Below, piece by piece: positions 1-64,000 of a stretch of DNA of 64,000 bases (its first letter is position 1; every line of letters begins with the position of its first letter). This DNA comes from a virus, in IMG/VR virus record IMGVR_UViG_3300027758_000008, positions 1-64,000 of that record. One strand, written 5' to 3'. The notes under the pieces are model-generated. The model did not search any database and had not been told where the DNA came from. It saw only the letters and a list, made by a program, of their open reading frames with translations. A program made the translations under genes and the position numbers.

Positions 1-106
1 GTTCAAACGAACGGCTGGCTGATTCATTTGCCTGCTTGACTCTTTGAGCGGCTGATACGGCACCGGTATCGTCAACCTTTACATCAAAAGCGATATCGTT
101 AGCCAT
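1..106 (-). CDS. Tape measure protein, 5' fragment
   Basis: Identical to the start of 37906..40029 (MANDIAFDVKVDD...). Confidence 0.9.
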   Translation of the reverse strand, partial: MANDIAFDVKVDDTGAVSAAQRVKQANESASRSFE

Positions 107-127
107 TATCTAAACCCTTTTCAAACT
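1..127. repeat. Exact 127-bp repeat, second copy at 39924-40050
   Basis: Base-by-base identity; first mismatch at 128 (c) vs 40051 (t). Confidence 0.95.
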
Positions 128-649
128 CTTCTAACTTTTTAGCCATTCTGCCAAGCTGTTTTTTCTCGAACATGCCAGCCATTTCTGGCGGCCTGTTCAT
201 GGCAATGTAAGTAAAAATATCTTTAGGCGAACACTGCCAGTACTCGTTAGGCTTCATACCATAGGCGACGCACTCACGCAGCAGATTAGGCCATAAGTCA
301 CTGAGGTCTACTGCGCTTGTGTCTTTCCCTCGTCTGACTGCTCACCTTCCCACGTTGGACAAAGGGCTGTCAGAATGTCGCTAAATGCACTTGTCACCTT
401 GGCTGTATTATCCAAGCTGTTGAGCGTATCCCAAATATCCATGGGGTCGACATCAACGCCGCCTTTAGCCAAGATAAGACTAACCAGCTTAGAGCCTTTG
501 GCGTAGTCAGGAATCTCACCTTTAAAGATATCGCGAGCCAATAAAAAAGGGCTACCCATTTCGTCGGTGATGTCCTGCGCTAAATCAATAGTCACAGGAA
601 CCTCGACTTTATTCTCACCCCAAGTCAGCTTGATTTTGCGATAGCTCAT
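99..649 (-). CDS. Tail assembly chaperone, -1 frameshift (gpGT-like) product
   Basis: In-frame G GGA AAG slippery heptamer at 329-323. The -1 frame is open to TAA at 101-99 (...YGMKPNEYWQCSP...). Several changes in copy B are synonymous in this frame. Confidence 0.8.
308..649 (-). CDS. Tail assembly chaperone (gpG-like)
   Basis: Lies between tail tube and tape measure genes; slippery site near 3' end. Confidence 0.8.
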   Translation of the reverse strand: MSYRKIKLTWGENKVEVPVTIDLAQDITDEMGSPFLLARDIFKGEIPDYAKGSKLVSLILAKGGVDVDPMDIWDTLNSLDNTAKVTSAFSDILTALCPTWEGEQSDEGKTQAQ

Positions 650-650
650 A

Positions 651-1067
651 TTAAGCCACCGGGTCGGTAAATGTAGCCGCGCCAGTAGATGACATTGAAA
701 GACTGAACTGCATCAATTCACCAACTGAGCCTGAATCTTCAAAGCTGTCTAAGAAGAAATCGCCGCTAATCACTGAGCCGCTTGTTCCTGCGTCGTCAGC
801 AGTACAGGTGAGCACTACAGCGTAAGCCTGTGAGCCTGTTTGCATGGCTGACTTTAGCAGTGAGTTGTTTCGTGTTACACCGCTGCCGGTGAAAGAGATA
901 GATTTCTGAGTCGGCGTTGCATGAGCGTCTGCCCATTCGCCTGAAGTGTCGCCTGAAGTGTCGCCGCGTGAATTTGAGATTGACAGCGATTGTTCCACTA
1001 AAACAACGGCAGTACCGCCAATCGTTCCGGTCCACTCGCGTTTGTGAATACCTGCACCTACTGACAT
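651..1067 (-). CDS. Major tail tube protein
   Basis: 138 aa, Ser/Thr/Gly rich; tail-tube-like pattern (SISFTGSG...GDFFLDSFEDSG...FSLSMSSTG); position. Confidence 0.8.
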   Translation of the reverse strand: MSVGAGIHKREWTGTIGGTAVVLVEQSLSISNSRGDTSGDTSGEWADAHATPTQKSISFTGSGVTRNNSLLKSAMQTGSQAYAVVLTCTADDAGTSGSVISGDFFLDSFEDSGSVGELMQFSLSMSSTGAATFTDPVA

Positions 1068-1101
1068 GGTTTAATCCTCATGGTTGATTTATAGTCATTC
1101 T

Positions 1102-1140
1102 AACTGGTCAAACCACTAGACGCAATATTTATGGTATTGT
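1102..1140 (+). promoter_or_regulatory. FadR-like box + extended -10 promoter
   Basis: AACTGGTCAAACCACTA (1102-1118), 16 bp, TATTGT (1135-1140) preceded by TGG. Confidence 0.7.
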
Positions 1141-1160
1141 GGGGTTTTTGGGAGGGAAAC

Positions 1161-1442
1161 ATGAGCGGAACATTTACATTGGTGTCGGAGCAATTACCGC
1201 CTGAGCATGTGCCATTAATTGGCATCTCATTGGGGCCAAAACTTCACACAGTAATATTTGATGGGTGCAGGTTTATCGACAGAGCTAGCGGTAATGAGTT
1301 TGCCCTAGGCTGCATTATTGCTTGGTATGATATGAGCAAGCACGAAAAAAGCGACTGGCCTATTGTCGCTGGAAGTTTGCACGTTTGCGTAAACGCGCTT
1401 TTCTCAGCATTGGCTAACACTCAACATTCACAGAAAACCTAA
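1161..1442 (+). CDS. Accessory (moron) hypothetical protein, absent from unit B
   Basis: GGAGGG RBS and ATG at 1161; opposite strand to the tail operon; the equivalent site in B (~41067) is empty. Confidence 0.65.
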   Translation: MSGTFTLVSEQLPPEHVPLIGISLGPKLHTVIFDGCRFIDRASGNEFALGCIIAWYDMSKHEKSDWPIVAGSLHVCVNALFSALANTQHSQKT

Positions 1443-1812
1443 CCATCCAACGGCCTGAGCCTGTTCGCATGGGTCGGCCAACTGATTCGGCGGTGTTGAC
1501 TACTTTCATGGTGCCGCTATCATACGACAGGTTGTTAAATAGGTACGTTTGGCAACTTGTCGCATCATTTACCAGAGTCAGCCAATCATCGGGTAATTCT
1601 GACACGTCACTAAACAGCGTCACTTGAATCAGGTAACGGGCGGTATCTGTGTTTGACTCTCTGCCGGTAGCGTTAACCAAACAGATTGATACGCTATCAT
1701 TAGTAAACGGCAAAGCTGAATCATCCCAAAAAATAGCGTGATGATAGCCAGTAAGCACATTGTCTATTAGTGCAGTGCGGACAACTTCCGCTGGTAACGT
1801 GCTTGCGCTCAT
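1414..1812 (-). CDS. Putative tail terminator/completion protein
   Basis: Size and position upstream of tail tube; conserved in B. Confidence 0.6.
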   Translation of the reverse strand: MSASTLPAEVVRTALIDNVLTGYHHAIFWDDSALPFTNDSVSICLVNATGRESNTDTARYLIQVTLFSDVSELPDDWLTLVNDATSCQTYLFNNLSYDSGTMKVVNTAESVGRPMRTGSGRWMVRFSVNVEC

Positions 1813-2219
1813 TTGCTCATTTCCTCTCTAAATACTTCGTTTAGGTTGATGCTTTGCAATCCGTGTTCAATCCAGCGTGATTTTGCGTTAGGGTTTGTTA
1901 GTGCGCCACGCTTACCGGATGCGTCAGGGCCACGCGGAGACCAGTTATCATTGTAGTACAGCCAACCGGCATACGCTGTCGTGTGGTCGCCGCCATAGCT
2001 TAATGTGACAGACCATACACCACCCTCTCGAACAGGTGTGGTCACTTCCTTAGACTGCATCAAGTCGCCCGTATCCATCGGCACAAAGTAGTCAGAAGCT
2101 GTGCCAAGTTTCCACGCAGTCATGTAGCAGGCATCTTTAGCCTTAACCTGTAGCTCTTTGGTCCACGCATCCAGCTTGTTGTTAGCGTCCGTGTATGACT
2201 TACCTGGTTTGAATGGCAT
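1809..2219 (-). CDS. Neck/tail completion protein (HK97 gp10/minor capsid-like)
   Basis: VPMDTGDL...YA...NPNAKSRW motif pattern; position. Confidence 0.65.
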   Translation of the reverse strand: MPFKPGKSYTDANNKLDAWTKELQVKAKDACYMTAWKLGTASDYFVPMDTGDLMQSKEVTTPVREGGVWSVTLSYGGDHTTAYAGWLYYNDNWSPRGPDASGKRGALTNPNAKSRWIEHGLQSINLNEVFREEMSK

Positions 2220-2560
2220 TAGCCGGTCAACAACACATAATCTTTGCCGCCAACTAAAGGTGTAGCGGTTTCCACCTTAACAATCTTCTCAGCGCCTGAC
2301 ACCGGCGTTAAGTCTGCATGTTCGCCCACTGCAATCATATCGCCCTTCTGTGCACTGGCGTATTTGGTCACATAGGTTGTATTGGGCTGAAACTCTTCCT
2401 GTTCGTCATCACGGCGAATAGCGCCACCATCCTTAAACCTAGCGTCAAACGTAACAGGCGCATCCCAGCCGCCACCGTATGGGCTTGACGACGTGTCAAC
2501 AGTGGACTTGCGCCAAATGGTGACAGTCTCTTGTGGGAATTGGCCGATAATTGTGCTCAT
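2219..2560 (-). CDS. Putative head closure protein
   Basis: Position in the head-tail joining cluster; conserved in B. Confidence 0.6.
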   Translation of the reverse strand: MSTIIGQFPQETVTIWRKSTVDTSSSPYGGGWDAPVTFDARFKDGGAIRRDDEQEEFQPNTTYVTKYASAQKGDMIAVGEHADLTPVSGAEKIVKVETATPLVGGKDYVLLTG

Positions 2561-2916
2561 CCGCGTTGCACCTGTAAAGGATACGCACCACCCTGACCAA
2601 TAGCCGTTAACACACAGACTCCCGCGTCCATACCTTGAAGCAAATCAAGATATTGATTACCGGAGCCTTTGCTTGTGTCGAATGATACCGAGTCACCGGT
2701 AAAGCTAGACTGGCTGGAAAGTTGCCCGCCTGACTGCTGCACAATCATCGCCGCAGCGCCATACATCTTAGCTAATTTAGCTTGTGCGTCACTGTAGCCG
2801 CCTGTCGTGATACATGCGTCCGCTTCGTCCACCACATCAATAATCATTTGAATTGACGCATCTGACAGGCTGTTAGGCACAAAATCCCGAACCTCTGAAA
2901 CTGTTATCGTAGCCAT
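2557..2916 (-). CDS. Putative head-tail adaptor
   Basis: Helical ~120-aa protein first in the connector cluster; conserved in B. Confidence 0.6.
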   Translation of the reverse strand: MATITVSEVRDFVPNSLSDASIQMIIDVVDEADACITTGGYSDAQAKLAKMYGAAAMIVQQSGGQLSSQSSFTGDSVSFDTSKGSGNQYLDLLQGMDAGVCVLTAIGQGGAYPLQVQRG

Positions 2917-3002
2917 TGTATTTTCACTCTACCGTTACGCACGTAGCGTACTGTTGTTATGCCCTGGTTACGCAGATATTCGCGCAACGCTTCCCCTTTA
3001 GG

Positions 3003-4598
3003 TTAATTCAACTTTCTGCATATCGGACTATCAAAATAGACTGTAACATCCGTAGCACCCGTATGAGTGCGCAAAACAAACTGTGGTTGAATAGTGGTTT
3101 CGCCCCCTGATAGTGTGGAGACTACCATAGATGTTAGTATTCCTGTTATTTCCTGCCCCGCTGGTATTTCATCGGTGTAGTGATCCTCGTTAACTGTCTC
3201 GAAAATGTCGTTACCAATTTTCACAGTTACATTTGACAGCCCACTGTGACCAGCCACAACTTTAAATCTGCAAAATGCCACATAAACATCGCCAGACACA
3301 CCAGTAATTGATATGTCCTGCCTCATGTTTGTAACCTGCGTTTGCGAGCCAACATTACCGGATATAGTCACCGCCTGAGACTCTGTGCCATCACCGAAAG
3401 CATTAGAAACCTTTGACACTGTTACAGTAGCCCCTGAAACGTTACTGCCAACCGTCCAACTGTCCGCAACATTACCGCTAGTAGAGCCGCCGTCTGTTCC
3501 GGATGTTCCGGTTAATTGCGGATTAACAAAAAGATTATCGGATATTAGACCTTGCTGGTCGTTGGCGTTCTTGGCCGCTTTCAGGATTGCAGCACCTTGA
3601 GCAGAGCCTAAAACAACCGCACCCCACAAACTTAAATGAGTCCCGTCTGTGGTTGTGTCGTCATCCGCTGTAAAGTTTTCACCTGACTCAACATCAATGA
3701 TTACCCCGTCAATATCCAGTCCGCGCAAAGCTGCATTGTATGAACCCCTTAACGCCTTTTGCTCATCGGTCCATGGAAATGTTGCTGAGTCTGACTTCTC
3801 AGGCACGCCGTGGATAACCACAACGACTGCGCCGTAGTAAAATAAATTTCTTACAATCTCTTTAATATTTGAAATGTATTGCTCAACAGTTTCATTGGCG
3901 CTTACATCGTTTGTCCCAGCCTGCAAAGACACAACATCAGCAATGTTTGCGCCTATGGTAGTTATTCTCGCCAATATGTCAGAGGTTGTATCGCCGCCAA
4001 CGCCCTGATTATACCCATCTAGAAACCTTAACTTAGCGCCTACAGCGAGCTGAACGCCGTAGATTCTACTGAATGCCGCCGTGCTTGTTTCGCCCTCAGT
4101 GATAGAGTCCCCGACAAACATAATTGAACTGCCTGCATCCACCGCATTTACTGAGCCTCTGGTTACAGCGTTGCTAAAACTGGTAAAGGATAGGCCGCCC
4201 GTGCTAACAACACTCGCCACACCCCCAACCAACTGCACCTCGTATGGGCCGTCGGAGGCTTGGACTTTGATAGACTCGTCAGCGTCGAATGAATAATTCT
4301 TACCAGCGAAATAGCCCGATGCAGTAACATCTGCGATAGTGTCAGCGGTAAAATACTGATAGGTTCTGTCTGCCAGCTTAACCAAGCAATCACCATCTGA
4401 GCTAACGATAGCCACAAAGCTATTATTAGGACATAGGCAGTTAATTGTCGCGTTACCAGGATTATTAAGCGTTACCGATGACAGGTCAAAATAACCAGCC
4501 TGTGACACGGTGTAGCGGTCATCGTCGGTTACGTATTTGAAATTATTGCCGGTTGTGGAGCGCGGCATTTGCTCTAGGTTTTTCAGATTAAAGGCCAT
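3003..4598 (-). CDS. SGNH/GDSL hydrolase fused to a conserved N-terminal module (putative virion appendage)
   Basis: SGNH blocks GDSIT, GVGG, GTND, DGTH; first ~130 aa shared with 42805..44325. Confidence 0.75.
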   Translation of the reverse strand: MAFNLKNLEQMPRSTTGNNFKYVTDDDRYTVSQAGYFDLSSVTLNNPGNATINCLCPNNSFVAIVSSDGDCLVKLADRTYQYFTADTIADVTASGYFAGKNYSFDADESIKVQASDGPYEVQLVGGVASVVSTGGLSFTSFSNAVTRGSVNAVDAGSSIMFVGDSITEGETSTAAFSRIYGVQLAVGAKLRFLDGYNQGVGGDTTSDILARITTIGANIADVVSLQAGTNDVSANETVEQYISNIKEIVRNLFYYGAVVVVIHGVPEKSDSATFPWTDEQKALRGSYNAALRGLDIDGVIIDVESGENFTADDDTTTDGTHLSLWGAVVLGSAQGAAILKAAKNANDQQGLISDNLFVNPQLTGTSGTDGGSTSGNVADSWTVGSNVSGATVTVSKVSNAFGDGTESQAVTISGNVGSQTQVTNMRQDISITGVSGDVYVAFCRFKVVAGHSGLSNVTVKIGNDIFETVNEDHYTDEIPAGQEITGILTSMVVSTLSGGETTIQPQFVLRTHTGATDVTVYFDSPICRKLN

Positions 4599-5221
4599 TA
4601 CTGCCGCTCCTCCCATTCGAGTTGATAAAGAAATTCACTATCTGTCGTGCCGTTGATATTCGTAAACACCAGCAAGAAAGTATTCCCAGCCGCCACGCCT
4701 GACGCATTACCGCTTGCTGTGTAGCTTGAAGCCGCCCGACTACCGCCGCCCGATGTTGGCACAAGGTAGGACGTGCCTGTGCGCTTGGGTGCAGTTGTGC
4801 TGAATGCGGTTGCAATGCGTTTCTCAATCGTCACACCGCTTGTAGGGTGCGAATCCAAACCGCTAACAGATAGGTCGTTGTTAATCGGTGAAAGTTTGGT
4901 GCTTGTTACATCTGCCCACGAGCCGCCACTGATAGCCTCACTGCCGGTGAACGGGTAAACAATGTATTTGCGCCCACCAGCCCAGCCATTAATCAGGCGC
5001 AACTGTAGTTTTAGCGGGTAAACAGTTGTAAACCGATAGATGAGAATATCAGTATCAGCAATCGCATCTGCGCCGCTACAGTCGTCAAAGAACTTGAACT
5101 GTAAGTTAGCCTCAAAGCTTGATTGCTGATTATCTACAGCAAAGCGCGCAGTGTTTTTGTTTTGCGTGGTCAGCAGAAAGTCTGCCCACGCATTGGGAAT
5201 CAATCTATTCAGAATCGCCAT
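4598..5221 (-). CDS. Hypothetical (probably virion) protein
   Basis: Likely start MAILNRL at 5221 after AGAAGG; conserved in B. Confidence 0.65.
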   Translation of the reverse strand: MAILNRLIPNAWADFLLTTQNKNTARFAVDNQQSSFEANLQFKFFDDCSGADAIADTDILIYRFTTVYPLKLQLRLINGWAGGRKYIVYPFTGSEAISGGSWADVTSTKLSPINNDLSVSGLDSHPTSGVTIEKRIATAFSTTAPKRTGTSYLVPTSGGGSRAASSYTASGNASGVAAGNTFLLVFTNINGTTDSEFLYQLEWEERQ

Positions 5222-5375
5222 TGTTCGCCACCTTCTTACGTCTCGTGCGCTTAGGCTTTGGTGCTTCTTCTGCCTCTTTAGGATTGAATTTAGCGTCGAT
5301 GATTTTGTAACCCTGAGCACGTAACTCTTTCTTGCGTTCAGGCGTTACAGGGTGAGGCTCGTAAATGACTTTCAT
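5205..5375 (-). CDS. Small basic conserved protein (MKVIYEPHPV...)
   Basis: 56 aa; conserved in B with an in-frame 9-bp indel. Confidence 0.65.
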   Translation of the reverse strand: MKVIYEPHPVTPERKKELRAQGYKIIDAKFNPKEAEEAPKPKRTRRKKVANNGDSE

Positions 5376-5383
5376 AGCTGTCT

Positions 5384-5422
5384 CACTGGTTAGACCACTT
5401 GTTACGTACAGTTTACTATAAT
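5384..5422 (+). promoter_or_regulatory. FadR-like box + -10 promoter of moron array
   Basis: CACTGGTTAGACCACTT (5384-5400), 16 bp, TATAAT (5417-5422). Confidence 0.75.
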
Positions 5423-5454
5423 GGCTAGAGTTTAGGCAAATTTGGAGATTAACA

Positions 5455-5796
5455 ATGATTGGAAAGGACGTGACTGTGACGATTGGCGACAAGGAGCTTG
5501 ATTTTAATTTAAGCTCAGAGGTTATAGAGCCTATTGAATTTGAGTCGCAAGTAGCACAAGTAGGAAAGGGCTTCTCTTTTAACGCTGAAAGCACCGTCGA
5601 ATTTTCTGGTAGCGCTGAGTTTTCTGGAGTTGTAACCTATGATGACGGCATGGTAATGAAATTAAAAGGAATGAAAAGCACCGGCCCAAATCATTATTTT
5701 TCTTACAACTTCAAATGCGGGAGCATTTCAGTTAAGCGATACATGAAAACCAAATCAAAGCAGCCGCGAACGATTGCTGTTTGGCGTGAAATTTAA
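5455..5796 (+). CDS. Moron hypothetical protein flanked by 17-bp direct repeats
   Basis: TTAGGCAAATTTGGAGA at 5432-5448 and 5797-5813; gene absent in B. Confidence 0.65.
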   Translation: MIGKDVTVTIGDKELDFNLSSEVIEPIEFESQVAQVGKGFSFNAESTVEFSGSAEFSGVVTYDDGMVMKLKGMKSTGPNHYFSYNFKCGSISVKRYMKTKSKQPRTIAVWREI

Positions 5797-5818
5797 TTAG
5801 GCAAATTTGGAGAAGGGA

Positions 5819-6001
5819 ATGGAAAAGAAGAGAAAAATGTTCAAAAAGAAAAAAATAAACATAAAGGTCGCCGAAGCTCAATCGCGCTACTTTTTTGCAT
5901 TTGCTGTCGCTGACGCGATGTTCAAAAGCGAAGTATGTGCAGAGGCCGTTGCTCAAGGGGCGTTTTTTAGAACACTAGGCTACAAAGTGAGGGTTAAGTG
6001 A
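5819..6001 (+). CDS. Moron hypothetical protein
   Basis: RBS in the repeat; ends LGYKVRVK like B 45173..45322. Confidence 0.55.
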   Translation: MEKKRKMFKKKKINIKVAEAQSRYFFAFAVADAMFKSEVCAEAVAQGAFFRTLGYKVRVK

Positions 6002-6303
6002 TGTTTACATACATAGCAGTAAACGGCGCGGTAGTCGAAAATAATTACGGTGGCGGTTATGGCGGTGAGTGGATAAGCCCAATCGGCGGGAGGGGCGGCT
6101 CGTCCAACTTCGATGATGGGCAAAATCTTAACGGGGGATCGTGGAAGGCAATAGATGTTCCGTACTGGGAAAGGCGCGTCAAGCAGATTGGTAAGGGCAA
6201 GCGGCACTATTTTGCCCTTAATGGCTGGTGGCATTACATTGAGATTGATGACGCTCTACCGCCGCTAGTTAGTTGGTACATTGGGAGGGTAAGTGATGAT
6301 TAA
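5998..6303 (+). CDS. Gly-rich hypothetical protein, homolog of 45835..46140
   Basis: Shared VPYWE.RVKQIGKGKRHYF...WHYIE...LPPL. Confidence 0.65.
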   Translation: MMFTYIAVNGAVVENNYGGGYGGEWISPIGGRGGSSNFDDGQNLNGGSWKAIDVPYWERRVKQIGKGKRHYFALNGWWHYIEIDDALPPLVSWYIGRVSDD

Positions 6304-6604
6304 ATTAAACGCTATAGCAGCCATTGAACAATTCGAGAAATTCTGCGCTAGAGGTAGAGGTCACCTTGTAACAATAAAGAGGCCTGATGGAGAAAGTATC
6401 TGCCATCGCACTAATATTTTTATTATGACATTGAGTTGCAATTACAAAGGGAAGTATTCCGATGGCTCAATTTTTGGAAGGGTTGAATTTAATGCAGACT
6501 CAGAAAAGGGTGAAATAAATAAAATATTGCACGAAACATTCTCTGACATGAATAAAAGGATGAATGAATTTGACACGCCTGAAAAGAAGGATGTGTTCAC
6601 ATAA
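6293..6604 (+). CDS. Moron hypothetical protein
   Basis: GGGAGG RBS, overlapping start, AT-rich. Confidence 0.55.
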   Translation: MMIKLNAIAAIEQFEKFCARGRGHLVTIKRPDGESICHRTNIFIMTLSCNYKGKYSDGSIFGRVEFNADSEKGEINKILHETFSDMNKRMNEFDTPEKKDVFT

Positions 6605-6605
6605 C

Positions 6606-6634
6606 AAAAAGCCCCGCATAAGCAGGGCTTCTTT
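6606..6634. terminator. Intrinsic (probably bidirectional) terminator after capsid gene and moron array
   Basis: AAAAAGCCCCGC-ATAA-GCAGGGCTTCTTT; also present in B near 46125-46153. Confidence 0.75.
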
Positions 6635-6647
6635 ATCTTAACTAACC

Positions 6648-7607
6648 TTATGACTGGTCGCCAACAGTAAGCACCCCAGCAGTATGCTTGATGTCTGTTG
6701 CGACTTTATCCCAGTTAGTGCCGGTTGCAATTTCCGCATCGGTCGGAGATTTGCCGCCGTTGGTTTCATCCCACGCATAGCCCTTCAAGCCAAGACCAAA
6801 CGTGTAATCAACCTGCATTGTAGTTTCAATGCGCTGGTTGCCGTTAGTGGTCTCGATGTTGCTGATTACGTCGCCTGCATCATGAACTACTGCCGCACCT
6901 TCAACCAGTGAAAGCACTTTGTAGTCAGTGGTCGATACAGTCAGTGCTGGCGCATCGGTAACAACAACCATCTTGCCTAAGATATCCACAACGCGCACGT
7001 TTTGCGCTTGGAACAGCTGAGGCGTGTTAGTCAGGTTCTGACCAACCAAGTTGTGGTAAGTCGCACCATTCATAATCTGACAAACCAGATTGCCTGAGTG
7101 GTCACCAAACAGCGCATGAGCAGCGTTCATTGCTGAGTAGGTGACAGGGGCGGTCGCTGAAACGTCATTGGTAGCCGATGCCTGATTCTCGATAGCTGCA
7201 ACCAGTGCCGCAATAGCGGTGTTTAACTGGTCTTGCATCATAGCTTCAGCAAAGTTACGGCTGGCAACTTCGATACCGCGTGCGGTAGGTTGGCGCAACC
7301 AAGTAAGCTGTGAAGGCTCATAACGAATCGGGCCAAAGCCGCCAGCGATTTTAACGCTTGAGTGCTTCAACTGAGTCAGGTCAGTCGCAGACGCAGAAGA
7401 GTTAGACGCGTAACGGTCAACACGACGCTGCGCAGAGTGAATAGCCGCAAAGAATGATTCTTGCAGGAAGTCACCGTCGAAACCTTCTGTAGTCAAACGG
7501 ATTGCACCGGCAGACGCTTGGTTAAACTTATCAACCATCTGTGCCAGAGTTTCAATTGTGGCAGGCATGATATATTCGTTAAATACCTGCATATCTGATA
7601 AAGCCAT
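6648..7607 (-). CDS. Major capsid protein
   Basis: 319 aa following scaffold; strong terminator downstream; nearly identical in B. Confidence 0.85.
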   Translation of the reverse strand: MALSDMQVFNEYIMPATIETLAQMVDKFNQASAGAIRLTTEGFDGDFLQESFFAAIHSAQRRVDRYASNSSASATDLTQLKHSSVKIAGGFGPIRYEPSQLTWLRQPTARGIEVASRNFAEAMMQDQLNTAIAALVAAIENQASATNDVSATAPVTYSAMNAAHALFGDHSGNLVCQIMNGATYHNLVGQNLTNTPQLFQAQNVRVVDILGKMVVVTDAPALTVSTTDYKVLSLVEGAAVVHDAGDVISNIETTNGNQRIETTMQVDYTFGLGLKGYAWDETNGGKSPTDAEIATGTNWDKVATDIKHTAGVLTVGDQS

Positions 7608-7615
7608 AAATCACC

Positions 7616-8332
7616 TCAATTTGGTAAGTTAAATTTACTTGCAAAATAGGCAGCGCGACTATTCTTGTCGCCGCCAATGTCGGCCTTTGAGGTGGCACGG
7701 CCCCCGTTACCTGGCCCATTTAAAAGCCCGCCGCCGGTTGTAACGACAGTGGTTTTTAGTAATGGTGCAAAGCTGGCATCCTGTTTGATTTCCGCTTTGA
7801 ACTCTTCCAAACTCAATGATGTGGCACGGCCTTCATCATCAAGAAAAACTACTTTTCCGGTTTCCGCGTTAACGTCAATCCGGTCGGAGATAAGGCGCTT
7901 AAACGCTCTACCGCCTGTGTCTGTTGCCAATTCTGCCGCGAGGTCAGAAACTAACTCATTTCGTTTACCGGCTTTAATCTGGCCGGTCAATTCGTCGAGC
8001 TTTCCTGTTAACTCATTAATCCGCGATTCGCTGCGGGATTTAAGGTCGTCAATCTGCTCTTGATACTGCTTTTCGATTTCGGCAGCATCACCTTTTGTTC
8101 TTGCCTTCTCCATAGCTTCCGCTTTAGCCTTTTCGATAGCTTCCAGCTTCTGCGCTTCAAACTCACTTAATTGAGTCTGCGCTTGCTTCCACTTGCTGTC
8201 TAAATCGTTCGCGGTCTGCTTAACTTTCAGCATACCCTTATGGCTAAAACCTTCACCGTCCTCCACATATTGCTCTTTTGCGAAATCCGGTAATTCCTCG
8301 TATTGCTCTTTGGTTAGTTCTGACATTGGCAC
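7616..8332 (-). CDS. Capsid scaffolding protein
   Basis: Coiled-coil, Gly-rich C-terminus, between portal and capsid genes. Confidence 0.75.
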   Translation of the reverse strand: MPMSELTKEQYEELPDFAKEQYVEDGEGFSHKGMLKVKQTANDLDSKWKQAQTQLSEFEAQKLEAIEKAKAEAMEKARTKGDAAEIEKQYQEQIDDLKSRSESRINELTGKLDELTGQIKAGKRNELVSDLAAELATDTGGRAFKRLISDRIDVNAETGKVVFLDDEGRATSLSLEEFKAEIKQDASFAPLLKTTVVTTGGGLLNGPGNGGRATSKADIGGDKNSRAAYFASKFNLPN

Positions 8333-8335
8333 GGC

Positions 8336-9880
8336 CTATGTTTCTTGAGGCTCCACGGGAGTCTCTTCTTCTGGGATATTTTGTACCGATTGGTTTACGT
8401 TGTCAACTGGTCGGGCCACCGGTGCGTCTGCGGCTTCCATTTCCAATTCTTCAACGATTACGTCTATCTCTTCGCTAGTCCACCCACCTTTCTCAAGTTG
8501 GCGCATGAATTCTTTCTGGCTGATTTCGCGGTCAATGCGCAATTCACGCAACACGCGAACCTCATCGACAGTCAGTCGTGGCGTCGCAAAGTCGCGAGGC
8601 AAGTCAATGGATACTTCGCCACTACTGCCTTCAAACACCATGCAATATTCGATGACGCGAATAAATGCACTTTCGATACTGGTCGCCAATGATTCAAGCA
8701 TAGCATTCTGGTCGCTGGCATTAATGTCTGCCTCAGTCGCTGTCATGGTGTCAACGTCAGACTTAACTGCCCCACCCATCTCTGATATTTCTTTTTTGTT
8801 GTGCTCGAAATACCACTGGAAATCCGACATTTCAGCCGAAGCACTTTTAACGTCTACTGTCACGCCATCGGGGAGATTGTTTACTGAACCTGGACCTGTG
8901 GCGACGTATGCACGGCCATTGTTTGACTGCTTAAATAACTCAGCATCGCCCTCTTTCCACCCTTCAGTGTAGGTGGTAGGCGCTAAGTTACGCTGAGTCT
9001 CTTTGTAAGCAGCAGACACGCGATAGCGGTGCAAGGTCTTTAAGCAGACAGGGTAAATGTAGCCCATGCCGCACGGCAGCTTATGGTCCTTGATTTTCTC
9101 AAGTGACACGAATTCAGCAGGGATATACTTTAATGGTGCGCCACCAACCATCACATAGGAGCGTTCACCCTTCTGCTGTTTCTTGTTGCTGTTGTAAATG
9201 ATTTTCTGCTGGTAGTAATTGCCTTCGTCATCGAGCGCCAGGATCAAGTAAGATTCAATGTCGTCATGACTCATTGTCTCTTCGTCGAATTCCGTGCCGC
9301 GCTCAAGCAATGCGAGAAACGCCAACTGCGTCACGCCGTTACGCTTGCCGAATGCCCAGTTAACCACGTTCTTTCGCGAGTAGACTTTAATCTTTGCGCG
9401 AGGGTTCGCTGCGTCTGATTGCTCTTTGCTAACGTCGGTTAGGTCAACATCACCCAATCCGTTATAGTCAGCAGCCACGACACACCAGTTATCAACCAGT
9501 GAATCCGATGCGGCGACCTCCATCAACTCGTAAATCGAACAGCCGTTGCCGTCAGCATCTTCTTCAAGGTAATCAAGCGGAATGTCTGTTGCCGTATCAT
9601 CTATGCGCATCTTGCCAAGCAGTGAGCGTAGTGTCTTGGCTGGGTAATCATCAAATTCAGCGCCAGCGATAAATTCACGATAGCGGATAATCGCGTCATC
9701 TGTATCAGTGTCAACCTGTGACGGGTGCGGTAGGTAGGTGTAAGTCATGGACTTAACCCTGTCCTCACCTTGCAAACAATCCTCAGCAACTGACATTTGG
9801 AGCGCTGCGAATGGATAGTCTGGGTGAGATTCAATGCTCACCACTACCTTTGTTCTAATGCCATTGCTGATAATGTACAT
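8336..9880 (-). CDS. Portal protein (DUF4055-like)
   Basis: ~510 aa; YLPHP and TATEA motifs; acidic tail; position. Confidence 0.8.
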   Translation of the reverse strand: MYIISNGIRTKVVVSIESHPDYPFAALQMSVAEDCLQGEDRVKSMTYTYLPHPSQVDTDTDDAIIRYREFIAGAEFDDYPAKTLRSLLGKMRIDDTATDIPLDYLEEDADGNGCSIYELMEVAASDSLVDNWCVVAADYNGLGDVDLTDVSKEQSDAANPRAKIKVYSRKNVVNWAFGKRNGVTQLAFLALLERGTEFDEETMSHDDIESYLILALDDEGNYYQQKIIYNSNKKQQKGERSYVMVGGAPLKYIPAEFVSLEKIKDHKLPCGMGYIYPVCLKTLHRYRVSAAYKETQRNLAPTTYTEGWKEGDAELFKQSNNGRAYVATGPGSVNNLPDGVTVDVKSASAEMSDFQWYFEHNKKEISEMGGAVKSDVDTMTATEADINASDQNAMLESLATSIESAFIRVIEYCMVFEGSSGEVSIDLPRDFATPRLTVDEVRVLRELRIDREISQKEFMRQLEKGGWTSEEIDVIVEELEMEAADAPVARPVDNVNQSVQNIPEEETPVEPQET

Positions 9881-9914
9881 AATTAACCTTTACCTGTTTT
9901 GCTCCAATTTTAGC

Positions 9915-9931
9915 CACTGGTCTAACCACTT
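9915..9931. promoter_or_regulatory. FadR-like box upstream of portal gene
   Basis: CACTGGTCTAACCACTT; on the minus strand followed after 2 nt by TAAAAT; identical in B (49434-49450). Confidence 0.6.
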
Positions 9932-11030
9932 ACAAGCCCAATCGCTTAAATACTGTCGATTCCTCTTGCTCAAGCTCGTTTAATGTGATTGTGCGGCCTG
10001 TCATATCGGTGAATTTGGATAGCGATAATTTGCCATCGAGAAACAGTTTGGCCCTTGTGGTACCAAGCGATGATTCAACAAACCATCTAGGCTGTCTGCG
10101 TAACCATGCCTCGTGACTGGTGTCACTTCTAACCGTTGTCGGGTCGAATGCGTCTTTGTCACGCTTGCCTCTGTACTTTGGCTTACCATCCGTGCTGGCT
10201 TCTTTCTTCTCGAATGCTTCTTTTGCTGCCGGTCCTGATTTGCCGCCTATGGCAACCTGTTGGCCGGTTAACTCGAATCCTTCTGGACCGTAGATTAGTG
10301 TTGAGCGGCAGTTTGGGTGCAACGGAGGAATCGGTAACTTCGGGTCGTCAGCCTTAAATCGTTTCTTTGAGTTAGTCCGACAAATTAAACTAGTCCTGTT
10401 ATCCCACACGGCGACAAATATCGCCTCCTGATAGTATTTAGGATGCGCAGATACGTTAGCCCGCCTTGCCTGCTGTACGTAATGCGTGAAAGCTGTTCTG
10501 GCCAATGACTCAGCGCGGGTTTTCAGTGTACCGTCAAACTCAGCACGTATATTCTTTAGCACCTGGTTGACTGTCTCGGCGCGTGAATAGCCCTGTCGAA
10601 CCATTGACATAATGCGTTGATTTCTTCCAGCGTTATTGCCAGTAATGAATTCATCCCAGAAACCAGCCTGCTTTGACTGCTCCATGACAATCATTTGCTC
10701 ACCGATGAACGATAGAATCTCATTCTTTGCCGGTGGCGTTAGCTCAGTGTTGCGCAGCATGTAACGCACCTCATACAATGCCGCCTCTTGCATATCCTTG
10801 GTGTAATCTGCCCAGCCTGAATTCAACTCGATAATGCGTTGTATGCGCTTCTCGATAGTCTCAAGCTGCTTTGGTGTGCGTGGCAAGCCGCCGTCGATGA
10901 TGAGCAGCCTGATTAGCCGGTACGTTTCCTCTAACCCTGGATAAACAGACGCGTTGATATACCCTGAATTTAACCTATCAAGGTATACCTCGTGCATTAA
11001 TTGTGCGTCTAGGTTTATTGTGATTGTCAT
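9930..11030 (-). CDS. Head morphogenesis protein (SPP1 gp7 / Mu F family)
   Basis: ARTA...D.RTS..C...PPLHPNCRS motif. Confidence 0.85.
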   Translation of the reverse strand: MTITINLDAQLMHEVYLDRLNSGYINASVYPGLEETYRLIRLLIIDGGLPRTPKQLETIEKRIQRIIELNSGWADYTKDMQEAALYEVRYMLRNTELTPPAKNEILSFIGEQMIVMEQSKQAGFWDEFITGNNAGRNQRIMSMVRQGYSRAETVNQVLKNIRAEFDGTLKTRAESLARTAFTHYVQQARRANVSAHPKYYQEAIFVAVWDNRTSLICRTNSKKRFKADDPKLPIPPLHPNCRSTLIYGPEGFELTGQQVAIGGKSGPAAKEAFEKKEASTDGKPKYRGKRDKDAFDPTTVRSDTSHEAWLRRQPRWFVESSLGTTRAKLFLDGKLSLSKFTDMTGRTITLNELEQEESTVFKRLGL

Positions 11031-12490
11031 TAAAGCCCGTAATGAGTCAGGTTGAACATCTGCGCCTGAGCGATATTAATATCTACATCAAATGTGCCAG
11101 CGTCAGCGCTGATTGCAAATCGCAAGCTTGAGACACCTTCAGGAACTTCAAGCTCAACACTAAGTGTTGTTGCGTCTACGCTTACCGCTGCCTGTCTCAT
11201 CATGTATACGCGGTCAACTGAATTGACGGTAACATCGTATTGCACAAAAACACTAAGCTCACACGAGCCGCTGTTTATGGTATTACTAAACCGCATCACA
11301 CACAGGTATGTGTCGCCCTCGGTAACGTTCCAACGGCTAGAGTTAATAAATAACTGGCTATTAACCCAGTTAACTTGCCATGTGTTACCTATTCCAAGCG
11401 ACGTTTCTGCCAGTGACTGAGTATTTTGATTTCCGTTAGTGGCCCAATTATTCGGCAGCCCTGCGCCGTATGTTCCAGTTGTAAAGCACCCATTCGGATT
11501 CAATATAACACTGTCAATTGTGTAATCGTCTATCCTTGGTAGTGGCGTATAGTACCTATTATTTAGGTAGTCATCTGCCAATTTGTAACCGGCTGTTTGT
11601 TCTGCTGCTGGGTCTGGATGGGTTCCATCCGATGATGCGCCACTAACCCATGCGCCGGTCGATGGGTCGGTTAACTCGTCCCATATGCCGAAGCACTTAA
11701 TTCCTTTCTTCCTAGCTGTTACATAGTCGTATAAGTTAGCCTCAAAAACATACTCGCTACGTGCAGCTGTATCATGCGGAGGAGCCATAATCATAAGAGG
11801 CTCTGAACCTATACCGGAAACATAATCCAAACATGTAGCAATGTTATCCCTATGCTCTATAAGCGTAACGCCTGCCGCATAATCATTGGTCGCCTCCATA
11901 ACAGTTACGAGCGTGCCGTCTATATCGGACAGCCTTGCAATCATCTGGTTTGTGTTATTACCTCCAACGCCAGCATTAGTTTTAAAAACCACTGCGCCGC
12001 CACTGTTTCTAGCGAACCATGTGCCAAAATTATTGATAGCCTCACTGATTGAGTTGCCAAACACGCATAGCTGTTCCTGCCCACTGTTCAGTTTTGTTCT
12101 GACCAAACTAGCAACCCCGCCACTCGACTTAACTTCGTATTCGCCGTCTGCGGCCTGAACCTTGATAGAATCAATTGACGTAAATGAAACGCCTTTGCCC
12201 GAGAAATAACCAGAAGCCGTTACAGTTGCGATTGAATCAGGCGTTGAGTAATTCCAGATTCTAGGCGTTGCGTTATCGCACTTAGCCATTGCGGTAAGGA
12301 TATCGCCGTCAGTGGTGATATATGCCAAGACGCTGCCGTTAGAGCAAACGCAATTGACAGTCGATAATTCTGAACTGAAAGTGTAGCCGGTGAAATAGGT
12401 GTGTTGTGATACTTCTTCGACAGTGTCGTCTGTTACGTATCTAAATTTAACCGCCGAGATTCTGTCAACGTTCAATGCCTGGAATGCCAT
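11030..12490 (-). CDS. Second SGNH hydrolase with paralogous N-terminal module, absent from B
   Basis: GNSIS, GVGG, ATND, DGTHP; N-terminus aligns with 3003..4598 (VTASGYF...SIKVQA.DG.YEV). Confidence 0.72.
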   Translation of the reverse strand: MAFQALNVDRISAVKFRYVTDDTVEEVSQHTYFTGYTFSSELSTVNCVCSNGSVLAYITTDGDILTAMAKCDNATPRIWNYSTPDSIATVTASGYFSGKGVSFTSIDSIKVQAADGEYEVKSSGGVASLVRTKLNSGQEQLCVFGNSISEAINNFGTWFARNSGGAVVFKTNAGVGGNNTNQMIARLSDIDGTLVTVMEATNDYAAGVTLIEHRDNIATCLDYVSGIGSEPLMIMAPPHDTAARSEYVFEANLYDYVTARKKGIKCFGIWDELTDPSTGAWVSGASSDGTHPDPAAEQTAGYKLADDYLNNRYYTPLPRIDDYTIDSVILNPNGCFTTGTYGAGLPNNWATNGNQNTQSLAETSLGIGNTWQVNWVNSQLFINSSRWNVTEGDTYLCVMRFSNTINSGSCELSVFVQYDVTVNSVDRVYMMRQAAVSVDATTLSVELEVPEGVSSLRFAISADAGTFDVDINIAQAQMFNLTHYGL

Positions 12491-12547
12491 GGTAAAATTC
12501 CTCTTATGCTATTGGTTAAGTTTAAAGCAATTGTCATGGCAAGTAAA

Positions 12548-13786
12548 TTAACCAAACCTCGGTGCGGCTGCTGGTTTTCTGTGCGTCATCAAATGCTCGC
12601 AAGCGTAACGCAGTGAATCAATAAAATGGTTAAACTCATCTACCGGCTTGTTAATCACTTTGCCGTCCTTATCGACCTGCCAGCAGTAGTTATTAAACTC
12701 TACCATAAATTCAACCAAATGCGCATTGACGATTATTTCAAACTCACTGAGGAAGTCTATGCCAGCGTTAATGGAGTCTTTTCCTTTCATTGCGCCACGA
12801 ATGCGGATGCCTTTAGCATCAAGGTAATCGATTGACTTAGGCTCTGAGCTATCAGCCGTCGTCATGTGGCGGTGACAGTTCATTTCCTTCATCTTGCTGG
12901 CAATGGCCGAATTCTGCATACCTTTCTCGTAGAAACCGTCGTACACGTAAATTTTCTTACCCTTGACATCAATGTAAGTCTGGTTAAATGCTGACGGGTC
13001 GTTAGTGTAACCAAAGTCAAGGCCTTGGACACAGTCAAGCCCTTTAACCTCAGATTCTTTAATCAGGCGAGCCGTGGCGTTATTAAACACAAGCCCTTCT
13101 GCTGTACCCCAATTGCCAAGCGCATATATGTTGTAATAGCGCGGATTGGTCTTTTTCTTGTTCTCCATAACCATCTTGTATTCATCGTCAATGAATGCGT
13201 TATCAAGATATGTCGTGTGAAGTGTGAAAACGCCATCTATTGGGTCATCGAAGAATACGCGCTTAATCCAGTGCTGCTCGCTGATAGGATTAAACGTCAG
13301 AATAATTTGCTTGATGTATTTAGTTTCGCCACGCAAACGCAAGTCAAGCTGCTCGAAGTCCTCTTGCGTTAGCTCCGTGGCCTCTTCGCACCATATGCCG
13401 GTAACGCCTTCGATTGACTTTAGTTTTTCAACGTCGTCTAGGCCGCTGAACATTATCTGCGAGCCGTTCTTTTTGTAGGTAATGGTTTTATCAGTCAGGT
13501 TTACGTCAAACTCTTCTGACAAACCCCATCGGCTTATGATGTTGCGTATGAGCGTAAACACAGACCGTTTTATGGTTCGGTCAACTTTACGTATTACGAG
13601 AAAGTTATGCTTGCAGTCTGATTCTTTGAGAAGGCGATAAACGATTTTGCGTGCGACGATATGTGATTTGCCTGACCCTGCGCCACCCCATAGGATTTGG
13701 TAGCGCGACTGGTCAGTGAATGCCGGTACAAACTTAGGTGACTTCTCCTTTACGTGCTTCCTGAATTTGGCTAGGTCTATTACCAC
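12548..13786 (-). CDS. terL: Terminase large subunit (PBSX/SPP1-like)
   Basis: Walker A GGAGSGKS, Walker B WCEEA, nuclease motifs GLDFGY and NHFIDSLRY. Confidence 0.92.
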   Translation of the reverse strand: MVIDLAKFRKHVKEKSPKFVPAFTDQSRYQILWGGAGSGKSHIVARKIVYRLLKESDCKHNFLVIRKVDRTIKRSVFTLIRNIISRWGLSEEFDVNLTDKTITYKKNGSQIMFSGLDDVEKLKSIEGVTGIWCEEATELTQEDFEQLDLRLRGETKYIKQIILTFNPISEQHWIKRVFFDDPIDGVFTLHTTYLDNAFIDDEYKMVMENKKKTNPRYYNIYALGNWGTAEGLVFNNATARLIKESEVKGLDCVQGLDFGYTNDPSAFNQTYIDVKGKKIYVYDGFYEKGMQNSAIASKMKEMNCHRHMTTADSSEPKSIDYLDAKGIRIRGAMKGKDSINAGIDFLSEFEIIVNAHLVEFMVEFNNYCWQVDKDGKVINKPVDEFNHFIDSLRYACEHLMTHRKPAAAPRFG

Positions 13787-14217
13787 TCATTTTCACCACT
13801 ATCTATCACGCGTTCGGTTACTTCTTTCTTGTCCGCTAACCCTAAATCACGTGCAATAATATTCGGATTAAGCAGGTCTGCCGATGCGCCCTCAAACTTC
13901 TGAGCGCGGATAATTGACTCTACACGCGTTACGACGTCAGAAAAATCTTCGTCCTTACGCCATGAAAACCACGTCTGTTCGGTTATATCAAGAAATATAC
14001 AAAGCCCCCCAATGGTCATTGCTCGCATCTTTGCCATTGGCTCATGTGAAGCTACACCTTGGAAGAATGAAACCTTATCCTCGTATAACGGGTTTTCTTC
14101 TACCCACTGGAAATATTCTTGGCAAGCTTCCCATAAAGCTTCATGACTAGCGAACAGCTTGTCTCTACCGTGCTTTGTACGTGCTTTCCAGAATTGGTTT
14201 CCTTTCGGGGCTGGCAT
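13780..14217 (-). CDS. terS: Terminase small subunit (P22 gp3-like)
   Basis: APKGNQFW...HGR...LW.AC.EYF.WVE.NPL...AKMRAMTI.GL...QKF.GA.ADLLN.NIIARDLGL matches remembered P22 gp3. Confidence 0.85.
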   Translation of the reverse strand: MPAPKGNQFWKARTKHGRDKLFASHEALWEACQEYFQWVEENPLYEDKVSFFQGVASHEPMAKMRAMTIGGLCIFLDITEQTWFSWRKDEDFSDVVTRVESIIRAQKFEGASADLLNPNIIARDLGLADKKEVTERVIDSGENEW

Positions 14218-14265
14218 ATCAATCACCGTTAATTAATCAGTCTTAAATATACCACATGATAGGAT

Positions 14266-14292
14266 AAAAAAAAGCCCTGCGGATAACAGGGC
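14266..14292 (-). terminator. Intrinsic terminator upstream of terS
   Basis: GCCCTG-TTATCCG-CAGGGC followed by T8 on the minus strand; conserved in B. Confidence 0.75.
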
Positions 14293-14355
14293 AACTGGAG
14301 GGGAAGAAACAAAATGATTTAATCACTCACACCATAGCGGGTTAGTTGTGTGGTG

Positions 14356-14535
14356 TCAATCATTAACCACTAGCGGCTGATAACTAACACCTACCGGTAA
14401 CTGCATAAAATCCAGCTCGTATTCGCTATACATCCATTGTTGAAATGCGTATTCGGCTTCCTGGAGGTTTCGTGCGTCGAATATGTCTACCGAATACTCC
14501 TTACCGCTGATTGTTGTGGATGCGCGGTAGTTCAT
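14356..14535 (-). CDS. Small hypothetical protein
   Basis: 59 aa; homolog at the 3' part of 53284..53499. Confidence 0.55.
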   Translation of the reverse strand: MNYRASTTISGKEYSVDIFDARNLQEAEYAFQQWMYSEYELDFMQLPVGVSYQPLVVND

Positions 14536-15380
14536 AACAGGCCGCTCTTGAATATGTGAGAAACTACATTAACCGTCCACCCGTTTCCAGAGAGAATTTC
14601 AGCTTGACGCTGGCTTACGCAGTCAAAATAATCGCCTGGAGCGCCAACTATGAGAGCCAATGACCTTTTACCCGGCTTAAAATACCTCCCATTTGCATGG
14701 ATAAAATTCCCATTCCAGCTAGCGTACTGCCTTGCTGTCATAGTTATCCCTTTTGAGCCTCCCTTTGCGATTTTTGAATATTTCTTGGCCTCCTGGAATT
14801 CGCTATTCTTATTCCACCACTCCACCCACCCTTCAGACATTTCAACATAATCAACAATATAGCTTAGAAATGATGATTTATCTTTGTAGAACTTCCCGCC
14901 GTAATCCCAATTGAACCAGTAATACCTAGGTCTTTCACATGGGCTGTAGTCTGACGAATTAATAAAAACAGGCTCAACACCTAATTTATCACTTATAACC
15001 GCAAGGTATTCTTTTTTCATCTTCACGTTTTCAAGCATGAATTTAATGTCAGGATTAACGCTTTTGATGTGATTCAGAATATCAACGTAAACGAAAAACA
15101 ACTTACTGCGTGGGTCGTCAAAGGCCAGCTGCTTGCCTGCAAAGCTAAACCCCTGGCACGGTGAGCCACCAATTAACAAATCAATCGAGGCCCAATCAAT
15201 ATCCCATTCGCGCCACTTGGTAACATCGCCCAGCTGAACCGTGTCAGGATAATTCGCCTGAGTTACTTTAATCGCGTATTTATCCACCTCTGCCGCATAA
15301 TAAACATCTGGCTTAATTCCAATTCTATTCAGCGCAATCTGGCCGCATGATAAGCCGTCAAACAAACTTAATACCTTCAC
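14532..15380 (-). CDS. DNA cytosine-5 methyltransferase
   Basis: Motifs LSLFDG (I), GSPCQGFS (IV), ENV (VI), R.R (VIII), GNGW (X); not at this site in B. Confidence 0.88.
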   Translation of the reverse strand: MKVLSLFDGLSCGQIALNRIGIKPDVYYAAEVDKYAIKVTQANYPDTVQLGDVTKWREWDIDWASIDLLIGGSPCQGFSFAGKQLAFDDPRSKLFFVYVDILNHIKSVNPDIKFMLENVKMKKEYLAVISDKLGVEPVFINSSDYSPCERPRYYWFNWDYGGKFYKDKSSFLSYIVDYVEMSEGWVEWWNKNSEFQEAKKYSKIAKGGSKGITMTARQYASWNGNFIHANGRYFKPGKRSLALIVGAPGDYFDCVSQRQAEILSGNGWTVNVVSHIFKSGLL

Positions 15381-15547
15381 GACAACAACCCCCATCCAAG
15401 CATAAATAGCCACACAGCCCACCCGAATCCCATCGCAACAACATTACCTTTCGTCTGCTCGATATATTCACCCCATGCAAGTTCAAGCGATGCCCATGCT
15501 ATACCGGCGAATGTGACTACCATGTATGTGTAATAGAATTCGTTCAT
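15377..15547 (-). CDS. Small membrane protein
   Basis: Two hydrophobic segments; homologous DNA in B. Confidence 0.5.
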   Translation of the reverse strand: MNEFYYTYMVVTFAGIAWASLELAWGEYIEQTKGNVVAMGFGWAVWLFMLGWGLLS

Positions 15548-15909
15548 TCTGCCTCCTGCATCATTAGGTAGCAAATCATGGCGGCGCGTAACTTATTGCC
15601 ACCATGAATATGCGTCATCCCTTCCCATCTTGAGCATTCAGATGCACCAAGCCCGACGTTAAAATCGTAAAGACAAACCTGCATTAGTGTTGGCCAAATT
15701 TCCTCAATAATAGACCAAGCGTCCTCTGGATGATTGCAATAATCAACACCGTGAGAAATAAGATTTCCATATTTGAACGTCTTATACTCAATGCTTACAG
15801 CACTATCACTAACCGCCGGGCAGCTGCCATCGCCAACAATCCACGTATACGGGCGCAACTCAGCAACCCGCTTATTAATCTCAAAATCTGACATTTGTTC
15901 GTAGTTCAT
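15544..15909 (-). CDS. NinX/DUF2591-like protein
   Basis: MSDFEINKRVA...DYCN.P.DAW.II...LRAAMICYLMMQ. Confidence 0.7.
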   Translation of the reverse strand: MNYEQMSDFEINKRVAELRPYTWIVGDGSCPAVSDSAVSIEYKTFKYGNLISHGVDYCNHPEDAWSIIEEIWPTLMQVCLYDFNVGLGASECSRWEGMTHIHGGNKLRAAMICYLMMQEAE

Positions 15910-16187
15910 ACCTCACCCCGCGCTTTTGCTAGCAGTTGCTCAACCTCGTCATGGCTAAAATCCTCCATGCCGTAAGGTTGCGTTAACTTTTCAAGCATCG
16001 CATACATATCCGGTGCCGCTGCTATTAGGTGGGCGTTACAGTGAGACTCTTCGCTTATGTTGCATCCTGTATGGTCTGGGTCAAATCCCCACACTGTCCC
16101 AACAGTACCCGACATTGAATTAATTTCAATTAAGCCTCCTTCGTCATTTACCGTCCACTCGCCTTTCGTAAATTTAGCCTCACTCAT
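15906..16187 (-). CDS. Hypothetical phage protein
   Basis: FTKGEW...NAHLIAAAPDM motif common in phage small proteins. Confidence 0.6.
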   Translation of the reverse strand: MSEAKFTKGEWTVNDEGGLIEINSMSGTVGTVWGFDPDHTGCNISEESHCNAHLIAAAPDMYAMLEKLTQPYGMEDFSHDEVEQLLAKARGEV

Positions 16188-17089
16188 TTCCTCGCACTCC
16201 AACTCTTCTTAGCCTTATGTATCGCCGTAAATGCTTCGATATTATCGTTAACCACGCGATACGCGTATTGCGGGTGACAACCTACCGCATTGGATAGTGA
16301 CAGCACCGTGCGATGTTTACCCGTTTTAGCCTCTGCGATGATTGCAGGTGCTATTGTGCCGTATCGTTTCATTACTCTTCCTCACAGTCCAGTATCTCGG
16401 CGCCGTACCAATAACTGTCAACGTACTGTGCTTTCGCATGTGCCATTGCTTTGGCGTCATCCGCATTATCAGCCTCAACCCACAATTCATCTTCCATCAT
16501 CATTTGTGTTTTTACTAAATATTTCATACCCTACCCCCATTCTCTGCGTATTTGCGCATAAGTTCTGGATGATTGAAAATCTCAAATGCTACCTTGTGCG
16601 TTTTCAACCCAGTTACCTGCGCGATTTTAATGTAACTCCGTGCGCCGTCTTGTAGTGCGGCGCTCACTTTACGGTAGTGTTTGTTCATATGAAGTCAGAC
16701 CAATCATAACCAACCGGCATTTCTTCCGACATGACGATATGGCTATAAATTTCATCCATGGCGACTTGGTTAAACTTACGCTCCACCATCCCTGATGTTG
16801 ACTCATCCGCGAACGACTTTTCTACCAACTGACGCGCAAATGTATCATCTTCAATCATCGAGCCGATGACAGTGTAATCAGACACAATATGCGTATTCCC
16901 GCAGTAACGCCAGGTCAGCGTTTTCTGGTCTGCAACGCGCTCTGCCAGCTTCTCGGCGATATACCATAGATTTTCATTGCTGATGCTGTCATAAGTCATT
17001 GGCGTTGATTCTGGCTTGTCTGGTAGCTGTCTGTCGTATGCGGTTTGGTGTTGCTCGAAATTCATCTTCATTTCCTCCATTAGTTTCAC
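16184..17089 (-). other. Run of four small coupled ORFs (16184-16372, 16372-16527, 16524-16688, 16685-17089), two with HTH-like segments
   Basis: Overlapping stop/start codons; conserved in B 53628-54557. Confidence 0.6.
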
Positions 17090-17091
17090 CC

Positions 17092-17130
17092 ATTATAACG
17101 GGTTAATTTTGTTTTGTGGTTTGACCAGTT
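17092..17130 (-). promoter_or_regulatory. FadR-like box + -10 promoter (leftward)
   Basis: Minus strand AACTGGTCAAACCACAA (17130-17114), 16 bp, TATAAT (17097-17092). Confidence 0.75.
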
Positions 17131-17328
17131 AGTCTAAGTCTGGAATAACTACAAATCGAACAATATAGCCGTCGCTGCGACTAAACCATTCACCTTCTAC
17201 AACTTCAAAATTTCCATTTGTGACGGTACTTCCTGTCAGTATAAAGTTATCACCGTGGGCATGATGAAAAATATCACCATGCTTTACATCGTCGTCAGGA
17301 CCTAAAACTCTAGCTTTAACTTCCGGCA

Positions 17329-17858
17329 TCACTTCACCTCAAACTGTTCTAGATATTCATCTGGGTCAACAACAAACCGACCTTTCATCCATGCGTGATA
17401 AGCCTTAATTGCATCGACCTCAGCCTTGCTGATGGTTGGTTTGCGTTTTCTTAAATCCTCTTTCTTGACAACAAAAATATCGTTATCCTCATTGGCAACA
17501 CACACAATACCACCCCGACCTTCGTAAACAACTTTGACTAAATCTGAACTTCCGACAAGACCAAACACTTCTTCACCCTTCCTACGCTCCACCTCTGCTT
17601 CGAATTCTTCGCGGGTGCAGACTTGGTAAAAGTTGAAGCATGATTCCCAATCGGCAAGCCAACTCACCCACCCTCTGCCATAATCAAAACAGATTACGTC
17701 GCCACCCTCATCAGGCCAAACCCCATCAAAATAATCAACCGCATCACTAACCGTTTTGCGTGGCGACTCCAAACTAACCGCATACTCAGCCAGTACGCGA
17801 ATTGGTCTGTTGATTTAAAGCCCTTTGCTTTCTCGATTAACTCAGTTGGTCGTTTCAT
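17329..17858 (-). pseudogene. Mosaic hypothetical gene with apparent 1-nt frameshift near 17800
   Basis: MKRPTELIE start (17858) is out of frame with the PRKTVSDAV part; both are in one frame in B 55105..55656. Confidence 0.45.
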
Positions 17859-18782
17859 TTCTCAAGCTCCTTTAAAAGTGCGTCTGCTTTTACAACCGCT
17901 GCGCTTTCAACCCCTTCATAGTCGCCGTTAGCTAGTAAACCCTGCATAGCCAATCCTGCAAAATACTCGCGCTTGGTTAGACCGTAATGCTGGCCATATC
18001 CACCATCGTCCATTACTGGAATCGCCGGTTCATCTGCTTTCATTTCCCTTCCTCCATTTTCTCTAGCCGAACAGATAGAACCTGCTCGCCGTTTTTGTTT
18101 ACGTATGGCCCGTCTAGCTCAAACGACTTTATGCGTCGCTTGGCTAGGTTGGGGTGTTTTTTGATTAGTTGTGAGAGGGTCATTTAACACCCCATCGCTT
18201 TCATTGCTTTGTAAGTAATGACCGCCCTATCTCCATTGCTCCAATTCTTACCAACCTCATTGATGAAACAACTTTCAAGAAAATCCCAATCCTCCAGCAA
18301 TGCATCCCATTGCTTTGACTTTCCTTTTAGCTTGCCCATACCTGCTTTCAACTCTGGGATCTCATCAAGCAAAAGTAAGCACCGGTTAAAATCGGCAGGG
18401 TCGTGCGGGTGCGCGTAGCAGCATTCAATATTAATTATTGCGCAGGCCATAAATTTGCTACTCATCCCTACGCGACCATTCACAAGCCAATGTAAAACTT
18501 TTTCTCTAATTTTATTTGTTACTCTCATTTCATCTCTTCCTCCTCAGTTAATAATTAAATTATACGTCACCGTTTTGTGGTGTCGATGTCGTCTACCGCA
18601 CCAGCATGCAGTTCATCGACAGGTAACCGCCCTTTTGACTTAATCCATACTTGACCGTCTTTGTCGATACAGTCGCCGCGCTTAATCCAGTTGTGCAACT
18701 GCGTTTCCGTTCGACCTGTCGCCTTAGCTGCTGCGTATACGCTGCCGTAAGCTTGTTTGATGTGTTGTGATAGTGGTTTCAT
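17855..18782 (-). other. Small hypothetical ORFs 17855-18043, 18040-18183, 18184-18528, 18567-18782
   Basis: Coupled ORFs; TCGACA-16-TATAAT promoter at 18586-18559 precedes 18184..18528. Confidence 0.55.
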
Positions 18783-19780
18783 AATTCATACCCATTGCAA
18801 CTTTCAGAGCAGCCATCATAAGCAGGCTCCGCCCCTATCATCTTTCTTAAAGACCAAGCATCAAACATTTTTGAATCCCCGATTAACATATCAACTGTTC
18901 TATTTCCTCTGAAAAATCTTCTCTCACCTCCTGGGGCTTTCGTTGTTTTATACTCCTCTTCAAACCACTTGAAAGCCTCAAATCTATCTTCATTCTCTTT
19001 TGCTAATAGGAATAATTTTTTATCCGATTTCTTCCAGCATGTAGCGCAATTCCCTTCGTGCTCCTCAAGCTCCAAAGTAAAAGGCTGAGACTCCCAGAAA
19101 AAATTAACATCCTCTTTCGTCATGGGAAACCAGTCGCACATAGGGAAAACAAGGTTGTATTTATTTAATTTTTCGCTGTACTTATTCAACTTTTTTAGTT
19201 GATTCTCTGTAAGTATTTCAATCTTTGGATTGTCGAACAGATGCCTCATTCTTTCTACACCTGAGTTTCTAAAATGCATATCATCAACACCAACCAAAGA
19301 AAGAATTGACGCAACCTCATTGCTACATGCTCTTTTCTTCTCATCAACCCTGAAGCCAAGCGCTTGTTTTGCATTCGTTAAACCTGAACTCTTCCTATAG
19401 CTCTCTATGACATGTTCTTTTAGTCTGTCTGAGCATTGAGGGTAAGATCTGTTTGGGATTCCATTTTTTCTAACATGGGCATGAAATGGATGATTTGGGT
19501 CTTTGTACTGATTAATCCTGTAAGCATTTTCAAAGTTCGTAACTCTATGCGTATTCCCCTTTCCTTTTGGGTTAACTACAGCCTCAAGCCACACTACATT
19601 CAATCCAAAATGCTTATCGCACCTATCAATAAAACTAAGTGTCTCTTCGTTCTCCATTCCTGTGTTAGCAAAAACGCAAATTTGCTCATCATATTCCGAC
19701 CATTTTGGATCTGTTTTAATTATTATCGCTTGGGCCATGGATGATTTTCCGCTGCTGGTGTTCGTTATTATTACTGACAT
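18779..19780 (-). CDS. PAPS reductase-like (PP-loop) protein
   Basis: SSGKSS, FANTG.E..ETL.F, GNC..CWKKS, CSESC; AT-rich; absent from B. Confidence 0.75.
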   Translation of the reverse strand: MSVIITNTSSGKSSMAQAIIIKTDPKWSEYDEQICVFANTGMENEETLSFIDRCDKHFGLNVVWLEAVVNPKGKGNTHRVTNFENAYRINQYKDPNHPFHAHVRKNGIPNRSYPQCSDRLKEHVIESYRKSSGLTNAKQALGFRVDEKKRACSNEVASILSLVGVDDMHFRNSGVERMRHLFDNPKIEILTENQLKKLNKYSEKLNKYNLVFPMCDWFPMTKEDVNFFWESQPFTLELEEHEGNCATCWKKSDKKLFLLAKENEDRFEAFKWFEEEYKTTKAPGGERRFFRGNRTVDMLIGDSKMFDAWSLRKMIGAEPAYDGCSESCNGYEL

Positions 19781-20054
19781 ATCTTTTCCTACTCAGCGCT
19801 AGCGACCTAAGCCGCACCACCAAAAATATCAACCATATTCTTCATTGCCTCTTTCATTGCGAACTTACTGCATGGCCATGGGGCCGTTGAGCCGTTGCAT
19901 GTTACAACCCAGTAAGCACCAGAATCTTTATATGCAGTAACCTTTACGCCGTTGATTTGTTTTGTGTAAGTTTTCATTTTGCTTATCTCCTCTAGTTGAT
20001 GATTCAAGTATGCCCTAATGAATTTCGTTTGCAAGTACTTTTCGTTATTATTTT

Positions 20055-20071
20055 ATCTGGTCGTACCACTT
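20055..20071. promoter_or_regulatory. Possible FadR-like box upstream of leftward early promoter
   Basis: ATCTGGTCGTACCACTT; degenerate in B (TGGC), and lies within an ORF. Confidence 0.35.
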
Positions 20072-20199
20072 CACACTCACACCCTGGAAACCGTTCCCGC
20101 AAACTCTGCTCGATGTCGTCGGCATCGGATAGCATGGCGAATTGGTATTTTTTGCCTTTGTAGGTCAGTTTTATTTGGTAGGGTTTCATTTTTAGCCTC

Positions 20200-20590
20200 G
20201 TGTAACAGTTTTATTTGTTTAATATCAATAGTTTACGTCATAAAAACGCCGATTGTAACAGTGTGTAACACCTTCTGTTACAGCTACAAGCCGCGCCACA
20301 TAAGGGATATGGCGTAATCCGTAACAATGTAACAATATATAGATAAAGAGTAACTTTTATTATATATGGCATAATATATAGAAATGGGCTATTTATTATA
20401 TATAGTGTCTATATTTTTGAAAAACTGTTACATCGTTACAAAATGACATAAATAATTGATTTATAAAGTAACAGCAAGCGTAACAAAGCGTAACAAAAAA
20501 CAAAAAGTGTTACGGTATATAAGAAAGCCCGCATATAAGCGGGCCCTTTAAGTGTTACATCGTAACGGTTACTCAGTAAAAGCGTAACAA
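20200..20590. repeat. Putative replication origin A with GTAACA/TGTTAC repeats
   Basis: Many copies in both orientations around an AT-rich core, directly after the primase-helicase gene. Confidence 0.65.
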
Positions 20591-23247
20591 GGTAGAACGG
20601 TAAATCTCGTCGGGCTTCCTGCAAATCTAACGACACCTTGGCCTTTTTTTGCGCCATCGATACGCTGCAGAATTCGAGACCAGTTACCTTGCCATGGCGT
20701 GTTATAAAGGCTGTGCTCAATCTCGTTGTGACTGTTACTTATAAGCACGGTGTCTCGCTCAACCTTAACGCCAAACCTTGGCAGTACATCCTTGGCCATA
20801 CCGCTAGTAATCGATGTCGTGTCACTACCAAGCGCAGTGTTAATTAACTCACCAATCGACCTTGTAATAGGACCATTAATTCCATCAATGCGAACTTGGC
20901 GCTGCATGATACGACTTAGGCAATTCTCCTCGTCACTTACCTGCTCAGCCTCTTGCGCCTCATCAAGGTTTAATTGGTCCACTATTGCTCGAGCCTCATC
21001 GATTGAGAATATCTCATCATCTATCAGGGCCCAATAACCAGCCAGAAGCGTTCCAACCTGGTCACCGATACGCTGCGAGCCCATTTTCATAGCTACTGCA
21101 GTGCTGAACGTTTTAGCGTTCTCGCGTATAACTGGAATCATGTGATAGGCTCGGGCCCTGATAGACTTGCAGAAGTCATCGCTTAGCGTGTCCATTACCT
21201 TTGCTTCAAATGCTCTAAACTTCTCTATAGATTCACTTGTCTTTTCTGGTTTATTCAATGATACAACCGTGAACCGAGACTCGTCGGCGGCTTGTTTTAA
21301 ACCCACGTTAATCGAGCCCATCAGAAACATTGACCGCATTCTAAAAGACATGCCGGCTCCATTAGCTGTGCCTTTCATTATCTCAGCGCCACCATCGAAG
21401 CTTGATTGTCTGGCCAGCTCAATAACAGACTGAATGCGCCCCATGGCTTGCTGGTTTTCGCTCTCCGCCTCATCAAACATTACTGGTCTTGCGTCGAATT
21501 GAACCTTTTGCCTTATACCTGCCTCAGTGGTGCCGCCCTGGCAGTAAATCATCATCCGGCCTACTAACTTGTCTATAATGTTTTCTTGCGCCCATGACTT
21601 ACCCGCCCCACGCTGCGCAGTAATCCACAGGTGCGGACGCCACGACAGCGCACCACAGATAGGTGCTAATGCTACCCAGCCCATGGTGAACATGGCGTGC
21701 TCAGGTCTAACCCAGTTAAGCCCTTCGAATATGCCTGCTAACTCTTTCCCGTCGTCACTACTAGCCGGCACCGCGTCGAAACCGTTTTCAAAAGCAGATT
21801 GCCGTGCGTAGATGTAACGCCCTCTGTACTCAGTTAGACCGGTGCGCTGGTTGTCTATCATGAGTCTGTCACCCAAATGCAACACGCTCCTTCCGTCGTC
21901 GTACCAAGCCCCGCGCCCTCTCTGGTTGCTAGGGTCGTACACGCCGGCTTGCTCGCACCACCGGTTTACGGCGTCATAGCATGCGTCCCAGTCTATGCCG
22001 TTCTTGGTGGGGAACATTGACTCCCACCACGTAAGCGGGCTCAACTGTAGCAGATGCTGTTTGCGTAGCGAGCCCAGCGACAGCCTGGTTACCTGTTCGG
22101 TACGCTTTGGCAGGAAGTAGCCATTACCGTCGTTAAACCCTAGCGTGATGAAGTCGAACGTCGCCTCTTCTGGCTCGGGCGCTGCGGTGGCCGGAGCTTT
22201 TTCACGCTCTTGCTTCGGCTTGGTCTCTGCTGGTGGGGTCTCTTGTCGTTGCTGCTTGAGCTCTATCCCCAACTCAGCGGCAGCGGCCTTGAACGCAGCT
22301 GATCGATCGTTTCCATGTTCGTAGTAGCAGAACAGGTCGTAGCTGTTGACGGGGTGCCCGCTTTCGCCGCTGTCTAATGGGTCGCTTGCGTGGTGAATCC
22401 AGCAGGTGTCGTTGTCTAGGATGTGGACGCCAGGTAGTCCTGTCCCGCTATGCGGGCTAAGGTAGCGCCTGCCCTTCTTAGTGTAACCGTATCGCTCTAG
22501 TTGCTGCAGTAACGGGTTAGCACGCTTGTACGCCTCGACCACCTCGTTAGCCTTGTCTCCTCCATTGGAAGCCTTAGTTTTAGCAGGTTTTGGCCTCTGC
22601 TCAGGTTGAGCCCAAGGGCACGCGTCACGTAGCTGAGGCTTGAACGAGTCCCATGCAGTCCAGATAGATATTAGCCACGCCGGCGGTGTTGGCCAATCTC
22701 CCTGTTTTGGTGGCTGCACTATCCATTTGTACGGCTCTTGGGTCTCAGGGTGAATGCTTGGCGGTAGTACGTCGAAACGCTGCTTGCCTTCGCTGCTGGC
22801 TCTTAGCTCGAACACGGTGTAGTGCTTTTTGGGGTTGTCCTCTAGTGGCCAATTCACTTTACAGTAATTAAGCGCCTGGTCGTCTGGCACACGAAACAAC
22901 AGACGCAAACCTTTGCTTGCGCCTTGTATGGTCGGGTATTTATTCAGTTCTTCAAGCGGTATCCCAAACTCGTCCAATATGACCTTGAACGACTCCATGC
23001 AATCTATATCTAGACTGCACATACGAGACTGTCCTAGTTCCAAACCTATGTTATGGTTTGGGTGGCTGGCAAAGTAGTCTGGCGCGTTTCCGTTCAGTGT
23101 GTTGTTGCCCCAGTCCTTTTCGATTGGGAGCTTGCTTCGCTCTTGTAGTGGTATTAGAGCGAATTTGTACTTGTTTGCGTAACGTTCAGCGTACCAACTT
23201 ATCGGTTTAGATGCTGCCATCGAACAGACCTCCCTGCCATGAATCAT
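20569..23247 (-). CDS. Bifunctional primase-polymerase fused to helicase-like ATPase
   Basis: Prim-Pol motifs (NIG, LDID, PPSIHP...Y.W); Walker A AQRGAGKS and B MFDEAE. Confidence 0.8.
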   Translation of the reverse strand: MIHGREVCSMAASKPISWYAERYANKYKFALIPLQERSKLPIEKDWGNNTLNGNAPDYFASHPNHNIGLELGQSRMCSLDIDCMESFKVILDEFGIPLEELNKYPTIQGASKGLRLLFRVPDDQALNYCKVNWPLEDNPKKHYTVFELRASSEGKQRFDVLPPSIHPETQEPYKWIVQPPKQGDWPTPPAWLISIWTAWDSFKPQLRDACPWAQPEQRPKPAKTKASNGGDKANEVVEAYKRANPLLQQLERYGYTKKGRRYLSPHSGTGLPGVHILDNDTCWIHHASDPLDSGESGHPVNSYDLFCYYEHGNDRSAAFKAAAAELGIELKQQRQETPPAETKPKQEREKAPATAAPEPEEATFDFITLGFNDGNGYFLPKRTEQVTRLSLGSLRKQHLLQLSPLTWWESMFPTKNGIDWDACYDAVNRWCEQAGVYDPSNQRGRGAWYDDGRSVLHLGDRLMIDNQRTGLTEYRGRYIYARQSAFENGFDAVPASSDDGKELAGIFEGLNWVRPEHAMFTMGWVALAPICGALSWRPHLWITAQRGAGKSWAQENIIDKLVGRMMIYCQGGTTEAGIRQKVQFDARPVMFDEAESENQQAMGRIQSVIELARQSSFDGGAEIMKGTANGAGMSFRMRSMFLMGSINVGLKQAADESRFTVVSLNKPEKTSESIEKFRAFEAKVMDTLSDDFCKSIRARAYHMIPVIRENAKTFSTAVAMKMGSQRIGDQVGTLLAGYWALIDDEIFSIDEARAIVDQLNLDEAQEAEQVSDEENCLSRIMQRQVRIDGINGPITRSIGELINTALGSDTTSITSGMAKDVLPRFGVKVERDTVLISNSHNEIEHSLYNTPWQGNWSRILQRIDGAKKGQGVVRFAGSPTRFTVLPCYAFTE

Positions 23248-23437
23248 CAGTCGTGTCTTGAAATTCGTGGATCTGGTATCCGGTTGGTATTTCGCTATGC
23301 TTGATGAATGGTCGATAGCCGTGCCGCTTGTGTTTTACTACATCGCCACACAACTTGCACTGAATGCAGTAATGCTGCGTGCCGTTTTCGAATGTTCGGC
23401 GGGCATATCTCATGCCGCCAATGTGGTTGCATTTCAT
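23207..23437 (-). CDS. Small Cys-containing (zinc-finger-like) protein
   Basis: C.H...QC..CG pattern. Confidence 0.45.
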   Translation of the reverse strand: MKCNHIGGMRYARRTFENGTQHYCIQCKLCGDVVKHKRHGYRPFIKHSEIPTGYQIHEFQDTTDDSWQGGLFDGSI

Positions 23438-23480
23438 GGTTTACCTCGTAAGGTTGTGGGACGCATCCCGTTGTTAGCGC

Positions 23481-23834
23481 TTATGCGCGGGTTAATAAAT
23501 CTACAGCATCTTGAGGGCTTCGCGCAATACCTGCTATCCCTCCATGTTTGTTTACGTGCTCTATAAATTGAATCTGTTCCTTGCTGGCCCTGCCTTTAGG
23601 GGCCTTTACTTCTATAGCAAAAAACTTCCCTTTATTGGTTATTCCAATCAAATCAGCGGAACCATTGCATAGCCCGCAAGGTATCATTTGTGCGTTTGCT
23701 AGCGTCACTGTTCGGTTGTCCTTGTGTATTACTTGGCCGGTCCAGAATGAGCCTGTTTCATTGCGCCATACGGTGTGACCCAGTTGGCTAATTGCGATCA
23801 TGATGTTGCGCTGTATCTTGGTCTCTAAGTTCAT
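23481..23834 (-). CDS. VRR-NUC nuclease
   Basis: ET.IQ..I...G.ADL...IEVK...G..S.EQ..F. Confidence 0.85.
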   Translation of the reverse strand: MNLETKIQRNIMIAISQLGHTVWRNETGSFWTGQVIHKDNRTVTLANAQMIPCGLCNGSADLIGITNKGKFFAIEVKAPKGRASKEQIQFIEHVNKHGGIAGIARSPQDAVDLLTRA

Positions 23835-25303
23835 AAACTAGCCTCTATTCTCTTAGCTTCTGCGTAGTCTTTTGGTCCAGGCTTCTTGCCTCCTCTGGCC
23901 ATATAAACGTTGACTGCCCACCCACTGGCATTCTTCATGCCGCGCCGCTTGCCAAGCGCTATCAAGTCACGCAATCCGTTTGCCTGCCCCTGCTCCTGTC
24001 GGGCTCGTTTTCGCTCTGCCTGTACCGCTGCCATATCTACTTGCTCTAGCTCGCCCTCAACCTCGTTTAACTTGCGCTCTTTCTTCTCTACCGGAGCTCC
24101 GCACATTGGGCATGCGTCAACACCAGACTTGAACACCGCGTAACACTGCCCGCACTGAGACACATTTACGTCTGGCTCGTCGTCTTTCTTTTTGCGTCTT
24201 TTTGGTTCATCTCCTGATAAAGACCATTCACGTTTTTCACACGGCAAACCATGTTTAACTATACATCCTGCATGGTCAAGTATGACAGCCGGGTTAGGCT
24301 TCTTACGCATAGCCCTGAACACCATCTGCAGGTATCGCGCAACAGACTGTGTAGGCCTAAGCAGTATGCAGCATTCAAGTGTACAGTCTCTGCCCACCTG
24401 CGCGGACAAATCGAAACCCTCTATAACTAGTTCGCAATTACATAAGACCTTGTAGCGACCGTCAGCCAGCCCCATACAGGCATCTTTTATTTCGCCCTCC
24501 GTGCTTGTTCCGTCCACGTGTATAGCCGGCACGCCTGAATCATTGAAAGCTTGTGCAGTTTGCTTGCTGTGCTTAACGTTTACGCAATAACAGACTGTGC
24601 GCAGACCGTTAGCCAATTTTTTCCAGTGACTAACCGCGTCGCCTACAATTGATGGTTTAGACATAGCGCCGGCTAACTGGTCTTTGTTGTAGTCACCGCC
24701 GGCGTTTTTAACGTCTGACAGGTCAGGGCTAACTGGGGTTGTGTAGGCGACGTAATTGGAAAGCCTACGTTGCTTTATAAGCCATGCAGTTGACTTAGCC
24801 TCTATCATTTCGTCAAATAAGTCACCTAGCGCTTTACCGTCAAGACGCTTAGGCGTTCCGGTTAGCCCTATAACCAAAGCGCCATTGTCGCGAGCCCAAT
24901 TAATGACGGTCTCGAACATGTTGCCTTTAGCCAGATGCGCCTCGTCTATAAACATGATTCGAGGCGGTGCCAGTCTCTCAAGCCTGCTGTAAACAGTACC
25001 GATGGTGCCAATCTGGACGGGTAGCTTTGATTGACGACGTCCACTAGTGATTAGGCCGTGTTCAATCTTGGCAGACCAGAAAGACTTATCGGTCTGACGT
25101 AGCAGGTTCTTTCTGTGAACCAAAAACCAAACGCTTGTATGCGGGTTTTTAGCTTGTGCCTCTTGCGTGATGTAGCCTGCAACCACGGTTTTCCCGAATG
25201 CTGGGCTGGCCACGCCCAAAACAGATTTACACCCTTTGGCCACTGCCGCGCGTAAGTTGTGCACGAATTCAGCCTGGTCCTCATATAGCTGGAATTGGCT
25301 CAT
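23831..25303 (-). CDS. Superfamily 2 DEAH helicase
   Basis: SPAFGKT, DEAH, TGT, QM..R.MR, C-terminal CxxC..CxxC. Confidence 0.88.
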   Translation of the reverse strand: MSQFQLYEDQAEFVHNLRAAVAKGCKSVLGVASPAFGKTVVAGYITQEAQAKNPHTSVWFLVHRKNLLRQTDKSFWSAKIEHGLITSGRRQSKLPVQIGTIGTVYSRLERLAPPRIMFIDEAHLAKGNMFETVINWARDNGALVIGLTGTPKRLDGKALGDLFDEMIEAKSTAWLIKQRRLSNYVAYTTPVSPDLSDVKNAGGDYNKDQLAGAMSKPSIVGDAVSHWKKLANGLRTVCYCVNVKHSKQTAQAFNDSGVPAIHVDGTSTEGEIKDACMGLADGRYKVLCNCELVIEGFDLSAQVGRDCTLECCILLRPTQSVARYLQMVFRAMRKKPNPAVILDHAGCIVKHGLPCEKREWSLSGDEPKRRKKKDDEPDVNVSQCGQCYAVFKSGVDACPMCGAPVEKKERKLNEVEGELEQVDMAAVQAERKRARQEQGQANGLRDLIALGKRRGMKNASGWAVNVYMARGGKKPGPKDYAEAKRIEASL

Positions 25304-25473
25304 TGGTTGGCCTCCAGGTAGTCAGACAGCTTTTTTACTGTGACGTAACTAGGGTTAGGCGCCTTGCCTGTTTTCACTGCAGATATAAACTGCCGCGTCA
25401 TTCCTACAGACTTGGCAACAGCGCTTATATTGCGGTCACTTAGTCTCTGTTTTATTTCATCTAGTGTAAGCAT
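25300..25473 (-). CDS. Cro-like HTH protein (57 aa, not in ORF track)
   Basis: MLTLDEIKQRLSDRNISAVAKSVGMTRQFISAVKTGKAPNPSY...; at the divergent control region. Confidence 0.75.
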   Translation of the reverse strand: MLTLDEIKQRLSDRNISAVAKSVGMTRQFISAVKTGKAPNPSYVTVKKLSDYLEANQ

Positions 25474-25498
25474 TGTTTAACCTTTTTGTTATTAGGTG

Positions 25499-25527
25499 TT
25501 GACACAATAAACCATAAAGCATAGGAT
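25499..25527 (+). promoter_or_regulatory. Sigma70-type early promoter
   Basis: TTGACA-17-TAGGAT. Confidence 0.7.
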
Positions 25528-25576
25528 TACAACCACTGGCTGACTTAGCCAGCAACAACCAAACGGGCTACAGAAC

Positions 25577-26434
25577 ATGATAGACGTTATTGATTACACC
25601 CAGCATGAGGGTGAACTGCCAGCAACATGCGCAGTTATTAACATGCCAAACAGTGCTTATCACACTCACCCGTCAATAAGCAAAAGCGGGTTAGATTTGA
25701 TAAACCGCAGTATCGCCCACTATGAGTACCGCACGCCGTTTGAACTTACGCGGCACATGGAGATAGGCACCGCAATACACGCCGCGCTTTTCGAGCACGA
25801 GCGATACAAGTCTGAGTATATTCTTTTGCCTAACGTGAAAGACCGACGAGCTAGCGAGTACAAGCAGGCTGTGAAAGCCGCAGGCACTAGCGAGTTGGTT
25901 TTAGTTGGTCATGAGTCAGACAAGGTAAACGGCATGTACCAAAGCGTTAGCCTAAACAAAGAAGCTATGAAGCTTCTAAGCGAAGGATACCCTGAGCTGT
26001 CAGTGTTTGCCGTATGTCAAGCAACCGGATTGCATCTTCGCTGCCGTTTCGACTTCCTAACGCGCGGCGGAGTCGCTGTTGACCTAAAGAAAACGCAAGA
26101 CGTTCGCTATGACAAGTTCCAGCGCTCTATAGGGTCTTACCGTTATCACGTACAGGATGCGTTTTACATGTATGTAGCGGCACTTGCCGGAATCAACGTG
26201 AAAGAGTTCAAGTTTTTGGCAGTAGAAGAGCAACCGCCGCACTCCAACAAACTATACACGCTTGATGATGAAGCTAAAGCAGTGGGTCGCCGTGAATTTA
26301 ACAGGGACTTAACCGCATACGCTGAATTCAAGAAAGCCGGCGGAATTCCTGCAGGTCTTGTTCAGGAATCAGAGTTAATGAGCCTGCCAGTATGGGCGTT
26401 AGACGACGAAGCAGACGCGGAGTATCAACTATGA
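25577..26434 (+). CDS. RecE/exonuclease VIII-like PD-(D/E)XK nuclease (DUF3799-like)
   Basis: YH...ISKSGL...GTAIH...RCRFD...VDLK...Y.YHVQ.AFY. Confidence 0.8.
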   Translation: MIDVIDYTQHEGELPATCAVINMPNSAYHTHPSISKSGLDLINRSIAHYEYRTPFELTRHMEIGTAIHAALFEHERYKSEYILLPNVKDRRASEYKQAVKAAGTSELVLVGHESDKVNGMYQSVSLNKEAMKLLSEGYPELSVFAVCQATGLHLRCRFDFLTRGGVAVDLKKTQDVRYDKFQRSIGSYRYHVQDAFYMYVAALAGINVKEFKFLAVEEQPPHSNKLYTLDDEAKAVGRREFNRDLTAYAEFKKAGGIPAGLVQESELMSLPVWALDDEADAEYQL

Positions 26435-27009
26435 ATGATTTAAGTTTCACTATTAAACCAAAGTCTGACCAGTTAAACGCAGATGACCTTATAGCTGGAC
26501 CTATCACGGTTACCGTTCAGGATGTTGTTGTTTATGAGTCCCCAGACCAGCCTGTTAGTGTTGTTATAGGTAACGGCTATCATCCTTACAAGCCTTGTAA
26601 ATCTATGCGGCGATTGATGATAGCAGTGTGGGGTAAGCACGACAGCGACTGGATTGGTCAGAGTATGACGCTGTTTAACGATCCGTCTGTTACCTGGGCG
26701 GGCGCTGCAGTGGGCGGAATTCGCATCAGCCACATGACTGGCTTAACCAAGCCTTTCAGCGTTGCGCTGACTGCTACGCGAGGCAAACGCAAGCCTTACA
26801 CTGTGGAGCCGTTACAGTTGCCGGCGTACCCTGCTGAGTCGTTCAACAAGAACAAATCGCAATGGGCGCAATTGATTGGTGAAGGCAAGTACACACCACA
26901 GCAAATCATTCAAGGTTGCCAGCAGAAGGGTTTGTTAACCGAAGAAATGAAAACAGAAATTTTAAACATGGCTCAACCGGAGCCGCAAACAGATGATGAG
27001 GATATGTAA
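26431..27009 (+). CDS. Conserved phage protein in the recombinase slot
   Basis: Coupled to the exonuclease and followed by an SSB-like gene; KSDQLNADDL motif. Confidence 0.6.
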   Translation: MNDLSFTIKPKSDQLNADDLIAGPITVTVQDVVVYESPDQPVSVVIGNGYHPYKPCKSMRRLMIAVWGKHDSDWIGQSMTLFNDPSVTWAGAAVGGIRISHMTGLTKPFSVALTATRGKRKPYTVEPLQLPAYPAESFNKNKSQWAQLIGEGKYTPQQIIQGCQQKGLLTEEMKTEILNMAQPEPQTDDEDM

Positions 27010-27011
27010 TC

Positions 27012-27320
27012 ATGGCTAAACGATTAGTAGTTAAAACAGGCGAGTACACAAACCAGCAAGGTGAGACAAAGGGCGAATACACTAAAATTGGTGTAATTTT
27101 AAATAACCAAAACGGCGACTTTATTTTGATGGACCCGACCATCAATTTAGCTGGCGTGCTACTTAAACAGAATGCTCTAGCCGCCAAGCAAGGTAAGCAG
27201 CAAAGCGACTCTGTTATGGTCAGCGTATTCGAGGACCAACCTCAACAAAACGCACCGCAGCAACAGCCGCAAGGTGGATACCAGCAACAACCCAGCCCTA
27301 GCGGTGGCGCTCCGTTCTAA
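27012..27320 (+). CDS. SSB-like protein
   Basis: Short beta-rich domain, Gln/Pro linker, C-terminal PF. Confidence 0.55.
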   Translation: MAKRLVVKTGEYTNQQGETKGEYTKIGVILNNQNGDFILMDPTINLAGVLLKQNALAAKQGKQQSDSVMVSVFEDQPQQNAPQQQPQGGYQQQPSPSGGAPF

Positions 27321-27350
27321 TAAGGCAAGCCGGCTCAACAGGGCCGGCTC

Positions 27351-27389
27351 CACTGGTCAAACCACCTTGGCGCGTAGAGATGGTATATT
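27351..27389 (+). promoter_or_regulatory. FadR-like box + extended -10 promoter
   Basis: CACTGGTCAAACCACCT (27351-27367), 16 bp, TATATT (27384-27389) preceded by TGG; follows a GC hairpin. Confidence 0.75.
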
Positions 27390-27411
27390 GTAGGAAATGG
27401 AGGGGGATAAA

Positions 27412-28119
27412 ATGATTGAAATAAAAAACAGATTTACAGGGGGAATTATCCACAGTGGTGATTTCCAAAGCGTTAAAGAATGTTTGCTTGATGCTATTAA
27501 AAATGACGCAAACCTACGGGGCGCAAACCTACGGGGCGCAGACCTACGGTACGCAAACCTAGAGGACGCAAACCTACGGGGCGCAGACCTACGGTACGCA
27601 AACCTAGAGGACGCAAACCTACTGGGCGCAAACCTACTGGACGCAGACCTAGGGGACGCAGACCTACGGTACGCAGACCTACTGGGCGCAAACCTACGGT
27701 ACGCAGACCTAGGGGACGCAGACCTAGGGGGCGCAAACCTAGGGGGCGCAAACCTAGGGGACGCAGACCTAGGGGGCGCAAACCTAGGGGGCGCAAACCT
27801 ACGGTACGCAAACCTACGGGGCGCAGACCTACGGTACGCAAACCTAGGGGACGCAGACCTACGTTGGTGTGCTGGCAATAAATGCGAAATCAAATCACTA
27901 TGGTTTAGTGATGTATACCCAATAACCTATACATCGGAATATATGCAAATTGGCTGTGAGCGTCACAAAATTGCCGATTGGTGGGAATTTGACGACAAGC
28001 GCATTTTAAAAATGGATGGTAAAACTGCATTGAAGTTTTGGCGGGAAAATAAAGATTTGATTAAGCAGATTGTTGACGCCAATCCAGCCAAGCCTACAGG
28101 CAAGGAGTCTGACAAATGA
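27412..28119 (+). CDS. Pentapeptide repeat protein
   Basis: 24 A[N/D]Lxx repeats. Confidence 0.9.
   Translation: MIEIKNRFTGGIIHSGDFQSVKECLLDAIKNDANLRGANLRGADLRYANLEDANLRGADLRYANLEDANLLGANLLDADLGDADLRYADLLGANLRYADLGDADLGGANLGGANLGDADLGGANLGGANLRYANLRGADLRYANLGDADLRWCAGNKCEIKSLWFSDVYPITYTSEYMQIGCERHKIADWWEFDDKRILKMDGKTALKFWRENKDLIKQIVDANPAKPTGKESDK
27508..27867 (+). repeat. 24 x 15-bp tandem repeat (GCA RAC CTA nnn nnn)
   Basis: Counted from the sequence; codons at positions 1-3 are near-invariant. Confidence 0.9.
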
Positions 28120-28723
28120 CAAAACAACAACTACTAGCGCTGTTGCGTGAGGCGCTATCTGACTGTATTTGCAAGGGTATAAGCATTAACGAGTATATCA
28201 AAGAGGTAGAGCGCACAAACCACGTAGGTGATTTGGAGTTGCCGGCGCTTTCATCTGACACCCAATGCGAACATGAATATGTCGTTAGATATGACCACGG
28301 CACATGCAAAAAGTGCGGGTGGATATTTACTGACGGCGGCTGGGGAACTGCTAAACGCATGTGGTTTAAAAGCCTTGATGATGCAAAGTTCTATAAGCAG
28401 CATGGTCGACTACCACAACCACCGGAGGGAGTATGAGTGAGTTAAAGCAAATGTTAAGTCTTCAATTAAGACTGGCGAGAAAGTCGGGGGCGAATGCTAT
28501 GGCTGATTTACTTGGCAACTCGAAAAGAGAAATCGAGCGGCTAGAATCACAGGTTAGGCAAATGTCAGAGTTATGCTTGACGGTTGAGGAAGTAAATTCA
28601 ATCAAAGCCGATGCTGTGCGTGAGGCTGCTAAAGAAATTAACTGGACTGCACTTACAAAGCCGCAGCAGGCAAAGGACGCGCTTGTTTATCTGGCGAACA
28701 AATTGGAGAAGGGCGAGTTATGA
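28116..28723 (+). other. Two hypothetical ORFs (28116-28436, 28433-28723)
   Basis: ATGA-coupled. Confidence 0.55.
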
Positions 28724-29016
28724 AAACCTGCGAATACCTGCGAAAGCGGATGCTGAATGAGTTGGTAACAATTCATGGCCCTAATTGCTGCGAGTACGCT
28801 GACATTGATGATGTAATCGAATTCATCCTCAGCCGCGACAAAGACCTTGCTGTATCTGTTTCTGAGTTCGTAAGCGCAACAGGAAGTAAAATCAAGGCCG
28901 CCGAGAAGTTAGGATGCAGCCGAAACACGATTTTGCGCTATGAAGATGACACAGATTGCAAATACCACCACGTTTACAATGGCCGATTGTTTACGGCTAA
29001 GGGTAGCGCGCAGTGA
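28720..29016 (+). CDS. NinH-like HTH protein
   Basis: AAEKLGCSRNTILRYEDD..CKYHHVYNGRL resembles remembered lambda NinH. Confidence 0.65.
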   Translation: MKTCEYLRKRMLNELVTIHGPNCCEYADIDDVIEFILSRDKDLAVSVSEFVSATGSKIKAAEKLGCSRNTILRYEDDTDCKYHHVYNGRLFTAKGSAQ

Positions 29017-29370
29017 GTCAGGGTGTCTTATTCGGATACAGTGAAACATATTACGAGATACACGCGTATCTAATTGATGTCTGCTCGTATTCTAACGAGG
29101 CTGCACATGATTACATTTTAGAGGCTTGCCCGCATGTGCTGGCGCATGATTTTGTGCCAGCGCCCGTTACAAGTTTGGAGTATGAAGAATGACCAAAAAC
29201 ACAGGCAAAGCATCGTCGCCAGGATACCGAAAAGTCGCGACAATATACTGCCCAATCTACGGCTACGAGATAGAGCGCACTATTTGCGAGCACGACGATG
29301 TTTGGCTTGTTGACGTTTGGGGCGTTCCGTATCGGTGGGAGTGGGTGAAATCAGTGAAGGTGTATTGGCG

Positions 29371-29640
29371 ATGAATATGGAGCCGTTTAATTTTTGCATA
29401 CAATGGATGGTGTACGATTATTTGCCAACCCTGAAAACCGGAGACTTCCTACCTGGTCAACTTTGCATGCCCGATAGGATAGGCGTTGAGCGAAAGACGT
29501 ATCGAGAAGTGTTACGCGTTCTGGATTTCCATGGAGTTATAAGTGTCAAGCATGGCAAACCCACAAAGTTCATAAGCCTTAACAAGCCTGGACTGCTGTA
29601 CGTCATGGAGCGTAAAGGCTTAACTGGTCAAACCACATAA
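29371..29640 (+). CDS. Truncated FadR-like (GntR family) winged-helix regulator, 89 aa
   Basis: IGVERKTYREVLRVLDFHGVISVKHGKPTKF aligns with remembered E. coli FadR [31 protein letters not shown]; no C-terminal acyl-CoA domain. Confidence 0.8.
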   Translation: MNMEPFNFCIQWMVYDYLPTLKTGDFLPGQLCMPDRIGVERKTYREVLRVLDFHGVISVKHGKPTKFISLNKPGLLYVMERKGLTGQTT

Positions 29641-29660
29641 TCGAAAAATGGTGGTATATT
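29622..29660 (+). promoter_or_regulatory. FadR-like box + extended -10 promoter at the 3' end of the fadR-like gene
   Basis: AACTGGTCAAACCACAT (29622-29638), 16 bp, TATATT (29655-29660) preceded by TGG. Confidence 0.75.
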
Positions 29661-29708
29661 AACCACACTAACAACACCGCAGCAGTATCGCGGATAACGG
29701 AGATACTC

Positions 29709-29885
29709 ATGCGTAGAAGAAATATAGAGGCACCTTTTGTACAAATTAGCAAGAATGCTAAGATTTTTGAGTGCGGCATTTTGGTCGCTATTGTTCTTAC
29801 TGTTTTTGCCTTTGCTGTTTGCTCTGTCGGGCCAATGATTATTGGTGATTCACTACCGGAAGCAACCAAGGCAATCACAGAATAG
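29709..29885 (+). CDS. Small single-pass membrane protein (58 aa)
   Basis: GGAG RBS; hydrophobic GILVAIVLTVFAFAVCSV. Confidence 0.5.
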   Translation: MRRRNIEAPFVQISKNAKIFECGILVAIVLTVFAFAVCSVGPMIIGDSLPEATKAITE

Positions 29886-29892
29886 TTTCAAC

Positions 29893-29965
29893 GCCACCGG
29901 CAGTCACGCATAATTTAACTGTTAGCGCAGTCGCGATGTGTGGCTACCTCAAACCGGTGGCTCCA
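29893..29965 (+). ncRNA. Candidate structured RNA with acceptor-like stem and 3' NCCA
   Basis: GCCACCGG/CCGGTGGC-TCCA; inner 10-bp stem with two G-U pairs; intergenic. Confidence 0.35.
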
Positions 29966-29979
29966 TTTTTGGAGGGAAT

Positions 29980-30603
29980 ATGATTCACAGCGTAGAAGAC
30001 AAAACACAAAAAGAACTTGTCGAGATTGTCAAGATTCAGATGGAGGAATACGAGAAGTTATTAAAGACTGAAAAGCAAACCGGAGCAATGCTGAACGAAG
30101 CGCTGGAGGCTCTCAAAGCAGCAGAGCGTGAGCGGGATGATTTGGAGAAACGACTATCAATTTACGAAAGTAAGGATAATCAATATGCGAATAAATTAAA
30201 AAGAATGCTGAAACTGCAAGCGCAGCTACACAAAAAGCAAGGGGCCGAGTCTCTTGGAGTGTTATTTGATAGCGCATTGTCAGAGATTGAAGCGTTAGAA
30301 AAGCGCGAAAAAGCAGTAGATATAGAACGGTATGTATTATCTTACTGCCTAAATTTCATTAAAGATTTCGCAACCCATGATTCTGAGAGCAAAGACGCTG
30401 CTTTTTTACGACTGAAAAACACTATTAATGACAGCCATGTCAGAGCTAATGAGCTCTTAAACAAATTCGCCATTGAGCAGCAGATTAAAGGAGCAAAAGC
30501 AGCAGGAAGCAAGTTAATTCAAAGTCATGAAGGACAAAAGAAGCAATGGTTTGATGAAGTCTTTATTGGTCAACTACGCCAACAACTAAACGGGGGTGAG
30601 TGA
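29980..30603 (+). CDS. Coiled-coil hypothetical protein
   Basis: GGAGGG RBS; heptad-like composition. Confidence 0.6.
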   Translation: MIHSVEDKTQKELVEIVKIQMEEYEKLLKTEKQTGAMLNEALEALKAAERERDDLEKRLSIYESKDNQYANKLKRMLKLQAQLHKKQGAESLGVLFDSALSEIEALEKREKAVDIERYVLSYCLNFIKDFATHDSESKDAAFLRLKNTINDSHVRANELLNKFAIEQQIKGAKAAGSKLIQSHEGQKKQWFDEVFIGQLRQQLNGGE

Positions 30604-30725
30604 TGATTCTAACACGCTGGCTAAACGGCTGGACAATCGAAAACATAGCAGCAAAGCACGGCATACGCGTTGAAACTGTTGTGGCTTATTTGCGGGTTCG
30701 TAGTGGGGAGTGGGTGAGCCGGTAA
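30603..30725 (+). CDS. 40-aa HTH mini-protein (not in ORF track)
   Basis: LNGWTIENIAAKHGIRVETVVAYL; GGGGGTGAG RBS. Confidence 0.45.
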   Translation: MILTRWLNGWTIENIAAKHGIRVETVVAYLRVRSGEWVSR

Positions 30726-30726
30726 T

Positions 30727-31167
30727 TTAACCGGCTTTACCACCAAACTTACCCATAGCCTTTTCAACGATAGCGCCCATGTACGGGGCTGAGAAGTAAA
30801 ACGCCAATATCAGCATCATGGCCCCGTTCATCTGTTCAGCATAACCACCAATGACAGTTGCGCTTGCTCGCCATTGCTCAGGCTGTGAAGCCCATACAGC
30901 AACCAAATTCATTACCATGCTAAATACATACATAAACAGCCACACAAACGTAATCATGACCGCAAGAAGCCGCCTTGCTAGGTTTTGTCCGCTAGTGTTA
31001 GCCATCCAGTCTATTATCATCTTTCTGGCTTCTGCGCGCTCTGTGGCTGCGTCTGCCGCCTTCTCTTCGTCAGTATAGAATAGCGCGTCGCCTGCATCTC
31101 GAATCATCGAGACGCCTTCTTTTACGACATCAGATGAACCAAACAATCTACCCCAGAAACTAGCCAT
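30727..31167 (-). CDS. Putative holin-like membrane protein
   Basis: Two hydrophobic helices; TDEEK..A and ILAFYF motifs; next to the lysin candidate. Confidence 0.6.
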   Translation of the reverse strand: MASFWGRLFGSSDVVKEGVSMIRDAGDALFYTDEEKAADAATERAEARKMIIDWMANTSGQNLARRLLAVMITFVWLFMYVFSMVMNLVAVWASQPEQWRASATVIGGYAEQMNGAMMLILAFYFSAPYMGAIVEKAMGKFGGKAG

Positions 31168-31559
31168 TAGCTTGCAATCTCCAAAACAAAACTATCTTCA
31201 CCATACCACTGTAAAAGTAATTCGCAAGCTTTCAGTGAATCCACCGCGACAGGTTCGCTGGTCATTGGTCCGCCTTTAATGTCTAGGCATGGGGCGACGC
31301 AGCCCAGCAGGTGCTTGAGTAGTGACGCGGGGTGAATCTCAATATTGGTACGAGGGTCAGTTTCTTCGTTGCGGAATTTGTACCAGTGATGCTTGCCGGT
31401 GTGGTCACGGTCAACGATGTACTGACCTTCTGGGATGCAGGATTTGCCGATTTGGTTATTACGCCAGGGTAGCTCCAATGTGTAGATTAGCTGGCCGTCT
31501 GGTAGATACCATTCGCCAGCCGTATAGTGTTTGTGGTAGTTACGTTTAATTGCTGCCAT
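31167..31559 (-). CDS. DUF5675-like protein, putative endolysin
   Basis: TLELPW...SCIPEG.Y...I.IHP......GC; position in the lysis cluster. Confidence 0.6.
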   Translation of the reverse strand: MAAIKRNYHKHYTAGEWYLPDGQLIYTLELPWRNNQIGKSCIPEGQYIVDRDHTGKHHWYKFRNEETDPRTNIEIHPASLLKHLLGCVAPCLDIKGGPMTSEPVAVDSLKACELLLQWYGEDSFVLEIAS

Positions 31560-31887
31560 AGTTCAACAAGGCGACTATAACAGCCGCCACCCCAGTACCA
31601 CCAAGCAATGCAGCGGTTACAACCTTCCATATCAGCCCGCGCACACCGTCAACAACAGGCTTCATTGCTGCGATAGTTTCACTATGCACATCTAGCTTGT
31701 TTTTAACAGATGATAACTCAGCGCTAACCGTGTCGTGTTTCGACGCGTATACAGCAAATTGCGTTGCCTGATTATTCATAGCATCAGTGAGCCTATCTAA
31801 AGAAGTGAGCACTTTCGTAGTGCCTTCCTCTAGTGAAGATATGCGGTATTGGTGGTCGTTAACGGTCTTTTGTAATTCTTCGCTCAT
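31546..31887 (-). CDS. Coiled-coil protein with C-terminal TM helix (holin-like)
   Basis: Heptads followed by a hydrophobic C-terminus. Confidence 0.5.
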   Translation of the reverse strand: MSEELQKTVNDHQYRISSLEEGTTKVLTSLDRLTDAMNNQATQFAVYASKHDTVSAELSSVKNKLDVHSETIAAMKPVVDGVRGLIWKVVTAALLGGTGVAAVIVALLNYGSN

Positions 31888-31910
31888 GGGATTTCAACTG
31901 TTTAAGCAAT

Positions 31911-32285
31911 TTAATTAATAAAAGGCCGGAAACTGCTACCAGTGCGCAACCGATGCACAATATTACTGACAGCACTTAGACCTCCGTTGACTATTATAGT
32001 TAATTCAAAGGATAACAGAATTAAACTAAAGTTTAACGGCCAGTCATATAACACGGGGAAAACATCATAACCGGCTAGTAAAAATAGATAAAATGCGCCC
32101 AAAATAAACTGCATTGACGCATATATGGTCGTGATTTTACTAGGTATTTCGGAGCAAATAAAGATAGTCAGCGTTGTTGTTAGTAACAACGCTGTATAGT
32201 AAGCGGAAAATGAAGCATCATAAAAAATAAATTGTACTGCATAAACCAAAATATAAGATGCAAGTATTACCTTGCAATCGTTCAT
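31911..32285 (-). CDS. Multi-pass membrane protein
   Basis: About four hydrophobic segments. Confidence 0.55.
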   Translation of the reverse strand: MNDCKVILASYILVYAVQFIFYDASFSAYYTALLLTTTLTIFICSEIPSKITTIYASMQFILGAFYLFLLAGYDVFPVLYDWPLNFSLILLSFELTIIVNGGLSAVSNIVHRLRTGSSFRPFIN

Positions 32286-32387
32286 TTCTTAGGTGGCTTC
32301 CGGTTTGTCTTGCTTGTGTCGCGAGGTTTCTTCCTGCCTACTGGCATCGCGCTGCGACCTTCTGTTTTGGTGCTCATAACTCAATCC

Positions 32388-34220
32388 TCAACTTTGGCTA
32401 AAATACCAACCGCTCAACGCGATTCGAATATTGCTAGTAGATGCTGGTATGTTCGACGTACCAACCTCTAATCCGTTTGTGCTAGGGTCATTTTGTCTAA
32501 ACTCTATATAGCTGGAGCCAGGAATAACCGAAGCGCTCAAAAACATAGTATCATCAAACGTTACATTTTGTACAACACCAAGACTACAGGCGAAATCATA
32601 AAATGATATTCCTGCTGCACCGGCTGTTTTCGACGTAAACGGAAGTGATGCTATTCTGAAATTGCCTGACGCTGTGGTAAACGCATTGGTGTCAAATCTT
32701 ACTGTCATAGCAAAATACACCATGTCGCCTATTTTTCTATACGTACCTTCCTGAATGAGATAGGTGGGCGAGAAGTCGCCAGGTGTCGCAAATGTTACAG
32801 TTGGTGTAAACGTCCCGCTGGTTGGCGTGAAATTTCCGGCACGGATAGTTTGCTCAACGCCCTTTGATGAAACAGACAGCCCCATGTTTTTCGCAATTGT
32901 CTGAGCCATGTTTTTATGACCGGCAGGTGTGGGGTGTGCGCCATCAGATAAAAACCCGTACGTATCGCGAAGCTCAGATATGCTTAACAATGAGCCGTCA
33001 CTGCTTAATAGGTCCGGCAATGGGATATAAACAGCGCCAGCGACCTCGCTTGCCATCTGCCTTAATTCCTGTCTAATCCATGTTGACGAGTCGTAACCCC
33101 AGTTTGTATCAATAACATAAAGCTTTGTTTTGTTGCTCTTGACCTGTGTGACAAGGTAGTCAAGCTTGCTTGCTACTGTCACTTTCTCACCGGCGCTAGA
33201 ATCCCTGTCGTTGTACCCTAATGCAAAAATAAGCGTCTCAGATGTACAGGCATCGTCAAAAACACTGTTATCCGTATGAAGAATTTTGCGGCCAGGGTCA
33301 GAAAAATTGTTAACGACGAAATCATCAAACGCATTCAGATATTGGATACCTGTGATTTCAACGGTTCCCGACACCACCTCAATTCGAATGTCAGAAGTAC
33401 CGTCACCACTGTCCACCATTGCGACCAGTGGAGATATGGCCGAACCATCCTCTGTGGCATTACTGTCTACTGTTTGTTGTACAGTGCCGCCACCATTGTT
33501 CGAGATAGTAAACGTACCGCCGCCGCTAAATGCGCGATAAAAAACCCTGAATTGAGTTGTTTCAAATGGAACATTGAAATCAAGATAATCTCCAGGTGTA
33601 GAGCTATACCGAGAAAACCCATTGATAACAGTCGTAGCGTCACCAAGGTTTTTAAAATTCCATGAACCGCTAGTTGTCACTGAGTGGTAGTCGTTGTATG
33701 TACCCTCGGCATTGGTGGCAACACCCCTGGAACTGATAAATCCTATGCTTTCTGAGCCGTTTTCCAGCAAAAGCAACTTGCGCAGCACTGCCGCATAACT
33801 GTCCGAATATACGTCTGGACAGTTCGAACCCCAACTTATGGAGTCACCCAAAATACTAACAGATCGTCCAGACCATTTATCAGTAATAGTGGATTTAACG
33901 CCGCTCAACATGTCGCCCTGCGGCTCACGCGTGTCCACGTACTTGAATTTTTCAGTAATTGATATATAGCTATCAATGCTATTCACACTAAGCCGGTACT
34001 CTCCAGGCTCAACGTAAACGACCACCTGACCATTCGAGTTGGTCGTTTTTGATGTAGCGCCGTTGGTGTAGAATTCATCGTCATACATTATGGCAACTAC
34101 ACCCGATTCTCTGTGGTACATCGAGCAAACCGCACCGGTTACAACCTGTTTTCCGCTAGACTGAGCCGATGCTGTGTCTCGCTCTAGCGCTGTTATCGTA
34201 TGGGGTACAAGTGCCATCAT
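32388..34220 (-). CDS. Tail spike/fibre with SGNH esterase domain
   Basis: Last tail gene; GDSIS, GYND, DGAHP; beta-rich C-terminal domain. Confidence 0.72.
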   Translation of the reverse strand: MMALVPHTITALERDTASAQSSGKQVVTGAVCSMYHRESGVVAIMYDDEFYTNGATSKTTNSNGQVVVYVEPGEYRLSVNSIDSYISITEKFKYVDTREPQGDMLSGVKSTITDKWSGRSVSILGDSISWGSNCPDVYSDSYAAVLRKLLLLENGSESIGFISSRGVATNAEGTYNDYHSVTTSGSWNFKNLGDATTVINGFSRYSSTPGDYLDFNVPFETTQFRVFYRAFSGGGTFTISNNGGGTVQQTVDSNATEDGSAISPLVAMVDSGDGTSDIRIEVVSGTVEITGIQYLNAFDDFVVNNFSDPGRKILHTDNSVFDDACTSETLIFALGYNDRDSSAGEKVTVASKLDYLVTQVKSNKTKLYVIDTNWGYDSSTWIRQELRQMASEVAGAVYIPLPDLLSSDGSLLSISELRDTYGFLSDGAHPTPAGHKNMAQTIAKNMGLSVSSKGVEQTIRAGNFTPTSGTFTPTVTFATPGDFSPTYLIQEGTYRKIGDMVYFAMTVRFDTNAFTTASGNFRIASLPFTSKTAGAAGISFYDFACSLGVVQNVTFDDTMFLSASVIPGSSYIEFRQNDPSTNGLEVGTSNIPASTSNIRIALSGWYFSQS

Positions 34221-34225
34221 TTCAC

Positions 34226-36436
34226 CTATGGGTTGTCAGCACCAAGTACAGTGCCTGTGTTGATCCAAGTAATAGTATATCCGTTTCTCTCGATGGCCGC
34301 ACCTGCCGCACCACCTGAGCCGCCACCAGTCTGACCAAGGTCGCCGCCTGCAAACCCTGTAGCGGTAAATATGCCGCCAGCGCCATCATCGGCAGTCGCT
34401 ATACCTCCAGCGCCGCCAGTCGTGTTGTCGCCATTCTGTGCAGGGGTAATGTCGATGGCATTAACAGGCGGCGATACAAAGCTGCCTGTAGCGCCTAGGC
34501 CGTTAGTATATCCCGCACCGCCGCCACCAGCGCCAAATGCCGATACACCGCCACTCGATGCGCTTTGACCATTAGCGCCCCCGCCGCCCCCGCCAATAGT
34601 GCCTGAGTTGTCAATCTGCACATTGGTTTCAAGGTATAAGGCTATACCGCCAGCTTCCGGCGTGCCGCCAAGGTTCGCGCCATTACCGCCTTTACCAACA
34701 ATAAGCCCCCTGACATCAAGTATTGGGTCATTATTGAAGTAGCTAAAATCACCCGTTGACACGGCGGGCTGTGTGTTATCACTGCTACCAGCGACGCAGA
34801 AGCCATCAAAAATAATCCTAACCTGTGTGTCTGCATCATAGCTTGACGGCGGGTATTGGTCGTCAAATACATCGCGAAGCGTCCGCGCAGTACCACCCGC
34901 ATCTTTCAACTGGTCAATCTCACTGGATAGTTGAACTACAAGCACGCCCTCGTCAACGCCTTCGTCCTGTGATAGCTCTTGGCCGTATGAGTGCTCAAGA
35001 CAAGTGTAACTGAAATTATCCGACTCCTGCGCCGACATAACCTCAACAGGTAAGTCAATACGGGCGTTTGTGTTATCCACAATCGTCCTAGTGTTAACGT
35101 AAGCATTACCAGCGGTCCATACGTCGGTGTCTTTCGAATCCAACTGGAACGATATTTCGATGGGTGCTTTCGAGTATCTGCGGCCCCATCGCGCGGCCAG
35201 CAGGATAGCAGCCGCTTTGTTATCATTGTTAATCCAGCGACAGTTAATCGTTTTGATTTTCTGTGAGCCATAATTCGATACGCTATCAGGGTCGATGCGT
35301 ACATATCCCTGTTGATAGTTGGTTATCTCGTCAAGGTCTTTGGCGTAGTCATATATGCCAAAATTCACAATGACAGTACTAACCCGCATATCAAGCTTAT
35401 CCTGCCACGACACGGTATCAGCAAGCAGCTCACCCTCGTCTGTCCATGTAGGCACGGATGATGAGAAATCTTTAATCGCGACAAATGATATTTCTGCCAG
35501 CCGCTCATCCCAATACAGGCGATGCGGCGCTTCCATGCCTAATTCTTTCAGTAGGGTTTTAATACCTACCGGCTCAGTTAGCAGCGTGTAGTAGTTGCCA
35601 GGAAGGTACGCGCTACGCTCTGCCGCCCACTTCGACGTTGGAATGTAGGAAGAATCAAGACCCGCACCGGTAACAAGTAGCAGGTATAAGATATTGTCAA
35701 CAGTATCTTGAATCTCGACGCATTCCTGCACGGTGTCATCTGCGCTATGCGCGTCGGCCACGGTGTTATATTGCGCTCTAACTACCGTCAGTGTGTCACT
35801 GCCACTGGTGCGCGTGTAGGTCATTATCTCGTCATTAATGCGGATGATGCCACTAGTGCCGTGATTAGCATCGCCTGCGCCCGTAGGTGACAAGGTAATG
35901 CTGGTTGCAGCATCAGTAATATCAGCGCTTAGATAGCCGGTTGATTTTGGTGGATACTGCGCACGGTCATTGTCAGCGAATTTAAGCGGGTCGCGGCCTG
36001 TGATAGACACGCCTGAAGCGGTTTTCTTGAACGAGTCCAGCAGGTAATGGCGAGCCTGAAATGCGTTAGTGTCAAAAGTGAATTTATCGTCTAGGTATCC
36101 AGAGTATACCCGCATAGGAAAACCCTGATAATACGGATATGTAGCCCTCCATAGAGGCCAAAAATCTACAGGGTTTCCAGGTGTTGAAAGCTCGGTCTCG
36201 TCATTGTGGTCGCGAATGTTTACCGTTACTCGGCCACGGATGCCGATGCCGCCTTCTGGGTCAATCGATGTTGCACCGAACGACGGAGTACCCGCAACAA
36301 ATGGCGCAGCATCAAGACCAGGAGGAACAGGCGAGCGGTCAAGGCAAAAGCGAAATGTCGTGCCGTCACAGTCAATCTCCACATAGTAAAATGGGCGCTT
36401 TACTGCTTCTTTTTTCGCGTTGTTATACAGAGCCAT
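34226..36436 (-). CDS. Tail tip/hub protein with Gly-rich C-terminus
   Basis: 736 aa downstream of the Dit-like gene; GGGGG repeats. Confidence 0.65.
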   Translation of the reverse strand: MALYNNAKKEAVKRPFYYVEIDCDGTTFRFCLDRSPVPPGLDAAPFVAGTPSFGATSIDPEGGIGIRGRVTVNIRDHNDETELSTPGNPVDFWPLWRATYPYYQGFPMRVYSGYLDDKFTFDTNAFQARHYLLDSFKKTASGVSITGRDPLKFADNDRAQYPPKSTGYLSADITDAATSITLSPTGAGDANHGTSGIIRINDEIMTYTRTSGSDTLTVVRAQYNTVADAHSADDTVQECVEIQDTVDNILYLLLVTGAGLDSSYIPTSKWAAERSAYLPGNYYTLLTEPVGIKTLLKELGMEAPHRLYWDERLAEISFVAIKDFSSSVPTWTDEGELLADTVSWQDKLDMRVSTVIVNFGIYDYAKDLDEITNYQQGYVRIDPDSVSNYGSQKIKTINCRWINNDNKAAAILLAARWGRRYSKAPIEISFQLDSKDTDVWTAGNAYVNTRTIVDNTNARIDLPVEVMSAQESDNFSYTCLEHSYGQELSQDEGVDEGVLVVQLSSEIDQLKDAGGTARTLRDVFDDQYPPSSYDADTQVRIIFDGFCVAGSSDNTQPAVSTGDFSYFNNDPILDVRGLIVGKGGNGANLGGTPEAGGIALYLETNVQIDNSGTIGGGGGGANGQSASSGGVSAFGAGGGGAGYTNGLGATGSFVSPPVNAIDITPAQNGDNTTGGAGGIATADDGAGGIFTATGFAGGDLGQTGGGSGGAAGAAIERNGYTITWINTGTVLGADNP

Positions 36437-37772
36437 GACCGGTCTGACTCCAGTTAATTGACATTAAGTTGCGGGTTCCGCTGAACTGTAACGATATGTC
36501 ACCGCCAGTCATGCACAATCCGACCTCGTTAGGGTATTCCAGCAAGTTCCACGCAATGAAATAAAGATATTCTTTCGAAACCTCTTTAAAGTCTAAGAAA
36601 TAATTCTGTATCCAAGTTCTATCTACGTTATCCAGTGACACGCTATTGCTAAACCCCTTACGGATAATGCTGCGAGACGTGAACTCGCCGCCGTCAGTCA
36701 TGTTGTTACGGTATACCGTATTGTCAGCCATGGTAATAGGCGTATGCCCGCTAAAGAATGGGCGCTGCAATTGCAGAGCGATGCCTGCTGAGATATAACC
36801 TATACCTACCGAACCTGTGCCGCTGCACACGATTTTTATCCTGCGAGCCGACACCGTGCCGCCAGTGTAGTGAAACATGAGCGGTGTGTTGTCAGTCGGG
36901 TTTTTACCTGTGGTTAATGGCGTGAATGAACCTGTCGTTCCAGCTGACCACTCAGCGCCAACAGAAAACAGTGACGTTCCCAGTGTATGAGCGCCTACGC
37001 ATATTGTGTCAATATCAACGTTAGCGGGTAATGTAATGGTAATCTCTGCGCCGCCTGTGAATGTCCATTTTTTGTATGTGTTTGGCACTAACGCATAAGC
37101 ACCATTGGTGCCGGTTGTCACTGACACGCTATCGTAATTTAGCAGCAGGTTGTCATACAATATCCGCGCATGGTTAAGCGGGAAAGGTGGCGTTGTGGCT
37201 GTGCCGCTCGTAGCTGTTATCGCTGTCGGAGAAGTTATTGCCGCTGCTGACTGTGGCGTTTTTGCTGTCGGGGCAGAAATGGATGCGCCTGAAACAGATG
37301 ACAAAGCAGAAGGCGACGAAATGCCCGCTAGTGCCTCGGCGCTCCACGCCACAGGGGATGATATAGAGGCGGCAGAAGCTGCGCTATAAGATGTTGGCGA
37401 TGTAATACCAGCAGCCGATACAGACGAATAGTAAGCAGGACCGCTAATGGACGCAGTAGAGACTGGAGAATGAGCGCTTGGTAGTCCAATCGACGCATCA
37501 GCAATTCCGCTAAATAGCAATGGTGCAGATATAGACGCAATTGACACAGCAGTGCTTGCCGACGGCGCAGTTACGGATGATTCGCTGACAGCCGAATATG
37601 ACACAGGCGTAGATATGCTACCGGCAGACACAGCGGATAGCGCATCAGGGTCGGTTATGCTCGCCCCGCTAACAGCAGTTACAGCAAAGGGTGAGTCAAT
37701 AGGCCAAGCCGGTGACGGCGTTAGCGCTCCCTTGTTTGATGTAACGCTAAAGTCTGTAGGTAGCGCAGTCAT
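36423..37772 (-). CDS. Distal-tail-like protein with N-terminal 14-aa Ser/Ala/Pro repeats
   Basis: Follows tape measure gene; ~13 repeats each ending in Pro. Confidence 0.6.
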   Translation of the reverse strand: MTALPTDFSVTSNKGALTPSPAWPIDSPFAVTAVSGASITDPDALSAVSAGSISTPVSYSAVSESSVTAPSASTAVSIASISAPLLFSGIADASIGLPSAHSPVSTASISGPAYYSSVSAAGITSPTSYSAASAASISSPVAWSAEALAGISSPSALSSVSGASISAPTAKTPQSAAAITSPTAITATSGTATTPPFPLNHARILYDNLLLNYDSVSVTTGTNGAYALVPNTYKKWTFTGGAEITITLPANVDIDTICVGAHTLGTSLFSVGAEWSAGTTGSFTPLTTGKNPTDNTPLMFHYTGGTVSARRIKIVCSGTGSVGIGYISAGIALQLQRPFFSGHTPITMADNTVYRNNMTDGGEFTSRSIIRKGFSNSVSLDNVDRTWIQNYFLDFKEVSKEYLYFIAWNLLEYPNEVGLCMTGGDISLQFSGTRNLMSINWSQTGHGSV

Positions 37773-37781
37773 TACGGCTCC

Positions 37782-37904
37782 TTATGGCGCGTCGATTGGT
37801 GCTGGCGTTACTGGTGTTGCGGCGCTAGGCGGTGATACTGTGCCTTCACTAACCGGAGTGTTTGCGCTAGGCGCTGGAATTGTTGCCTCGTTTTCAGGTG
37901 TCAT
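37782..37904 (-). CDS. 40-aa Pro-rich ORF built from the same 14-aa repeat
   Basis: MTPENEATIPAP SANTPVSEGTVSPP SAATPVTPAPIDAP; in frame with the next gene. Confidence 0.45.
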   Translation of the reverse strand: MTPENEATIPAPSANTPVSEGTVSPPSAATPVTPAPIDAP

Positions 37905-37905
37905 G

Positions 37906-40029
37906 TTAACCCCCTATAAAGTTAAAGTCATACCCATCACCCGCAAGGGCTTTGAGCAGGTCATACACTTGCTGCCCTGATACCATATCAGAAGGGTTTA
38001 AGCCGCGAATATCAAATGTGCGGTTTGGTGCTTGAGCGCCAGCAGATGTCGTAGTCGTATTTGTTGCAACCTGTCCGCCTGAGTATGATTGCCCAGTGCC
38101 TGCGCTTCCGTAACTGGTGGACATAATACCCTTAACCTGAGCGAAACTTGCAACAGACTGTGCAGCAGCAAGCGGTATATTCCATGGGTATGGTGTTGCG
38201 GCCATGGTTTTAGACACGGCGGCATAGCCATCAACAACGGCTTGAGATACAGCAGCAGCCTTGCCAATCTCAAACATCTTACGGCTTTCGGTGTTCATCA
38301 GGCTTGATAGGTTGCCGAACATGCTAGAAAGCATAGATAGTTTTGCTTGCTTTTCCTGTTCAGCCAGTAGTAACCTTGCCCTTTTACCTTTCTCCTCGAG
38401 GCTTGTTTTCTGTCCCTCGAAATTATTTATCGCGTTAAGCTCTGCAAGTCTAAGGTTATCAAGAAGTGCCGCTTTTTCCTCGCCACTCAATACTTCAGAC
38501 TCTTTTATCCTTGCTGCCTCATCTTGAATTTGCAAAACTCTCGCATCCGCTTGAGTTTTTAGTGAGGCGATCCTTTTTGCCTCAGAGTTTCGTTGAGCTT
38601 CTTCAAGCTCAGTCATTGCGCCAGTTTCAACGGCTACCCTGTTGCGCGTGGCGGCGTTAAGTAGCTCTGACTCTACAGCTACGCTTGATGTTAATATCTG
38701 AACTCTGCGTCTTGCGGACTCTCTAGCAGCATCTATTCTATCTTGCTGTTCGTCTGTAACTCCGCCCGTCTTTCCTTGAGCCGTATCAAGCTCAGCGCGA
38801 AGCTGCACAAGCTCCCTGCGCAATTCGGCTACAGATGCTTGGTACTCTTTGTTTTTGACTGCGCGACGGCCTGTTTGATTTGAGCCTACCGATGTCGCTC
38901 TTGCAAGCGCCTCTTCGGTGGCTATTTGCGCCTCCTTCTCTGCAATTAGCTCTTTTATCTTAGCTATGCTTTTATCTTTCTCCCTTCCTTCTTCTGCCTC
39001 TACTTGCGCCAAAAATTCAAGTTGATTGGATGTAAGCTTTGCGTTTTCTTGAAGCTCTTTAAGCTTGTCAACTAAGTCTTTTGTTGAGTCAGACGAGTCC
39101 ATCATGCTAGGCACAAAAGCCATAGCTAAAGACGCACCGATACCCACAATCGCACCCACCAATGGGGCGCCCAACACGATACCCAAGTCAGCGGCTTGTT
39201 GTGAGAATGCGAGAAGCGGTGAAGTGCCTGCCTGAACTTGTCCGACGAATTGCTGTATTTGAATGCCGGCTTGGCCTGAGTTTTTGCTTAACTTAACAAA
39301 TCTGCCAGACATAACATCGGCGCTATCAGACATCCTTGCCATTGCTGTATTTACAGCGGTAACATTCGCTCTCGCCGAATTGGCTTGTTCAGCGTAGCGC
39401 TTTAATGCCGCTGTCGCCTCCACAAGCTCATTGCCATTCTTATCAATGACGCGGTTGTTGTCATCAACAGTATTTCCTAGGCTTATTTGTCTTGATATAG
39501 CATTAGCTAGAGTGCTATTTGCTTGCGATAGCTTGTCGTTTAACTGGTCAGCGCCCTCTCCTAAAAGTGAGTAGCCGCCAGCCGCCTCGCTTAGTGAGTC
39601 GGCTAGATTTGTTGCGACCGTGGTTTGCGTAGCAATGACAGTAGATGCCTTCTGAGACCTTCCGGTCAAAGAGTCCATCATTGCAGCCATTTTTTCAGAT
39701 CTATCTGAGGCGTTATTAAAAGCAAGCTTTAATGATGCCAGCTCATTGGTAAGGCCTTTTGCCTTAACTCCGTAAGCGGTTAAAACGTTCCCGTTTTCAT
39801 CAATTGACCTGCCAGCCAAAACCTGTTCGGCAGCAAACTCAGCCAAAGCATAACTTGCAGCATTGTATGACTCGCGTATTTTGTAAAAAGCAAGCGAGCT
39901 TTGTTTTGCAGATTTGTCTATCTGTTCAAACGAACGGCTGGCTGATTCATTTGCCTGCTTGACTCTTTGAGCGGCTGATACGGCACCGGTATCGTCAACC
40001 TTTACATCAAAAGCGATATCGTTAGCCAT
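37906..40029 (-). CDS. Tape measure protein
   Basis: 707 aa, helical, Ala-rich; QIQQFVGQVQAG...QQAADL motif; follows the chaperones. Confidence 0.88.
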   Translation of the reverse strand: MANDIAFDVKVDDTGAVSAAQRVKQANESASRSFEQIDKSAKQSSLAFYKIRESYNAASYALAEFAAEQVLAGRSIDENGNVLTAYGVKAKGLTNELASLKLAFNNASDRSEKMAAMMDSLTGRSQKASTVIATQTTVATNLADSLSEAAGGYSLLGEGADQLNDKLSQANSTLANAISRQISLGNTVDDNNRVIDKNGNELVEATAALKRYAEQANSARANVTAVNTAMARMSDSADVMSGRFVKLSKNSGQAGIQIQQFVGQVQAGTSPLLAFSQQAADLGIVLGAPLVGAIVGIGASLAMAFVPSMMDSSDSTKDLVDKLKELQENAKLTSNQLEFLAQVEAEEGREKDKSIAKIKELIAEKEAQIATEEALARATSVGSNQTGRRAVKNKEYQASVAELRRELVQLRAELDTAQGKTGGVTDEQQDRIDAARESARRRVQILTSSVAVESELLNAATRNRVAVETGAMTELEEAQRNSEAKRIASLKTQADARVLQIQDEAARIKESEVLSGEEKAALLDNLRLAELNAINNFEGQKTSLEEKGKRARLLLAEQEKQAKLSMLSSMFGNLSSLMNTESRKMFEIGKAAAVSQAVVDGYAAVSKTMAATPYPWNIPLAAAQSVASFAQVKGIMSTSYGSAGTGQSYSGGQVATNTTTTSAGAQAPNRTFDIRGLNPSDMVSGQQVYDLLKALAGDGYDFNFIGG

Positions 40030-40572
40030 TATCTAAACCCTTTTCAAACTTTTCTAACTGTTCAGCCATTCTGCCGAGCTGTTTTTTCTCGAACATACCG
40101 GCCATTTCTGGCGGCCTATTCATGGCAATGTAAGTAAAAATATCTTTAGGCGAACACTGCCAGTACTCGTTAGGTTTCATGCCGTAGGCGACGCACTCAC
40201 GCAGCAGATTAGGCCATAAGTCGCTAAGGTCTACTGCGCTTGTGTCTTTCCCTCGTCTGACTGCTCACCTTCCCATGTTGGACAAAGTGCTGTCAGAATG
40301 TCGCTGAATGCGCTTGTCACCTTGGCTGTATTATCCAGGCTGTTGAGCGTATCCCAAATATCCATAGGGTCAACATCAACACCGCCTCTAGATAAGATGA
40401 GACTAATCAGCTTTGAGCCTTTGGCATAATCAGGAATTTCACCCTTGAAGATATCGCGAGCCAATAAGAAGGGGCTGCCCATTTCGTCGGTGATGTCCTG
40501 TGCTAAATCAATAGTCACAGGAACCTCGACTTTATTTTCACCCCAAGTCAGCTTGATTTTGCGATAGCTCAT
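40022..40572 (-). CDS. Tail assembly chaperone B (40231..40572) and its -1 frameshift extension
   Basis: Homolog of 99..649; slippery site at 40252-40246. Confidence 0.8.
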
Positions 40573-40573
40573 A

Positions 40574-40990
40574 TTAAGCCACCGGATCGGTAAATGTGGC
40601 CGCGCCAGTAGATGACATTGAAAGACTAAACTGCATCAATTCACCAACTGAGCCTGAATCCTCAAAGCTATCTAAGAAGAAATCGCCACTAATCACTGAG
40701 CCGCTTGTGCCTGCGTCATCGGCAGTACAAGTAAGCACTACAGCGTAAGCCTGTGAGCCTGTTTGCATGGCAGATTTCAACAGTGAGTTGTTGCGTGTTA
40801 CACCGCTACCGGTGAAAGAAATTGATTTCTGAGTTGGCGTTGCATGGGCGTCTGCCCATTCACCGGAAGTGTCGCCGGAAGTGTCGCCGCGTGAATTTGA
40901 GATTGAAAGCGATTGCTCCACTAAAACAACGGCAGTACCGCCAATTGTTCCGGTCCACTCGCGTTTGTGAATACCTGCACCTACTGACAT
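40574..40990 (-). CDS. Major tail tube protein B
   Basis: Same protein sequence as 651..1067. Confidence 0.8.
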   Translation of the reverse strand: MSVGAGIHKREWTGTIGGTAVVLVEQSLSISNSRGDTSGDTSGEWADAHATPTQKSISFTGSGVTRNNSLLKSAMQTGSQAYAVVLTCTADDAGTSGSVISGDFFLDSFEDSGSVGELMQFSLSMSSTGAATFTDPVA

Positions 40991-41024
40991 GGTTTAATCC
41001 TCATGGTTGATTTATAGTCATTCT

Positions 41025-41063
41025 AACTGGTCAAACCACTAGACGCAATATTTATGGTATTGT
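41025..41063 (+). promoter_or_regulatory. FadR-like box promoter, no moron downstream
   Basis: Identical to 1102-1140. Confidence 0.65.
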
Positions 41064-41072
41064 GGGGCCGGG

Positions 41073-42575
41073 TCAACACTCAACATTCACAGAAAACCTA
41101 ACCATCCAACGGCCTGAGCCTGTGCGCATGGGTCGGCCAACTGATTCGGCGGTGTTGACTACTTTCATGGTGCCGCTATCATACGACAGGTTGTTAAATA
41201 GGTACGTTTGGCAACTTGTCGCATCGTTTACCAAGGTCAGCCAGTCATCGGGTAATTCTGACACATCACTAAATAGTGTTACTTGAATCAGGTATCGAGC
41301 GGTATCGGTGTTTGATTCTCTGCCGGTAGCGTTAACCAGACAGATTGACACGCTATCATTAGTAAACGGCAGTGCTGAGTCATCCCAGAAAACAGCATGG
41401 TGATAGCCAGTGAGCACATTGTCGATTAGTGTAGTACGAATAACTTCCGCTGGTAACGTGCTTGCGCTCATTTGCTCATTTCCTCTCTAAATACTTCGCT
41501 TAGGTTTATGCTCTGCAATCCATGTTCAATCCAGCGTGATTTTGCGTTAGGGTTTGTTAGTGCTCCACGCTTACCGGATGCGTCAGGGCCACGCGGAGAC
41601 CAGTTGTCATTGTAGTACAACCAACCGGCATAGGCTGTCGTATGGTCGCCGCCATAGCTTAATGTGACAGACCATGTGCCACCCTCTCGAACAGGCGTGG
41701 TCACTTCCTTCGACTGTAGCAAGTCGCCCGTATCCATCGGCACAAAGTAATCAGAAGCCGTGCCAAGTCGCCATGCGGTCATGTAACAGGCATCTTTTGC
41801 CTTAACCTGTAGATCTTTGGTCCATGCGTCCAGCTTGTTGTTTGCGTCCGTGTATGACTTTCCTGGTTTAAATGGCATTAGCCGGTCAACAACACATAAT
41901 CTTTACCGCCAACTAAAGGCGAGGCGGTTTCCACCTTGACGATTTTCTCAGCGCCTGACACTGGCGTTAAATCGGCATGTTCGCCCACCGCAATCATATC
42001 ACCCTTCTGCGCGCTGGCGTATTTTGTCACATAGGTTGTATTGGGCTGGAATTCTTCCTGCTCGTCATCACGGCGAATAGCGCCACCATTCTTGAACCTA
42101 GCGTCAAACGTAACAGGCGCATCCCAGCCGCCACCGTATGGTGACGATGATGTATCAACAGTGGACTTGCGCCATATAGTCACAGTCTCTTGTGGGAATT
42201 GGCCGATAATGGTGCTCATCCGCGCTGCACCTGTAAAGGATACGTGCCACCCTGACCAATAGCGGTCAGCACACAGGCTCCCGCGTCCATACCTTGAAGC
42301 AAATCAAGATATTGATTGCCGGAGCCTTTGCTTGTGTCGAATGATACCGAATCGCCGGTAAAGCTAGACTGGCTTGAAAGCTGCCCGCCTGACTGCTGCA
42401 CAATCATCGCCGCAACGCCGTACATCTTAGCCAATTTAGCCTGAGCGTCACTGTAGCCGCCTGTGGTAATACATGCGTCTGCTTCGTCAACCACATCAAT
42501 AATCATTTGAATTGATGCGTCTGACAGGCTGTTAGGTACAAAATCCCGCACCTCTGAAACTGTTATCGTAGCCAT
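41073..42575 (-). other. Head-tail connector genes B (41073-41471, 41468-41878, 41878-42219, 42216-42575)
   Basis: Near-identical to 1414-2916. Confidence 0.8.
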
Positions 42576-42804
42576 TGTATTTTCACTCTACCGTTACGCA
42601 CGTAGCGTATTGTTGTTATGCCCTGGTCACGCAGATATTTGCGCAACGCTTTAGCCTACTCCAGTGTAACCTGTTTATCCAGCCCGTGAATAGTCACCTC
42701 ATTCATGGGCCAGAAATACGAAAGCACCGTAAAACATTCGTATGTCATTTCGTCCGGCGTACTGCCTATCTCACCGAACCGGTATGGTTCGATAAGGGAC
42801 TGCA

Positions 42805-44325
42805 TTATTTAAAGATAATCCCTTCTGGGTCAGGCGTATTGGCTGTTAAGTTGAACCCACCAGTTGAGCCTGTTGCAACAATCACTGAACCATCGAAACA
42901 CCTGATAGGCTGACCACCTGTTGAGCTTGCAGTGCCGTTCTTGAAGTTAAGTCTAGATGCCGTACAAGACACAGCAACAGTGTTGCCTGTAGTAGTAGCA
43001 TTGACACTCTGAGCATTAACATCTGAGCCTCTATTTACAACGATAGGTGTAGCACCAGACGCTGAGTAACCAGTGCAGTCTGCCGTTTCCATCTCGACAC
43101 ACGACGAAGTAATATCAACAGCCCTTACCGTAGAAGCGCCTGCTGAGAAGTCAGCAGCATAAGCGTTAACCTTAGAGCTAAACTTAACATCCATACAGTT
43201 TACGGTTGCACCTGAGCAGTTCATCCCGTCGGCGTTCAGTGTTGATGCGTTATCAACCAGCACGTTAGTACCTAGACCGCCTGAGAAGTCAGCGCTTGTC
43301 GCTGTGACCGTTGAGCCGCCACCTATAGCAAGGTTGTACTCCCCGCATCCTGTAGCGCTGCAATCTCTCACGTTAGCAACAGATCCGTTACCAGCCCTTA
43401 TTCCGCGAGTTCCAGCTCCATCCCAGATGCTTCCCCTTGCATAAGCAAAGCCGTTGACTAAGTAAAGCCCCCGGCCAGTTGCGTTTTTGACTCCTGCTCC
43501 TTGCAGTACTACAACCTTTCCGCCCCAAGCGGCCATTACGCCGTGCTGCTTGGCACTATCAGCAGAGCCTGACGTGTCCATATTGAACAATACGCCAATA
43601 TTCGGCAGTTGTCCGCCATTGACCGCCAAGAATGCCGGAGTTGAGTTGTAATCCAGATTGGTGATATTCGTCGCTGCTAGTGCGCTGCGCTGAATAGTCA
43701 CCTCCGCGTCATCAGACGTAATGGTGCACCCTGACAGGTTGATACCATCTACAATAACCTGCTCTGCCATAACAAAACCAGAAAGCAAGTTTATTGTTAC
43801 TTTTGGATTAGACGGGGTTAGCCCTTTTCCTAGTGACAGGTAGAACGCTTGCGCCTCGTTAATGGTTGAGAAGTTCCCGCCAGTGCCAACCGTCCATGTA
43901 ACATCTGAAGTTATTCCGGCTGCTGGTGATGAAACAACACTTGCCACACCCCCAACCAACTGCACCTCATAGGGGCCGTCGGAGGCTTGGACTTTGATTG
44001 ACTCGTCAGCGTCGAATGAATAATTCTTACCAGCGAAATAGCCCGATGCAGTAACATCTGCGATAGTGTCAGCGGTAAAATACTGATAGGTTCTGTCTGC
44101 CAACTTAACCAAGCAATCACCATCTGAGCTAACGATAGCCACAAAGCTATTATTAGGACATAGGCAGTTAATTGTCGCGTTACCAGGATTGTTAAGCGTT
44201 ACCGATGACAGGTCAAAATAACCAGCCTGTGACACGGTATAGCGGTCATCGTCGGTTACATACTTAAAGTTATTGCCGGTCTTGGAGCGCGGCATTTGCT
44301 CTAGGTTTTTCAGATTAAAGGCCAT
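42805..44325 (-). CDS. Conserved N-terminal module fused to a probable beta-helix (pectin lyase-like) domain
   Basis: First ~130 aa as in 3003..4598; then TVG.GG.FSTINEA and repetitive G/A/S/N-rich coils. Confidence 0.65.
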   Translation of the reverse strand: MAFNLKNLEQMPRSKTGNNFKYVTDDDRYTVSQAGYFDLSSVTLNNPGNATINCLCPNNSFVAIVSSDGDCLVKLADRTYQYFTADTIADVTASGYFAGKNYSFDADESIKVQASDGPYEVQLVGGVASVVSSPAAGITSDVTWTVGTGGNFSTINEAQAFYLSLGKGLTPSNPKVTINLLSGFVMAEQVIVDGINLSGCTITSDDAEVTIQRSALAATNITNLDYNSTPAFLAVNGGQLPNIGVLFNMDTSGSADSAKQHGVMAAWGGKVVVLQGAGVKNATGRGLYLVNGFAYARGSIWDGAGTRGIRAGNGSVANVRDCSATGCGEYNLAIGGGSTVTATSADFSGGLGTNVLVDNASTLNADGMNCSGATVNCMDVKFSSKVNAYAADFSAGASTVRAVDITSSCVEMETADCTGYSASGATPIVVNRGSDVNAQSVNATTTGNTVAVSCTASRLNFKNGTASSTGGQPIRCFDGSVIVATGSTGGFNLTANTPDPEGIIFK

Positions 44326-44948
44326 TACTGCCGCTCCTCCCATTCGAGTTGATAAAGAAATTCGCTATCTGTTGTGCCGTTGATATTCGTAAATACCAAC
44401 AGGAAAGTATTACCAGCGGCTACACCGGACGCGTTACCACTTGCTGTATAGCTTGATGATGCCCGACTACCGCCACCCGATGTTGGAACAAGGTAAGATG
44501 TACCTGTGCGCTTGGGTGCAGTTGTGCTGAATGATGTTGCAATGCGCTTTTCAATCGTCACGCCGCTTGTGGGATGCGAAGCCAAACCGCTAACAGACAG
44601 GTCGTTGTTAATTGGTGAAAGCTTGGTGCTTGTCACGTCTGCCCACGAGCCGCCGCTAATAGTCTCACTGCCGGTGAACGGGTAAACAATGTATTTGCGA
44701 CCACCAGCCCACCCGTTAATTAGGCGCAACTGTAGTTTTAGCGGGTAAACAGTTGTAAACCGATAGATGAGAATATCAGTATCAGCAATCGCATCAGCGC
44801 CGCTGCAGTCGTCAAAGAATTTGAACTGCAAGTTAGCTTCAAAGCTTGATTGCTGATTATCTACAGCAAAGCGCGCAGTGTTTTTGTTTTGCGTGGTCAG
44901 CAGAAAGTCTGCCCACGCATTGGGAATCAATCTATTCAGAATCGCCAT
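44325..44948 (-). CDS. Hypothetical virion protein B
   Basis: Homolog of 4598..5221. Confidence 0.65.
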   Translation of the reverse strand: MAILNRLIPNAWADFLLTTQNKNTARFAVDNQQSSFEANLQFKFFDDCSGADAIADTDILIYRFTTVYPLKLQLRLINGWAGGRKYIVYPFTGSETISGGSWADVTSTKLSPINNDLSVSGLASHPTSGVTIEKRIATSFSTTAPKRTGTSYLVPTSGGGSRASSSYTASGNASGVAAGNTFLLVFTNINGTTDSEFLYQLEWEERQ

Positions 44949-45101
44949 TGCTCGCCACCTTCTTACGTCTCGTGCGTTTAGGCTTTGGCGCTTCTTCTGG
45001 CTTGAATTTAGCGTCGATGATTTTGTAACCCTGAGCACGCAATTCTTTTTTGCGTTCAGTCGTTACAGGGTGAGGCTCGTAAATGACTTTCATAGCTGTC
45101 T

Positions 45102-45140
45102 CACTGGTTAGACCACTTGTTACGTACAGTTTACTATAAT
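45102..45140 (+). promoter_or_regulatory. FadR-like box + TATAAT promoter of moron array B
   Basis: Identical to 5384-5422. Confidence 0.75.
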
Positions 45141-45172
45141 GGCTAGAGTTTAGGCAAATTTGGAGAAGGGGA

Positions 45173-46140
45173 ATGATTGAATCAATAGAGCATGCAAGGC
45201 TATTGTACAGAAATGAATACCGCCTTTGCGCTGAAGTTCTCAGGCTGCCAATTAAGCGTTGCGAGAAAAGAGCACAGGCGGCTTACTTCAAGGCGCTAGG
45301 CTACAAAGTGAGGGTTAAGTGATGAATACGCTAACATTAAGGTCATACGAGTGTACTTTAGATATTCAACGCGAGCAGGGCGTGACGCTGGATGCATTTT
45401 CCCACTCTAGTGTGCTAATCGACCCTCATCGCTACCACCTTGAATTTGAAACAGAGGATACAGAAAGATTTGAACTTGGGGAGAAGTGGGATGTTGCCAT
45501 TATTGAATATCGCGACCTTAAAGCATCAAACCCGGCGCTAGCTATTAACGAAGCGCAGAGGTTTGTTTATTCTGGAGCAACATACCACGGAACATTTATC
45601 GTTCAACATAAGTGGGAGCACGGAGTTGAAATGGTTTGCGAAGGTGAGCTTATAGGTGTGATGGAGGGCATTGGTGATGAGTGAAGAAGATTACGAATAC
45701 ATATTCCGTGATAGGCACGAATCAAGCATTCCGTATATTGACGCGGGGGATTTGGATGATATACGCATTGACGGTAGTTTTTCACTTGGTGAGCTTGAGC
45801 GGCTTGTGTGGGCATTAAAGGATAGGGAGGGCAAGTGATGATTAAAGAAACAGCAGTAAACGGCCCGTCATTTGTAAGTCGCTGCGGTGGCGGTCATGGC
45901 GGTGCGTGGATAAGCACAAGCGGCGGGAGCGCTGGATCATCTAGCTTTGGCATCAAAAGCCTTGAAGTTGACACGCGGAAGGGGGTAAGCGTTCCGTACT
46001 GGGAAAAGCGCGTCAAGCAGATTGGAAAAGGTAAGCGGCATTATTTTTATATTGACAAAATGTGGCACTACATTGAGCTTGATGAAGTCTTGCCGCCACT
46101 TATTCATTACAATGTCAGAATAACAAAAAGCCCCGCGTAA
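45173..46140 (+). other. Moron array B (45173-45322, 45319-45684, 45677-45838, 45835-46140)
   Basis: Coupled ORFs between the shared promoter and shared terminator. Confidence 0.65.
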
Positions 46141-46166
46141 GCAGGGCTTCTTTATCTTAGCTAACC

Positions 46167-47126
46167 TTATGACTGGTCGCCAACAGTAAGCACACCAGCA
46201 GTATGCTTGATGTCTGTTGCGACTTTATCCCAGTTAGTGCCGGTTGCAATTTCCGCATCAGTCGGAGACTTACCTCCGTTGGTTTCATCCCAAGCGTAAC
46301 CTTTCAAGCCAAGACCAAACGTGTAATCAACCTGCATTGTAGTTTCAATGCGTTGGTTGCCGTTAGTGGTCTCGATGTTGCTGATTACGTCGCCTGCATC
46401 GTGAACTACTGCCGCACCTTCAACCAGTGAAAGCACTTTGTAGTCAGTGGTCGATACAGTCAGCGCTGGCGCATCGGTAACAACAACCATCTTGCCTAAA
46501 ATGTCCACAACGCGCACGTTTTGCGCTTGGAACAGCTGAGGCGTGTTAGTCAGGTTCTGACCAACTAGGTTGTGGTAAGTCGCACCGTTCATAATCTGGC
46601 AAACCAGATTGCCTGAGTGGTCGCCGAACTTAGCATGAGCAGCGTTCATTGCTGAGTAGCTAATGCCATCAGTAGCTGAAACGTCATTGGTAGCCGATGC
46701 CTGATTCTCGATAGCTGCAACCAGTGCCGCAATAGCGGTGTTTAACTGGTCCTGCATCATAGCTTCAGCAAAGTTACGGCTGGCAACTTCGATACCGCGT
46801 GCGGTAGGTTGGCGCAACCATGTAAGTTGTGAAGGCTCATATCGAATCGGGCCAAAGCCACCAGCGATTTTAACGCTTGAGTGCTTCAGTTGGGTCAGGT
46901 CGGTCGCAGACGCAGAAGAGTTAGACGCGTAACGGTCAACACGACGCTGCGCAGAGTGAATAGCCGCAAAGAATGATTCTTGCAGGAAGTCACCGTCAAA
47001 GCCTTCTGTAGTCAAACGGATTGCACCGGCAGACGCTTGGTTAAACTTGTCAACCATTTGTGCCAGAGTTTCAATTGTGGCAGGCATGATGTATTCATTA
47101 AATACCTGCATATCTGATAAAGCCAT
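46167..47126 (-). CDS. Major capsid protein B
   Basis: Homolog of 6648..7607. Confidence 0.85.
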   Translation of the reverse strand: MALSDMQVFNEYIMPATIETLAQMVDKFNQASAGAIRLTTEGFDGDFLQESFFAAIHSAQRRVDRYASNSSASATDLTQLKHSSVKIAGGFGPIRYEPSQLTWLRQPTARGIEVASRNFAEAMMQDQLNTAIAALVAAIENQASATNDVSATDGISYSAMNAAHAKFGDHSGNLVCQIMNGATYHNLVGQNLTNTPQLFQAQNVRVVDILGKMVVVTDAPALTVSTTDYKVLSLVEGAAVVHDAGDVISNIETTNGNQRIETTMQVDYTFGLGLKGYAWDETNGGKSPTDAEIATGTNWDKVATDIKHTAGVLTVGDQS

Positions 47127-47134
47127 AAATCACC

Positions 47135-47851
47135 TCAATTTGGTAAGTTAAATTTACTTGCAAAATAGGCAGCACGACTATTCTTGTCGCCGCCAATGTC
47201 GGCCTTTGAGGTGGCACGGCCCCCGTTACCTGGCCCATTTAAAAGCCCGCCGCCGGTTGTAACGACAGTGGTTTTCAGCAATGGTGCAAAGCTGGCATCC
47301 TGTTTGATTTCCGCTTTGAACTCGTCCAAACTCAATGATGTGGCACGGCCCTCATCATCAAGAAAAACTACCTTTCCGGTTTCCGCGTTAACGTCAATCC
47401 GGTCGGAGATAAGGCGCTTAAACGCTCTACCACCTGTATCTGTTGCTAATTCTGCCGCAAGGTCAGAAACTAACTCATTTCGTTTACCGGCTTTAATTTG
47501 GCCGGTCAATTCGTCGAGCTTTCCTGTTAACTCATTAATCCGCGATTCGCTGCGGGATTTAAGGTCATCAATCTGCTCCTGATACTGCTTTTCAATTTCG
47601 GCAGCATCGCCTTTTGTTCTCGCCTTCTCCATAGCTTCTGCTTTAGCCTTTTCGATGGCTTCAAGTTTCTGCGCTTCAAACTCACTTAACTGGGTTTGCG
47701 CTTGCTTCCACTTGCTGTCTAAATCGTTCGCGGTTTGCTTAACTTTAAGCATCCCCTTATGGCTAAAACCTTCACCGTCTTCCACATATTGCTCTTTTGC
47801 GAAATCCGGTAATTCCTCGTATTGCTCTTTGGTTAGTTCTGACATTGGCAC
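47135..47851 (-). CDS. Scaffolding protein B
   Basis: Homolog of 7616..8332. Confidence 0.75.
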   Translation of the reverse strand: MPMSELTKEQYEELPDFAKEQYVEDGEGFSHKGMLKVKQTANDLDSKWKQAQTQLSEFEAQKLEAIEKAKAEAMEKARTKGDAAEIEKQYQEQIDDLKSRSESRINELTGKLDELTGQIKAGKRNELVSDLAAELATDTGGRAFKRLISDRIDVNAETGKVVFLDDEGRATSLSLDEFKAEIKQDASFAPLLKTTVVTTGGGLLNGPGNGGRATSKADIGGDKNSRAAYFASKFNLPN

Positions 47852-47854
47852 GGC

Positions 47855-49399
47855 CTATGTTTCTTGAGGCTCCACGGGAGTCTCTTCTTCTTGGATATTT
47901 TGTACCGATTGGTTTACGTTGTCAACTGGTCGGGCCACCGGTGCATCTGCCACCTCCATTTCCAGCTCTTCGACAATTACGTCAATCTCTTCACTAGTCC
48001 AGCCGCCTTTCTCAAGTTGGCGCATGAATTCTTTCTGGCTGATTTCGCGGTCAATACGCAATTCACGCAGCACCCGAACCTCATCAACAGTTAATCGTGG
48101 TGTTGCAAAGTCGCGAGGCAGGTCAATGGATACCTCACCGCTCTTACCCTCAAACACCATGCAATATTCAATAACGCGAATAAACGCACTTTCGATGCTG
48201 GTCGATAATGATTCAAGCATGGCATTCTGGTCGCTGGCATTAATGTCTGCCTCAGTCGCCGTCATGGTGCCAACGTCTGACTTAACAGCCCCACCCATCT
48301 CTGATATTTCTTTTTTGTTGTGCTCGAAATACCACTGGAAATCTGACATTTCAGCCGACGCGCTTTTAACGTCTACTGTTACACCTTCAGGCAGGTTATT
48401 TACTGAGCCTGGACCTGTGGCTACGTATGCGCGACCGTTGTTAGCCTCTTTGAATATCTTGCCGTCACCCTCTTTCCACCCTTCAGTGTAGGTGGTAGGT
48501 GCTAAGTTGCGTTGAGTCTCTTTGTACGCAGCAGACACACGATAACGGTGCAATGTTTTTAGGCAGACAGGGTAAATATAACCCATGCCGCACGGTAGCT
48601 TGTGGTCTTTGATTTTCTCAAGTGATACGAATTCAGCAGGTATGTACTTTAGCGGAGCGCCGCCAACCATCACATAGGAGCGCTCACCTTTCTGCTGCTT
48701 CTTATTGCTGTTGTAAATGATTTTCTGCTGGTAGTAATTGCCTTCGTCATCGAGCGCCAGGATCAAGTAAGATTCAATGTCGTCATGACTCATTGTCTCT
48801 TCGTCGAATTCTGTGCCGCGCTCAAGTAATGCAAGAAACGTTAACTGCGACACGCCGTTGCGTTTACCAAATGCCCAGTTAACCACATTTTTTCGAGAGT
48901 AAACTTTAATCTTTGCGCGCGGGTTCGCTGCGTCTGATTGCTCTTTGCTAACGTCGGTCAAGTCAACATCACCTAAGCCGTTATAGTCAGCAGCCACGAC
49001 GCACCAGTTATCAACCAGTGAATCAGAAGCCGCTACTTCCATTAACTCGTAAATAGAACAGCCGTTGCCGTCAGCATCTTCTTCAAGGTAGTCAAGCGGT
49101 ATTTTTGTCGCAGTATCATCTATACGCATCTTGCCAAGTAGTGAGCGCAACGTTTTGGCTGGGTAATCATCAAACTCAGCACCAGCGATGAATTCACGAT
49201 AGCGGATAATCGCGTCATCTGTTTCGGTGTCAACCTGTGACGGGTGCGGCAGGTAAGTGTAGGTCATCGACTTAACCCTATCCTCACCTTGCAAACAATC
49301 CTCAGCAACTGACATTTGGAGCGCTGCGAATGGATAGTCTGGATGAGACTCAATACTCACCACTACCTTTGTTCTAATGCCATTGCTGATAATGTACAT
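47855..49399 (-). CDS. Portal protein B
   Basis: Homolog of 8336..9880. Confidence 0.8.
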   Translation of the reverse strand: MYIISNGIRTKVVVSIESHPDYPFAALQMSVAEDCLQGEDRVKSMTYTYLPHPSQVDTETDDAIIRYREFIAGAEFDDYPAKTLRSLLGKMRIDDTATKIPLDYLEEDADGNGCSIYELMEVAASDSLVDNWCVVAADYNGLGDVDLTDVSKEQSDAANPRAKIKVYSRKNVVNWAFGKRNGVSQLTFLALLERGTEFDEETMSHDDIESYLILALDDEGNYYQQKIIYNSNKKQQKGERSYVMVGGAPLKYIPAEFVSLEKIKDHKLPCGMGYIYPVCLKTLHRYRVSAAYKETQRNLAPTTYTEGWKEGDGKIFKEANNGRAYVATGPGSVNNLPEGVTVDVKSASAEMSDFQWYFEHNKKEISEMGGAVKSDVGTMTATEADINASDQNAMLESLSTSIESAFIRVIEYCMVFEGKSGEVSIDLPRDFATPRLTVDEVRVLRELRIDREISQKEFMRQLEKGGWTSEEIDVIVEELEMEVADAPVARPVDNVNQSVQNIQEEETPVEPQET

Positions 49400-49448
49400 A
49401 ATTAACCTTTACTCGTTTTGCTCCAATTTTAGCCACTGGTCTAACCAC

Positions 49449-50549
49449 TTACAAGCCCAATCGCTTAAATACTGTCGATTCCTCTTGCTCAAGCTCGTTT
49501 AATGTGATTGTGCGTCCTGTCATATCCGTGAATTTGGATAGCGATAATTTACCGTCAAGAAACAATTTAGCCCTTGTGGTGCCAAGCGATGATTCAACAA
49601 ACCATCTAGGCTGTCTGCGCAACCATGCCTCGTGGCTGGTATCGCTTCTAACTGTTGTCGGGTCGAATGCGTCTTTGTCGCGCTTGCCTCGATACTTGGG
49701 TTTGCCATCTGTGCGGGCTTCTTTCTTCTCAAACGCCTCTTTTGCTGCCGGTCCTGATTTACCGCCTATGGCAACCTGCTGACCTGTTAGCTCGAATCCT
49801 TCGGGCCCATAGATTAGTGTGCTACGACAAAAATAGTGGAGAGGAGGAACCGGTAACTTCGGGTCATCAGCCTTAAACCGTTTTTTAGAATTGTTGCGAC
49901 ATATCAAACTAGTCCGATTATCCCACACAGCAACGAATATCGCTTCCTGATAGTACTTAGGGTGCGCAGATACATTGGCTCGTCTCGCCTGTTGTACGTA
50001 ATGCGTGAAGGCTGTTCTGGCTAATGACTCAGCGCGGGTTTTCAGTGTGCCGTCAAACTCAGCGCGGATATTCTTTATCACCTGATTAACTGTCTCGGCG
50101 CGTGAATAGCCCTGTCGAACCATTGACATAATGCGCTGATTGCGTCCGGCGTTATTACCAGTGATGAATTCATCCCAGAAGCCAGCCTGCTTTGACTGCT
50201 CCATGACAATCATTTGCTCGCCGATAAACGATAGGATTTCATTTCTCGCCGGTGGCGTTAGCTCAGTATTGCGAAGCATGTAACGCACTTCATACAATGC
50301 CGCCTCTTGCATATCCTTGGTGTAATCGGCCCAGCCTGAGTTCAATTCGATGATGCGTTGTATGCGCTTCTCGATAGTCTCAAGCTGTTTTGGCGTGCGT
50401 GGTAAGCCGCCGTCAAGAATAAGCAGCCTGATTAACCGGTACGTTTCCTCTAACCCTGGATACACAGACGCGTTGATATACCCTGAATTTAACCTATCAA
50501 GGTATACCTCGTGCATTAATTGTGCGTCTAGGTTTATTGTGATTGTCAT
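49449..50549 (-). CDS. Head morphogenesis protein B
   Basis: Homolog of 9930..11030 (PPLHYFCRS). Confidence 0.85.
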   Translation of the reverse strand: MTITINLDAQLMHEVYLDRLNSGYINASVYPGLEETYRLIRLLILDGGLPRTPKQLETIEKRIQRIIELNSGWADYTKDMQEAALYEVRYMLRNTELTPPARNEILSFIGEQMIVMEQSKQAGFWDEFITGNNAGRNQRIMSMVRQGYSRAETVNQVIKNIRAEFDGTLKTRAESLARTAFTHYVQQARRANVSAHPKYYQEAIFVAVWDNRTSLICRNNSKKRFKADDPKLPVPPLHYFCRSTLIYGPEGFELTGQQVAIGGKSGPAAKEAFEKKEARTDGKPKYRGKRDKDAFDPTTVRSDTSHEAWLRRQPRWFVESSLGTTRAKLFLDGKLSLSKFTDMTGRTITLNELEQEESTVFKRLGL

Positions 50550-51928
50550 CCAAACCTCGGTGCGGCTGCTGGTTTATTATAGTTTATTATCATATCTTGG
50601 ACAGCATCCATCATAGGGTCTATTTGGTCATCATGCTTGCCGTTAGGGAATAGTGAATGCTCACGGATAAACTCAGGTAAGAATTGCGAATCTCTAGGAA
50701 GAAATACGCGCCCAGACTCTATTACCGGAGCAGCGTCATACGCTCTAGTAATTTTATCTCTGTTCCTTTGTATATCGCCAACTAGCATTCTTTTTTGCCT
50801 CATCTGCTGGATAAGCCCTGTTCCGCTTGCTTTGTCCTCTATCTTCATTCTTCTTAGGTTACCATTTTTATTAGATGAATGCTTCATCCAAAACATTTCT
50901 GCCATCTGCAATAATTGCGGTGCTTCCCATTTACCTCTAAGTTGGTCTATAAGATAAATGCCGCCTTCCGATTTACCCCAGCACTGAAAAACAGAATAGT
51001 CGTTTTCTTCGCCTGTCTTTTGGGCGGTATCCGCATAAATCATTCTATATTCAAACTCAGGCTCTTTGTCGTAAAACCTCCACCAATCATCCTTAAATAT
51101 GCCGCCTCCAATAGGGCTAGGCTCCTGCATCATCTGCCCTGAAAACATGTAAGTGTTGGATGCTCTAAGCCTGTGCAAATCTTCAGTGACAAATTGTCCA
51201 TCCCAAAACGTTTTGTCGCTTTCGTCAAGCGCAGGTATCTTAATATGTTCCCAATCTTCGCCGTTTCCGCCATTTAGCAAGAAGCCGCTCAAGTCGTCCT
51301 CATGCAACCTTTGCATGATAACAATGATTGGTGTGTCTGGTGAGTTCTTACGGCTCTCCATGGTGGTGCTAAACCAATCGATGACATTCTGCCTCATAGT
51401 ATCACTGTTAGCTTCACCAGCCTTGTGTGGGTCATCTATGATTATTGCTCCGCCAAAGTAATCGCGCATCTTCCCAGCGCCATACCCCGTAATTGTGCCT
51501 TCTGCGCCAGTAGCGTAGACAATGCCGCCATCTGACGTTCTGAATTCATCCTTGGCTCTTGAGTCGTTCTGCATCATCACATGCGGGAATATCTCGGCGT
51601 ATTTCTCGTGCTGCATTATTGCGCGTGTTGCATACGCGTTTGCTGTAGCAAGTCGCTTTGAGTACGACGCGTGAATAAACTCAGAATCAGGGAAGTTACC
51701 CATGCACCATGCCATAAAATTAATCACAGCTAACTCTGTTTTACCTGAGCGTGGCGGCACGTTTATTATAAGTCTCTTTATTTGCCCAGTAACGATACGC
51801 TCAAGTGCATTGCATATTATGTCTTGGTGCCAATTATGCTTTAGGTCAGCGCCTTTTCTTGCGCTGAATAGCGTGCGGGTAAACATGAGTAAATCTGTGC
51901 GGTTATCAGCTATCTCATTCGGCGTCAT
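50546..51928 (-). CDS. terL: Terminase large subunit B (different family from A)
   Basis: PPRSGKT, IIIDDP, MQRLH..D, DTAQKTGEENDYS, FPNGKHDDQID. Confidence 0.9.
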   Translation of the reverse strand: MTPNEIADNRTDLLMFTRTLFSARKGADLKHNWHQDIICNALERIVTGQIKRLIINVPPRSGKTELAVINFMAWCMGNFPDSEFIHASYSKRLATANAYATRAIMQHEKYAEIFPHVMMQNDSRAKDEFRTSDGGIVYATGAEGTITGYGAGKMRDYFGGAIIIDDPHKAGEANSDTMRQNVIDWFSTTMESRKNSPDTPIIVIMQRLHEDDLSGFLLNGGNGEDWEHIKIPALDESDKTFWDGQFVTEDLHRLRASNTYMFSGQMMQEPSPIGGGIFKDDWWRFYDKEPEFEYRMIYADTAQKTGEENDYSVFQCWGKSEGGIYLIDQLRGKWEAPQLLQMAEMFWMKHSSNKNGNLRRMKIEDKASGTGLIQQMRQKRMLVGDIQRNRDKITRAYDAAPVIESGRVFLPRDSQFLPEFIREHSLFPNGKHDDQIDPMMDAVQDMIINYNKPAAAPRFG

Positions 51929-52625
51929 ACTTTGCGCCCTTACTTAAGTTGTCTTTAGCCCATAATGGCTGTAGATTATCTAAAGCGTTTATAACTTTTG
52001 GATCTGTTTCACCCTCTGAAATAAAGACAGATACGGGCTTTATATGGTCAATATGCCATTCTCCGTGATTTTTCCAGCTCATCCCCTCAGTGAACTTTGA
52101 TTCCATGTTTGCTCTCAACTCATCTTTTGAGTATCCAAGCTCTAATTCTGTTTTGGTTTTCTTCTTTCTGCCAGTTATTAGAATTATTCTTGCAAGAAGT
52201 TTTCTGCACAATATGTAAGGCTTGTTGTCTGGGTTTGCATTGAATTTTCTAGAGTATCTTCTAGATATAGACCTCCTTTTCTCAGGATTGTCACTAGCCC
52301 ATTTAGCCGCGTACTCTATCTTTTTTTGTTTCGCATTTTGATATTCTTTTTGTCTGCAACCTGGATTGTCCCTTCTCCATTTTGCCGCCCTTTCTATTGC
52401 TGCCTGTTTGTTTTCTTGGTAGTACTTCTTTGACTTCTCTCTGTATTCAGGGTCTCTTTCCAGCGCCCTTTTGTATAAAACATCATAACCTATCTCTGCC
52501 GCCTTTTTGTTGTTATACGAGTTCCTGCAAGACTTGCAGTGCGACATTTTGCCTGATTTTTTTGATTTGCAATTATGGAAGTCATCGAGTGACTTGATGG
52601 TTTTACATTTTGTGCATTGTTTCAT
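51915..52625 (-). CDS. HNH homing-endonuclease-like protein
   Basis: N-terminal CxxC..CxxC; WHIDHIKP...NLQPLWAKDNLSK; inserted between terS and terL. Confidence 0.82.
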   Translation of the reverse strand: MKQCTKCKTIKSLDDFHNCKSKKSGKMSHCKSCRNSYNNKKAAEIGYDVLYKRALERDPEYREKSKKYYQENKQAAIERAAKWRRDNPGCRQKEYQNAKQKKIEYAAKWASDNPEKRRSISRRYSRKFNANPDNKPYILCRKLLARIILITGRKKKTKTELELGYSKDELRANMESKFTEGMSWKNHGEWHIDHIKPVSVFISEGETDPKVINALDNLQPLWAKDNLSKGAKYDAE

Positions 52626-52658
52626 GTGACACCTCTGCTAAAGGTTAGCTTGAAGGGA

Positions 52659-52741
52659 TTGCGGCAACCACTAGCAAGGTGGATTTCGTCTGGCCGGACT
52701 AGCCGCAACTTTGATTATACTTACTTGTGTTTATTTCTCAA
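52659..52741 (-). promoter_or_regulatory. HNH promoter and structured leader
   Basis: TTGAGA-16-TATAAT (52741-52714); three-way junction closed by TTGCGGC/GCCGCAA. Confidence 0.5.
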
Positions 52742-53143
52742 TGCTTCAAGCACAGCTTGGCTGTTGTCTTTTGGTGACATAGTACCATCGGATGATTTGT
52801 GGTCGATTTCCTGCTTGGCTGAATGGTGCTTGCTTGCCATGCGCTCAGCAGCCCACTTGTAAGCATCCATCATCACTTTTGCAGCTTGCGGCTCAATCAT
52901 GCCGCCTTCAATCATTTCAGCGATATCAATCATACGGTCAGCGTGAGCAAAACCAGCAGCTTCTCTCGCACTTGCGTATTGTGCCCAAAACTCAGGCTTT
53001 CCAACTATCCAGCGGCACACAGTAGACGTAGACGGCTTTGATTCTATACGGCAGTACTCGCGCAATGATTTACCGCCAGCGATATGCTCACATATCTCTT
53101 TCGCTATTTCATCTGAGTAAATTGTAGGTCTGCCACCGGCCAT
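52721..53143 (-). CDS. terS: Terminase small subunit B (Sf6 gp1-like)
   Basis: GRPT.YS.E.A..IC..I..G.SL...C....P..STV.RW...F..QY..ARE...D.YKW. Confidence 0.82.
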   Translation of the reverse strand: MAGGRPTIYSDEIAKEICEHIAGGKSLREYCRIESKPSTSTVCRWIVGKPEFWAQYASAREAAGFAHADRMIDIAEMIEGGMIEPQAAKVMMDAYKWAAERMASKHHSAKQEIDHKSSDGTMSPKDNSQAVLEALRNKHK

Positions 53144-54879
53144 ATAATCAACACCGTTAATTAGTCAGCCTTAAATATACCACATGATAGGATAAAAAAA
53201 AGCCCTGCGGATAACAGGGCAACTGGAGGGGAAGAAACAAAATGATTTACTCACTAACACCATAGCGGGTTAGTTGTGTGGTGTCAATCATTAACCACTA
53301 ACGGCTGATAACTAACACCTACCGGCAACTGCATAAAGTCCAGTTCATATTCGCTATACATCCATTGTTGAAATGCGTGCTCGGCTTCTTGGAGATTGCG
53401 TGCGTCGTATATGTCGCACGAGTACTCCTTGCCGCTGATTGTTGTAGATGCGCGGTAGTTCACGACAACAACCCCCCAACCCAGCATAAACAGCCACACA
53501 GCCCACCCGAAACACGTCGCCGCAACATTACCTTTCGTCTGCTCGATATACTCACCCTATGCAAGCTCAAGCGATGCCCAGGCTATACCGGCGAATGTGA
53601 CTACCATGTATGTGTAATAGAATTCGTTCATTTCCTCGCCCTCCAACTCTTCTTAGCTTTATGTATCGCTGTAAACGCTTCGATATTGTCGTTTACCACA
53701 CGATACGCGTATTGTGGGTGACAGCCTACCGCATTCGATAATGACAGCACCGTGCGATGTTTACCCGTTTTCGCCTCTGCGATGATTGCAGGGGCTATTG
53801 TGCCGTATCGTTTCATTCCTCTTCCTCACAGTCCAGTATCTCTGCGTCGTACCAATAACTGTCAACGTACTGTGCTTCCGCATGTGCCATTGCTTTTGCG
53901 TCATCCGCATTATCAGCCTCAACCCACAATTCATCTTCCATCATCATTTGTGTTTTTACTAAATATTTCACACCCTACCCCCATTCTCTGCGTATTTGCG
54001 CATAAGTTCCGGATGATTGAAAATCTCAAATGCTACCTTGTGCGTTTTCAATCCCGTTACCTGCGCGATTTTAATGTAGCTACGTGCGCCGTCTTGTAGT
54101 GCGGCGCTCACTTTGCGGTAGTGTTTGTTCATAGAAAGTCTGACCAATCATAACCAACCGGCATTTCTTCAGACGTAACGATATGATTATAAATCTCGTC
54201 TTTCGCCAACTTGTCGAATAGCTCTTGATTCAACTGCCCGATATCAGTGCCAGCCATTGATATTGCAATCAGCCTGCGCATTTCTTCCGACTCGCACATA
54301 GAGCCAATAACGGTTCCTCGTGACACGATGTGAGTGTTATTGCAGTATCTCCACTCCATCGATTTACCATCTGCAACGCGCTCTGCCAGCCTCTCGGCGA
54401 TATACCATAGGTTATCATTGCTGATACTGTCATAAGTCAGTAGCGTTGCTTCTGGCTCGTCTGGTAACTGTCTGTCGTATGCGGTTTGCAAGTTTGTGAA
54501 TTTTAAGCCGGTCATAATTAAAGCCACCTCTTTTCGCCGTTGGTGAAGTGAATGCAAACTTCCTTCCCTTCCTTCATCCAGCGCATAAAATTAAATTCAT
54601 CTTCCAGCAAATCTGTGCCGGAGTACATTGGCGACTCTGTAGCATCGCTATCATCGCATTCGTACCACCTTTCGCCACAGCATGGACAATAGCCACTTTT
54701 TCCGCCTTCAAAATCCCCAACAAGGAATAGCAACTTTTCATTAGCTTCATGCGACGAGTTAGCCTCAATAATAACGTGACGAGTAATGCCGTCATCCTCG
54801 TCAAAATCAAAGTGACCGCCGCTGTTGTTTTGCGTAAAAGTATAAAACGCCATTTTCATCCCCTCCATTAGTTTCACCC

Positions 54880-54918
54880 ATTATAACGGGTTAATTTTGT
54901 TTTGTGGTTTGACCAGTT
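54880..54918 (-). promoter_or_regulatory. FadR-like box + TATAAT promoter (leftward)
   Basis: Identical to 17092-17130 although the flanking genes differ. Confidence 0.75.
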
Positions 54919-56474
54919 AGTCGTCGCACCAAGCCTCGACATCTTCCCATTCGCCGTCTTGAATATCCCCTTTACTCATTATGTTGCCAACAATATCTGT
55001 ACCAAAGTCTTCTAGGTCATTTTGAAACTCGTCGAATTCCTCCTCTGTCATATCTACCACTTTTGAGTACCTGATTATTTCTGTCGCCGTAATTCTTACT
55101 TTCATCACTTCACCTCGTAGTTTTCAAGAATGTAAAATGGCGATGCATCTTCGCTAACAGCCTTATTCCAAGCCTCAGCCTTGCTGATGGATGGTTTGCG
55201 TTTCTTCCATGTTGCGCTTGAGCCAGACTTGCTTACACGCTCCCACTCAAAACCGTTGGCATCGGTTATAATGTACGGCAAACCCTCGCTGACATCTTCG
55301 TGCGGGTCTTTTTCACCCTTCCTCCGCTCTACCTCTGCTTCGAATTCTTCGCGGGTGCAGACCGTATCACTTACTTTAACTCTGGTTAGCGCAAAATTAT
55401 AACCAGTCCAAGATACGTATTTACAATCTTCTGCTCGACTTGGCCATTCGAATTTAAAAGCTTCAACCGCATCGCTCACCGTTTTGCGTGGTTGTGTGGC
55501 AGCGTTATAGCCAGTCGATTTTTCGTTAACCGATACTGGCTGAATTCTGGATTCTATGTAATTAATCCAGTCATAAATTTTTTCTGCATCACCGTGATTC
55601 AATTTAATTTCTGGAAAAGTATCTAGCATTTCGATTAACTCAGTTGGTCTTTTCATTTCCCTTCCTCCAATTTCTCTAACCGAACAGCTAAAACCTGCTC
55701 GCCGTTTACAGGCAACCGCCCTTTTGACTTAATCCATACCTGGCCGTCTTTGTCGATTAATGCGCCTGCTTTAATCCAGCGGCGTAGTTGCGTGTCAGCT
55801 ATACCAGTTTCTTTTACTGCGCGGTATACGCTGCCGTAGGTTTGTTTGATGTGTTGTGATAGTGGTGCAAGTGAGCAACCTCTAACTCTTGTCAACTCAT
55901 AGTCAACCTCCACTATCACCTCATCTTCAATTAACGGGCAAGGTCCATTTAACGCAGCCTCAGCGCAGGCAACCATTAATGCCCAATCTTTTAAACATTG
56001 ATCATTCATGCTTCATCCACCACAAATTGAATATTTGCCCACTGCAATACATATGTGTCTATTTCTTCACCATGGCTGCTGCAGCTAAATCCGCTGCCAT
56101 CATAAGTGACAACTTCATACCCGTGTTCAGACCATAGCGGACAATAAGCAAGTATTGTCGAGTACTTCGGGATAGGGTGAACCCCATCGTTTTTGTGCCA
56201 TTGTATTTTGTACATAAAATAAAACTGCAGCTTATTGGGCTGCAGCCATCCAATCCTGGGTTAGGTTTAAATTTTCAACTGAAACATCGTTAAAGGTTCT
56301 AAAACATTTTCCAGCAACGTACCAGCGTAACTGAGGGTTGCACTTACGGCCTTTTGCTTTATAGCCAGTCTTTACCACTTTAAAAGCGCGCTTACCTTTA
56401 GGCGTTAAATCTGCAGTTGTGTTGATTACGATAGCTGGCATCTTCATTTATTATCTCCTCTAGTTGATGATTCA

Positions 56475-56502
56475 ATTATACCTACTCATTTTTGTTTGTC
56501 TA
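56475..56502 (-). promoter_or_regulatory. Sigma70-type promoter
   Basis: TAGACA-16-TATAAT, followed by a GAGGAG RBS. Confidence 0.65.
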
Positions 56503-56939
56503 CACTTTTTTGTGTTTTATTCTCTGGCCGTACCACTTCACACTCACACCCCGGAAACCGCTCCTGCAAACTCTGCTCGATGTCGTCGGCATCGGATAGC
56601 ATGGCGAATTGGTATTGCTTGCCTTTGTAGGTGAGTTTTATTTGGTAGGGTTTCACTCAATACGACCCACATACAGCTTCCCGTCAACAACTTTTGTTTT
56701 GAATTTATAGCCAATATCGCTGGCTATTTTGCTTAGATTCATTCTAAATCTTGATACTGGCCTATCGCCAATATTTACAATTTTTAAATCATCAACTTTC
56801 ATATCTTCAACTTGCGACTTAACAAAGTTTCTGTAATTCATGCTTTCCATTTTTCCAAAAAAATCTGTGGCTTTCATATATAAATCTCTAGTTGTTAAAT
56901 TCATATTTATTATTTCAAATAATACCTAATCCATCAACA

Positions 56940-57235
56940 ATATTATGAAATAGTAAGAGTTAGTTTTTTAACCACTATCTCTTAACTATAATAAACTCTT
57001 TATAATACATATACTTATAACTACTATAATAAGACATAGTGACATAGTAGAGATAGTTATAGATATATTTTAGTAGTAGTAAAAGTAGTGTATAAGTGAT
57101 TTTCTATCTCTTTTAGTAGTGTTATTTTTATATGTATCTTAGGAAAATCCACTATCTCTACTATCTCTTCTAAGTCTATGATTTCATTAAACTTTAAGAC
57201 ATAGTGGCTTTCACTATCTCACTATCTCTTAAATG
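56940..57235. repeat. Putative replication origin B with ACTATCTC / GACATAGT repeats
   Basis: Multiple direct and inverted copies in AT-rich non-coding DNA directly after primase B. Confidence 0.65.
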
Positions 57236-57245
57236 AAAAAAGGCG

Positions 57246-59498
57246 CTAATGCGCCTTAATTCGATATTTCACAGTTTTTCGCCGGTTCCTGTTTTCTGAT
57301 TCATACTCATAATTTTCTACCAGTCCTTTTTCGGTTAATGCCTCCAGAACGCTTCTGACCTCCTCTTTTTTGTGCGGCCTGCAGCGGTTAAATATAACAC
57401 CCTGAGTTTCACCGTCAGCGCTGTTTTGTAGTATGTCTTGAATTTTTACGGCGATAGAATCGTTTGGCGACTCGTCTTTAGTAATGTTAGAAAGCGCCAG
57501 TCGCATTTTACGCTCGCAATCAGACTTAGCTAATGCGTAAGCCCATTCTACGTGTTCAAGCGTTCTAACGCCTTCGCTGATAGATAAAACGAAGCTGACC
57601 TTTGCGCATAGCTCATAGCCACGTCTAGGGATAGCTTCCAATCCGCTGTCTTTCGCATCCTCTGCCATTTGCCAGAACTCGTCTATTATTTCATCAAGCC
57701 TGTCTGCAGCATCATCCATTGTGCTAATTGGCTTTTTGTCTGCGTAGTTTTCTATGCGCGTTCCACCCAACACGTCAAACTCGCCTAATGCGAACAGCTG
57801 GCTTAATTGCGCTGCCAAGTGCGCTGGTAGTTCTTTTTGCGTGCGTTTTCGGTTTGGTTTCGGATTGGTCTCAGGTTCGTCAAATATCATTGCGCGTGAT
57901 AAAAACCCGTTAGTGGCTGTCTCAAAGTCAATCAGGCTATTAAAGGTGACGGGCGTTGTGTAGCCTATAACAGAAAGAAACGGAGCCTCGATGCCGCTTG
58001 AAATATTATTAAGTGCGCGTTGTATCTGTGGAACCCTCCTGGCGCATACGCCGCTTGAATCCTCATTTTCTTCTATGCGCTTTTCACATGATGACAATTC
58101 ATTTTGTAGCTCTACGCGTAACGCCTCCTTTACGTCTCCACTAACGGGAAGGAATGAATCTGCTTTGCTGTAGCCACTCATAATTAAGCCGATAACACCC
58201 TCAAGGTATGACGCGTTGCGGCTGTTCATTATCTTACGCAGTACCAGTCCCATCTCGTCGATGCTATAGAAAGCGGCCTGGTGTCGAGTAAGGTTTCTTA
58301 CTATTTCTTGTTCCGACTTAATGGCGCCATGCATCGCATCAATTAAACCTGCTGCGCGTAAACAGTCAGCGAAGCATTGCTGTATATGCTCTTTGCCAGT
58401 GGAGGAGCCAGCAACGCAGAAGCTAATAAGATTTGCGGTCATACCGTCGCGCTCGTCGATGTATTTTAGGCCAGCTATATTGCCAACCGCCTGAAGCGCT
58501 GCAGCAACTGCCAGGTTTTCGCGCTTGTAACGTGAGCTATCGTTTATCCATTTTGCAATCTCTCCCACAAGACCAGGCGGGCGCTTCAAGTCAACCATTG
58601 GATTAGAACCGGTTGGCTGCTCGTCGTATTCAAAGGTCACTGGCTGTTTGTATCCGCCCTCTTCTGCGTAATGAATAAGCGTGCCCATTTGAACTGGGTT
58701 ACTGCATTTACCAAAGCTGTGCCAGTGGCGCTGTATGACATCAAAGCCAGGGTACTTTTCGCCTCGACTGCTCCATGTATCGAATATGTCGATACCATCA
58801 CCGTTAAATGTGTGATGGATAGCCATGCCGCATCGTATCCAGGTATCGTAGTCAGTGTCTGGTGAAATGTAAGACAGGATATCCGAACACTGTTGCTGTG
58901 TCATATCAATAACGCCACGGGGGGTGTGGGCGCGATATGTGTCTGGTTTCTTTAGTAGCTGCAGCAAACCGGCAGGAGGATCTGAAATGTCTGACGCGCT
59001 ACCATGCAGGACTTCATACTCCATGCCGCTTTTATGTAACGAAGATGGACCAACTACATACCCGCTACTTTTAAAATCAATACCTCTGTATTTCTCATGA
59101 TGCTGCTTTAGTGCGGCGCCACTGCCATTTTTAAAGTAAAGGTGCATGGAGCCATTCCCGCTACCTGTAGCAACTACTAGTCCGGATTCACTTAACAAGT
59201 CGCAGTCAAGGTCGTGACAAAGCTTCACAAACGAGTCCACACCGCCATTCCTTGCATCAACATCTATTACTAGTAAACCAGATACCAGAACACCGTAACC
59301 GGTAGAAAAGTGGCCCATTTCCTCCATGGTTTCTAATTGCTCGTCTGACCAATCTGGGGTGTGCTGCCAATTGCTATTGCATGGGTGCTTTCCTATAGCC
59401 TCACATTCTTGGTCTCCACAAGCGCACTTGCCATTAATAATTTGGTGCAAGCCAAATACCTTGTAGCCTTCTTCCACGAAGTCGTAATGATTAGCCAT
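57246..59498 (-). CDS. Prim-Pol primase with PriCT-2-like and C-terminal ATPase-like domains
   Basis: GKHP, VIDVD.RNGG, H.YF, PSS.H.SG; YDTWIRCGMA...WS...KY; SSTGKE and IDEMG. Confidence 0.8.
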   Translation of the reverse strand: MANHYDFVEEGYKVFGLHQIINGKCACGDQECEAIGKHPCNSNWQHTPDWSDEQLETMEEMGHFSTGYGVLVSGLLVIDVDARNGGVDSFVKLCHDLDCDLLSESGLVVATGSGNGSMHLYFKNGSGAALKQHHEKYRGIDFKSSGYVVGPSSLHKSGMEYEVLHGSASDISDPPAGLLQLLKKPDTYRAHTPRGVIDMTQQQCSDILSYISPDTDYDTWIRCGMAIHHTFNGDGIDIFDTWSSRGEKYPGFDVIQRHWHSFGKCSNPVQMGTLIHYAEEGGYKQPVTFEYDEQPTGSNPMVDLKRPPGLVGEIAKWINDSSRYKRENLAVAAALQAVGNIAGLKYIDERDGMTANLISFCVAGSSTGKEHIQQCFADCLRAAGLIDAMHGAIKSEQEIVRNLTRHQAAFYSIDEMGLVLRKIMNSRNASYLEGVIGLIMSGYSKADSFLPVSGDVKEALRVELQNELSSCEKRIEENEDSSGVCARRVPQIQRALNNISSGIEAPFLSVIGYTTPVTFNSLIDFETATNGFLSRAMIFDEPETNPKPNRKRTQKELPAHLAAQLSQLFALGEFDVLGGTRIENYADKKPISTMDDAADRLDEIIDEFWQMAEDAKDSGLEAIPRRGYELCAKVSFVLSISEGVRTLEHVEWAYALAKSDCERKMRLALSNITKDESPNDSIAVKIQDILQNSADGETQGVIFNRCRPHKKEEVRSVLEALTEKGLVENYEYESENRNRRKTVKYRIKAH

Positions 59499-59499
59499 G

Positions 59500-59739
59500 T
59501 TATTGCTCCACCCAAGTTAACACGTCTGGCCGCAACTCCTCTTTTTTGAAGTAGCCTTTTGTCAGCCTTTCAACTTCTATAGCCATGGTCGCTGGTATCC
59601 TCCCTCTTTTTTCCCAATACTGCACAGCTTGTCTTGTTACGTTAAGCTGCTCAGCAAGCCTGGCCTTACTTCCTACCCATTCTATGAGCCGGTTAAGCTC
59701 AACCCTTTGCTGTATCTCTATATGTTTAGCTGATTTCAT
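59500..59739 (-). CDS. Cro/YdaS-like HTH protein
   Basis: GSKARLAEQLNVTRQAVQYW...IP...LRPD. Confidence 0.8.
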   Translation of the reverse strand: MKSAKHIEIQQRVELNRLIEWVGSKARLAEQLNVTRQAVQYWEKRGRIPATMAIEVERLTKGYFKKEELRPDVLTWVEQ

Positions 59740-59778
59740 ATTTTTACCTGATGTTTTACATTTTATTTTACAAAGTGT

Positions 59779-59808
59779 TTGACAAGCATAATTCAATAGT
59801 TCTATGAT
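59779..59808 (+). promoter_or_regulatory. Sigma70-type early promoter B
   Basis: TTGACA-18-TATGAT. Confidence 0.65.
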
Positions 59809-59841
59809 TACAACCGTTGAAGAGAGAAAGAGGAGGATATT

Positions 59842-60606
59842 ATGTCTTTACTATCAACAGTGTCTAAACCAAAAAACCGGCCTGTCATAGCCACTTTTCT
59901 AGGTGACTCGGGCCTTGGCAAAACATCAACCGCCGCAACATTCCCAAAGCCAATTGTTATTCGTGCTGAGGATGGACTGCAGGCAATCCCAGAAGCGCAT
60001 CGCCCTGATGCATTCCCAACATTAACCAAAGTCGACGACTTATGGGAGCAATTGACAGCGCTAGTTAAAGAGGAGCACAACTATAAAACATTGGTTGTTG
60101 ATTCTGTTACTGCGTTAGAGCGTTTATTTATTCAGCATGTCATTGAAAGTGACCCAAAACAGCCTCGATCAATCAACCAGGCATTAGGCGGATACGGTGC
60201 GGGGCTTGCAGCAGTGGCAGCCATGCATCAGCGTGTGCGAAAAGCGTGTGGTGTCCTAAATGAGCGCAAAGGTATGCATGTTGTATTTATCGGCCATGCC
60301 GACACAGAAACGATTGAGCTGCCAGACCAGGACGCTTACACGCGGTATAGCTTGCGCCTTGGTAAGAAGTCAGTAGCGCCTTATGTTGATGATTCTGACA
60401 TTGTAGGCTTCATTAAGCTAACCACATTCACTACAGGCGATGGTGAGCGCAAAAAGGCAATTTCTGACGGAAGCCGTCAGCTTGTTTGTTATGCGACTGC
60501 CGCAAACGTATCAAAAAACCGCTTTGGCATTACGGATGATATTCCTGTTGAGCTAGGCAAAAACCCATTAGTTAACTTTGTTCCATCATTAAAAGAAGGT
60601 AAATAA
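59842..60606 (+). CDS. Sak4-like ATPase (AAA_24) recombinase
   Basis: GDSGLGKT, TLVVDS, IGH, KNRF. Confidence 0.78.
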   Translation: MSLLSTVSKPKNRPVIATFLGDSGLGKTSTAATFPKPIVIRAEDGLQAIPEAHRPDAFPTLTKVDDLWEQLTALVKEEHNYKTLVVDSVTALERLFIQHVIESDPKQPRSINQALGGYGAGLAAVAAMHQRVRKACGVLNERKGMHVVFIGHADTETIELPDQDAYTRYSLRLGKKSVAPYVDDSDIVGFIKLTTFTTGDGERKKAISDGSRQLVCYATAANVSKNRFGITDDIPVELGKNPLVNFVPSLKEGK

Positions 60607-60608
60607 TT

Positions 60609-61130
60609 ATGTCATTTTGGAATCTATCAGATAACAGCGAAAACCTGCAAAACAACAACGGAACATTCGACGCTGGCGGCGGCGAAATGGAGCCAATCCC
60701 AAAAGACACGCAAGTAAAGGCGGCGTGTGAAGAAGCTAAGTGGGATTCATACGAAGGTGATGAATACATCAATCTTAAATGGACGGTCCTGGCGCCAGCG
60801 GAATATAAAAACCGCAAAATCTTTCAGAAAGTGCGCGTTATGGATTCTGACACCAAAAAAGCGGACAAGGCAAAGCGTATGCTTGCTGCGATTGCCGCCA
60901 ATGCTGGTGGCGGGTTATTGAAAGTTGAAGGCAAGCCGACCGATATGGACCTGCAAAAGAACCTAGCAATGAAGCCCATGGCGCTAACACTGCAGGTGTG
61001 GGAGATTGAAAAATCAGACGGCACGGGCAAGGCAAGTGGAAATTGGGTGCAGCAAGTGGCGCCATTAAAAACGCAAGCGCCAGTTGAAGAGGCGCAGAAA
61101 GGTAGCGTAGACCCAGATTTGGGCTGGTAA
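60609..61130 (+). CDS. DUF669-like ssDNA-binding protein
   Basis: Follows the Sak4-like gene; acidic/aromatic C-terminus. Confidence 0.65.
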   Translation: MSFWNLSDNSENLQNNNGTFDAGGGEMEPIPKDTQVKAACEEAKWDSYEGDEYINLKWTVLAPAEYKNRKIFQKVRVMDSDTKKADKAKRMLAAIAANAGGGLLKVEGKPTDMDLQKNLAMKPMALTLQVWEIEKSDGTGKASGNWVQQVAPLKTQAPVEEAQKGSVDPDLGW

Positions 61131-61168
61131 TTTTAATGGGCGGTTCGCCGCCCTATATAGGAGGATTT

Positions 61169-62008
61169 ATGGAGCAACGTACAAACGAATGGTTTCAGGC
61201 TCGTAAAGGCCGCATTACTGGAAGCGTAGTAGGTGCTATTTTAGGGTTGGCGCCTTATATGACGCGTGATGATGTTATGCGTCAAATGGTGCGTGAATAC
61301 CACAATCAGGAGCGTGAGTTTAAAGGCAATGCCGCGACGCAGTGGGGCACGGCAATGGAGGAAACGGCAAAGGCTGATTTTGAAATAACGTGCGGGCACG
61401 ATGTAGAAGATGCGCCGTTTGTCCAGTGGGATGAAGATTGGCTTGGCGCATCACCGGATGGCTACGTTGGTGACAATGAGTTGCTAGAAATAAAATGCCC
61501 GTATGGTTTACGCAATCAATATCCGACCATCTTTAAGAGCATTGATGAGCAGCCGCATTACTATGCTCAAATTCAAATTCAACTGCTTGTTACGGATCGC
61601 ATAGGGTGTTATTTCTGGCAATGGTCACCGCACGGAAATCAATCTGAATACGTTCCGTTTGATCCGCTATGGATTGATGAAAACCTTCCAAGGTTGCGCG
61701 AGTTTTACGCGGAATACTTAAACGAGCGCGAGCACAACGCGTGGAAATACATTACAGGCGGCGAAGTAGCAAAGCGCTACCAATTGGCAAAGGCTGCGCT
61801 TGAAGTGGCTAAAGTCGAAATGGAAGAAGCAAAAGAAGCACTGATAGCTGCCACCAATAACGAAGGTGGGAAGATTGGCGACTTAACTATTACGCGAGTA
61901 AAGAAGAAAGGTGCCGTATCTTATCAGAAGGCACTTAAAGAGTTGGCGCCAGATGCTGACCTAGAAGTTTATCGTGGTAAAGATAGCGAGTATTGGAGGA
62001 TTAGTTAA
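61169..62008 (+). CDS. YqaJ/lambda-exonuclease family nuclease
   Basis: QRT.EW...R.G.IT.S, GASPDG, EIKCP, YYAQ.Q.Q. Confidence 0.88.
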   Translation: MEQRTNEWFQARKGRITGSVVGAILGLAPYMTRDDVMRQMVREYHNQEREFKGNAATQWGTAMEETAKADFEITCGHDVEDAPFVQWDEDWLGASPDGYVGDNELLEIKCPYGLRNQYPTIFKSIDEQPHYYAQIQIQLLVTDRIGCYFWQWSPHGNQSEYVPFDPLWIDENLPRLREFYAEYLNEREHNAWKYITGGEVAKRYQLAKAALEVAKVEMEEAKEALIAATNNEGGKIGDLTITRVKKKGAVSYQKALKELAPDADLEVYRGKDSEYWRIS

Positions 62009-62009
62009 T

Positions 62010-63839
62010 ATGCCATTGCGCGACTACCAACAGGAATCTCTAGATAAAGCGATCGATTGGCTAAAAACGTCTTTTGAGCCTGGAGTTCTAGACCTAGCAA
62101 CTGGAGCAGGGAAAAGCCATATAGTCGCGGCATTGGCAGAATGGGCAAGCAAAGCAAGCGGTAAAAAGGTGCTTTGCTTGGCCCCTTCCAAAGAGCTAAT
62201 AGAGCAGAACAGAGAGAAGTTTTTAGCAACTGGAAATCCTGCCAGTATATTTAGTGGCAGTGCTGGTAGAAAATGTCTAAAACATAATGTTGTGTTTGCG
62301 ACTGAAAAAACCGTGCTGAACGAAATAAACAAATTCTGTGGAAAGTTTGGGTTGATAATTATTGATGAATGCCACCGGATAACGCCGACAATTAAACAGA
62401 TAATTTCACACATAAAAAAACAGAATAACAAGGTGCGCGTTTTAGGGTTAACAGCCACGCCTTACAGGTTAGGCACTGGCTACATTTACCAATACGGGGA
62501 GGACGGGGCGCCAGTTGCTGAAAGCGAAACGCGGGAGCCATATTTTAACAAGTTAATATTCCGAGTTCCTGCGCAACTTTTAATTGACAGAGGCTACCTG
62601 ACGCAGCCGCACGCCGACCCTGACGTTATTGACCATTACGATACGACGGCGTTAGAGCGAAATTCCACCGGAGCATTCACTGCAGCAAGCCAGGAAAAAG
62701 CATACGAAGGTAAGGGTCGGTTAACATCTAAAATAGTTGCCGATATAGTTGAGAAATCTCGCTATAGAATGGGCGTGATTGTTTTCGTGTCGAGCGAAGC
62801 GCACGGGAAAGAAGTAATGGAGTCACTTCCAAAAGAAAACAGCCGCATGCTAACTGGAAAGGTTAGCAAAAAAGAGCGTGAGAGACATATTGCAGATTTC
62901 AAGGCGCAAAAGTTCAAATACTTCGTCAATATCCAGGTATTAACAACCGGATTTGACGCGCCGCATATCGACGTAGTGGCCTTACTAAGACGCACCGAGT
63001 CCGTAAGTCTACTGCAGCAAATGATTGGCCGTGGATTGCGATTGCACGACCATAAAAAAGATTGCTTGGTTTTGGATTATGCAGAGAATATTGAAAATCA
63101 TTGCCCAGATGGTGATTTGTTTAACCCAGATATAAAAGTTTCCGGAGGAACAGGCGATGGCGAGCCTGCAGAGATAATCTGCCCAAGCTGCGGAACTGCA
63201 AATTTATTTAAGTTGCGCCCAAATGATGAAGGGTTTGAATTTGACGAAAACGGGTATCTGATAGATCTTGAAGGTAATCGTATAATGACAGATGAAGACC
63301 AGCCTATGCCAGCACACTGGGGACGCCGGTGCTTTGGTCAATCAATAATTAGAGGAATAAGCGACAGGTGCGAATACAGATGGTCGCACAAGTTGTGCGA
63401 AGATTGCGGCCATGAGAATGACATAGCCGCTAGGGTTTGTGAGCAATGCAAAGGTGAATTGGTGGACCCAAATGAGAAGCTAAAAATTGAGTTCGCCAGG
63501 ATAAAAAAAGACCCATACACCCCAACTATTGACCGTGTTTTGTCATGGAATGTTAGGCTAACAAAGAGCATGAAAGGCAATGAAGTTATACGAGTGACTT
63601 ATGTCACTGAATGCCGTACGTTTGAAATGTTCTACAGCCTGAATATGCGTTATGAATGGGTTCCATTTTGCAGGGCCACACTGGGAAGAATTGTTGAATC
63701 TGAGCAAGATTACATCGAAGCGCATTGGGCTGGTGAAGCGGTAATGCCAGAAAACATAAAAGCATATCGTGAAAATAAAAAATCACGATTTTACAGAATA
63801 GAGGGATATAACTATGAAGATACCGAAGTGGCTGCCTAG
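62010..63839 (+). CDS. Superfamily 2 helicase (YejH/RadD-like) with zinc fingers
   Basis: LRDYQ, ATGAGKS, DECH, TAT, QMIGRGLR, CxxC pairs. Confidence 0.88.
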   Translation: MPLRDYQQESLDKAIDWLKTSFEPGVLDLATGAGKSHIVAALAEWASKASGKKVLCLAPSKELIEQNREKFLATGNPASIFSGSAGRKCLKHNVVFATEKTVLNEINKFCGKFGLIIIDECHRITPTIKQIISHIKKQNNKVRVLGLTATPYRLGTGYIYQYGEDGAPVAESETREPYFNKLIFRVPAQLLIDRGYLTQPHADPDVIDHYDTTALERNSTGAFTAASQEKAYEGKGRLTSKIVADIVEKSRYRMGVIVFVSSEAHGKEVMESLPKENSRMLTGKVSKKERERHIADFKAQKFKYFVNIQVLTTGFDAPHIDVVALLRRTESVSLLQQMIGRGLRLHDHKKDCLVLDYAENIENHCPDGDLFNPDIKVSGGTGDGEPAEIICPSCGTANLFKLRPNDEGFEFDENGYLIDLEGNRIMTDEDQPMPAHWGRRCFGQSIIRGISDRCEYRWSHKLCEDCGHENDIAARVCEQCKGELVDPNEKLKIEFARIKKDPYTPTIDRVLSWNVRLTKSMKGNEVIRVTYVTECRTFEMFYSLNMRYEWVPFCRATLGRIVESEQDYIEAHWAGEAVMPENIKAYRENKKSRFYRIEGYNYEDTEVAA

Positions 63840-64000
63840 TTACGGCGACATGGAATTTAGGGGCAAATGCCCATTAGAAAGCGCTGAGCAGATAACGCTA
63901 TTTAATATTATCAGAAAGCGTTACCCACAAGCTATCCATCCGAGAAATGAAGGAAAGAGAACGCACAACCAAGTTAAGCGTCAAAAAGCGGAAGGTATGA
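63814..64000 (+). CDS. Probable VRR-NUC nuclease, truncated by the window
   Basis: E..EQ...F.......H..NEGKR......K.EG pattern. Confidence 0.55.
   Translation, partial: MKIPKWLPSYGDMEFRGKCPLESAEQITLFNIIRKRYPQAIHPRNEGKRTHNQVKRQKAEGM

Follow-up and report, generated by a model that had tools for sequence, protein, structure and literature searches.

Candidate FadR-type operators in two promoter registers of mosaic phage genomes from marine sediment metagenomes

Results

Features of the locus

The window (the whole 64,000-nt stretch analysed, positions 1 to 64,000 of IMG/VR record IMGVR_UViG_3300027758_000008) lies in a contig that consists of two mosaic genomes, A and B, arranged in tandem and approximately 93% identical. 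Copies of a site in A and B are therefore not independent, and independent support for the sites described here comes from other phage contigs. This DNA occurs in sequencing runs annotated as marine sediment metagenomes; no RNA run is listed as containing it. A host search with the portal protein and a portal alignment against genome contigs gave no match, nor did the portal against viral contigs, and megablast of positions 1-12000 against cultured phages returned zero matches. We found no Rfam family or tRNA. An 892-aa ORF considered as a T7-like RNA polymerase proved to be a primase.

The promoters, boxes and genes of interest are collected in Table 1. We refer to a putative promoter as class 1 when a 17-bp box stands in place of the -35 element, and as class 2 when the box fills the spacer between -35 and -10 elements. 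The 5384 promoter would drive four small plus-strand ORFs (5455-6604) amid a minus-strand structural block, the 17130(-) promoter a 134-aa gene (16685-17071) and leftward operon, and the 29622 promoter a 58-aa ORF (29709-29885) that includes a long hydrophobic stretch, together with a coiled-coil-looking gene (29980-30603). Most box-driven genes have no PHROGs or Pfam match; the 93-aa ORF behind the 1102 promoter has neither a family match nor a genome B copy. Early sigma-70 promoters lacking a box are also present (25499-25527).

Table 1. Predicted promoters, boxes and selected genes in the window
Feature	Position	Strand	Details
Candidate class-2 promoter	1097..1125	-	TTGCGT (1125-1120), 17-nt spacer containing the 1102 box, TAGAAT (1102-1097)
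Class-1 promoter	1102..1140	+	17-mer AACTGGTCAAACCACTA (1102-1118), 16-nt spacer, TGg-TATTGT (1135-1140)
93-aa ORF	1161..1442	+	GGAGG upstream; behind 1102 promoter; antisense within tail-gene block
Class-1 promoter	5384..5422	+	17-mer CACTGGTTAGACCACTT (5384-5400), 16 nt, TATAAT
Class-2 promoter	9907..9935	-	TTGTAA (9935-9930), 17-nt spacer with box 9915-9931, TAAAAT (9912-9907)
Class-1 promoter	17092..17130	-	17-mer AACTGGTCAAACCACAA (17130-17114), 16 nt, TATAAT
Box without -10 at 16/17 nt	20055..20071	+	ATCTGGTCGTACCACTT; kept in G001 and G008, where the centre differs
Class-1 promoter	27351..27389	+	17-mer CACTGGTCAAACCACCT (27351-27367), 16 nt, TGg-TATATT; heads operon 27412-29640
Pentapeptide-repeat protein	27412..28119	+	First gene of 27351 operon; PF00805, E=4.1e-40
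Mini-FadR, 89 aa	29371..29640	+	FadR-type winged helix and linker helix; ligand domain missing
Class-1 promoter	29622..29660	+	17-mer AACTGGTCAAACCACAT (29622-29638), 16 nt, TGg-TATATT
Genome B copy of 1102 promoter	41025..41063	+	17-mer 41025-41041; no ORF behind
Genome B copy of 5384 promoter	45102..45140	+	17-mer 45102-45118; precedes ORF starting 45173
Genome B copy of class-2 portal promoter	49426..49454	-	Box 49434-49450
Genome B copy of 17130 promoter	54880..54918	-	17-mer 54918-54902; precedes gene ending 54518

The box replaces the -35 element in a fixed register

The original prediction described eight box 17-mers, at 1102, 5384, 17114(-), 27351, 29622 and, in genome B, 41025, 45102 and 54902(-), each followed at 16 bp by a -10 hexamer in the same orientation and lacking a consensus -35. 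Re-reading of the sequence bore this out at all eight sites, with the hexamers, in that order, being TATTGT, TATAAT, TATAAT, TATATT, TATATT, TATTGT, TATAAT and TATAAT. TGG precedes the TATTGT and TATATT hexamers, and a TG-extended -10 (TGn before TAnnnT) is present at five of the eight. Seven have a GGAG-type ribosome site and an ATG 20-48 nt downstream, the exception being 41025, which has no downstream ORF. A reading of TTGACC within the box as a minus-strand -35 was rejected, the nearest -10 being 12 nt away.

The core TGGTNNNACCA occurs 11 times in the window versus 0.88 expected (100 dinucleotide shuffles; the largest count was 4 and none reached 11). For the spacing statistics that had also been proposed, boxes followed by TAnnnT at 16/17 nt were counted in 300 shuffles per genome; five such sites are present in each genome versus means of 0.030 (A) and 0.013 (B). 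Three additional cores (9918, 20058 and 49437), which were not among the eight described, share the same C...C flanks and have no -10 at the class-1 distance.

Each of the nine genomes compared (A, B, G001, G002 and G004-G008) carries 4-13 boxes. For 34 class-1 sites, we found that: (i) 27 have a 17-nt spacing and 7 a 16-nt one; (ii) 27 have the TG extension; (iii) the best -35 match is at most 3/6 in 33; (iv) a Shine-Dalgarno site and start codon follow 30; and (v) the -10 hexamers average 4.3/6 matches, with TAGGCT and TATGGT each found four times. An offset histogram shows one peak of 31 cases at 19/20 nt and another of 14 cases at 2 nt, against a background of about 2. In IMG/VR the architecture was matched 68 times on 55 contigs, versus 18 times on 18 contigs when the spacing was shifted by 10 nt. 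What distant relatives conserve is limited to box, spacing, TG/-10 and ribosome site; their spacer sequences differ. The arrangement AACTGGTCAAACCACAC, 17 nt, TGgTAGGAT, Shine-Dalgarno site, ATG is present in a cultured, unrelated Pseudoalteromonas podovirus. Boxes were absent from six cultured phages (Vibrio, Alteromonas or Pseudoalteromonas hosts) chosen through tblastn/blastn matches to this family's portal, capsid or terminase genes.

The box resembles the FadR operator and has an asymmetric half-site

In six non-redundant phage genomes the box consensus is AACTGGTCAGACCA(C/G)TT; the 34 class-1 boxes give AACTGGTCAGACCACTT and the 19 remaining boxes AACTGGTCAGACCAGTT. The published 17-bp E. 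coli FadR palindrome is aaCTGGTCnGACC(T/A)Gtt (PMC9329746). The phage consensus equals it at positions that lay outside our search pattern (1-3, 8, 10 and 15-17), which supports the assignment of the box as a FadR-type operator, as originally claimed. The centre of the window boxes is most often CAA, giving A rather than the consensus G at position 10; as position 15 is mostly C too, their right half-site is weak. A newly noted rule is that the promoter-proximal half-site has C where G is expected. In class-1 boxes C occupies position 15 in 26/34 promoter-proximal versus 2/34 distal half-sites, and in two relatives (L140 and L183) one GTGGT...ACCAC box is shared by divergent promoters on both sides.

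The same box also fills promoter spacers

A second placement of the box, missed by the original prediction, is apparent from the sequence: in class 2 it fills the spacer of predicted TTGnnn-17-TAnnnT promoters, which is a repressor-type position. One such promoter lies 26 nt before the start of the portal gene (8336-9880). The candidate at 1097..1125(-) precedes a 138-aa gene (651-1067), and its leftward TTGCGT-17-TAGAAT arrangement is retained in genome B (41048-41020).

A phage-encoded FadR-type DNA-binding domain

The earlier claim that the phage encodes a mini-FadR stands as regards its DNA-binding domain, which PDB, NCBIfam and Foldseek matches all place with FadR. The best six PDB sequence matches are all FadR (E=8.6e-6), and the best two NCBIfam models are the FadR equivalogs TIGR02812 and NF003444 (E=2.7e-8, positions 26-73), followed by GlcC (9.5e-5). 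Its full-length FadR score is 33.8 bits against a cut-off of 249, its Pfam GntR score of 20.3 bits is under the cut-off of 27, and the acyl-CoA domain FadR_C (PF07840) has no match anywhere in the contig. A predicted structure (pLDDT 86) had only FadR among its top ten Foldseek matches, its alignment having included full-length FadR-like rows that bias toward a FadR-like fold; a single-sequence model was poor (pLDDT 40) and a homodimer prediction scored 0.01. Like FadR (GntR family, FadR subfamily), the protein has the winged helix, R45, T47 and R49 in the recognition helix, the wing HGKPTK (including H65) and the linker helix. Unlike FadR, it is 89 aa long without FadR_C and lacks R35, T44, T46 and the W60/F74/W75 triad reported to be needed for binding, with W60 and W75 among the changed residues. 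The final codons of its gene (GLTGQTT) form the 29622 box. Four small stand-alone relatives were found at E<=1e-10 among 1.84 billion representatives, and none among longer proteins at E<=0.001; an alignment of this mini-family gave no match to viral contigs. An atlas contains a 92-aa GntR cluster with phage members, which we treat as a lead only.

Which protein reads the box

The box had been proposed to be read by host FadR and/or the mini-FadR. The second of these cannot be the general reader because, of the nine genomes, only A encodes it; searches of B, G001, G002, G004-G008 and another 60 loci gave no homologue. Nor is any protein family common to all nine genomes (the widest, TerS-like, is in seven) at the level of BLAST clustering, which could miss a divergent small phage protein. 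G002 and genome B share just four families (helicase-like, head morphogenesis, portal and scaffold). The phages carry several HTH proteins; for 94 small G002 and B proteins, the Pfam comparison covers the first 25 of 43 families. No phage-encoded activator co-occurring with the box emerged from family clustering, a comparison made without name-based queries for MotA, AsiA, Mor or C. Since the mini-FadR is in one genome of nine and no phage protein is common to the box-carrying phages, host FadR appears to be the likeliest reader.

Discussion

We lean, with modest confidence, toward a model in which operators for a dimeric FadR-type winged-helix protein, most likely host FadR, occupy two promoter registers, the protein activating class 1 and repressing class 2. 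In class 1 the operator lies at about -45 to -29 with no -35, ahead of a -10 that is usually TG-extended and often weak, and we infer from the analogy with fabA/fabB that the bound protein would aid initiation by sigma-70 RNA polymerase. The proximal half-site, ACCAC rather than ACCAG, presumably suits polymerase. In class 2 the operator fills the 17-bp spacer of promoters for portal and other structural genes, a placement in which this protein would act as a repressor. Long-chain acyl-CoA would release the protein and so turn class-1 promoters off, and the mini-FadR of phage A, made from a class-1 operon, could occupy boxes regardless of lipid status.

TG-extended -10 elements can function without a -35. 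As most class-1 -10 elements are of this kind, they might fire without an activator, and therefore repression would fit the TG extension equally well. FadR or the mini-FadR might then only repress, the operator blocking polymerase at self-sufficient promoters until acyl-CoA relieves the block, which implies a fatty-acid-inducible phage. The perfect TATAAT in at least two window promoters and the classical repressor position of class-2 sites are consistent with such a scheme, as is the statement in PMC9329746 that most known FadR targets are repressed. However, the same text places published FadR repression sites over the transcription start and activation sites upstream of the -35, and the phage boxes hold one register and orientation at the -35 position. 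Many -10 hexamers are also poor, and coupling to polymerase is suggested by the ACCAC rule for proximal half-sites and by single boxes that serve divergent promoters; we consider repression alone rather unlikely.

It is quite unlikely, in our estimate, that the reader is instead a phage regulator of an unrecognised family (CI or Mor/C-type), different or highly diverged in each phage, with the likeness to FadR being convergent or due to a GntR fold. The FadR-type domain of phage A, its small stand-alone relatives (and the GntR cluster as a lead) and the several HTH proteins would fit, and the box-less early promoters could express such a factor. Nevertheless, besides the distribution of the mini-FadR and the lack of a common family, unrelated proteins can hardly account for an identical 15-17 bp site in phages whose early genes are unrelated. 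We regard it as highly improbable that the 50-70 bp islands serve chiefly as recombination linkers or as other module-border DNA signals, with the promoter features secondary. The islands at 27350-27405, 29614-29662 and 17063-17134 are indeed 96-100% identical between A and B within otherwise unrelated DNA (the first matches 64405-64460 of genome B at 100% identity), but distant relatives keep only the promoter elements, with differing spacers, and no Rfam family was matched.

Returning to our preferred model, phage gene expression may be tied to host lipid status via FadR operators. A tentative, and on present evidence doubtful, extension is that many different uncultured marine phages have host FadR as their master switch, with acyl-CoA deciding the phage programme. 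At low acyl-CoA, bound FadR would keep class-1 operons (accessory, early and packaging genes) on and internal class-2 promoters (portal and other structural genes) off; long-chain acyl-CoA would reverse both states; and in some phages a ligand-blind FadR domain would override or lock the switch, possibly reprogramming the host fad/fab regulon. If host FadR does read these promoters, the phages would clearly exemplify a hard-wired connection of most transcription units to a metabolite sensor of the host, made through placements that activate as well as placements that repress. Fatty-acid availability would then bear on phage development in marine sediments and seawater, the persistence of identical short promoter islands amid exchanged genes would be accounted for, and the mini-FadR would be a ready-made ligand-blind competitor of FadR. 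We found no description of FadR boxes in phage promoters in the literature, searched mostly at the level of abstracts.

The closest parallel is provided by the FadR-activated fabA/fabB promoters of E. coli, Vibrio and Shewanella, which likewise have a 17-bp FadR-type operator just upstream of a sigma-70 -10 and no good -35, and in which, as in the phages, operator, -10, short leader and ATG fall within about 80 bp (the E. coli fabA ATG is 33 nt beyond TATCCT). The consensus of their regulator is identical to that of the phage boxes. In the published oligonucleotides the 17-mer is followed after 18 nt by TATCCT, TATTGT or TAATCT (PMC4537474 Table 2), the -10 assignment being our own reading; the phage register (16 nt in the window, 17 nt in most class-1 sites) is thus fixed 1-2 bp below that self-assigned distance. 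The phage promoters also differ in having TG-extended -10 elements and no FabR site, in being many per genome and driving phage genes, and in their proximal ACCAC, the fabA/fabB sites being degenerate there (CTGATC...ACTTGTT). FadR-repressed fad promoters resemble class 2 in that the site overlaps the core promoter, but the phage boxes keep a fixed register in the -35/-10 spacer, whereas the published sites are described as overlapping the transcription start (PMC9329746).

Two further comparisons come from phages. In T4 MotA middle promoters and those of Mu Mor/C, a factor box replaces the -35 at a fixed distance from a sigma-70 -10, as in class 1; those factors are phage-encoded and conserved along with their boxes, whereas here a conserved phage factor was not found and the box equals the site of a host regulator. 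In CTXphi and GIL01 a host DNA-binding protein, the stress-response repressor LexA, reads operators at one or a few phage promoters, as we propose for FadR. Unlike LexA, the protein in our model would be a metabolite sensor, acting at 4-13 sites per genome and probably in both directions.

Results

The original prediction described eight 17-bp FadR-type boxes (at 1102, 5384, 17114(-), 27351, 29622, 41025, 45102 and 54902(-)) that take the place of the -35 element at invariant spacing from a -10 hexamer. All eight are present, and in 8/8 exactly 16 nt separate the 17-mer from TATAAT, TGg-TATATT or TGg-TATTGT. A ribosome site of the GGAG type plus ATG follows 20-48 nt downstream in 7/8; the exception, the genome B copy at 41025, lacks a downstream ORF. 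Shuffling each genome 300 times produced the full arrangement 0.03 times per genome, compared with five times in genome A and five times in genome B, and the original observation is confirmed. The window contains 11 copies of the motif TGGTNNNACCA versus 0.88 expected, and the whole contig contains 13; each of these 13 is flanked by C on either side in one orientation, so the box has a direction. Three cores that had not been listed (9918, 20058 and 49437) have no -10 at the class-1 distance, class 1 being a box in place of the -35, 16-17 nt before the -10.

The virus record totals 73,523 bp, of which the window is the first 64 kb, and self-comparison resolved it into two related phages arranged in tandem, genome A (1-39923) and genome B (from 39924 onward). 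The record amounts to about 1.84 genome lengths, with two mosaic variants joined head to tail; the molecule itself could be tandem or concatemeric, or the assembly could have crossed from one strain into another. Structural genes of A and B share roughly 87-96% nucleotide identity, and little relationship is left in the early and replication regions. Among the products of genome A are a portal, primase, helicase, RecE-like exonuclease and a small HTH protein resembling Cro; the portal has at most 37% identity to its counterparts in cultured phages of Vibrio, Pseudoalteromonas and Alteromonas. Two large structural-region products are probably tail-fibre esterases (see table), and the sequencing runs containing the record's DNA are labelled marine sediment metagenomes. 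The consensus sigma-70 promoter at 25499-25527, probably an early promoter, shows that a separate class of self-sufficient promoter exists in the phage.

Features associated with box promoters and the genomes that carry them
Feature	Coordinates	Strand	Genome or locus	Remarks
Class-2 promoter before portal	9935-9907	-	window	
Class-2 promoter, probable	1125-1097	-	window	
Large structural-region proteins	3003-4616 and 11030-12490		window	lipase/esterase-like domains (PHROGs)
Sigma-70 promoter without box	25499-25527	+	window	TTGACA-17-TAGGAT; divergent region, Cro-like gene to exonuclease gene
Pentapeptide-repeat protein	27412-28119; repeat array 27505-27863		window	first gene after 27351 promoter; PF00805, E=4.1e-40
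58-aa ORF	29709-29885		window	long hydrophobic stretch; driven by predicted 29622 promoter
207-aa coiled-coil-looking protein	29980-30603		window	driven by predicted 29622 promoter
Divergent-promoter box	~5803		L140	
Divergent-promoter box	~3063		L183	
Class-1 arrangement before gp51	33958-34021		L209 (KX257490.2)	cultured Pseudoalteromonas podovirus vB_PspP-H6/1, unrelated
One-mismatch copy before gp27	22904	-	L209 (KX257490.2)	vB_PspP-H6/1

Because A and B do not provide independent copies, other phages were searched. An exact-word scan of IMG/VR gave two relatives. G001 is a close mosaic relative; G002 is a complete phage of 43,104 bp with terminal repeats, and it has 13 cores versus 0.40 expected and the promoter layout at 8 of them. 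A pattern combining box and TG-extended -10, AACTGGTNNNACCACN{15,16}TGNTANNNT, returned 68 IMG/VR matches in 61 stretches from 55 contigs; a control with the spacing shifted by 10 nt returned 18 single matches in 18 contigs. At least two cores were found in 39 of the 60 tabulated IMG/VR loci. With five further genomes added (three with terminal repeats, two estimated to be 98% complete), nine genomes together held 70 cores, 46 of them in the promoter layout.

Leaving out close kin of A, six genomes provided 34 class-1 sites. Most of them (27) had a spacing of 17 nt and the other 7 a spacing of 16 nt; TG preceded the -10 hexamer in 27/34, the best -35 match was at most 3/6 in 33/34, and a ribosome site and start codon lay downstream in 30/34. 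Box, distance, TG/-10 and ribosome site are kept between phages and spacer sequences vary. The same arrangement in vB_PspP-H6/1 makes this phage a possible laboratory system. Six cultured phages chosen through protein or DNA similarity had no boxes, which means that marine gammaproteobacterial phages do not generally share the trait.

Among the distances from core to downstream -10-like hexamers, two peaks stood out from a background of about 2: 31 cases at 19-20 nt and 14 cases at 2 nt. In the 2-nt group, class 2, the box takes up the spacer of TTGnnn-(16-18)-TAnnnT promoters, often upstream of the portal gene (A, B, G001, G005 and G007). The assignment of class 2 is less secure, as the box's own flank supplies the T at offset 2. 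The probable class-2 promoter at 1125-1097 would explain why the 41025 box is kept in B although no ORF follows it.

Box promoters coincide with islands (27350-27405, 29614-29662 and 17063-17134) in which A and B are 96-100% identical amid otherwise unrelated early regions, which suggests that module exchange takes place there. About 270 bp (1145-1415), lying between two tail-module genes in A and missing from B, carry, on the opposite strand, an ORF of 93 aa under the predicted 1102 promoter, and for these reasons look like an inserted accessory gene. The pentapeptide-repeat gene contains about 24 copies of a 15-bp unit; pentapeptide-repeat proteins are a class of DNA mimics. The two ORFs behind the 29622 promoter, neither of whose products gave a family match, may form a lysis cassette.

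The 34 class-1 boxes have the consensus AACTGGTCAGACCACTT and 19 other boxes the consensus AACTGGTCAGACCAGTT. The half-site adjoining the -10 is ACCAC in 26/34 class-1 boxes and the equivalent change in the far half-site occurs in only 2/34; most boxes outside this layout are symmetric, and 15/19 have G at position 15. This half-site rule adds to what had been seen originally. Two IMG/VR relatives have one GTGGT...ACCAC box (AAGTGGTnnnACCACTT) shared by a pair of divergent TG-extended promoters that flank it, at 17 nt from each. Together, the rule and the shared boxes point to a constraint that would be set by the polymerase.

Discussion

It had been proposed that these promoters depend on activation and are read by host FadR and/or the phage mini-FadR. 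This interpretation is partly supported, and extended: the layout resembles that of FadR-activated promoters, the likeliest reader is a host protein, and a purely repressive class-1 box is a live rival, since TG-extended promoters are able to fire alone. Against repression as the sole function, many of the -10 hexamers are poor, box and -10 keep a fixed register, and contact with polymerase is suggested by the half-site rule.

Mini-FadR, the 89-aa product of ORF 29371-29640, is encoded in the operon that would start from the predicted 27351 promoter; the last codons of its gene form the 29622 box. It matched Pfam GntR weakly; its best six PDB sequence matches are all FadR, from Vibrio and E. 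coli (E=8.6e-6), and two FadR equivalog models lead in NCBIfam (E=2.7e-8), followed by GlcC (9.5e-5). A model built from a 12-row alignment that included FadR-like rows reached pLDDT 86, and its best ten Foldseek matches are FadR chains. Among the seven DNA-contact residues given in PMC4259882, mini-FadR retains R45, T47, R49 and H65 and lacks R35, T44 and T46; the wing sequence GKPTK is also retained, and there is no ligand domain. The protein is absent from B, from the relatives G001, G002 and G004-G008 and from 60 further loci, and only four relatives (E<=1e-10) were found among 1.84 billion representatives. No protein family is common to all nine genomes, the widest being TerS-like (7/9), and G002 and B have only four in common (helicase-like, head morphogenesis, portal and scaffold). 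Given the rarity of mini-FadR, the lack of a common family and the same arrangement in an unrelated cultured podovirus, the likeliest reader would be a host protein, most simply FadR. FadR does appear among host proteins of a Pseudoalteromonas strain in a figure legend of PMC11170926.

No description of FadR boxes in phage promoters was found in the literature searched. The E. coli FadR site is given in the review PMC9329746 as the 17-bp palindrome aaCTGGTCnGACC(T/A)Gtt, and this review places repressing sites over the transcription start and activating sites upstream of the -35. Eight of the positions that match the palindrome (1-3, 8, 10 and 15-17) lay outside our search pattern. The gel-shift oligonucleotides for E. 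coli fabA and fabB and Shewanella fabA (PMC4537474 Table 2) each contain a 17-mer, 18 nt and then TATCCT, TATTGT or TAATCT, hexamers whose assignment as -10 elements is ours. In an E. coli genome 33 nt separate TATCCT from the fabA ATG. Based on this arrangement and this distance, the phage layout resembles that of the known FadR-activated promoters, yet is 1-2 bp tighter.

Follow-up and report, generated by a model that had tools for sequence, protein, structure and literature searches.

Results of our analysis indicate that a 64-kb window (the whole stretch of 64,000 nt analysed here, positions 1 to 64,000 of the IMG/VR virus record IMGVR_UViG_3300027758_000008) encodes an 89-aa protein, P0001, with a FadR-like winged helix, and suggest that this protein may bind FadR-type operators without sensing a ligand, as an optional factor and not as the primary reader of the promoter boxes of its own phage. 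We put the probability of this reading at about 0.45. P0001 would be a functional DNA-binding protein composed of a FadR-like GntR winged helix and a short linker helix. Within a group of marine tailed phages with mosaic genomes, one lineage (phage A, the phage of the window) would carry its gene as optional cargo and express it last in a seven-gene operon under a box promoter. We infer its DNA binding, its dimerisation and the direction of any regulation, and it would occupy TGGT-N3-ACCA operators constitutively. The nearest candidate targets are the boxes of the phage itself, centred at about -37 ahead of a good and often TGn-extended -10 element, with no -35 element; at these sites P0001 would have a feedback or modulating effect. 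FadR-type sites of the host may be targets as well, and the obligatory reader of the boxes would be either a factor of the host, for example its FadR, or an early protein conserved among the phages.

The gene of P0001 is an intact frame of 89 codons and a stop. It closes a run of seven ORFs (27397..29640) in which every junction is a 4-nt overlap, and its start ATG shares the sequence ATGA with the stop of the upstream ORF. The preceding ORFs encode a pentapeptide-repeat protein, proteins of 106 aa and 96 aa, a NinH-like protein of 98 aa, and proteins of 59 aa and 61 aa. The original prediction of an 89-aa ORF with FadR-like motifs at this place is confirmed by the ORF list, the translation (which carries the motifs quoted there, ...GVERKTYREVLRVLDFHGVISVKHGKPTKF...) and the family matches. 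It had also described the protein as phage-encoded and as lacking the sensor domain, and both statements hold. The record contains portal, primase, helicase and exonuclease genes. P0001 ends 18 residues past the wing strand, with no C-terminal domain, and the next ORF, starting at 29709, encodes a hydrophobic peptide of 58 aa. Pfam and NCBIfam gave no match of P0001 beyond the winged helix, the acyl-CoA-binding domain FadR_C being absent, and a homologue search for longer forms found none. Release of P0001 from DNA by acyl-CoA is not expected, because the domain that binds it is absent. The structural genes of the phage are nearest to those of Vibrio, Pseudoalteromonas and Alteromonas phages (31-37% identity). 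A megablast search against phages gave no match. The single match of a tail-protein scan of genome contigs, at 32% in a Castellaniella MAG, does not point to a host.

Table 1. Positions in the window of the P0001 gene, its operon and the boxes.
Position	Strand	Feature	Basis
29371..29640	+	gene for 89-aa sensor-less FadR-like winged-helix protein (P0001)	ORF, translation, family matches, AF2 model
27397..29374	+	the six genes ahead of P0001 in its translationally coupled cargo operon	4-nt overlaps (ATGA or GTGA); PHROG and Pfam hits
27351..27389	+	putative box promoter firing the cargo operon; box CACTGGTCAAACCACC, 17-nt spacer, TATATT with TGn extension	
29622..29660	+	putative box promoter inside the last P0001 codons; AACTGGTCAAACCACA encodes T85-G-Q-T-T89; 17-nt spacer; TATATT at 29655-29660	
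1102..1117	+	further box, then TATTGT after 17 nt	
5384..5399	+	further box (CACTGGTTAGACCACT), then TATAAT after 17 nt	
17115..17130	-	box, then TATAAT after 17 nt; heads a long leftward operon	
9915..9930	+	box flanked by two structural genes on the minus strand; no -10 hexamer at the usual distance	
20055..20070	+	box variant (ATCTGGTCGTACCACT) without -10 hexamer; within small ORF 20004..20189(-)	

The AF2 model of P0001 (pLDDT 86.3, pTM 0.78) predicts helices at residues 5-20, 30-37 and 41-53, wing strands at 57-60 and 63-67, and an extra helix at 73-81, and has the three helices and two-strand wing of the GntR topology. In the Foldseek search with this model the top matches are FadR chains and almost all of the PDB hits listed are chains of the GntR family; a single one, a FadR chain of Vibrio, reaches E<=0.001. 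The FadR models of NCBIfam match P0001 at E 2.7e-8 over FadR positions 26-73 only, with scores (33.8 bits for TIGR02812 and 33.6 bits for NF003444) that miss the equivalog cut-offs of 249.2 and 189; the next-best model, GlcC, reaches 21.9 bits. In the proposed comparison of FadR with other GntR models, FadR scores best. The PDB FadR chains are matched at E 9e-6 by the single sequence of P0001 and at E 5.5e-11 by the profile of its family of small proteins (minis), over profile positions 6-79. This profile finds 11 PDB sequences at E<=0.001, most of them named FadR or GntR-family regulators, and it scores E. coli FadR at 44.6 bits vs. 18.0-32.8 bits for 8 other E. coli GntR paralogues. One of the 11, 4HAM (Lmo2241), is not named FadR or GntR in the table of matches. 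Positions 18-63 (of 64) of the Pfam GntR profile PF00392 match residues 21-66 of P0001 at E 3.1e-4 and 20.8 bits, under the gathering threshold of 27, and a six-frame search agrees. The alignment of P0001 with the divergent FadR P0012 begins at the start of both proteins (36% identity over 80 residues). Matches in PHROGs are weak (E 0.035 and 0.082), and BFVD contains 0 matches at E<=0.001. At the level of sequence, the nearest curated family of P0001 is FadR, and the likeness is far beyond chance. A complex prediction with two copies of P0001 scored 0.03 vs. the mark of 0.42, a value that counts neither for nor against a homodimer.

The likeness to E. coli K-12 FadR (BLASTP, 39% identity over 57 residues, offset 4) includes part of the DNA-reading surface. 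The residues R45, T47, R49, H65, G66, K67 and T69 of FadR are kept in P0001 as R41, T43, R45, H61, G62, K63 and T65, while R35, T44 and T46 are changed to L31, E40 and K42; the map agrees with the original prediction, in which the equivalents of R45, R49, H65, K67 and T69 were kept and that of R35 replaced. The residues of FadR that contact DNA are R35, T44, R45, T46, T47, R49 and H65 (PMC4259882), and four of the seven (R45, T47, R49 and H65) are identical in P0001. W60, F74 and W75, reported as necessary for binding by FadR (PMC4259882), correspond to V, L and N. The arginine at R35 (HTH position 28) co-varies with the G of the operator half TKGT (PMC4494728), and among the minis this column holds Arg in two of eight only. 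The wing motif GKPT is present in 4/4 FadR rows, in 4/8 minis and in 0/40 rows of other GntR proteins.

The family of P0001 comprises small proteins of 72-101 aa, and the FadR models of NCBIfam are the top models for seven of the eight tested, the exception being P0003, for which GlcC is top. A near-homologue search with P0001 returned P0002 only, and searches with the pattern of the family gave 96 pattern matches in viral contigs and 16 in genome contigs, with 0 confirmed relatives in either. The 21 loci returned from the metagenome contigs were rejected as minis: their ORFs, counted from the first start, are 113-512 aa long and encode GntR regulators of the ordinary kind, and the two shortest end at contig edges. 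Short proteins of about 90-110 aa consisting of the GntR domain only are common. It could be argued that P0001 is a functionless, decaying fragment of a regulator that was once full-length, in line with the absence of the effector and dimerisation domain of full-length GntR proteins and with the lack of an answer from the homodimer prediction. We consider this extremely improbable. The frame is intact and translationally coupled, and the fold, including the conserved extra helix, is predicted with confidence. Relatives at 37-49% identity have the same size and keep G24, G38, R45, L51 and H61-G62-K63, and this conservation of length and core residues indicates that P0001 is not a decaying fragment, which the original prediction had named as a possible refutation. 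Moreover, identical or near-identical copies are present on at least 8 other contigs, and the conservative substitutions of a 94% variant (I10L, D16E, S58Y, G74A and R81S) leave the recognition helix and the wing untouched.

Sequence comparison neither establishes nor rejects an origin of P0001 by capture from FadR. In a tree of GntR proteins (50 rows x 82 columns) the FadR clade (99/98) does not include the minis, which fall in an unresolved polytomy, but a topology joining the minis with the FadR clade is not rejected in the AU test (p 0.357). Of the original proposal of a captured FadR, the family assignment stands, and the descent is left without support from the tree.

The boxes are real. 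Their sequence is (A/C)ACTGGT-N3-ACCAC, and in most copies it lies exactly 17 nt ahead of a -10 hexamer. The window contains 8 matches vs. 0.47 expected, a count reached in 0 of 100 shuffles, and the whole record contains 11, compared with 0 for the reversed control pattern. A TAnnnT hexamer stands exactly 17 nt past the box in 5/7 boxes of phage A and in 5/6 of those of phage B, a second phage of the same record (background 0.015). The leftward operon behind the box at 17115..17130 comprises small genes, a methyltransferase gene, the terminase gene and structural genes. The small ORF that harbours the box variant belongs to a putative early leftward operon and has a sigma-70-like site (TTTTCA-17-TATAAT) upstream, at 20423..20395(-). 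With the FadR consensus aaCTGGTCnGACC(T/A)Gtt (PMC9329746), each of the 7 boxes of phage A agrees at 10 of the 12 capitalised positions, the right half-site of the box differing at two of its six. The core TKGT-N3-ACMA with its 3-nt spacing is the motif of the FadR subfamily, common to DgoR, ExuR, GlcC, LldR and PdhR and not peculiar to FadR (PMC4494728). As an activator, FadR binds just upstream of the -35 position (PMC9329746). A 14-mer box scan of IMG/VR gave at least 111 stretches, almost all with single chance matches, and among the matches listed only L099 (genome G004) had two boxes.

The original prediction regarded P0001 as a regulator for these boxes. In its strong form, namely that P0001 is the dedicated regulator of the box regulon and that the boxes exist for it, this explanation would account for the FadR-subfamily core and the 10/12 agreement with the FadR consensus, and for the position of the gene between two box promoters, from one of which it is predicted to be transcribed. 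The occurrence of the boxes in related phages makes it highly doubtful. Phage B has the same boxes in the same geometry, and an unrelated 117-aa ORF (L002:9876-10229) in the slot of P0001; a single-sequence search of the whole record gave one copy of the mini-FadR only, P0001, and the family profile found nothing better than E 2.5 among the ORFs of phage B. The proposed co-occurrence of gene and boxes is thus seen in phage A and fails in phage B. The genomes G004 and G005, the only ones found in a search with a 366-aa protein of the phage, have boxes, and no such gene was found in their available stretches of 29 kb and 14 kb, which do not cover the slot. A weak match of the mini profile in these two genomes (E 0.065) was rejected as a replication-initiator-like HTH_36 protein encoded beside a DnaB helicase. 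The genomes found with a 205-aa protein (G001-G003) share the replication module and have no boxes.

The box at the 3' end of the P0001 gene also belongs to the slot and not to the gene. The DNA from 'aaaggctt' onward ends both P0001 and the 117-aa ORF of phage B, which share the C-terminal sequence GLTGQTT; the TGQTT tail of P0001 is no more than translated promoter DNA where two mosaic segments meet. The promoter there is predicted to drive the ORFs 29709..29885 and 29938..30603. Contigs of the runs X7 and X9, which with 80% likeness and short sides are relatives only, match the window from exactly the box (29621) rightwards and are unlike it leftwards, and one X7 contig joins 29290 to 29621. 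The bins 29352-29579 are without cover in X7 and X9, which we do not count as evidence. At the other end of the operon, the promoter at 27351..27389 is identical in phage B and G005 and sits where the sequence changes from G002-like to B-like. Since a box promoter lies upstream of the P0001 gene, the product of this gene cannot start the regulon. Of the original claim, the real and FadR-type nature of the boxes stands, while a dedicated role of P0001 is weakened by phage B, by the X7 and X9 contigs and by the change of R35 to Leu.

Because the boxes are present in phages without the P0001 gene, their reader must be something common to all box-bearing phages. Small HTH-like proteins common to phages A, B and G004, namely those of 62 aa (16184..16372) and 54 aa (16524..16688) and a Cro-like protein of 71 aa (18567..18782), are alternative candidates. 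Alignment of the mini family with these three proteins by hhalign gave no homology (probabilities of 0.3, 3.0 and 0.1, respectively). Host FadR is the other kind of candidate. It may be imagined that the box promoters are FadR-operated, with host FadR or a close paralogue at about -37 gating most promoters of the phage, as at fabA-type promoters, and tying their expression to long-chain acyl-CoA of the host, and that the P0001 of phage A, made from a box promoter, would later take over the boxes and free the phage from this gate. We regard this scenario as unlikely.

An action on the host alone has also to be weighed. P0001 could ignore the boxes and hold the fad and fab operators of the host regardless of acyl-CoA, or poison host FadR through mixed dimers, in either case fixing the lipid metabolism of the host. 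FadR as the nearest curated family, the identical wing and the absent sensor domain would suit such a mimic, and a MarR-type factor of a cyanophage that acts on host genes is a precedent (PMC9692554). FadR is confined to gamma-proteobacteria (PMC4259882), and the structural genes of the phage are most like those of Vibrio, Pseudoalteromonas and Alteromonas phages. On the other hand, three of the seven contact residues differ, R35 among them, the PHROG and Pfam hits of the phage ORFs include no gene related to lipids, and a protein with affinity for host FadR sites should also bind the boxes of the phage, which are very similar. An exclusively host-directed role seems rather improbable.

Somewhat less improbable, though still not likely, is that P0001 is a stand-alone GntR winged helix whose specificity has drifted with the loss of R35 and which acts on an unrelated operator, for example within the cargo operon or in a competing phage. 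The likeness of the boxes to FadR sites would then be coincidental, or would reflect reading of the boxes by host FadR or a conserved early phage protein. The scarcity of Arg in the R35 column, the failure of the tree to tie the minis to FadR and the presence of other small HTH proteins in box-bearing phages are consistent with this, as are the results of the ESM-Atlas search, where GntR-only clusters make up 22 of 30 feature hits with P0001; in the top one (92 aa, 54 members), Uroviricota is the most frequent of the known phyla. Against it speak the wing motif GKPT, which is specific to FadR, the lead of the FadR models by 12 bits, and a second case. Alteromonas phage P24 encodes a stand-alone FadR-like protein of 74 aa (AZU97337.1, annotated as a hypothetical protein), which reaches 42.7 bits with the FadR model vs. 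25.2 bits with the next one and is 37.7% identical to P0001 over 53 residues. Both matches to the FadR consensus (<=2 mismatches) in the 46.9-kb genome of P24 are in a 1.1-kb intergenic region upstream of this gene, and one of them abuts a TGn-TAGAAT -10 element, although the reversed control pattern also gives 1+1 matches genome-wide. With drifted specificity, the repeated occurrence of a FadR-like protein beside FadR-like promoter sites would be an unexplained double coincidence.

Optional binding of FadR-type operators by P0001 remains our preferred reading. Should P0001 bind the boxes or FadR sites of the host, three things would be new: a natural, virus-carried, ligand-blind copy of a metabolite-sensing regulator, a compact model for a GntR winged helix on DNA without dimerisation and effector domain, and a handle on a class of phage promoters with a FadR-type operator in place of the -35 element. 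The notion that the fatty-acid status of the host is read, or escaped, by some marine phages would also become open to test. Without such binding, P0001 would join the small HTH proteins of phages that are still uncharacterised, and the box-promoter system is then the object of interest.

The closest known system is FadR of gamma-proteobacteria (TIGR02812, NF003444; PDB 1E2X, 1H9T, 1HW2, 4P96 and 5DV5). P0001 shares with it the HGKPTK wing and the REVL motif of the recognition helix, the similarity extends to helix 1 and the post-wing linker helix, and the type of operator expected for the family matches the boxes in the genome of P0001. It differs in being phage-encoded, in its size (89 aa vs. 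239 aa) with no FadR_C, in its place in the tree, outside the FadR crown clade, and in the changes at R35, T44, T46, W60, F74 and W75. The unnamed stand-alone short GntR proteins of phages and bacteria (72-110 aa), like P0001, have one winged helix and no effector domain. In P24 such a gene adjoins the integrase gene of a temperate phage, while that of P0001 occupies a box-promoter slot. In the parts of the literature consulted we found no study of such proteins, that of P24 included, and no description of a phage-encoded FadR-type domain, in agreement with the original statement that no such system was known. PDB entry 8PQM is the DNA-binding domain of B. subtilis LutR.

Mini GntR regulators of the YtrA type (BusR, Lmo2241/4HAM, 3BY6 and 2EK5) likewise combine a winged helix with a very short helical tail and appear among the Foldseek matches of P0001, with only 12-22% identity. 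They use about 50 residues forming two helices for dimerisation, and their operators are widely spaced GT/AC pairs (PMC4494728). P0001 has only about 20 residues past the wing, with a single 9-residue helix (73-81), and the boxes are unlike such operators.

With regard to promoter architecture, the boxes resemble the MotA boxes of phage T4 and the Mor and C sites of phage Mu, activator-dependent phage promoters in which the site of the factor takes the place of the -35 element. As in these promoters, a good -10 is present, a -35 is absent, and a conserved element at fixed spacing covers the -35 region; the element here, in contrast, is a palindrome of the FadR-subfamily type. MotA, Mor and C are essential to their phages, whereas the mini-FadR is optional in the phage group described here.

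P0001, the FadR-like protein of phage A, is encoded by an ORF of 89 codons and a stop at 29371..29640(+), exactly as originally predicted. The gene closes a run of seven ORFs (27397..29640) in which every junction is an ATGA or GTGA overlap, and its G+C content is 44.4% (47.0% in phage A). The Pfam GntR domain scores 20.8 bits in P0001, below the threshold of 27, and a search of PHROGs returned no family for it. In the NCBIfam ranking two FadR equivalog models are at the top (33.8 and 33.6 bits, E 2.7e-8), with GlcC next (21.9 bits), and a PDB sequence search has Vibrio and E. coli FadR chains as its top six matches. With a family alignment of seven rows as input, AlphaFold2 gave a confident model (pLDDT 86.3) that comprises helices 5-20, 30-37, and 41-53, wing strands 57-60 and 63-67, and a further helix 73-81. 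Its comparison with the PDB by Foldseek gave Vibrio FadR as the top match and the sole one at E<=0.001, followed by FadR of E. coli and V. cholerae and by small GntR proteins of YtrA/BusR type. P0001 lacks an effector domain: it ends 18 residues past the wing strand, and homologue searches for a longer form found none, which agrees with the absence of the sensor domain noticed earlier. The original observation is thus confirmed and its interpretation supported in part: P0001 is a real and conserved phage protein of DNA-binding type, FadR-like and without a sensor.

In a BLASTP alignment with E. coli FadR (39% identity over 57 residues, offset 4), P0001 keeps R45, T47, R49, and H65 of the seven DNA-contact residues named in PMC4259882 (R35, T44, R45, T46, T47, R49, and H65), with R35 changed to Leu, T44 to Glu, and T46 to Lys; conservation extends to G66, K67, and T69. 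The previous assignment of R45, R49, H65, K67, and T69 as kept and of R35 as replaced was correct by this map. FadR models of NCBIfam rank first for seven of the eight minis (short sensor-less GntR-type proteins), the exception being P0003, with GlcC on top; their margin is 12-17 bits for P0001, P0002, P0009, and the mini of Alteromonas phage P24, and 1.5-3 bits for P0004, P0005, and P0011. With the mini family profile, E. coli FadR reaches 44.6 bits, compared with 18.0-32.8 among eight further GntR paralogues of that species; the profile matches PDB FadR at E 5.5e-11 over nearly its full length. The GKPT wing motif is present in 4/4 FadR rows, 4/8 minis, and 0/40 other GntR rows. P0001 aligns start to start with P0012, a divergent full-length FadR (36% over 80 residues), including the PF.F motif of helix 1. 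Among long proteins, the best raw phmmer matches of P0001 are of MocR type (480-515 aa). A maximum-likelihood tree was built from 50 rows and 82 columns, with the non-GntR proteins P0021 and P0026 excluded. It groups the four FadR rows in a clade (99/98) that contains no mini, the minis lying in an open polytomy; a clade of five minis and FadR was not rejected by the AU test (p 0.357). By sequence comparison, FadR is thus the closest known family of P0001, and its wing is a FadR signature. Of the captured FadR of the original prediction, the family stands on the NCBIfam, profile, and wing results; the capture is not shown by the tree, nor is it rejected by the AU test, and such a descent is plausible.

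Among 1.84 billion representative proteins, 35 matched P0001 at E<=0.001, the best of them short. Residues G24, G38, R45, L51, and H61-G62-K63 are kept in 7/7 alignment rows. Seven further contigs encode the identical protein from a longer called start, and another encodes a one-substitution variant; the five changes of the 94% variant (I10L, D16E, S58Y, G74A, R81S) include none in the recognition helix or wing. Phage P24 (L143, MK241539.2) encodes a 74-aa stand-alone mini-type protein, the gene of which adjoins an integrase gene, and the ESM Atlas contains many GntR-domain-only clusters of 90-110 aa, the top one having Uroviricota as its commonest known phylum. Sensor-less GntR domains therefore form a recurrent, unstudied kind; a literature search of titles and abstract openings found no description of a protein like P0001. 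The kept length and core residues, the copies on other contigs, and the mild variant likewise point to a gene under constraint. That P0001, despite its missing effector domain, is a dead remnant of a regulator is hardly credible, and the kept core and identical copies speak against the decaying fragment considered in the original prediction.

The 73,523-bp IMG/VR record, of which the window takes in bases 1-64000, consists of two related phage genomes joined head to tail, A (1-39923) and B (39924-73523), whose structural genes share 84-98% DNA identity and whose modules are mosaic. A 39,657-nt contig from run X1 (marine sediment) spans phage A round the full circle, with a 15-nt tandem repeat, at which assemblies break, as the sole interruption. 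Therefore, phage A also exists as a self-contained genome of ~39.9 kb, and the record of 73.5 kb could have arisen as an assembly join or as a mixed concatemer. The gene content includes primase, helicase, RecE-like exonuclease, methyltransferase, and portal. Because the nearest relatives of the portal are those of Vibrio, Pseudoalteromonas, and Alteromonas phages (31-37% identity), the host is probably a marine gamma-proteobacterium. The methyltransferase and a PAPS-reductase-like protein, encoded in a region common to A, B, and the related phage G004, may form a DNA-modification module.

Features of the phages and of the mini family (window coordinates unless a locus is named; L002 is the stretch reaching the record end that carries phage B coordinates)
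Feature	Coordinates	Size	Remark
Pentapeptide-repeat protein	27397-28119	240 aa	gene with ~22 copies of 15-nt tandem repeat (27446-27925)
NinH-like (Fis-type HTH) protein	28720-29016	98 aa	cargo operon; Pfam PF06322, E 1.7e-8
DNA methyltransferase	14532-15422
PAPS-reductase-like protein	18779-19780	333 aa
Sigma-70-like sites without boxes	25499(+), 20423(-), 18586(-)
Slot ORF of phage B	L002:9876-10229	117 aa	unrelated to P0001
FadR-consensus-like sites, P24	L143:2425-2437, 2803-2827		long intergenic region upstream of 74-aa FadR-like gene
P0002		101 aa as called	94% identical to P0001
P0003		85 aa	49% identical to P0001
P0004		100 aa	45% identical to P0001
P0005		89 aa	49% identical to P0001
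P0009		72 aa
P0011		76 aa

The 16-mer of the boxes, palindromes of FadR-subfamily type, is AACTGGTCAAACCACA, found 8 times in the window at <=3 mismatches (0.47 expected); in the whole record there are 11 copies of the core CTGGTCNAACCAC (<=1 mismatch) and 0 of the reversed control pattern. A TAnnnT hexamer lies exactly 17 nt past the 16-mer in 5/7 boxes of A, 5/6 of B, 3/6 of G004, and 3/4 of G005 (background frequency 0.015); the last two are one phage, with 98-100% amino-acid identity of overlapping ORFs. Of these hexamers, three in A and one in B have a TGn extension; an RBS and start codon then follow, and the -35 position holds ACCAC(N), not TTGACA.

The original prediction regarded P0001 as the regulator of these boxes. 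Its gene is downstream of predicted box promoter 27351, the next box, 29622, lies inside its last five codons, and the joint occurrence, in a single genome, of promoter elements and a domain that are both FadR-like is a striking coincidence that counts for a partnership. Phage P24 has just two matches to the FadR consensus at <=2 mismatches (the reversed control also gives two genome-wide); both lie in the 1.1-kb region upstream of the mini gene, and one, CACTGGTCGGAGTTGTT, directly adjoins a TGn-TAGAAT -10, suggestive of autoregulation. Phage B, however, has the same box promoters in the same places, and no P0001 homologue was found in it; contigs of runs X7 and X9 match phage A from 29621 rightwards and differ leftwards, one joining 29290 to 29621. 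Within the subfamily as a whole, the G of TKGT and Arg at HTH position 28 (FadR R35) co-vary (PMC4494728); this position is Leu in P0001, and Arg in only 2/8 minis. That P0001 is a dedicated regulator of the box regulon is thus highly improbable, and co-occurrence with boxes, suggested earlier as a check, holds for A but fails in B.

The slot of the P0001 gene holds in B an ORF that also ends GLTGQTT, because the DNA shared by A and B starts at 'aaaggctt' just before box 29622. The tail of P0001 is thus promoter DNA read as protein where two sequences recombined. Box 27351 is a switch point from G002-like to B-like sequence. Neither boxes nor the P0001 gene was found in G002, a complete genome whose replication module is 78-97% amino-acid identical to that of A; G004/G005 has boxes, and its sequence ends just past the 27351-type promoter, before the slot. 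Mosaic junctions coincide exactly with box promoters (window 27351 and 29622; L002:8407 and 10211; L149:13461). Unrelated ORFs of A and B share box-encoded ends both in the slot and in overlapping frames at 27274..27393 and L002:8186..8449 (...TGQTTLARRDGIL and stop).

We prefer, at a probability of about 0.45, the reading of P0001 as an optional, ligand-blind binder of FadR-type operators that would act as a modulator on the phage's own boxes and possibly on host FadR sites. A specificity that has drifted and is unrelated to the boxes, with which the Leu at position 28 is compatible, is possible though somewhat unlikely given the coincidence of domain and elements. Less likely still is a purely host-directed mimic.

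Phage B, the X7/X9 junctions, and the R35 change mean that the boxes must have a reader other than P0001, a host FadR-type protein and a conserved phage early protein being candidates. Small HTH-like ORFs are common to A, B, and G004, and no homology between them and the minis was found. Sigma-70-like sites without boxes are no commoner here than in shuffles. The boldest reading, in which these promoters are gated by host FadR and the sensor-less copy serves phage A to escape that gate, is unlikely.

An inverted repeat GTGGT-N6-ACCAC (29651-29666) overlaps the -10 of the promoter 3' of the P0001 gene and is absent in the equivalent B promoter (TATAGT...). A box variant without -10 (20055-20070) inside ORF 20004..20189(-), which G004/G005 conserve and B has in degenerate form (CTGGCCGTACCAC), is downstream of the sigma-70-like site 20423(-); it is possibly a roadblock or feedback operator for a putative early leftward operon. 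In A (1102-1442) a box promoter precedes a 103-aa gene; the same promoter in B (41025-41063) has no gene after it and is antisense into the tail operon.

The published FadR operator, as given in PMC9329746, is aaCTGGTCnGACC(T/A)Gtt. Against this consensus, 7/7 boxes of A match 10/12 capitalised positions; the left half is fully matched in 6/7, and in most boxes two capitalised positions of the right half are unmatched. Since the TKGT-N3-ACMA core with 3-nt spacing is common to FadR, PdhR, LldR, GlcC, ExuR, and DgoR (PMC4494728), the box is, by its sequence, an element of FadR-subfamily type and not necessarily specific to FadR. If the hexamer occupies -12..-7, the palindrome centre would lie near -37; FadR as an activator binds directly upstream of -35, according to PMC9329746.
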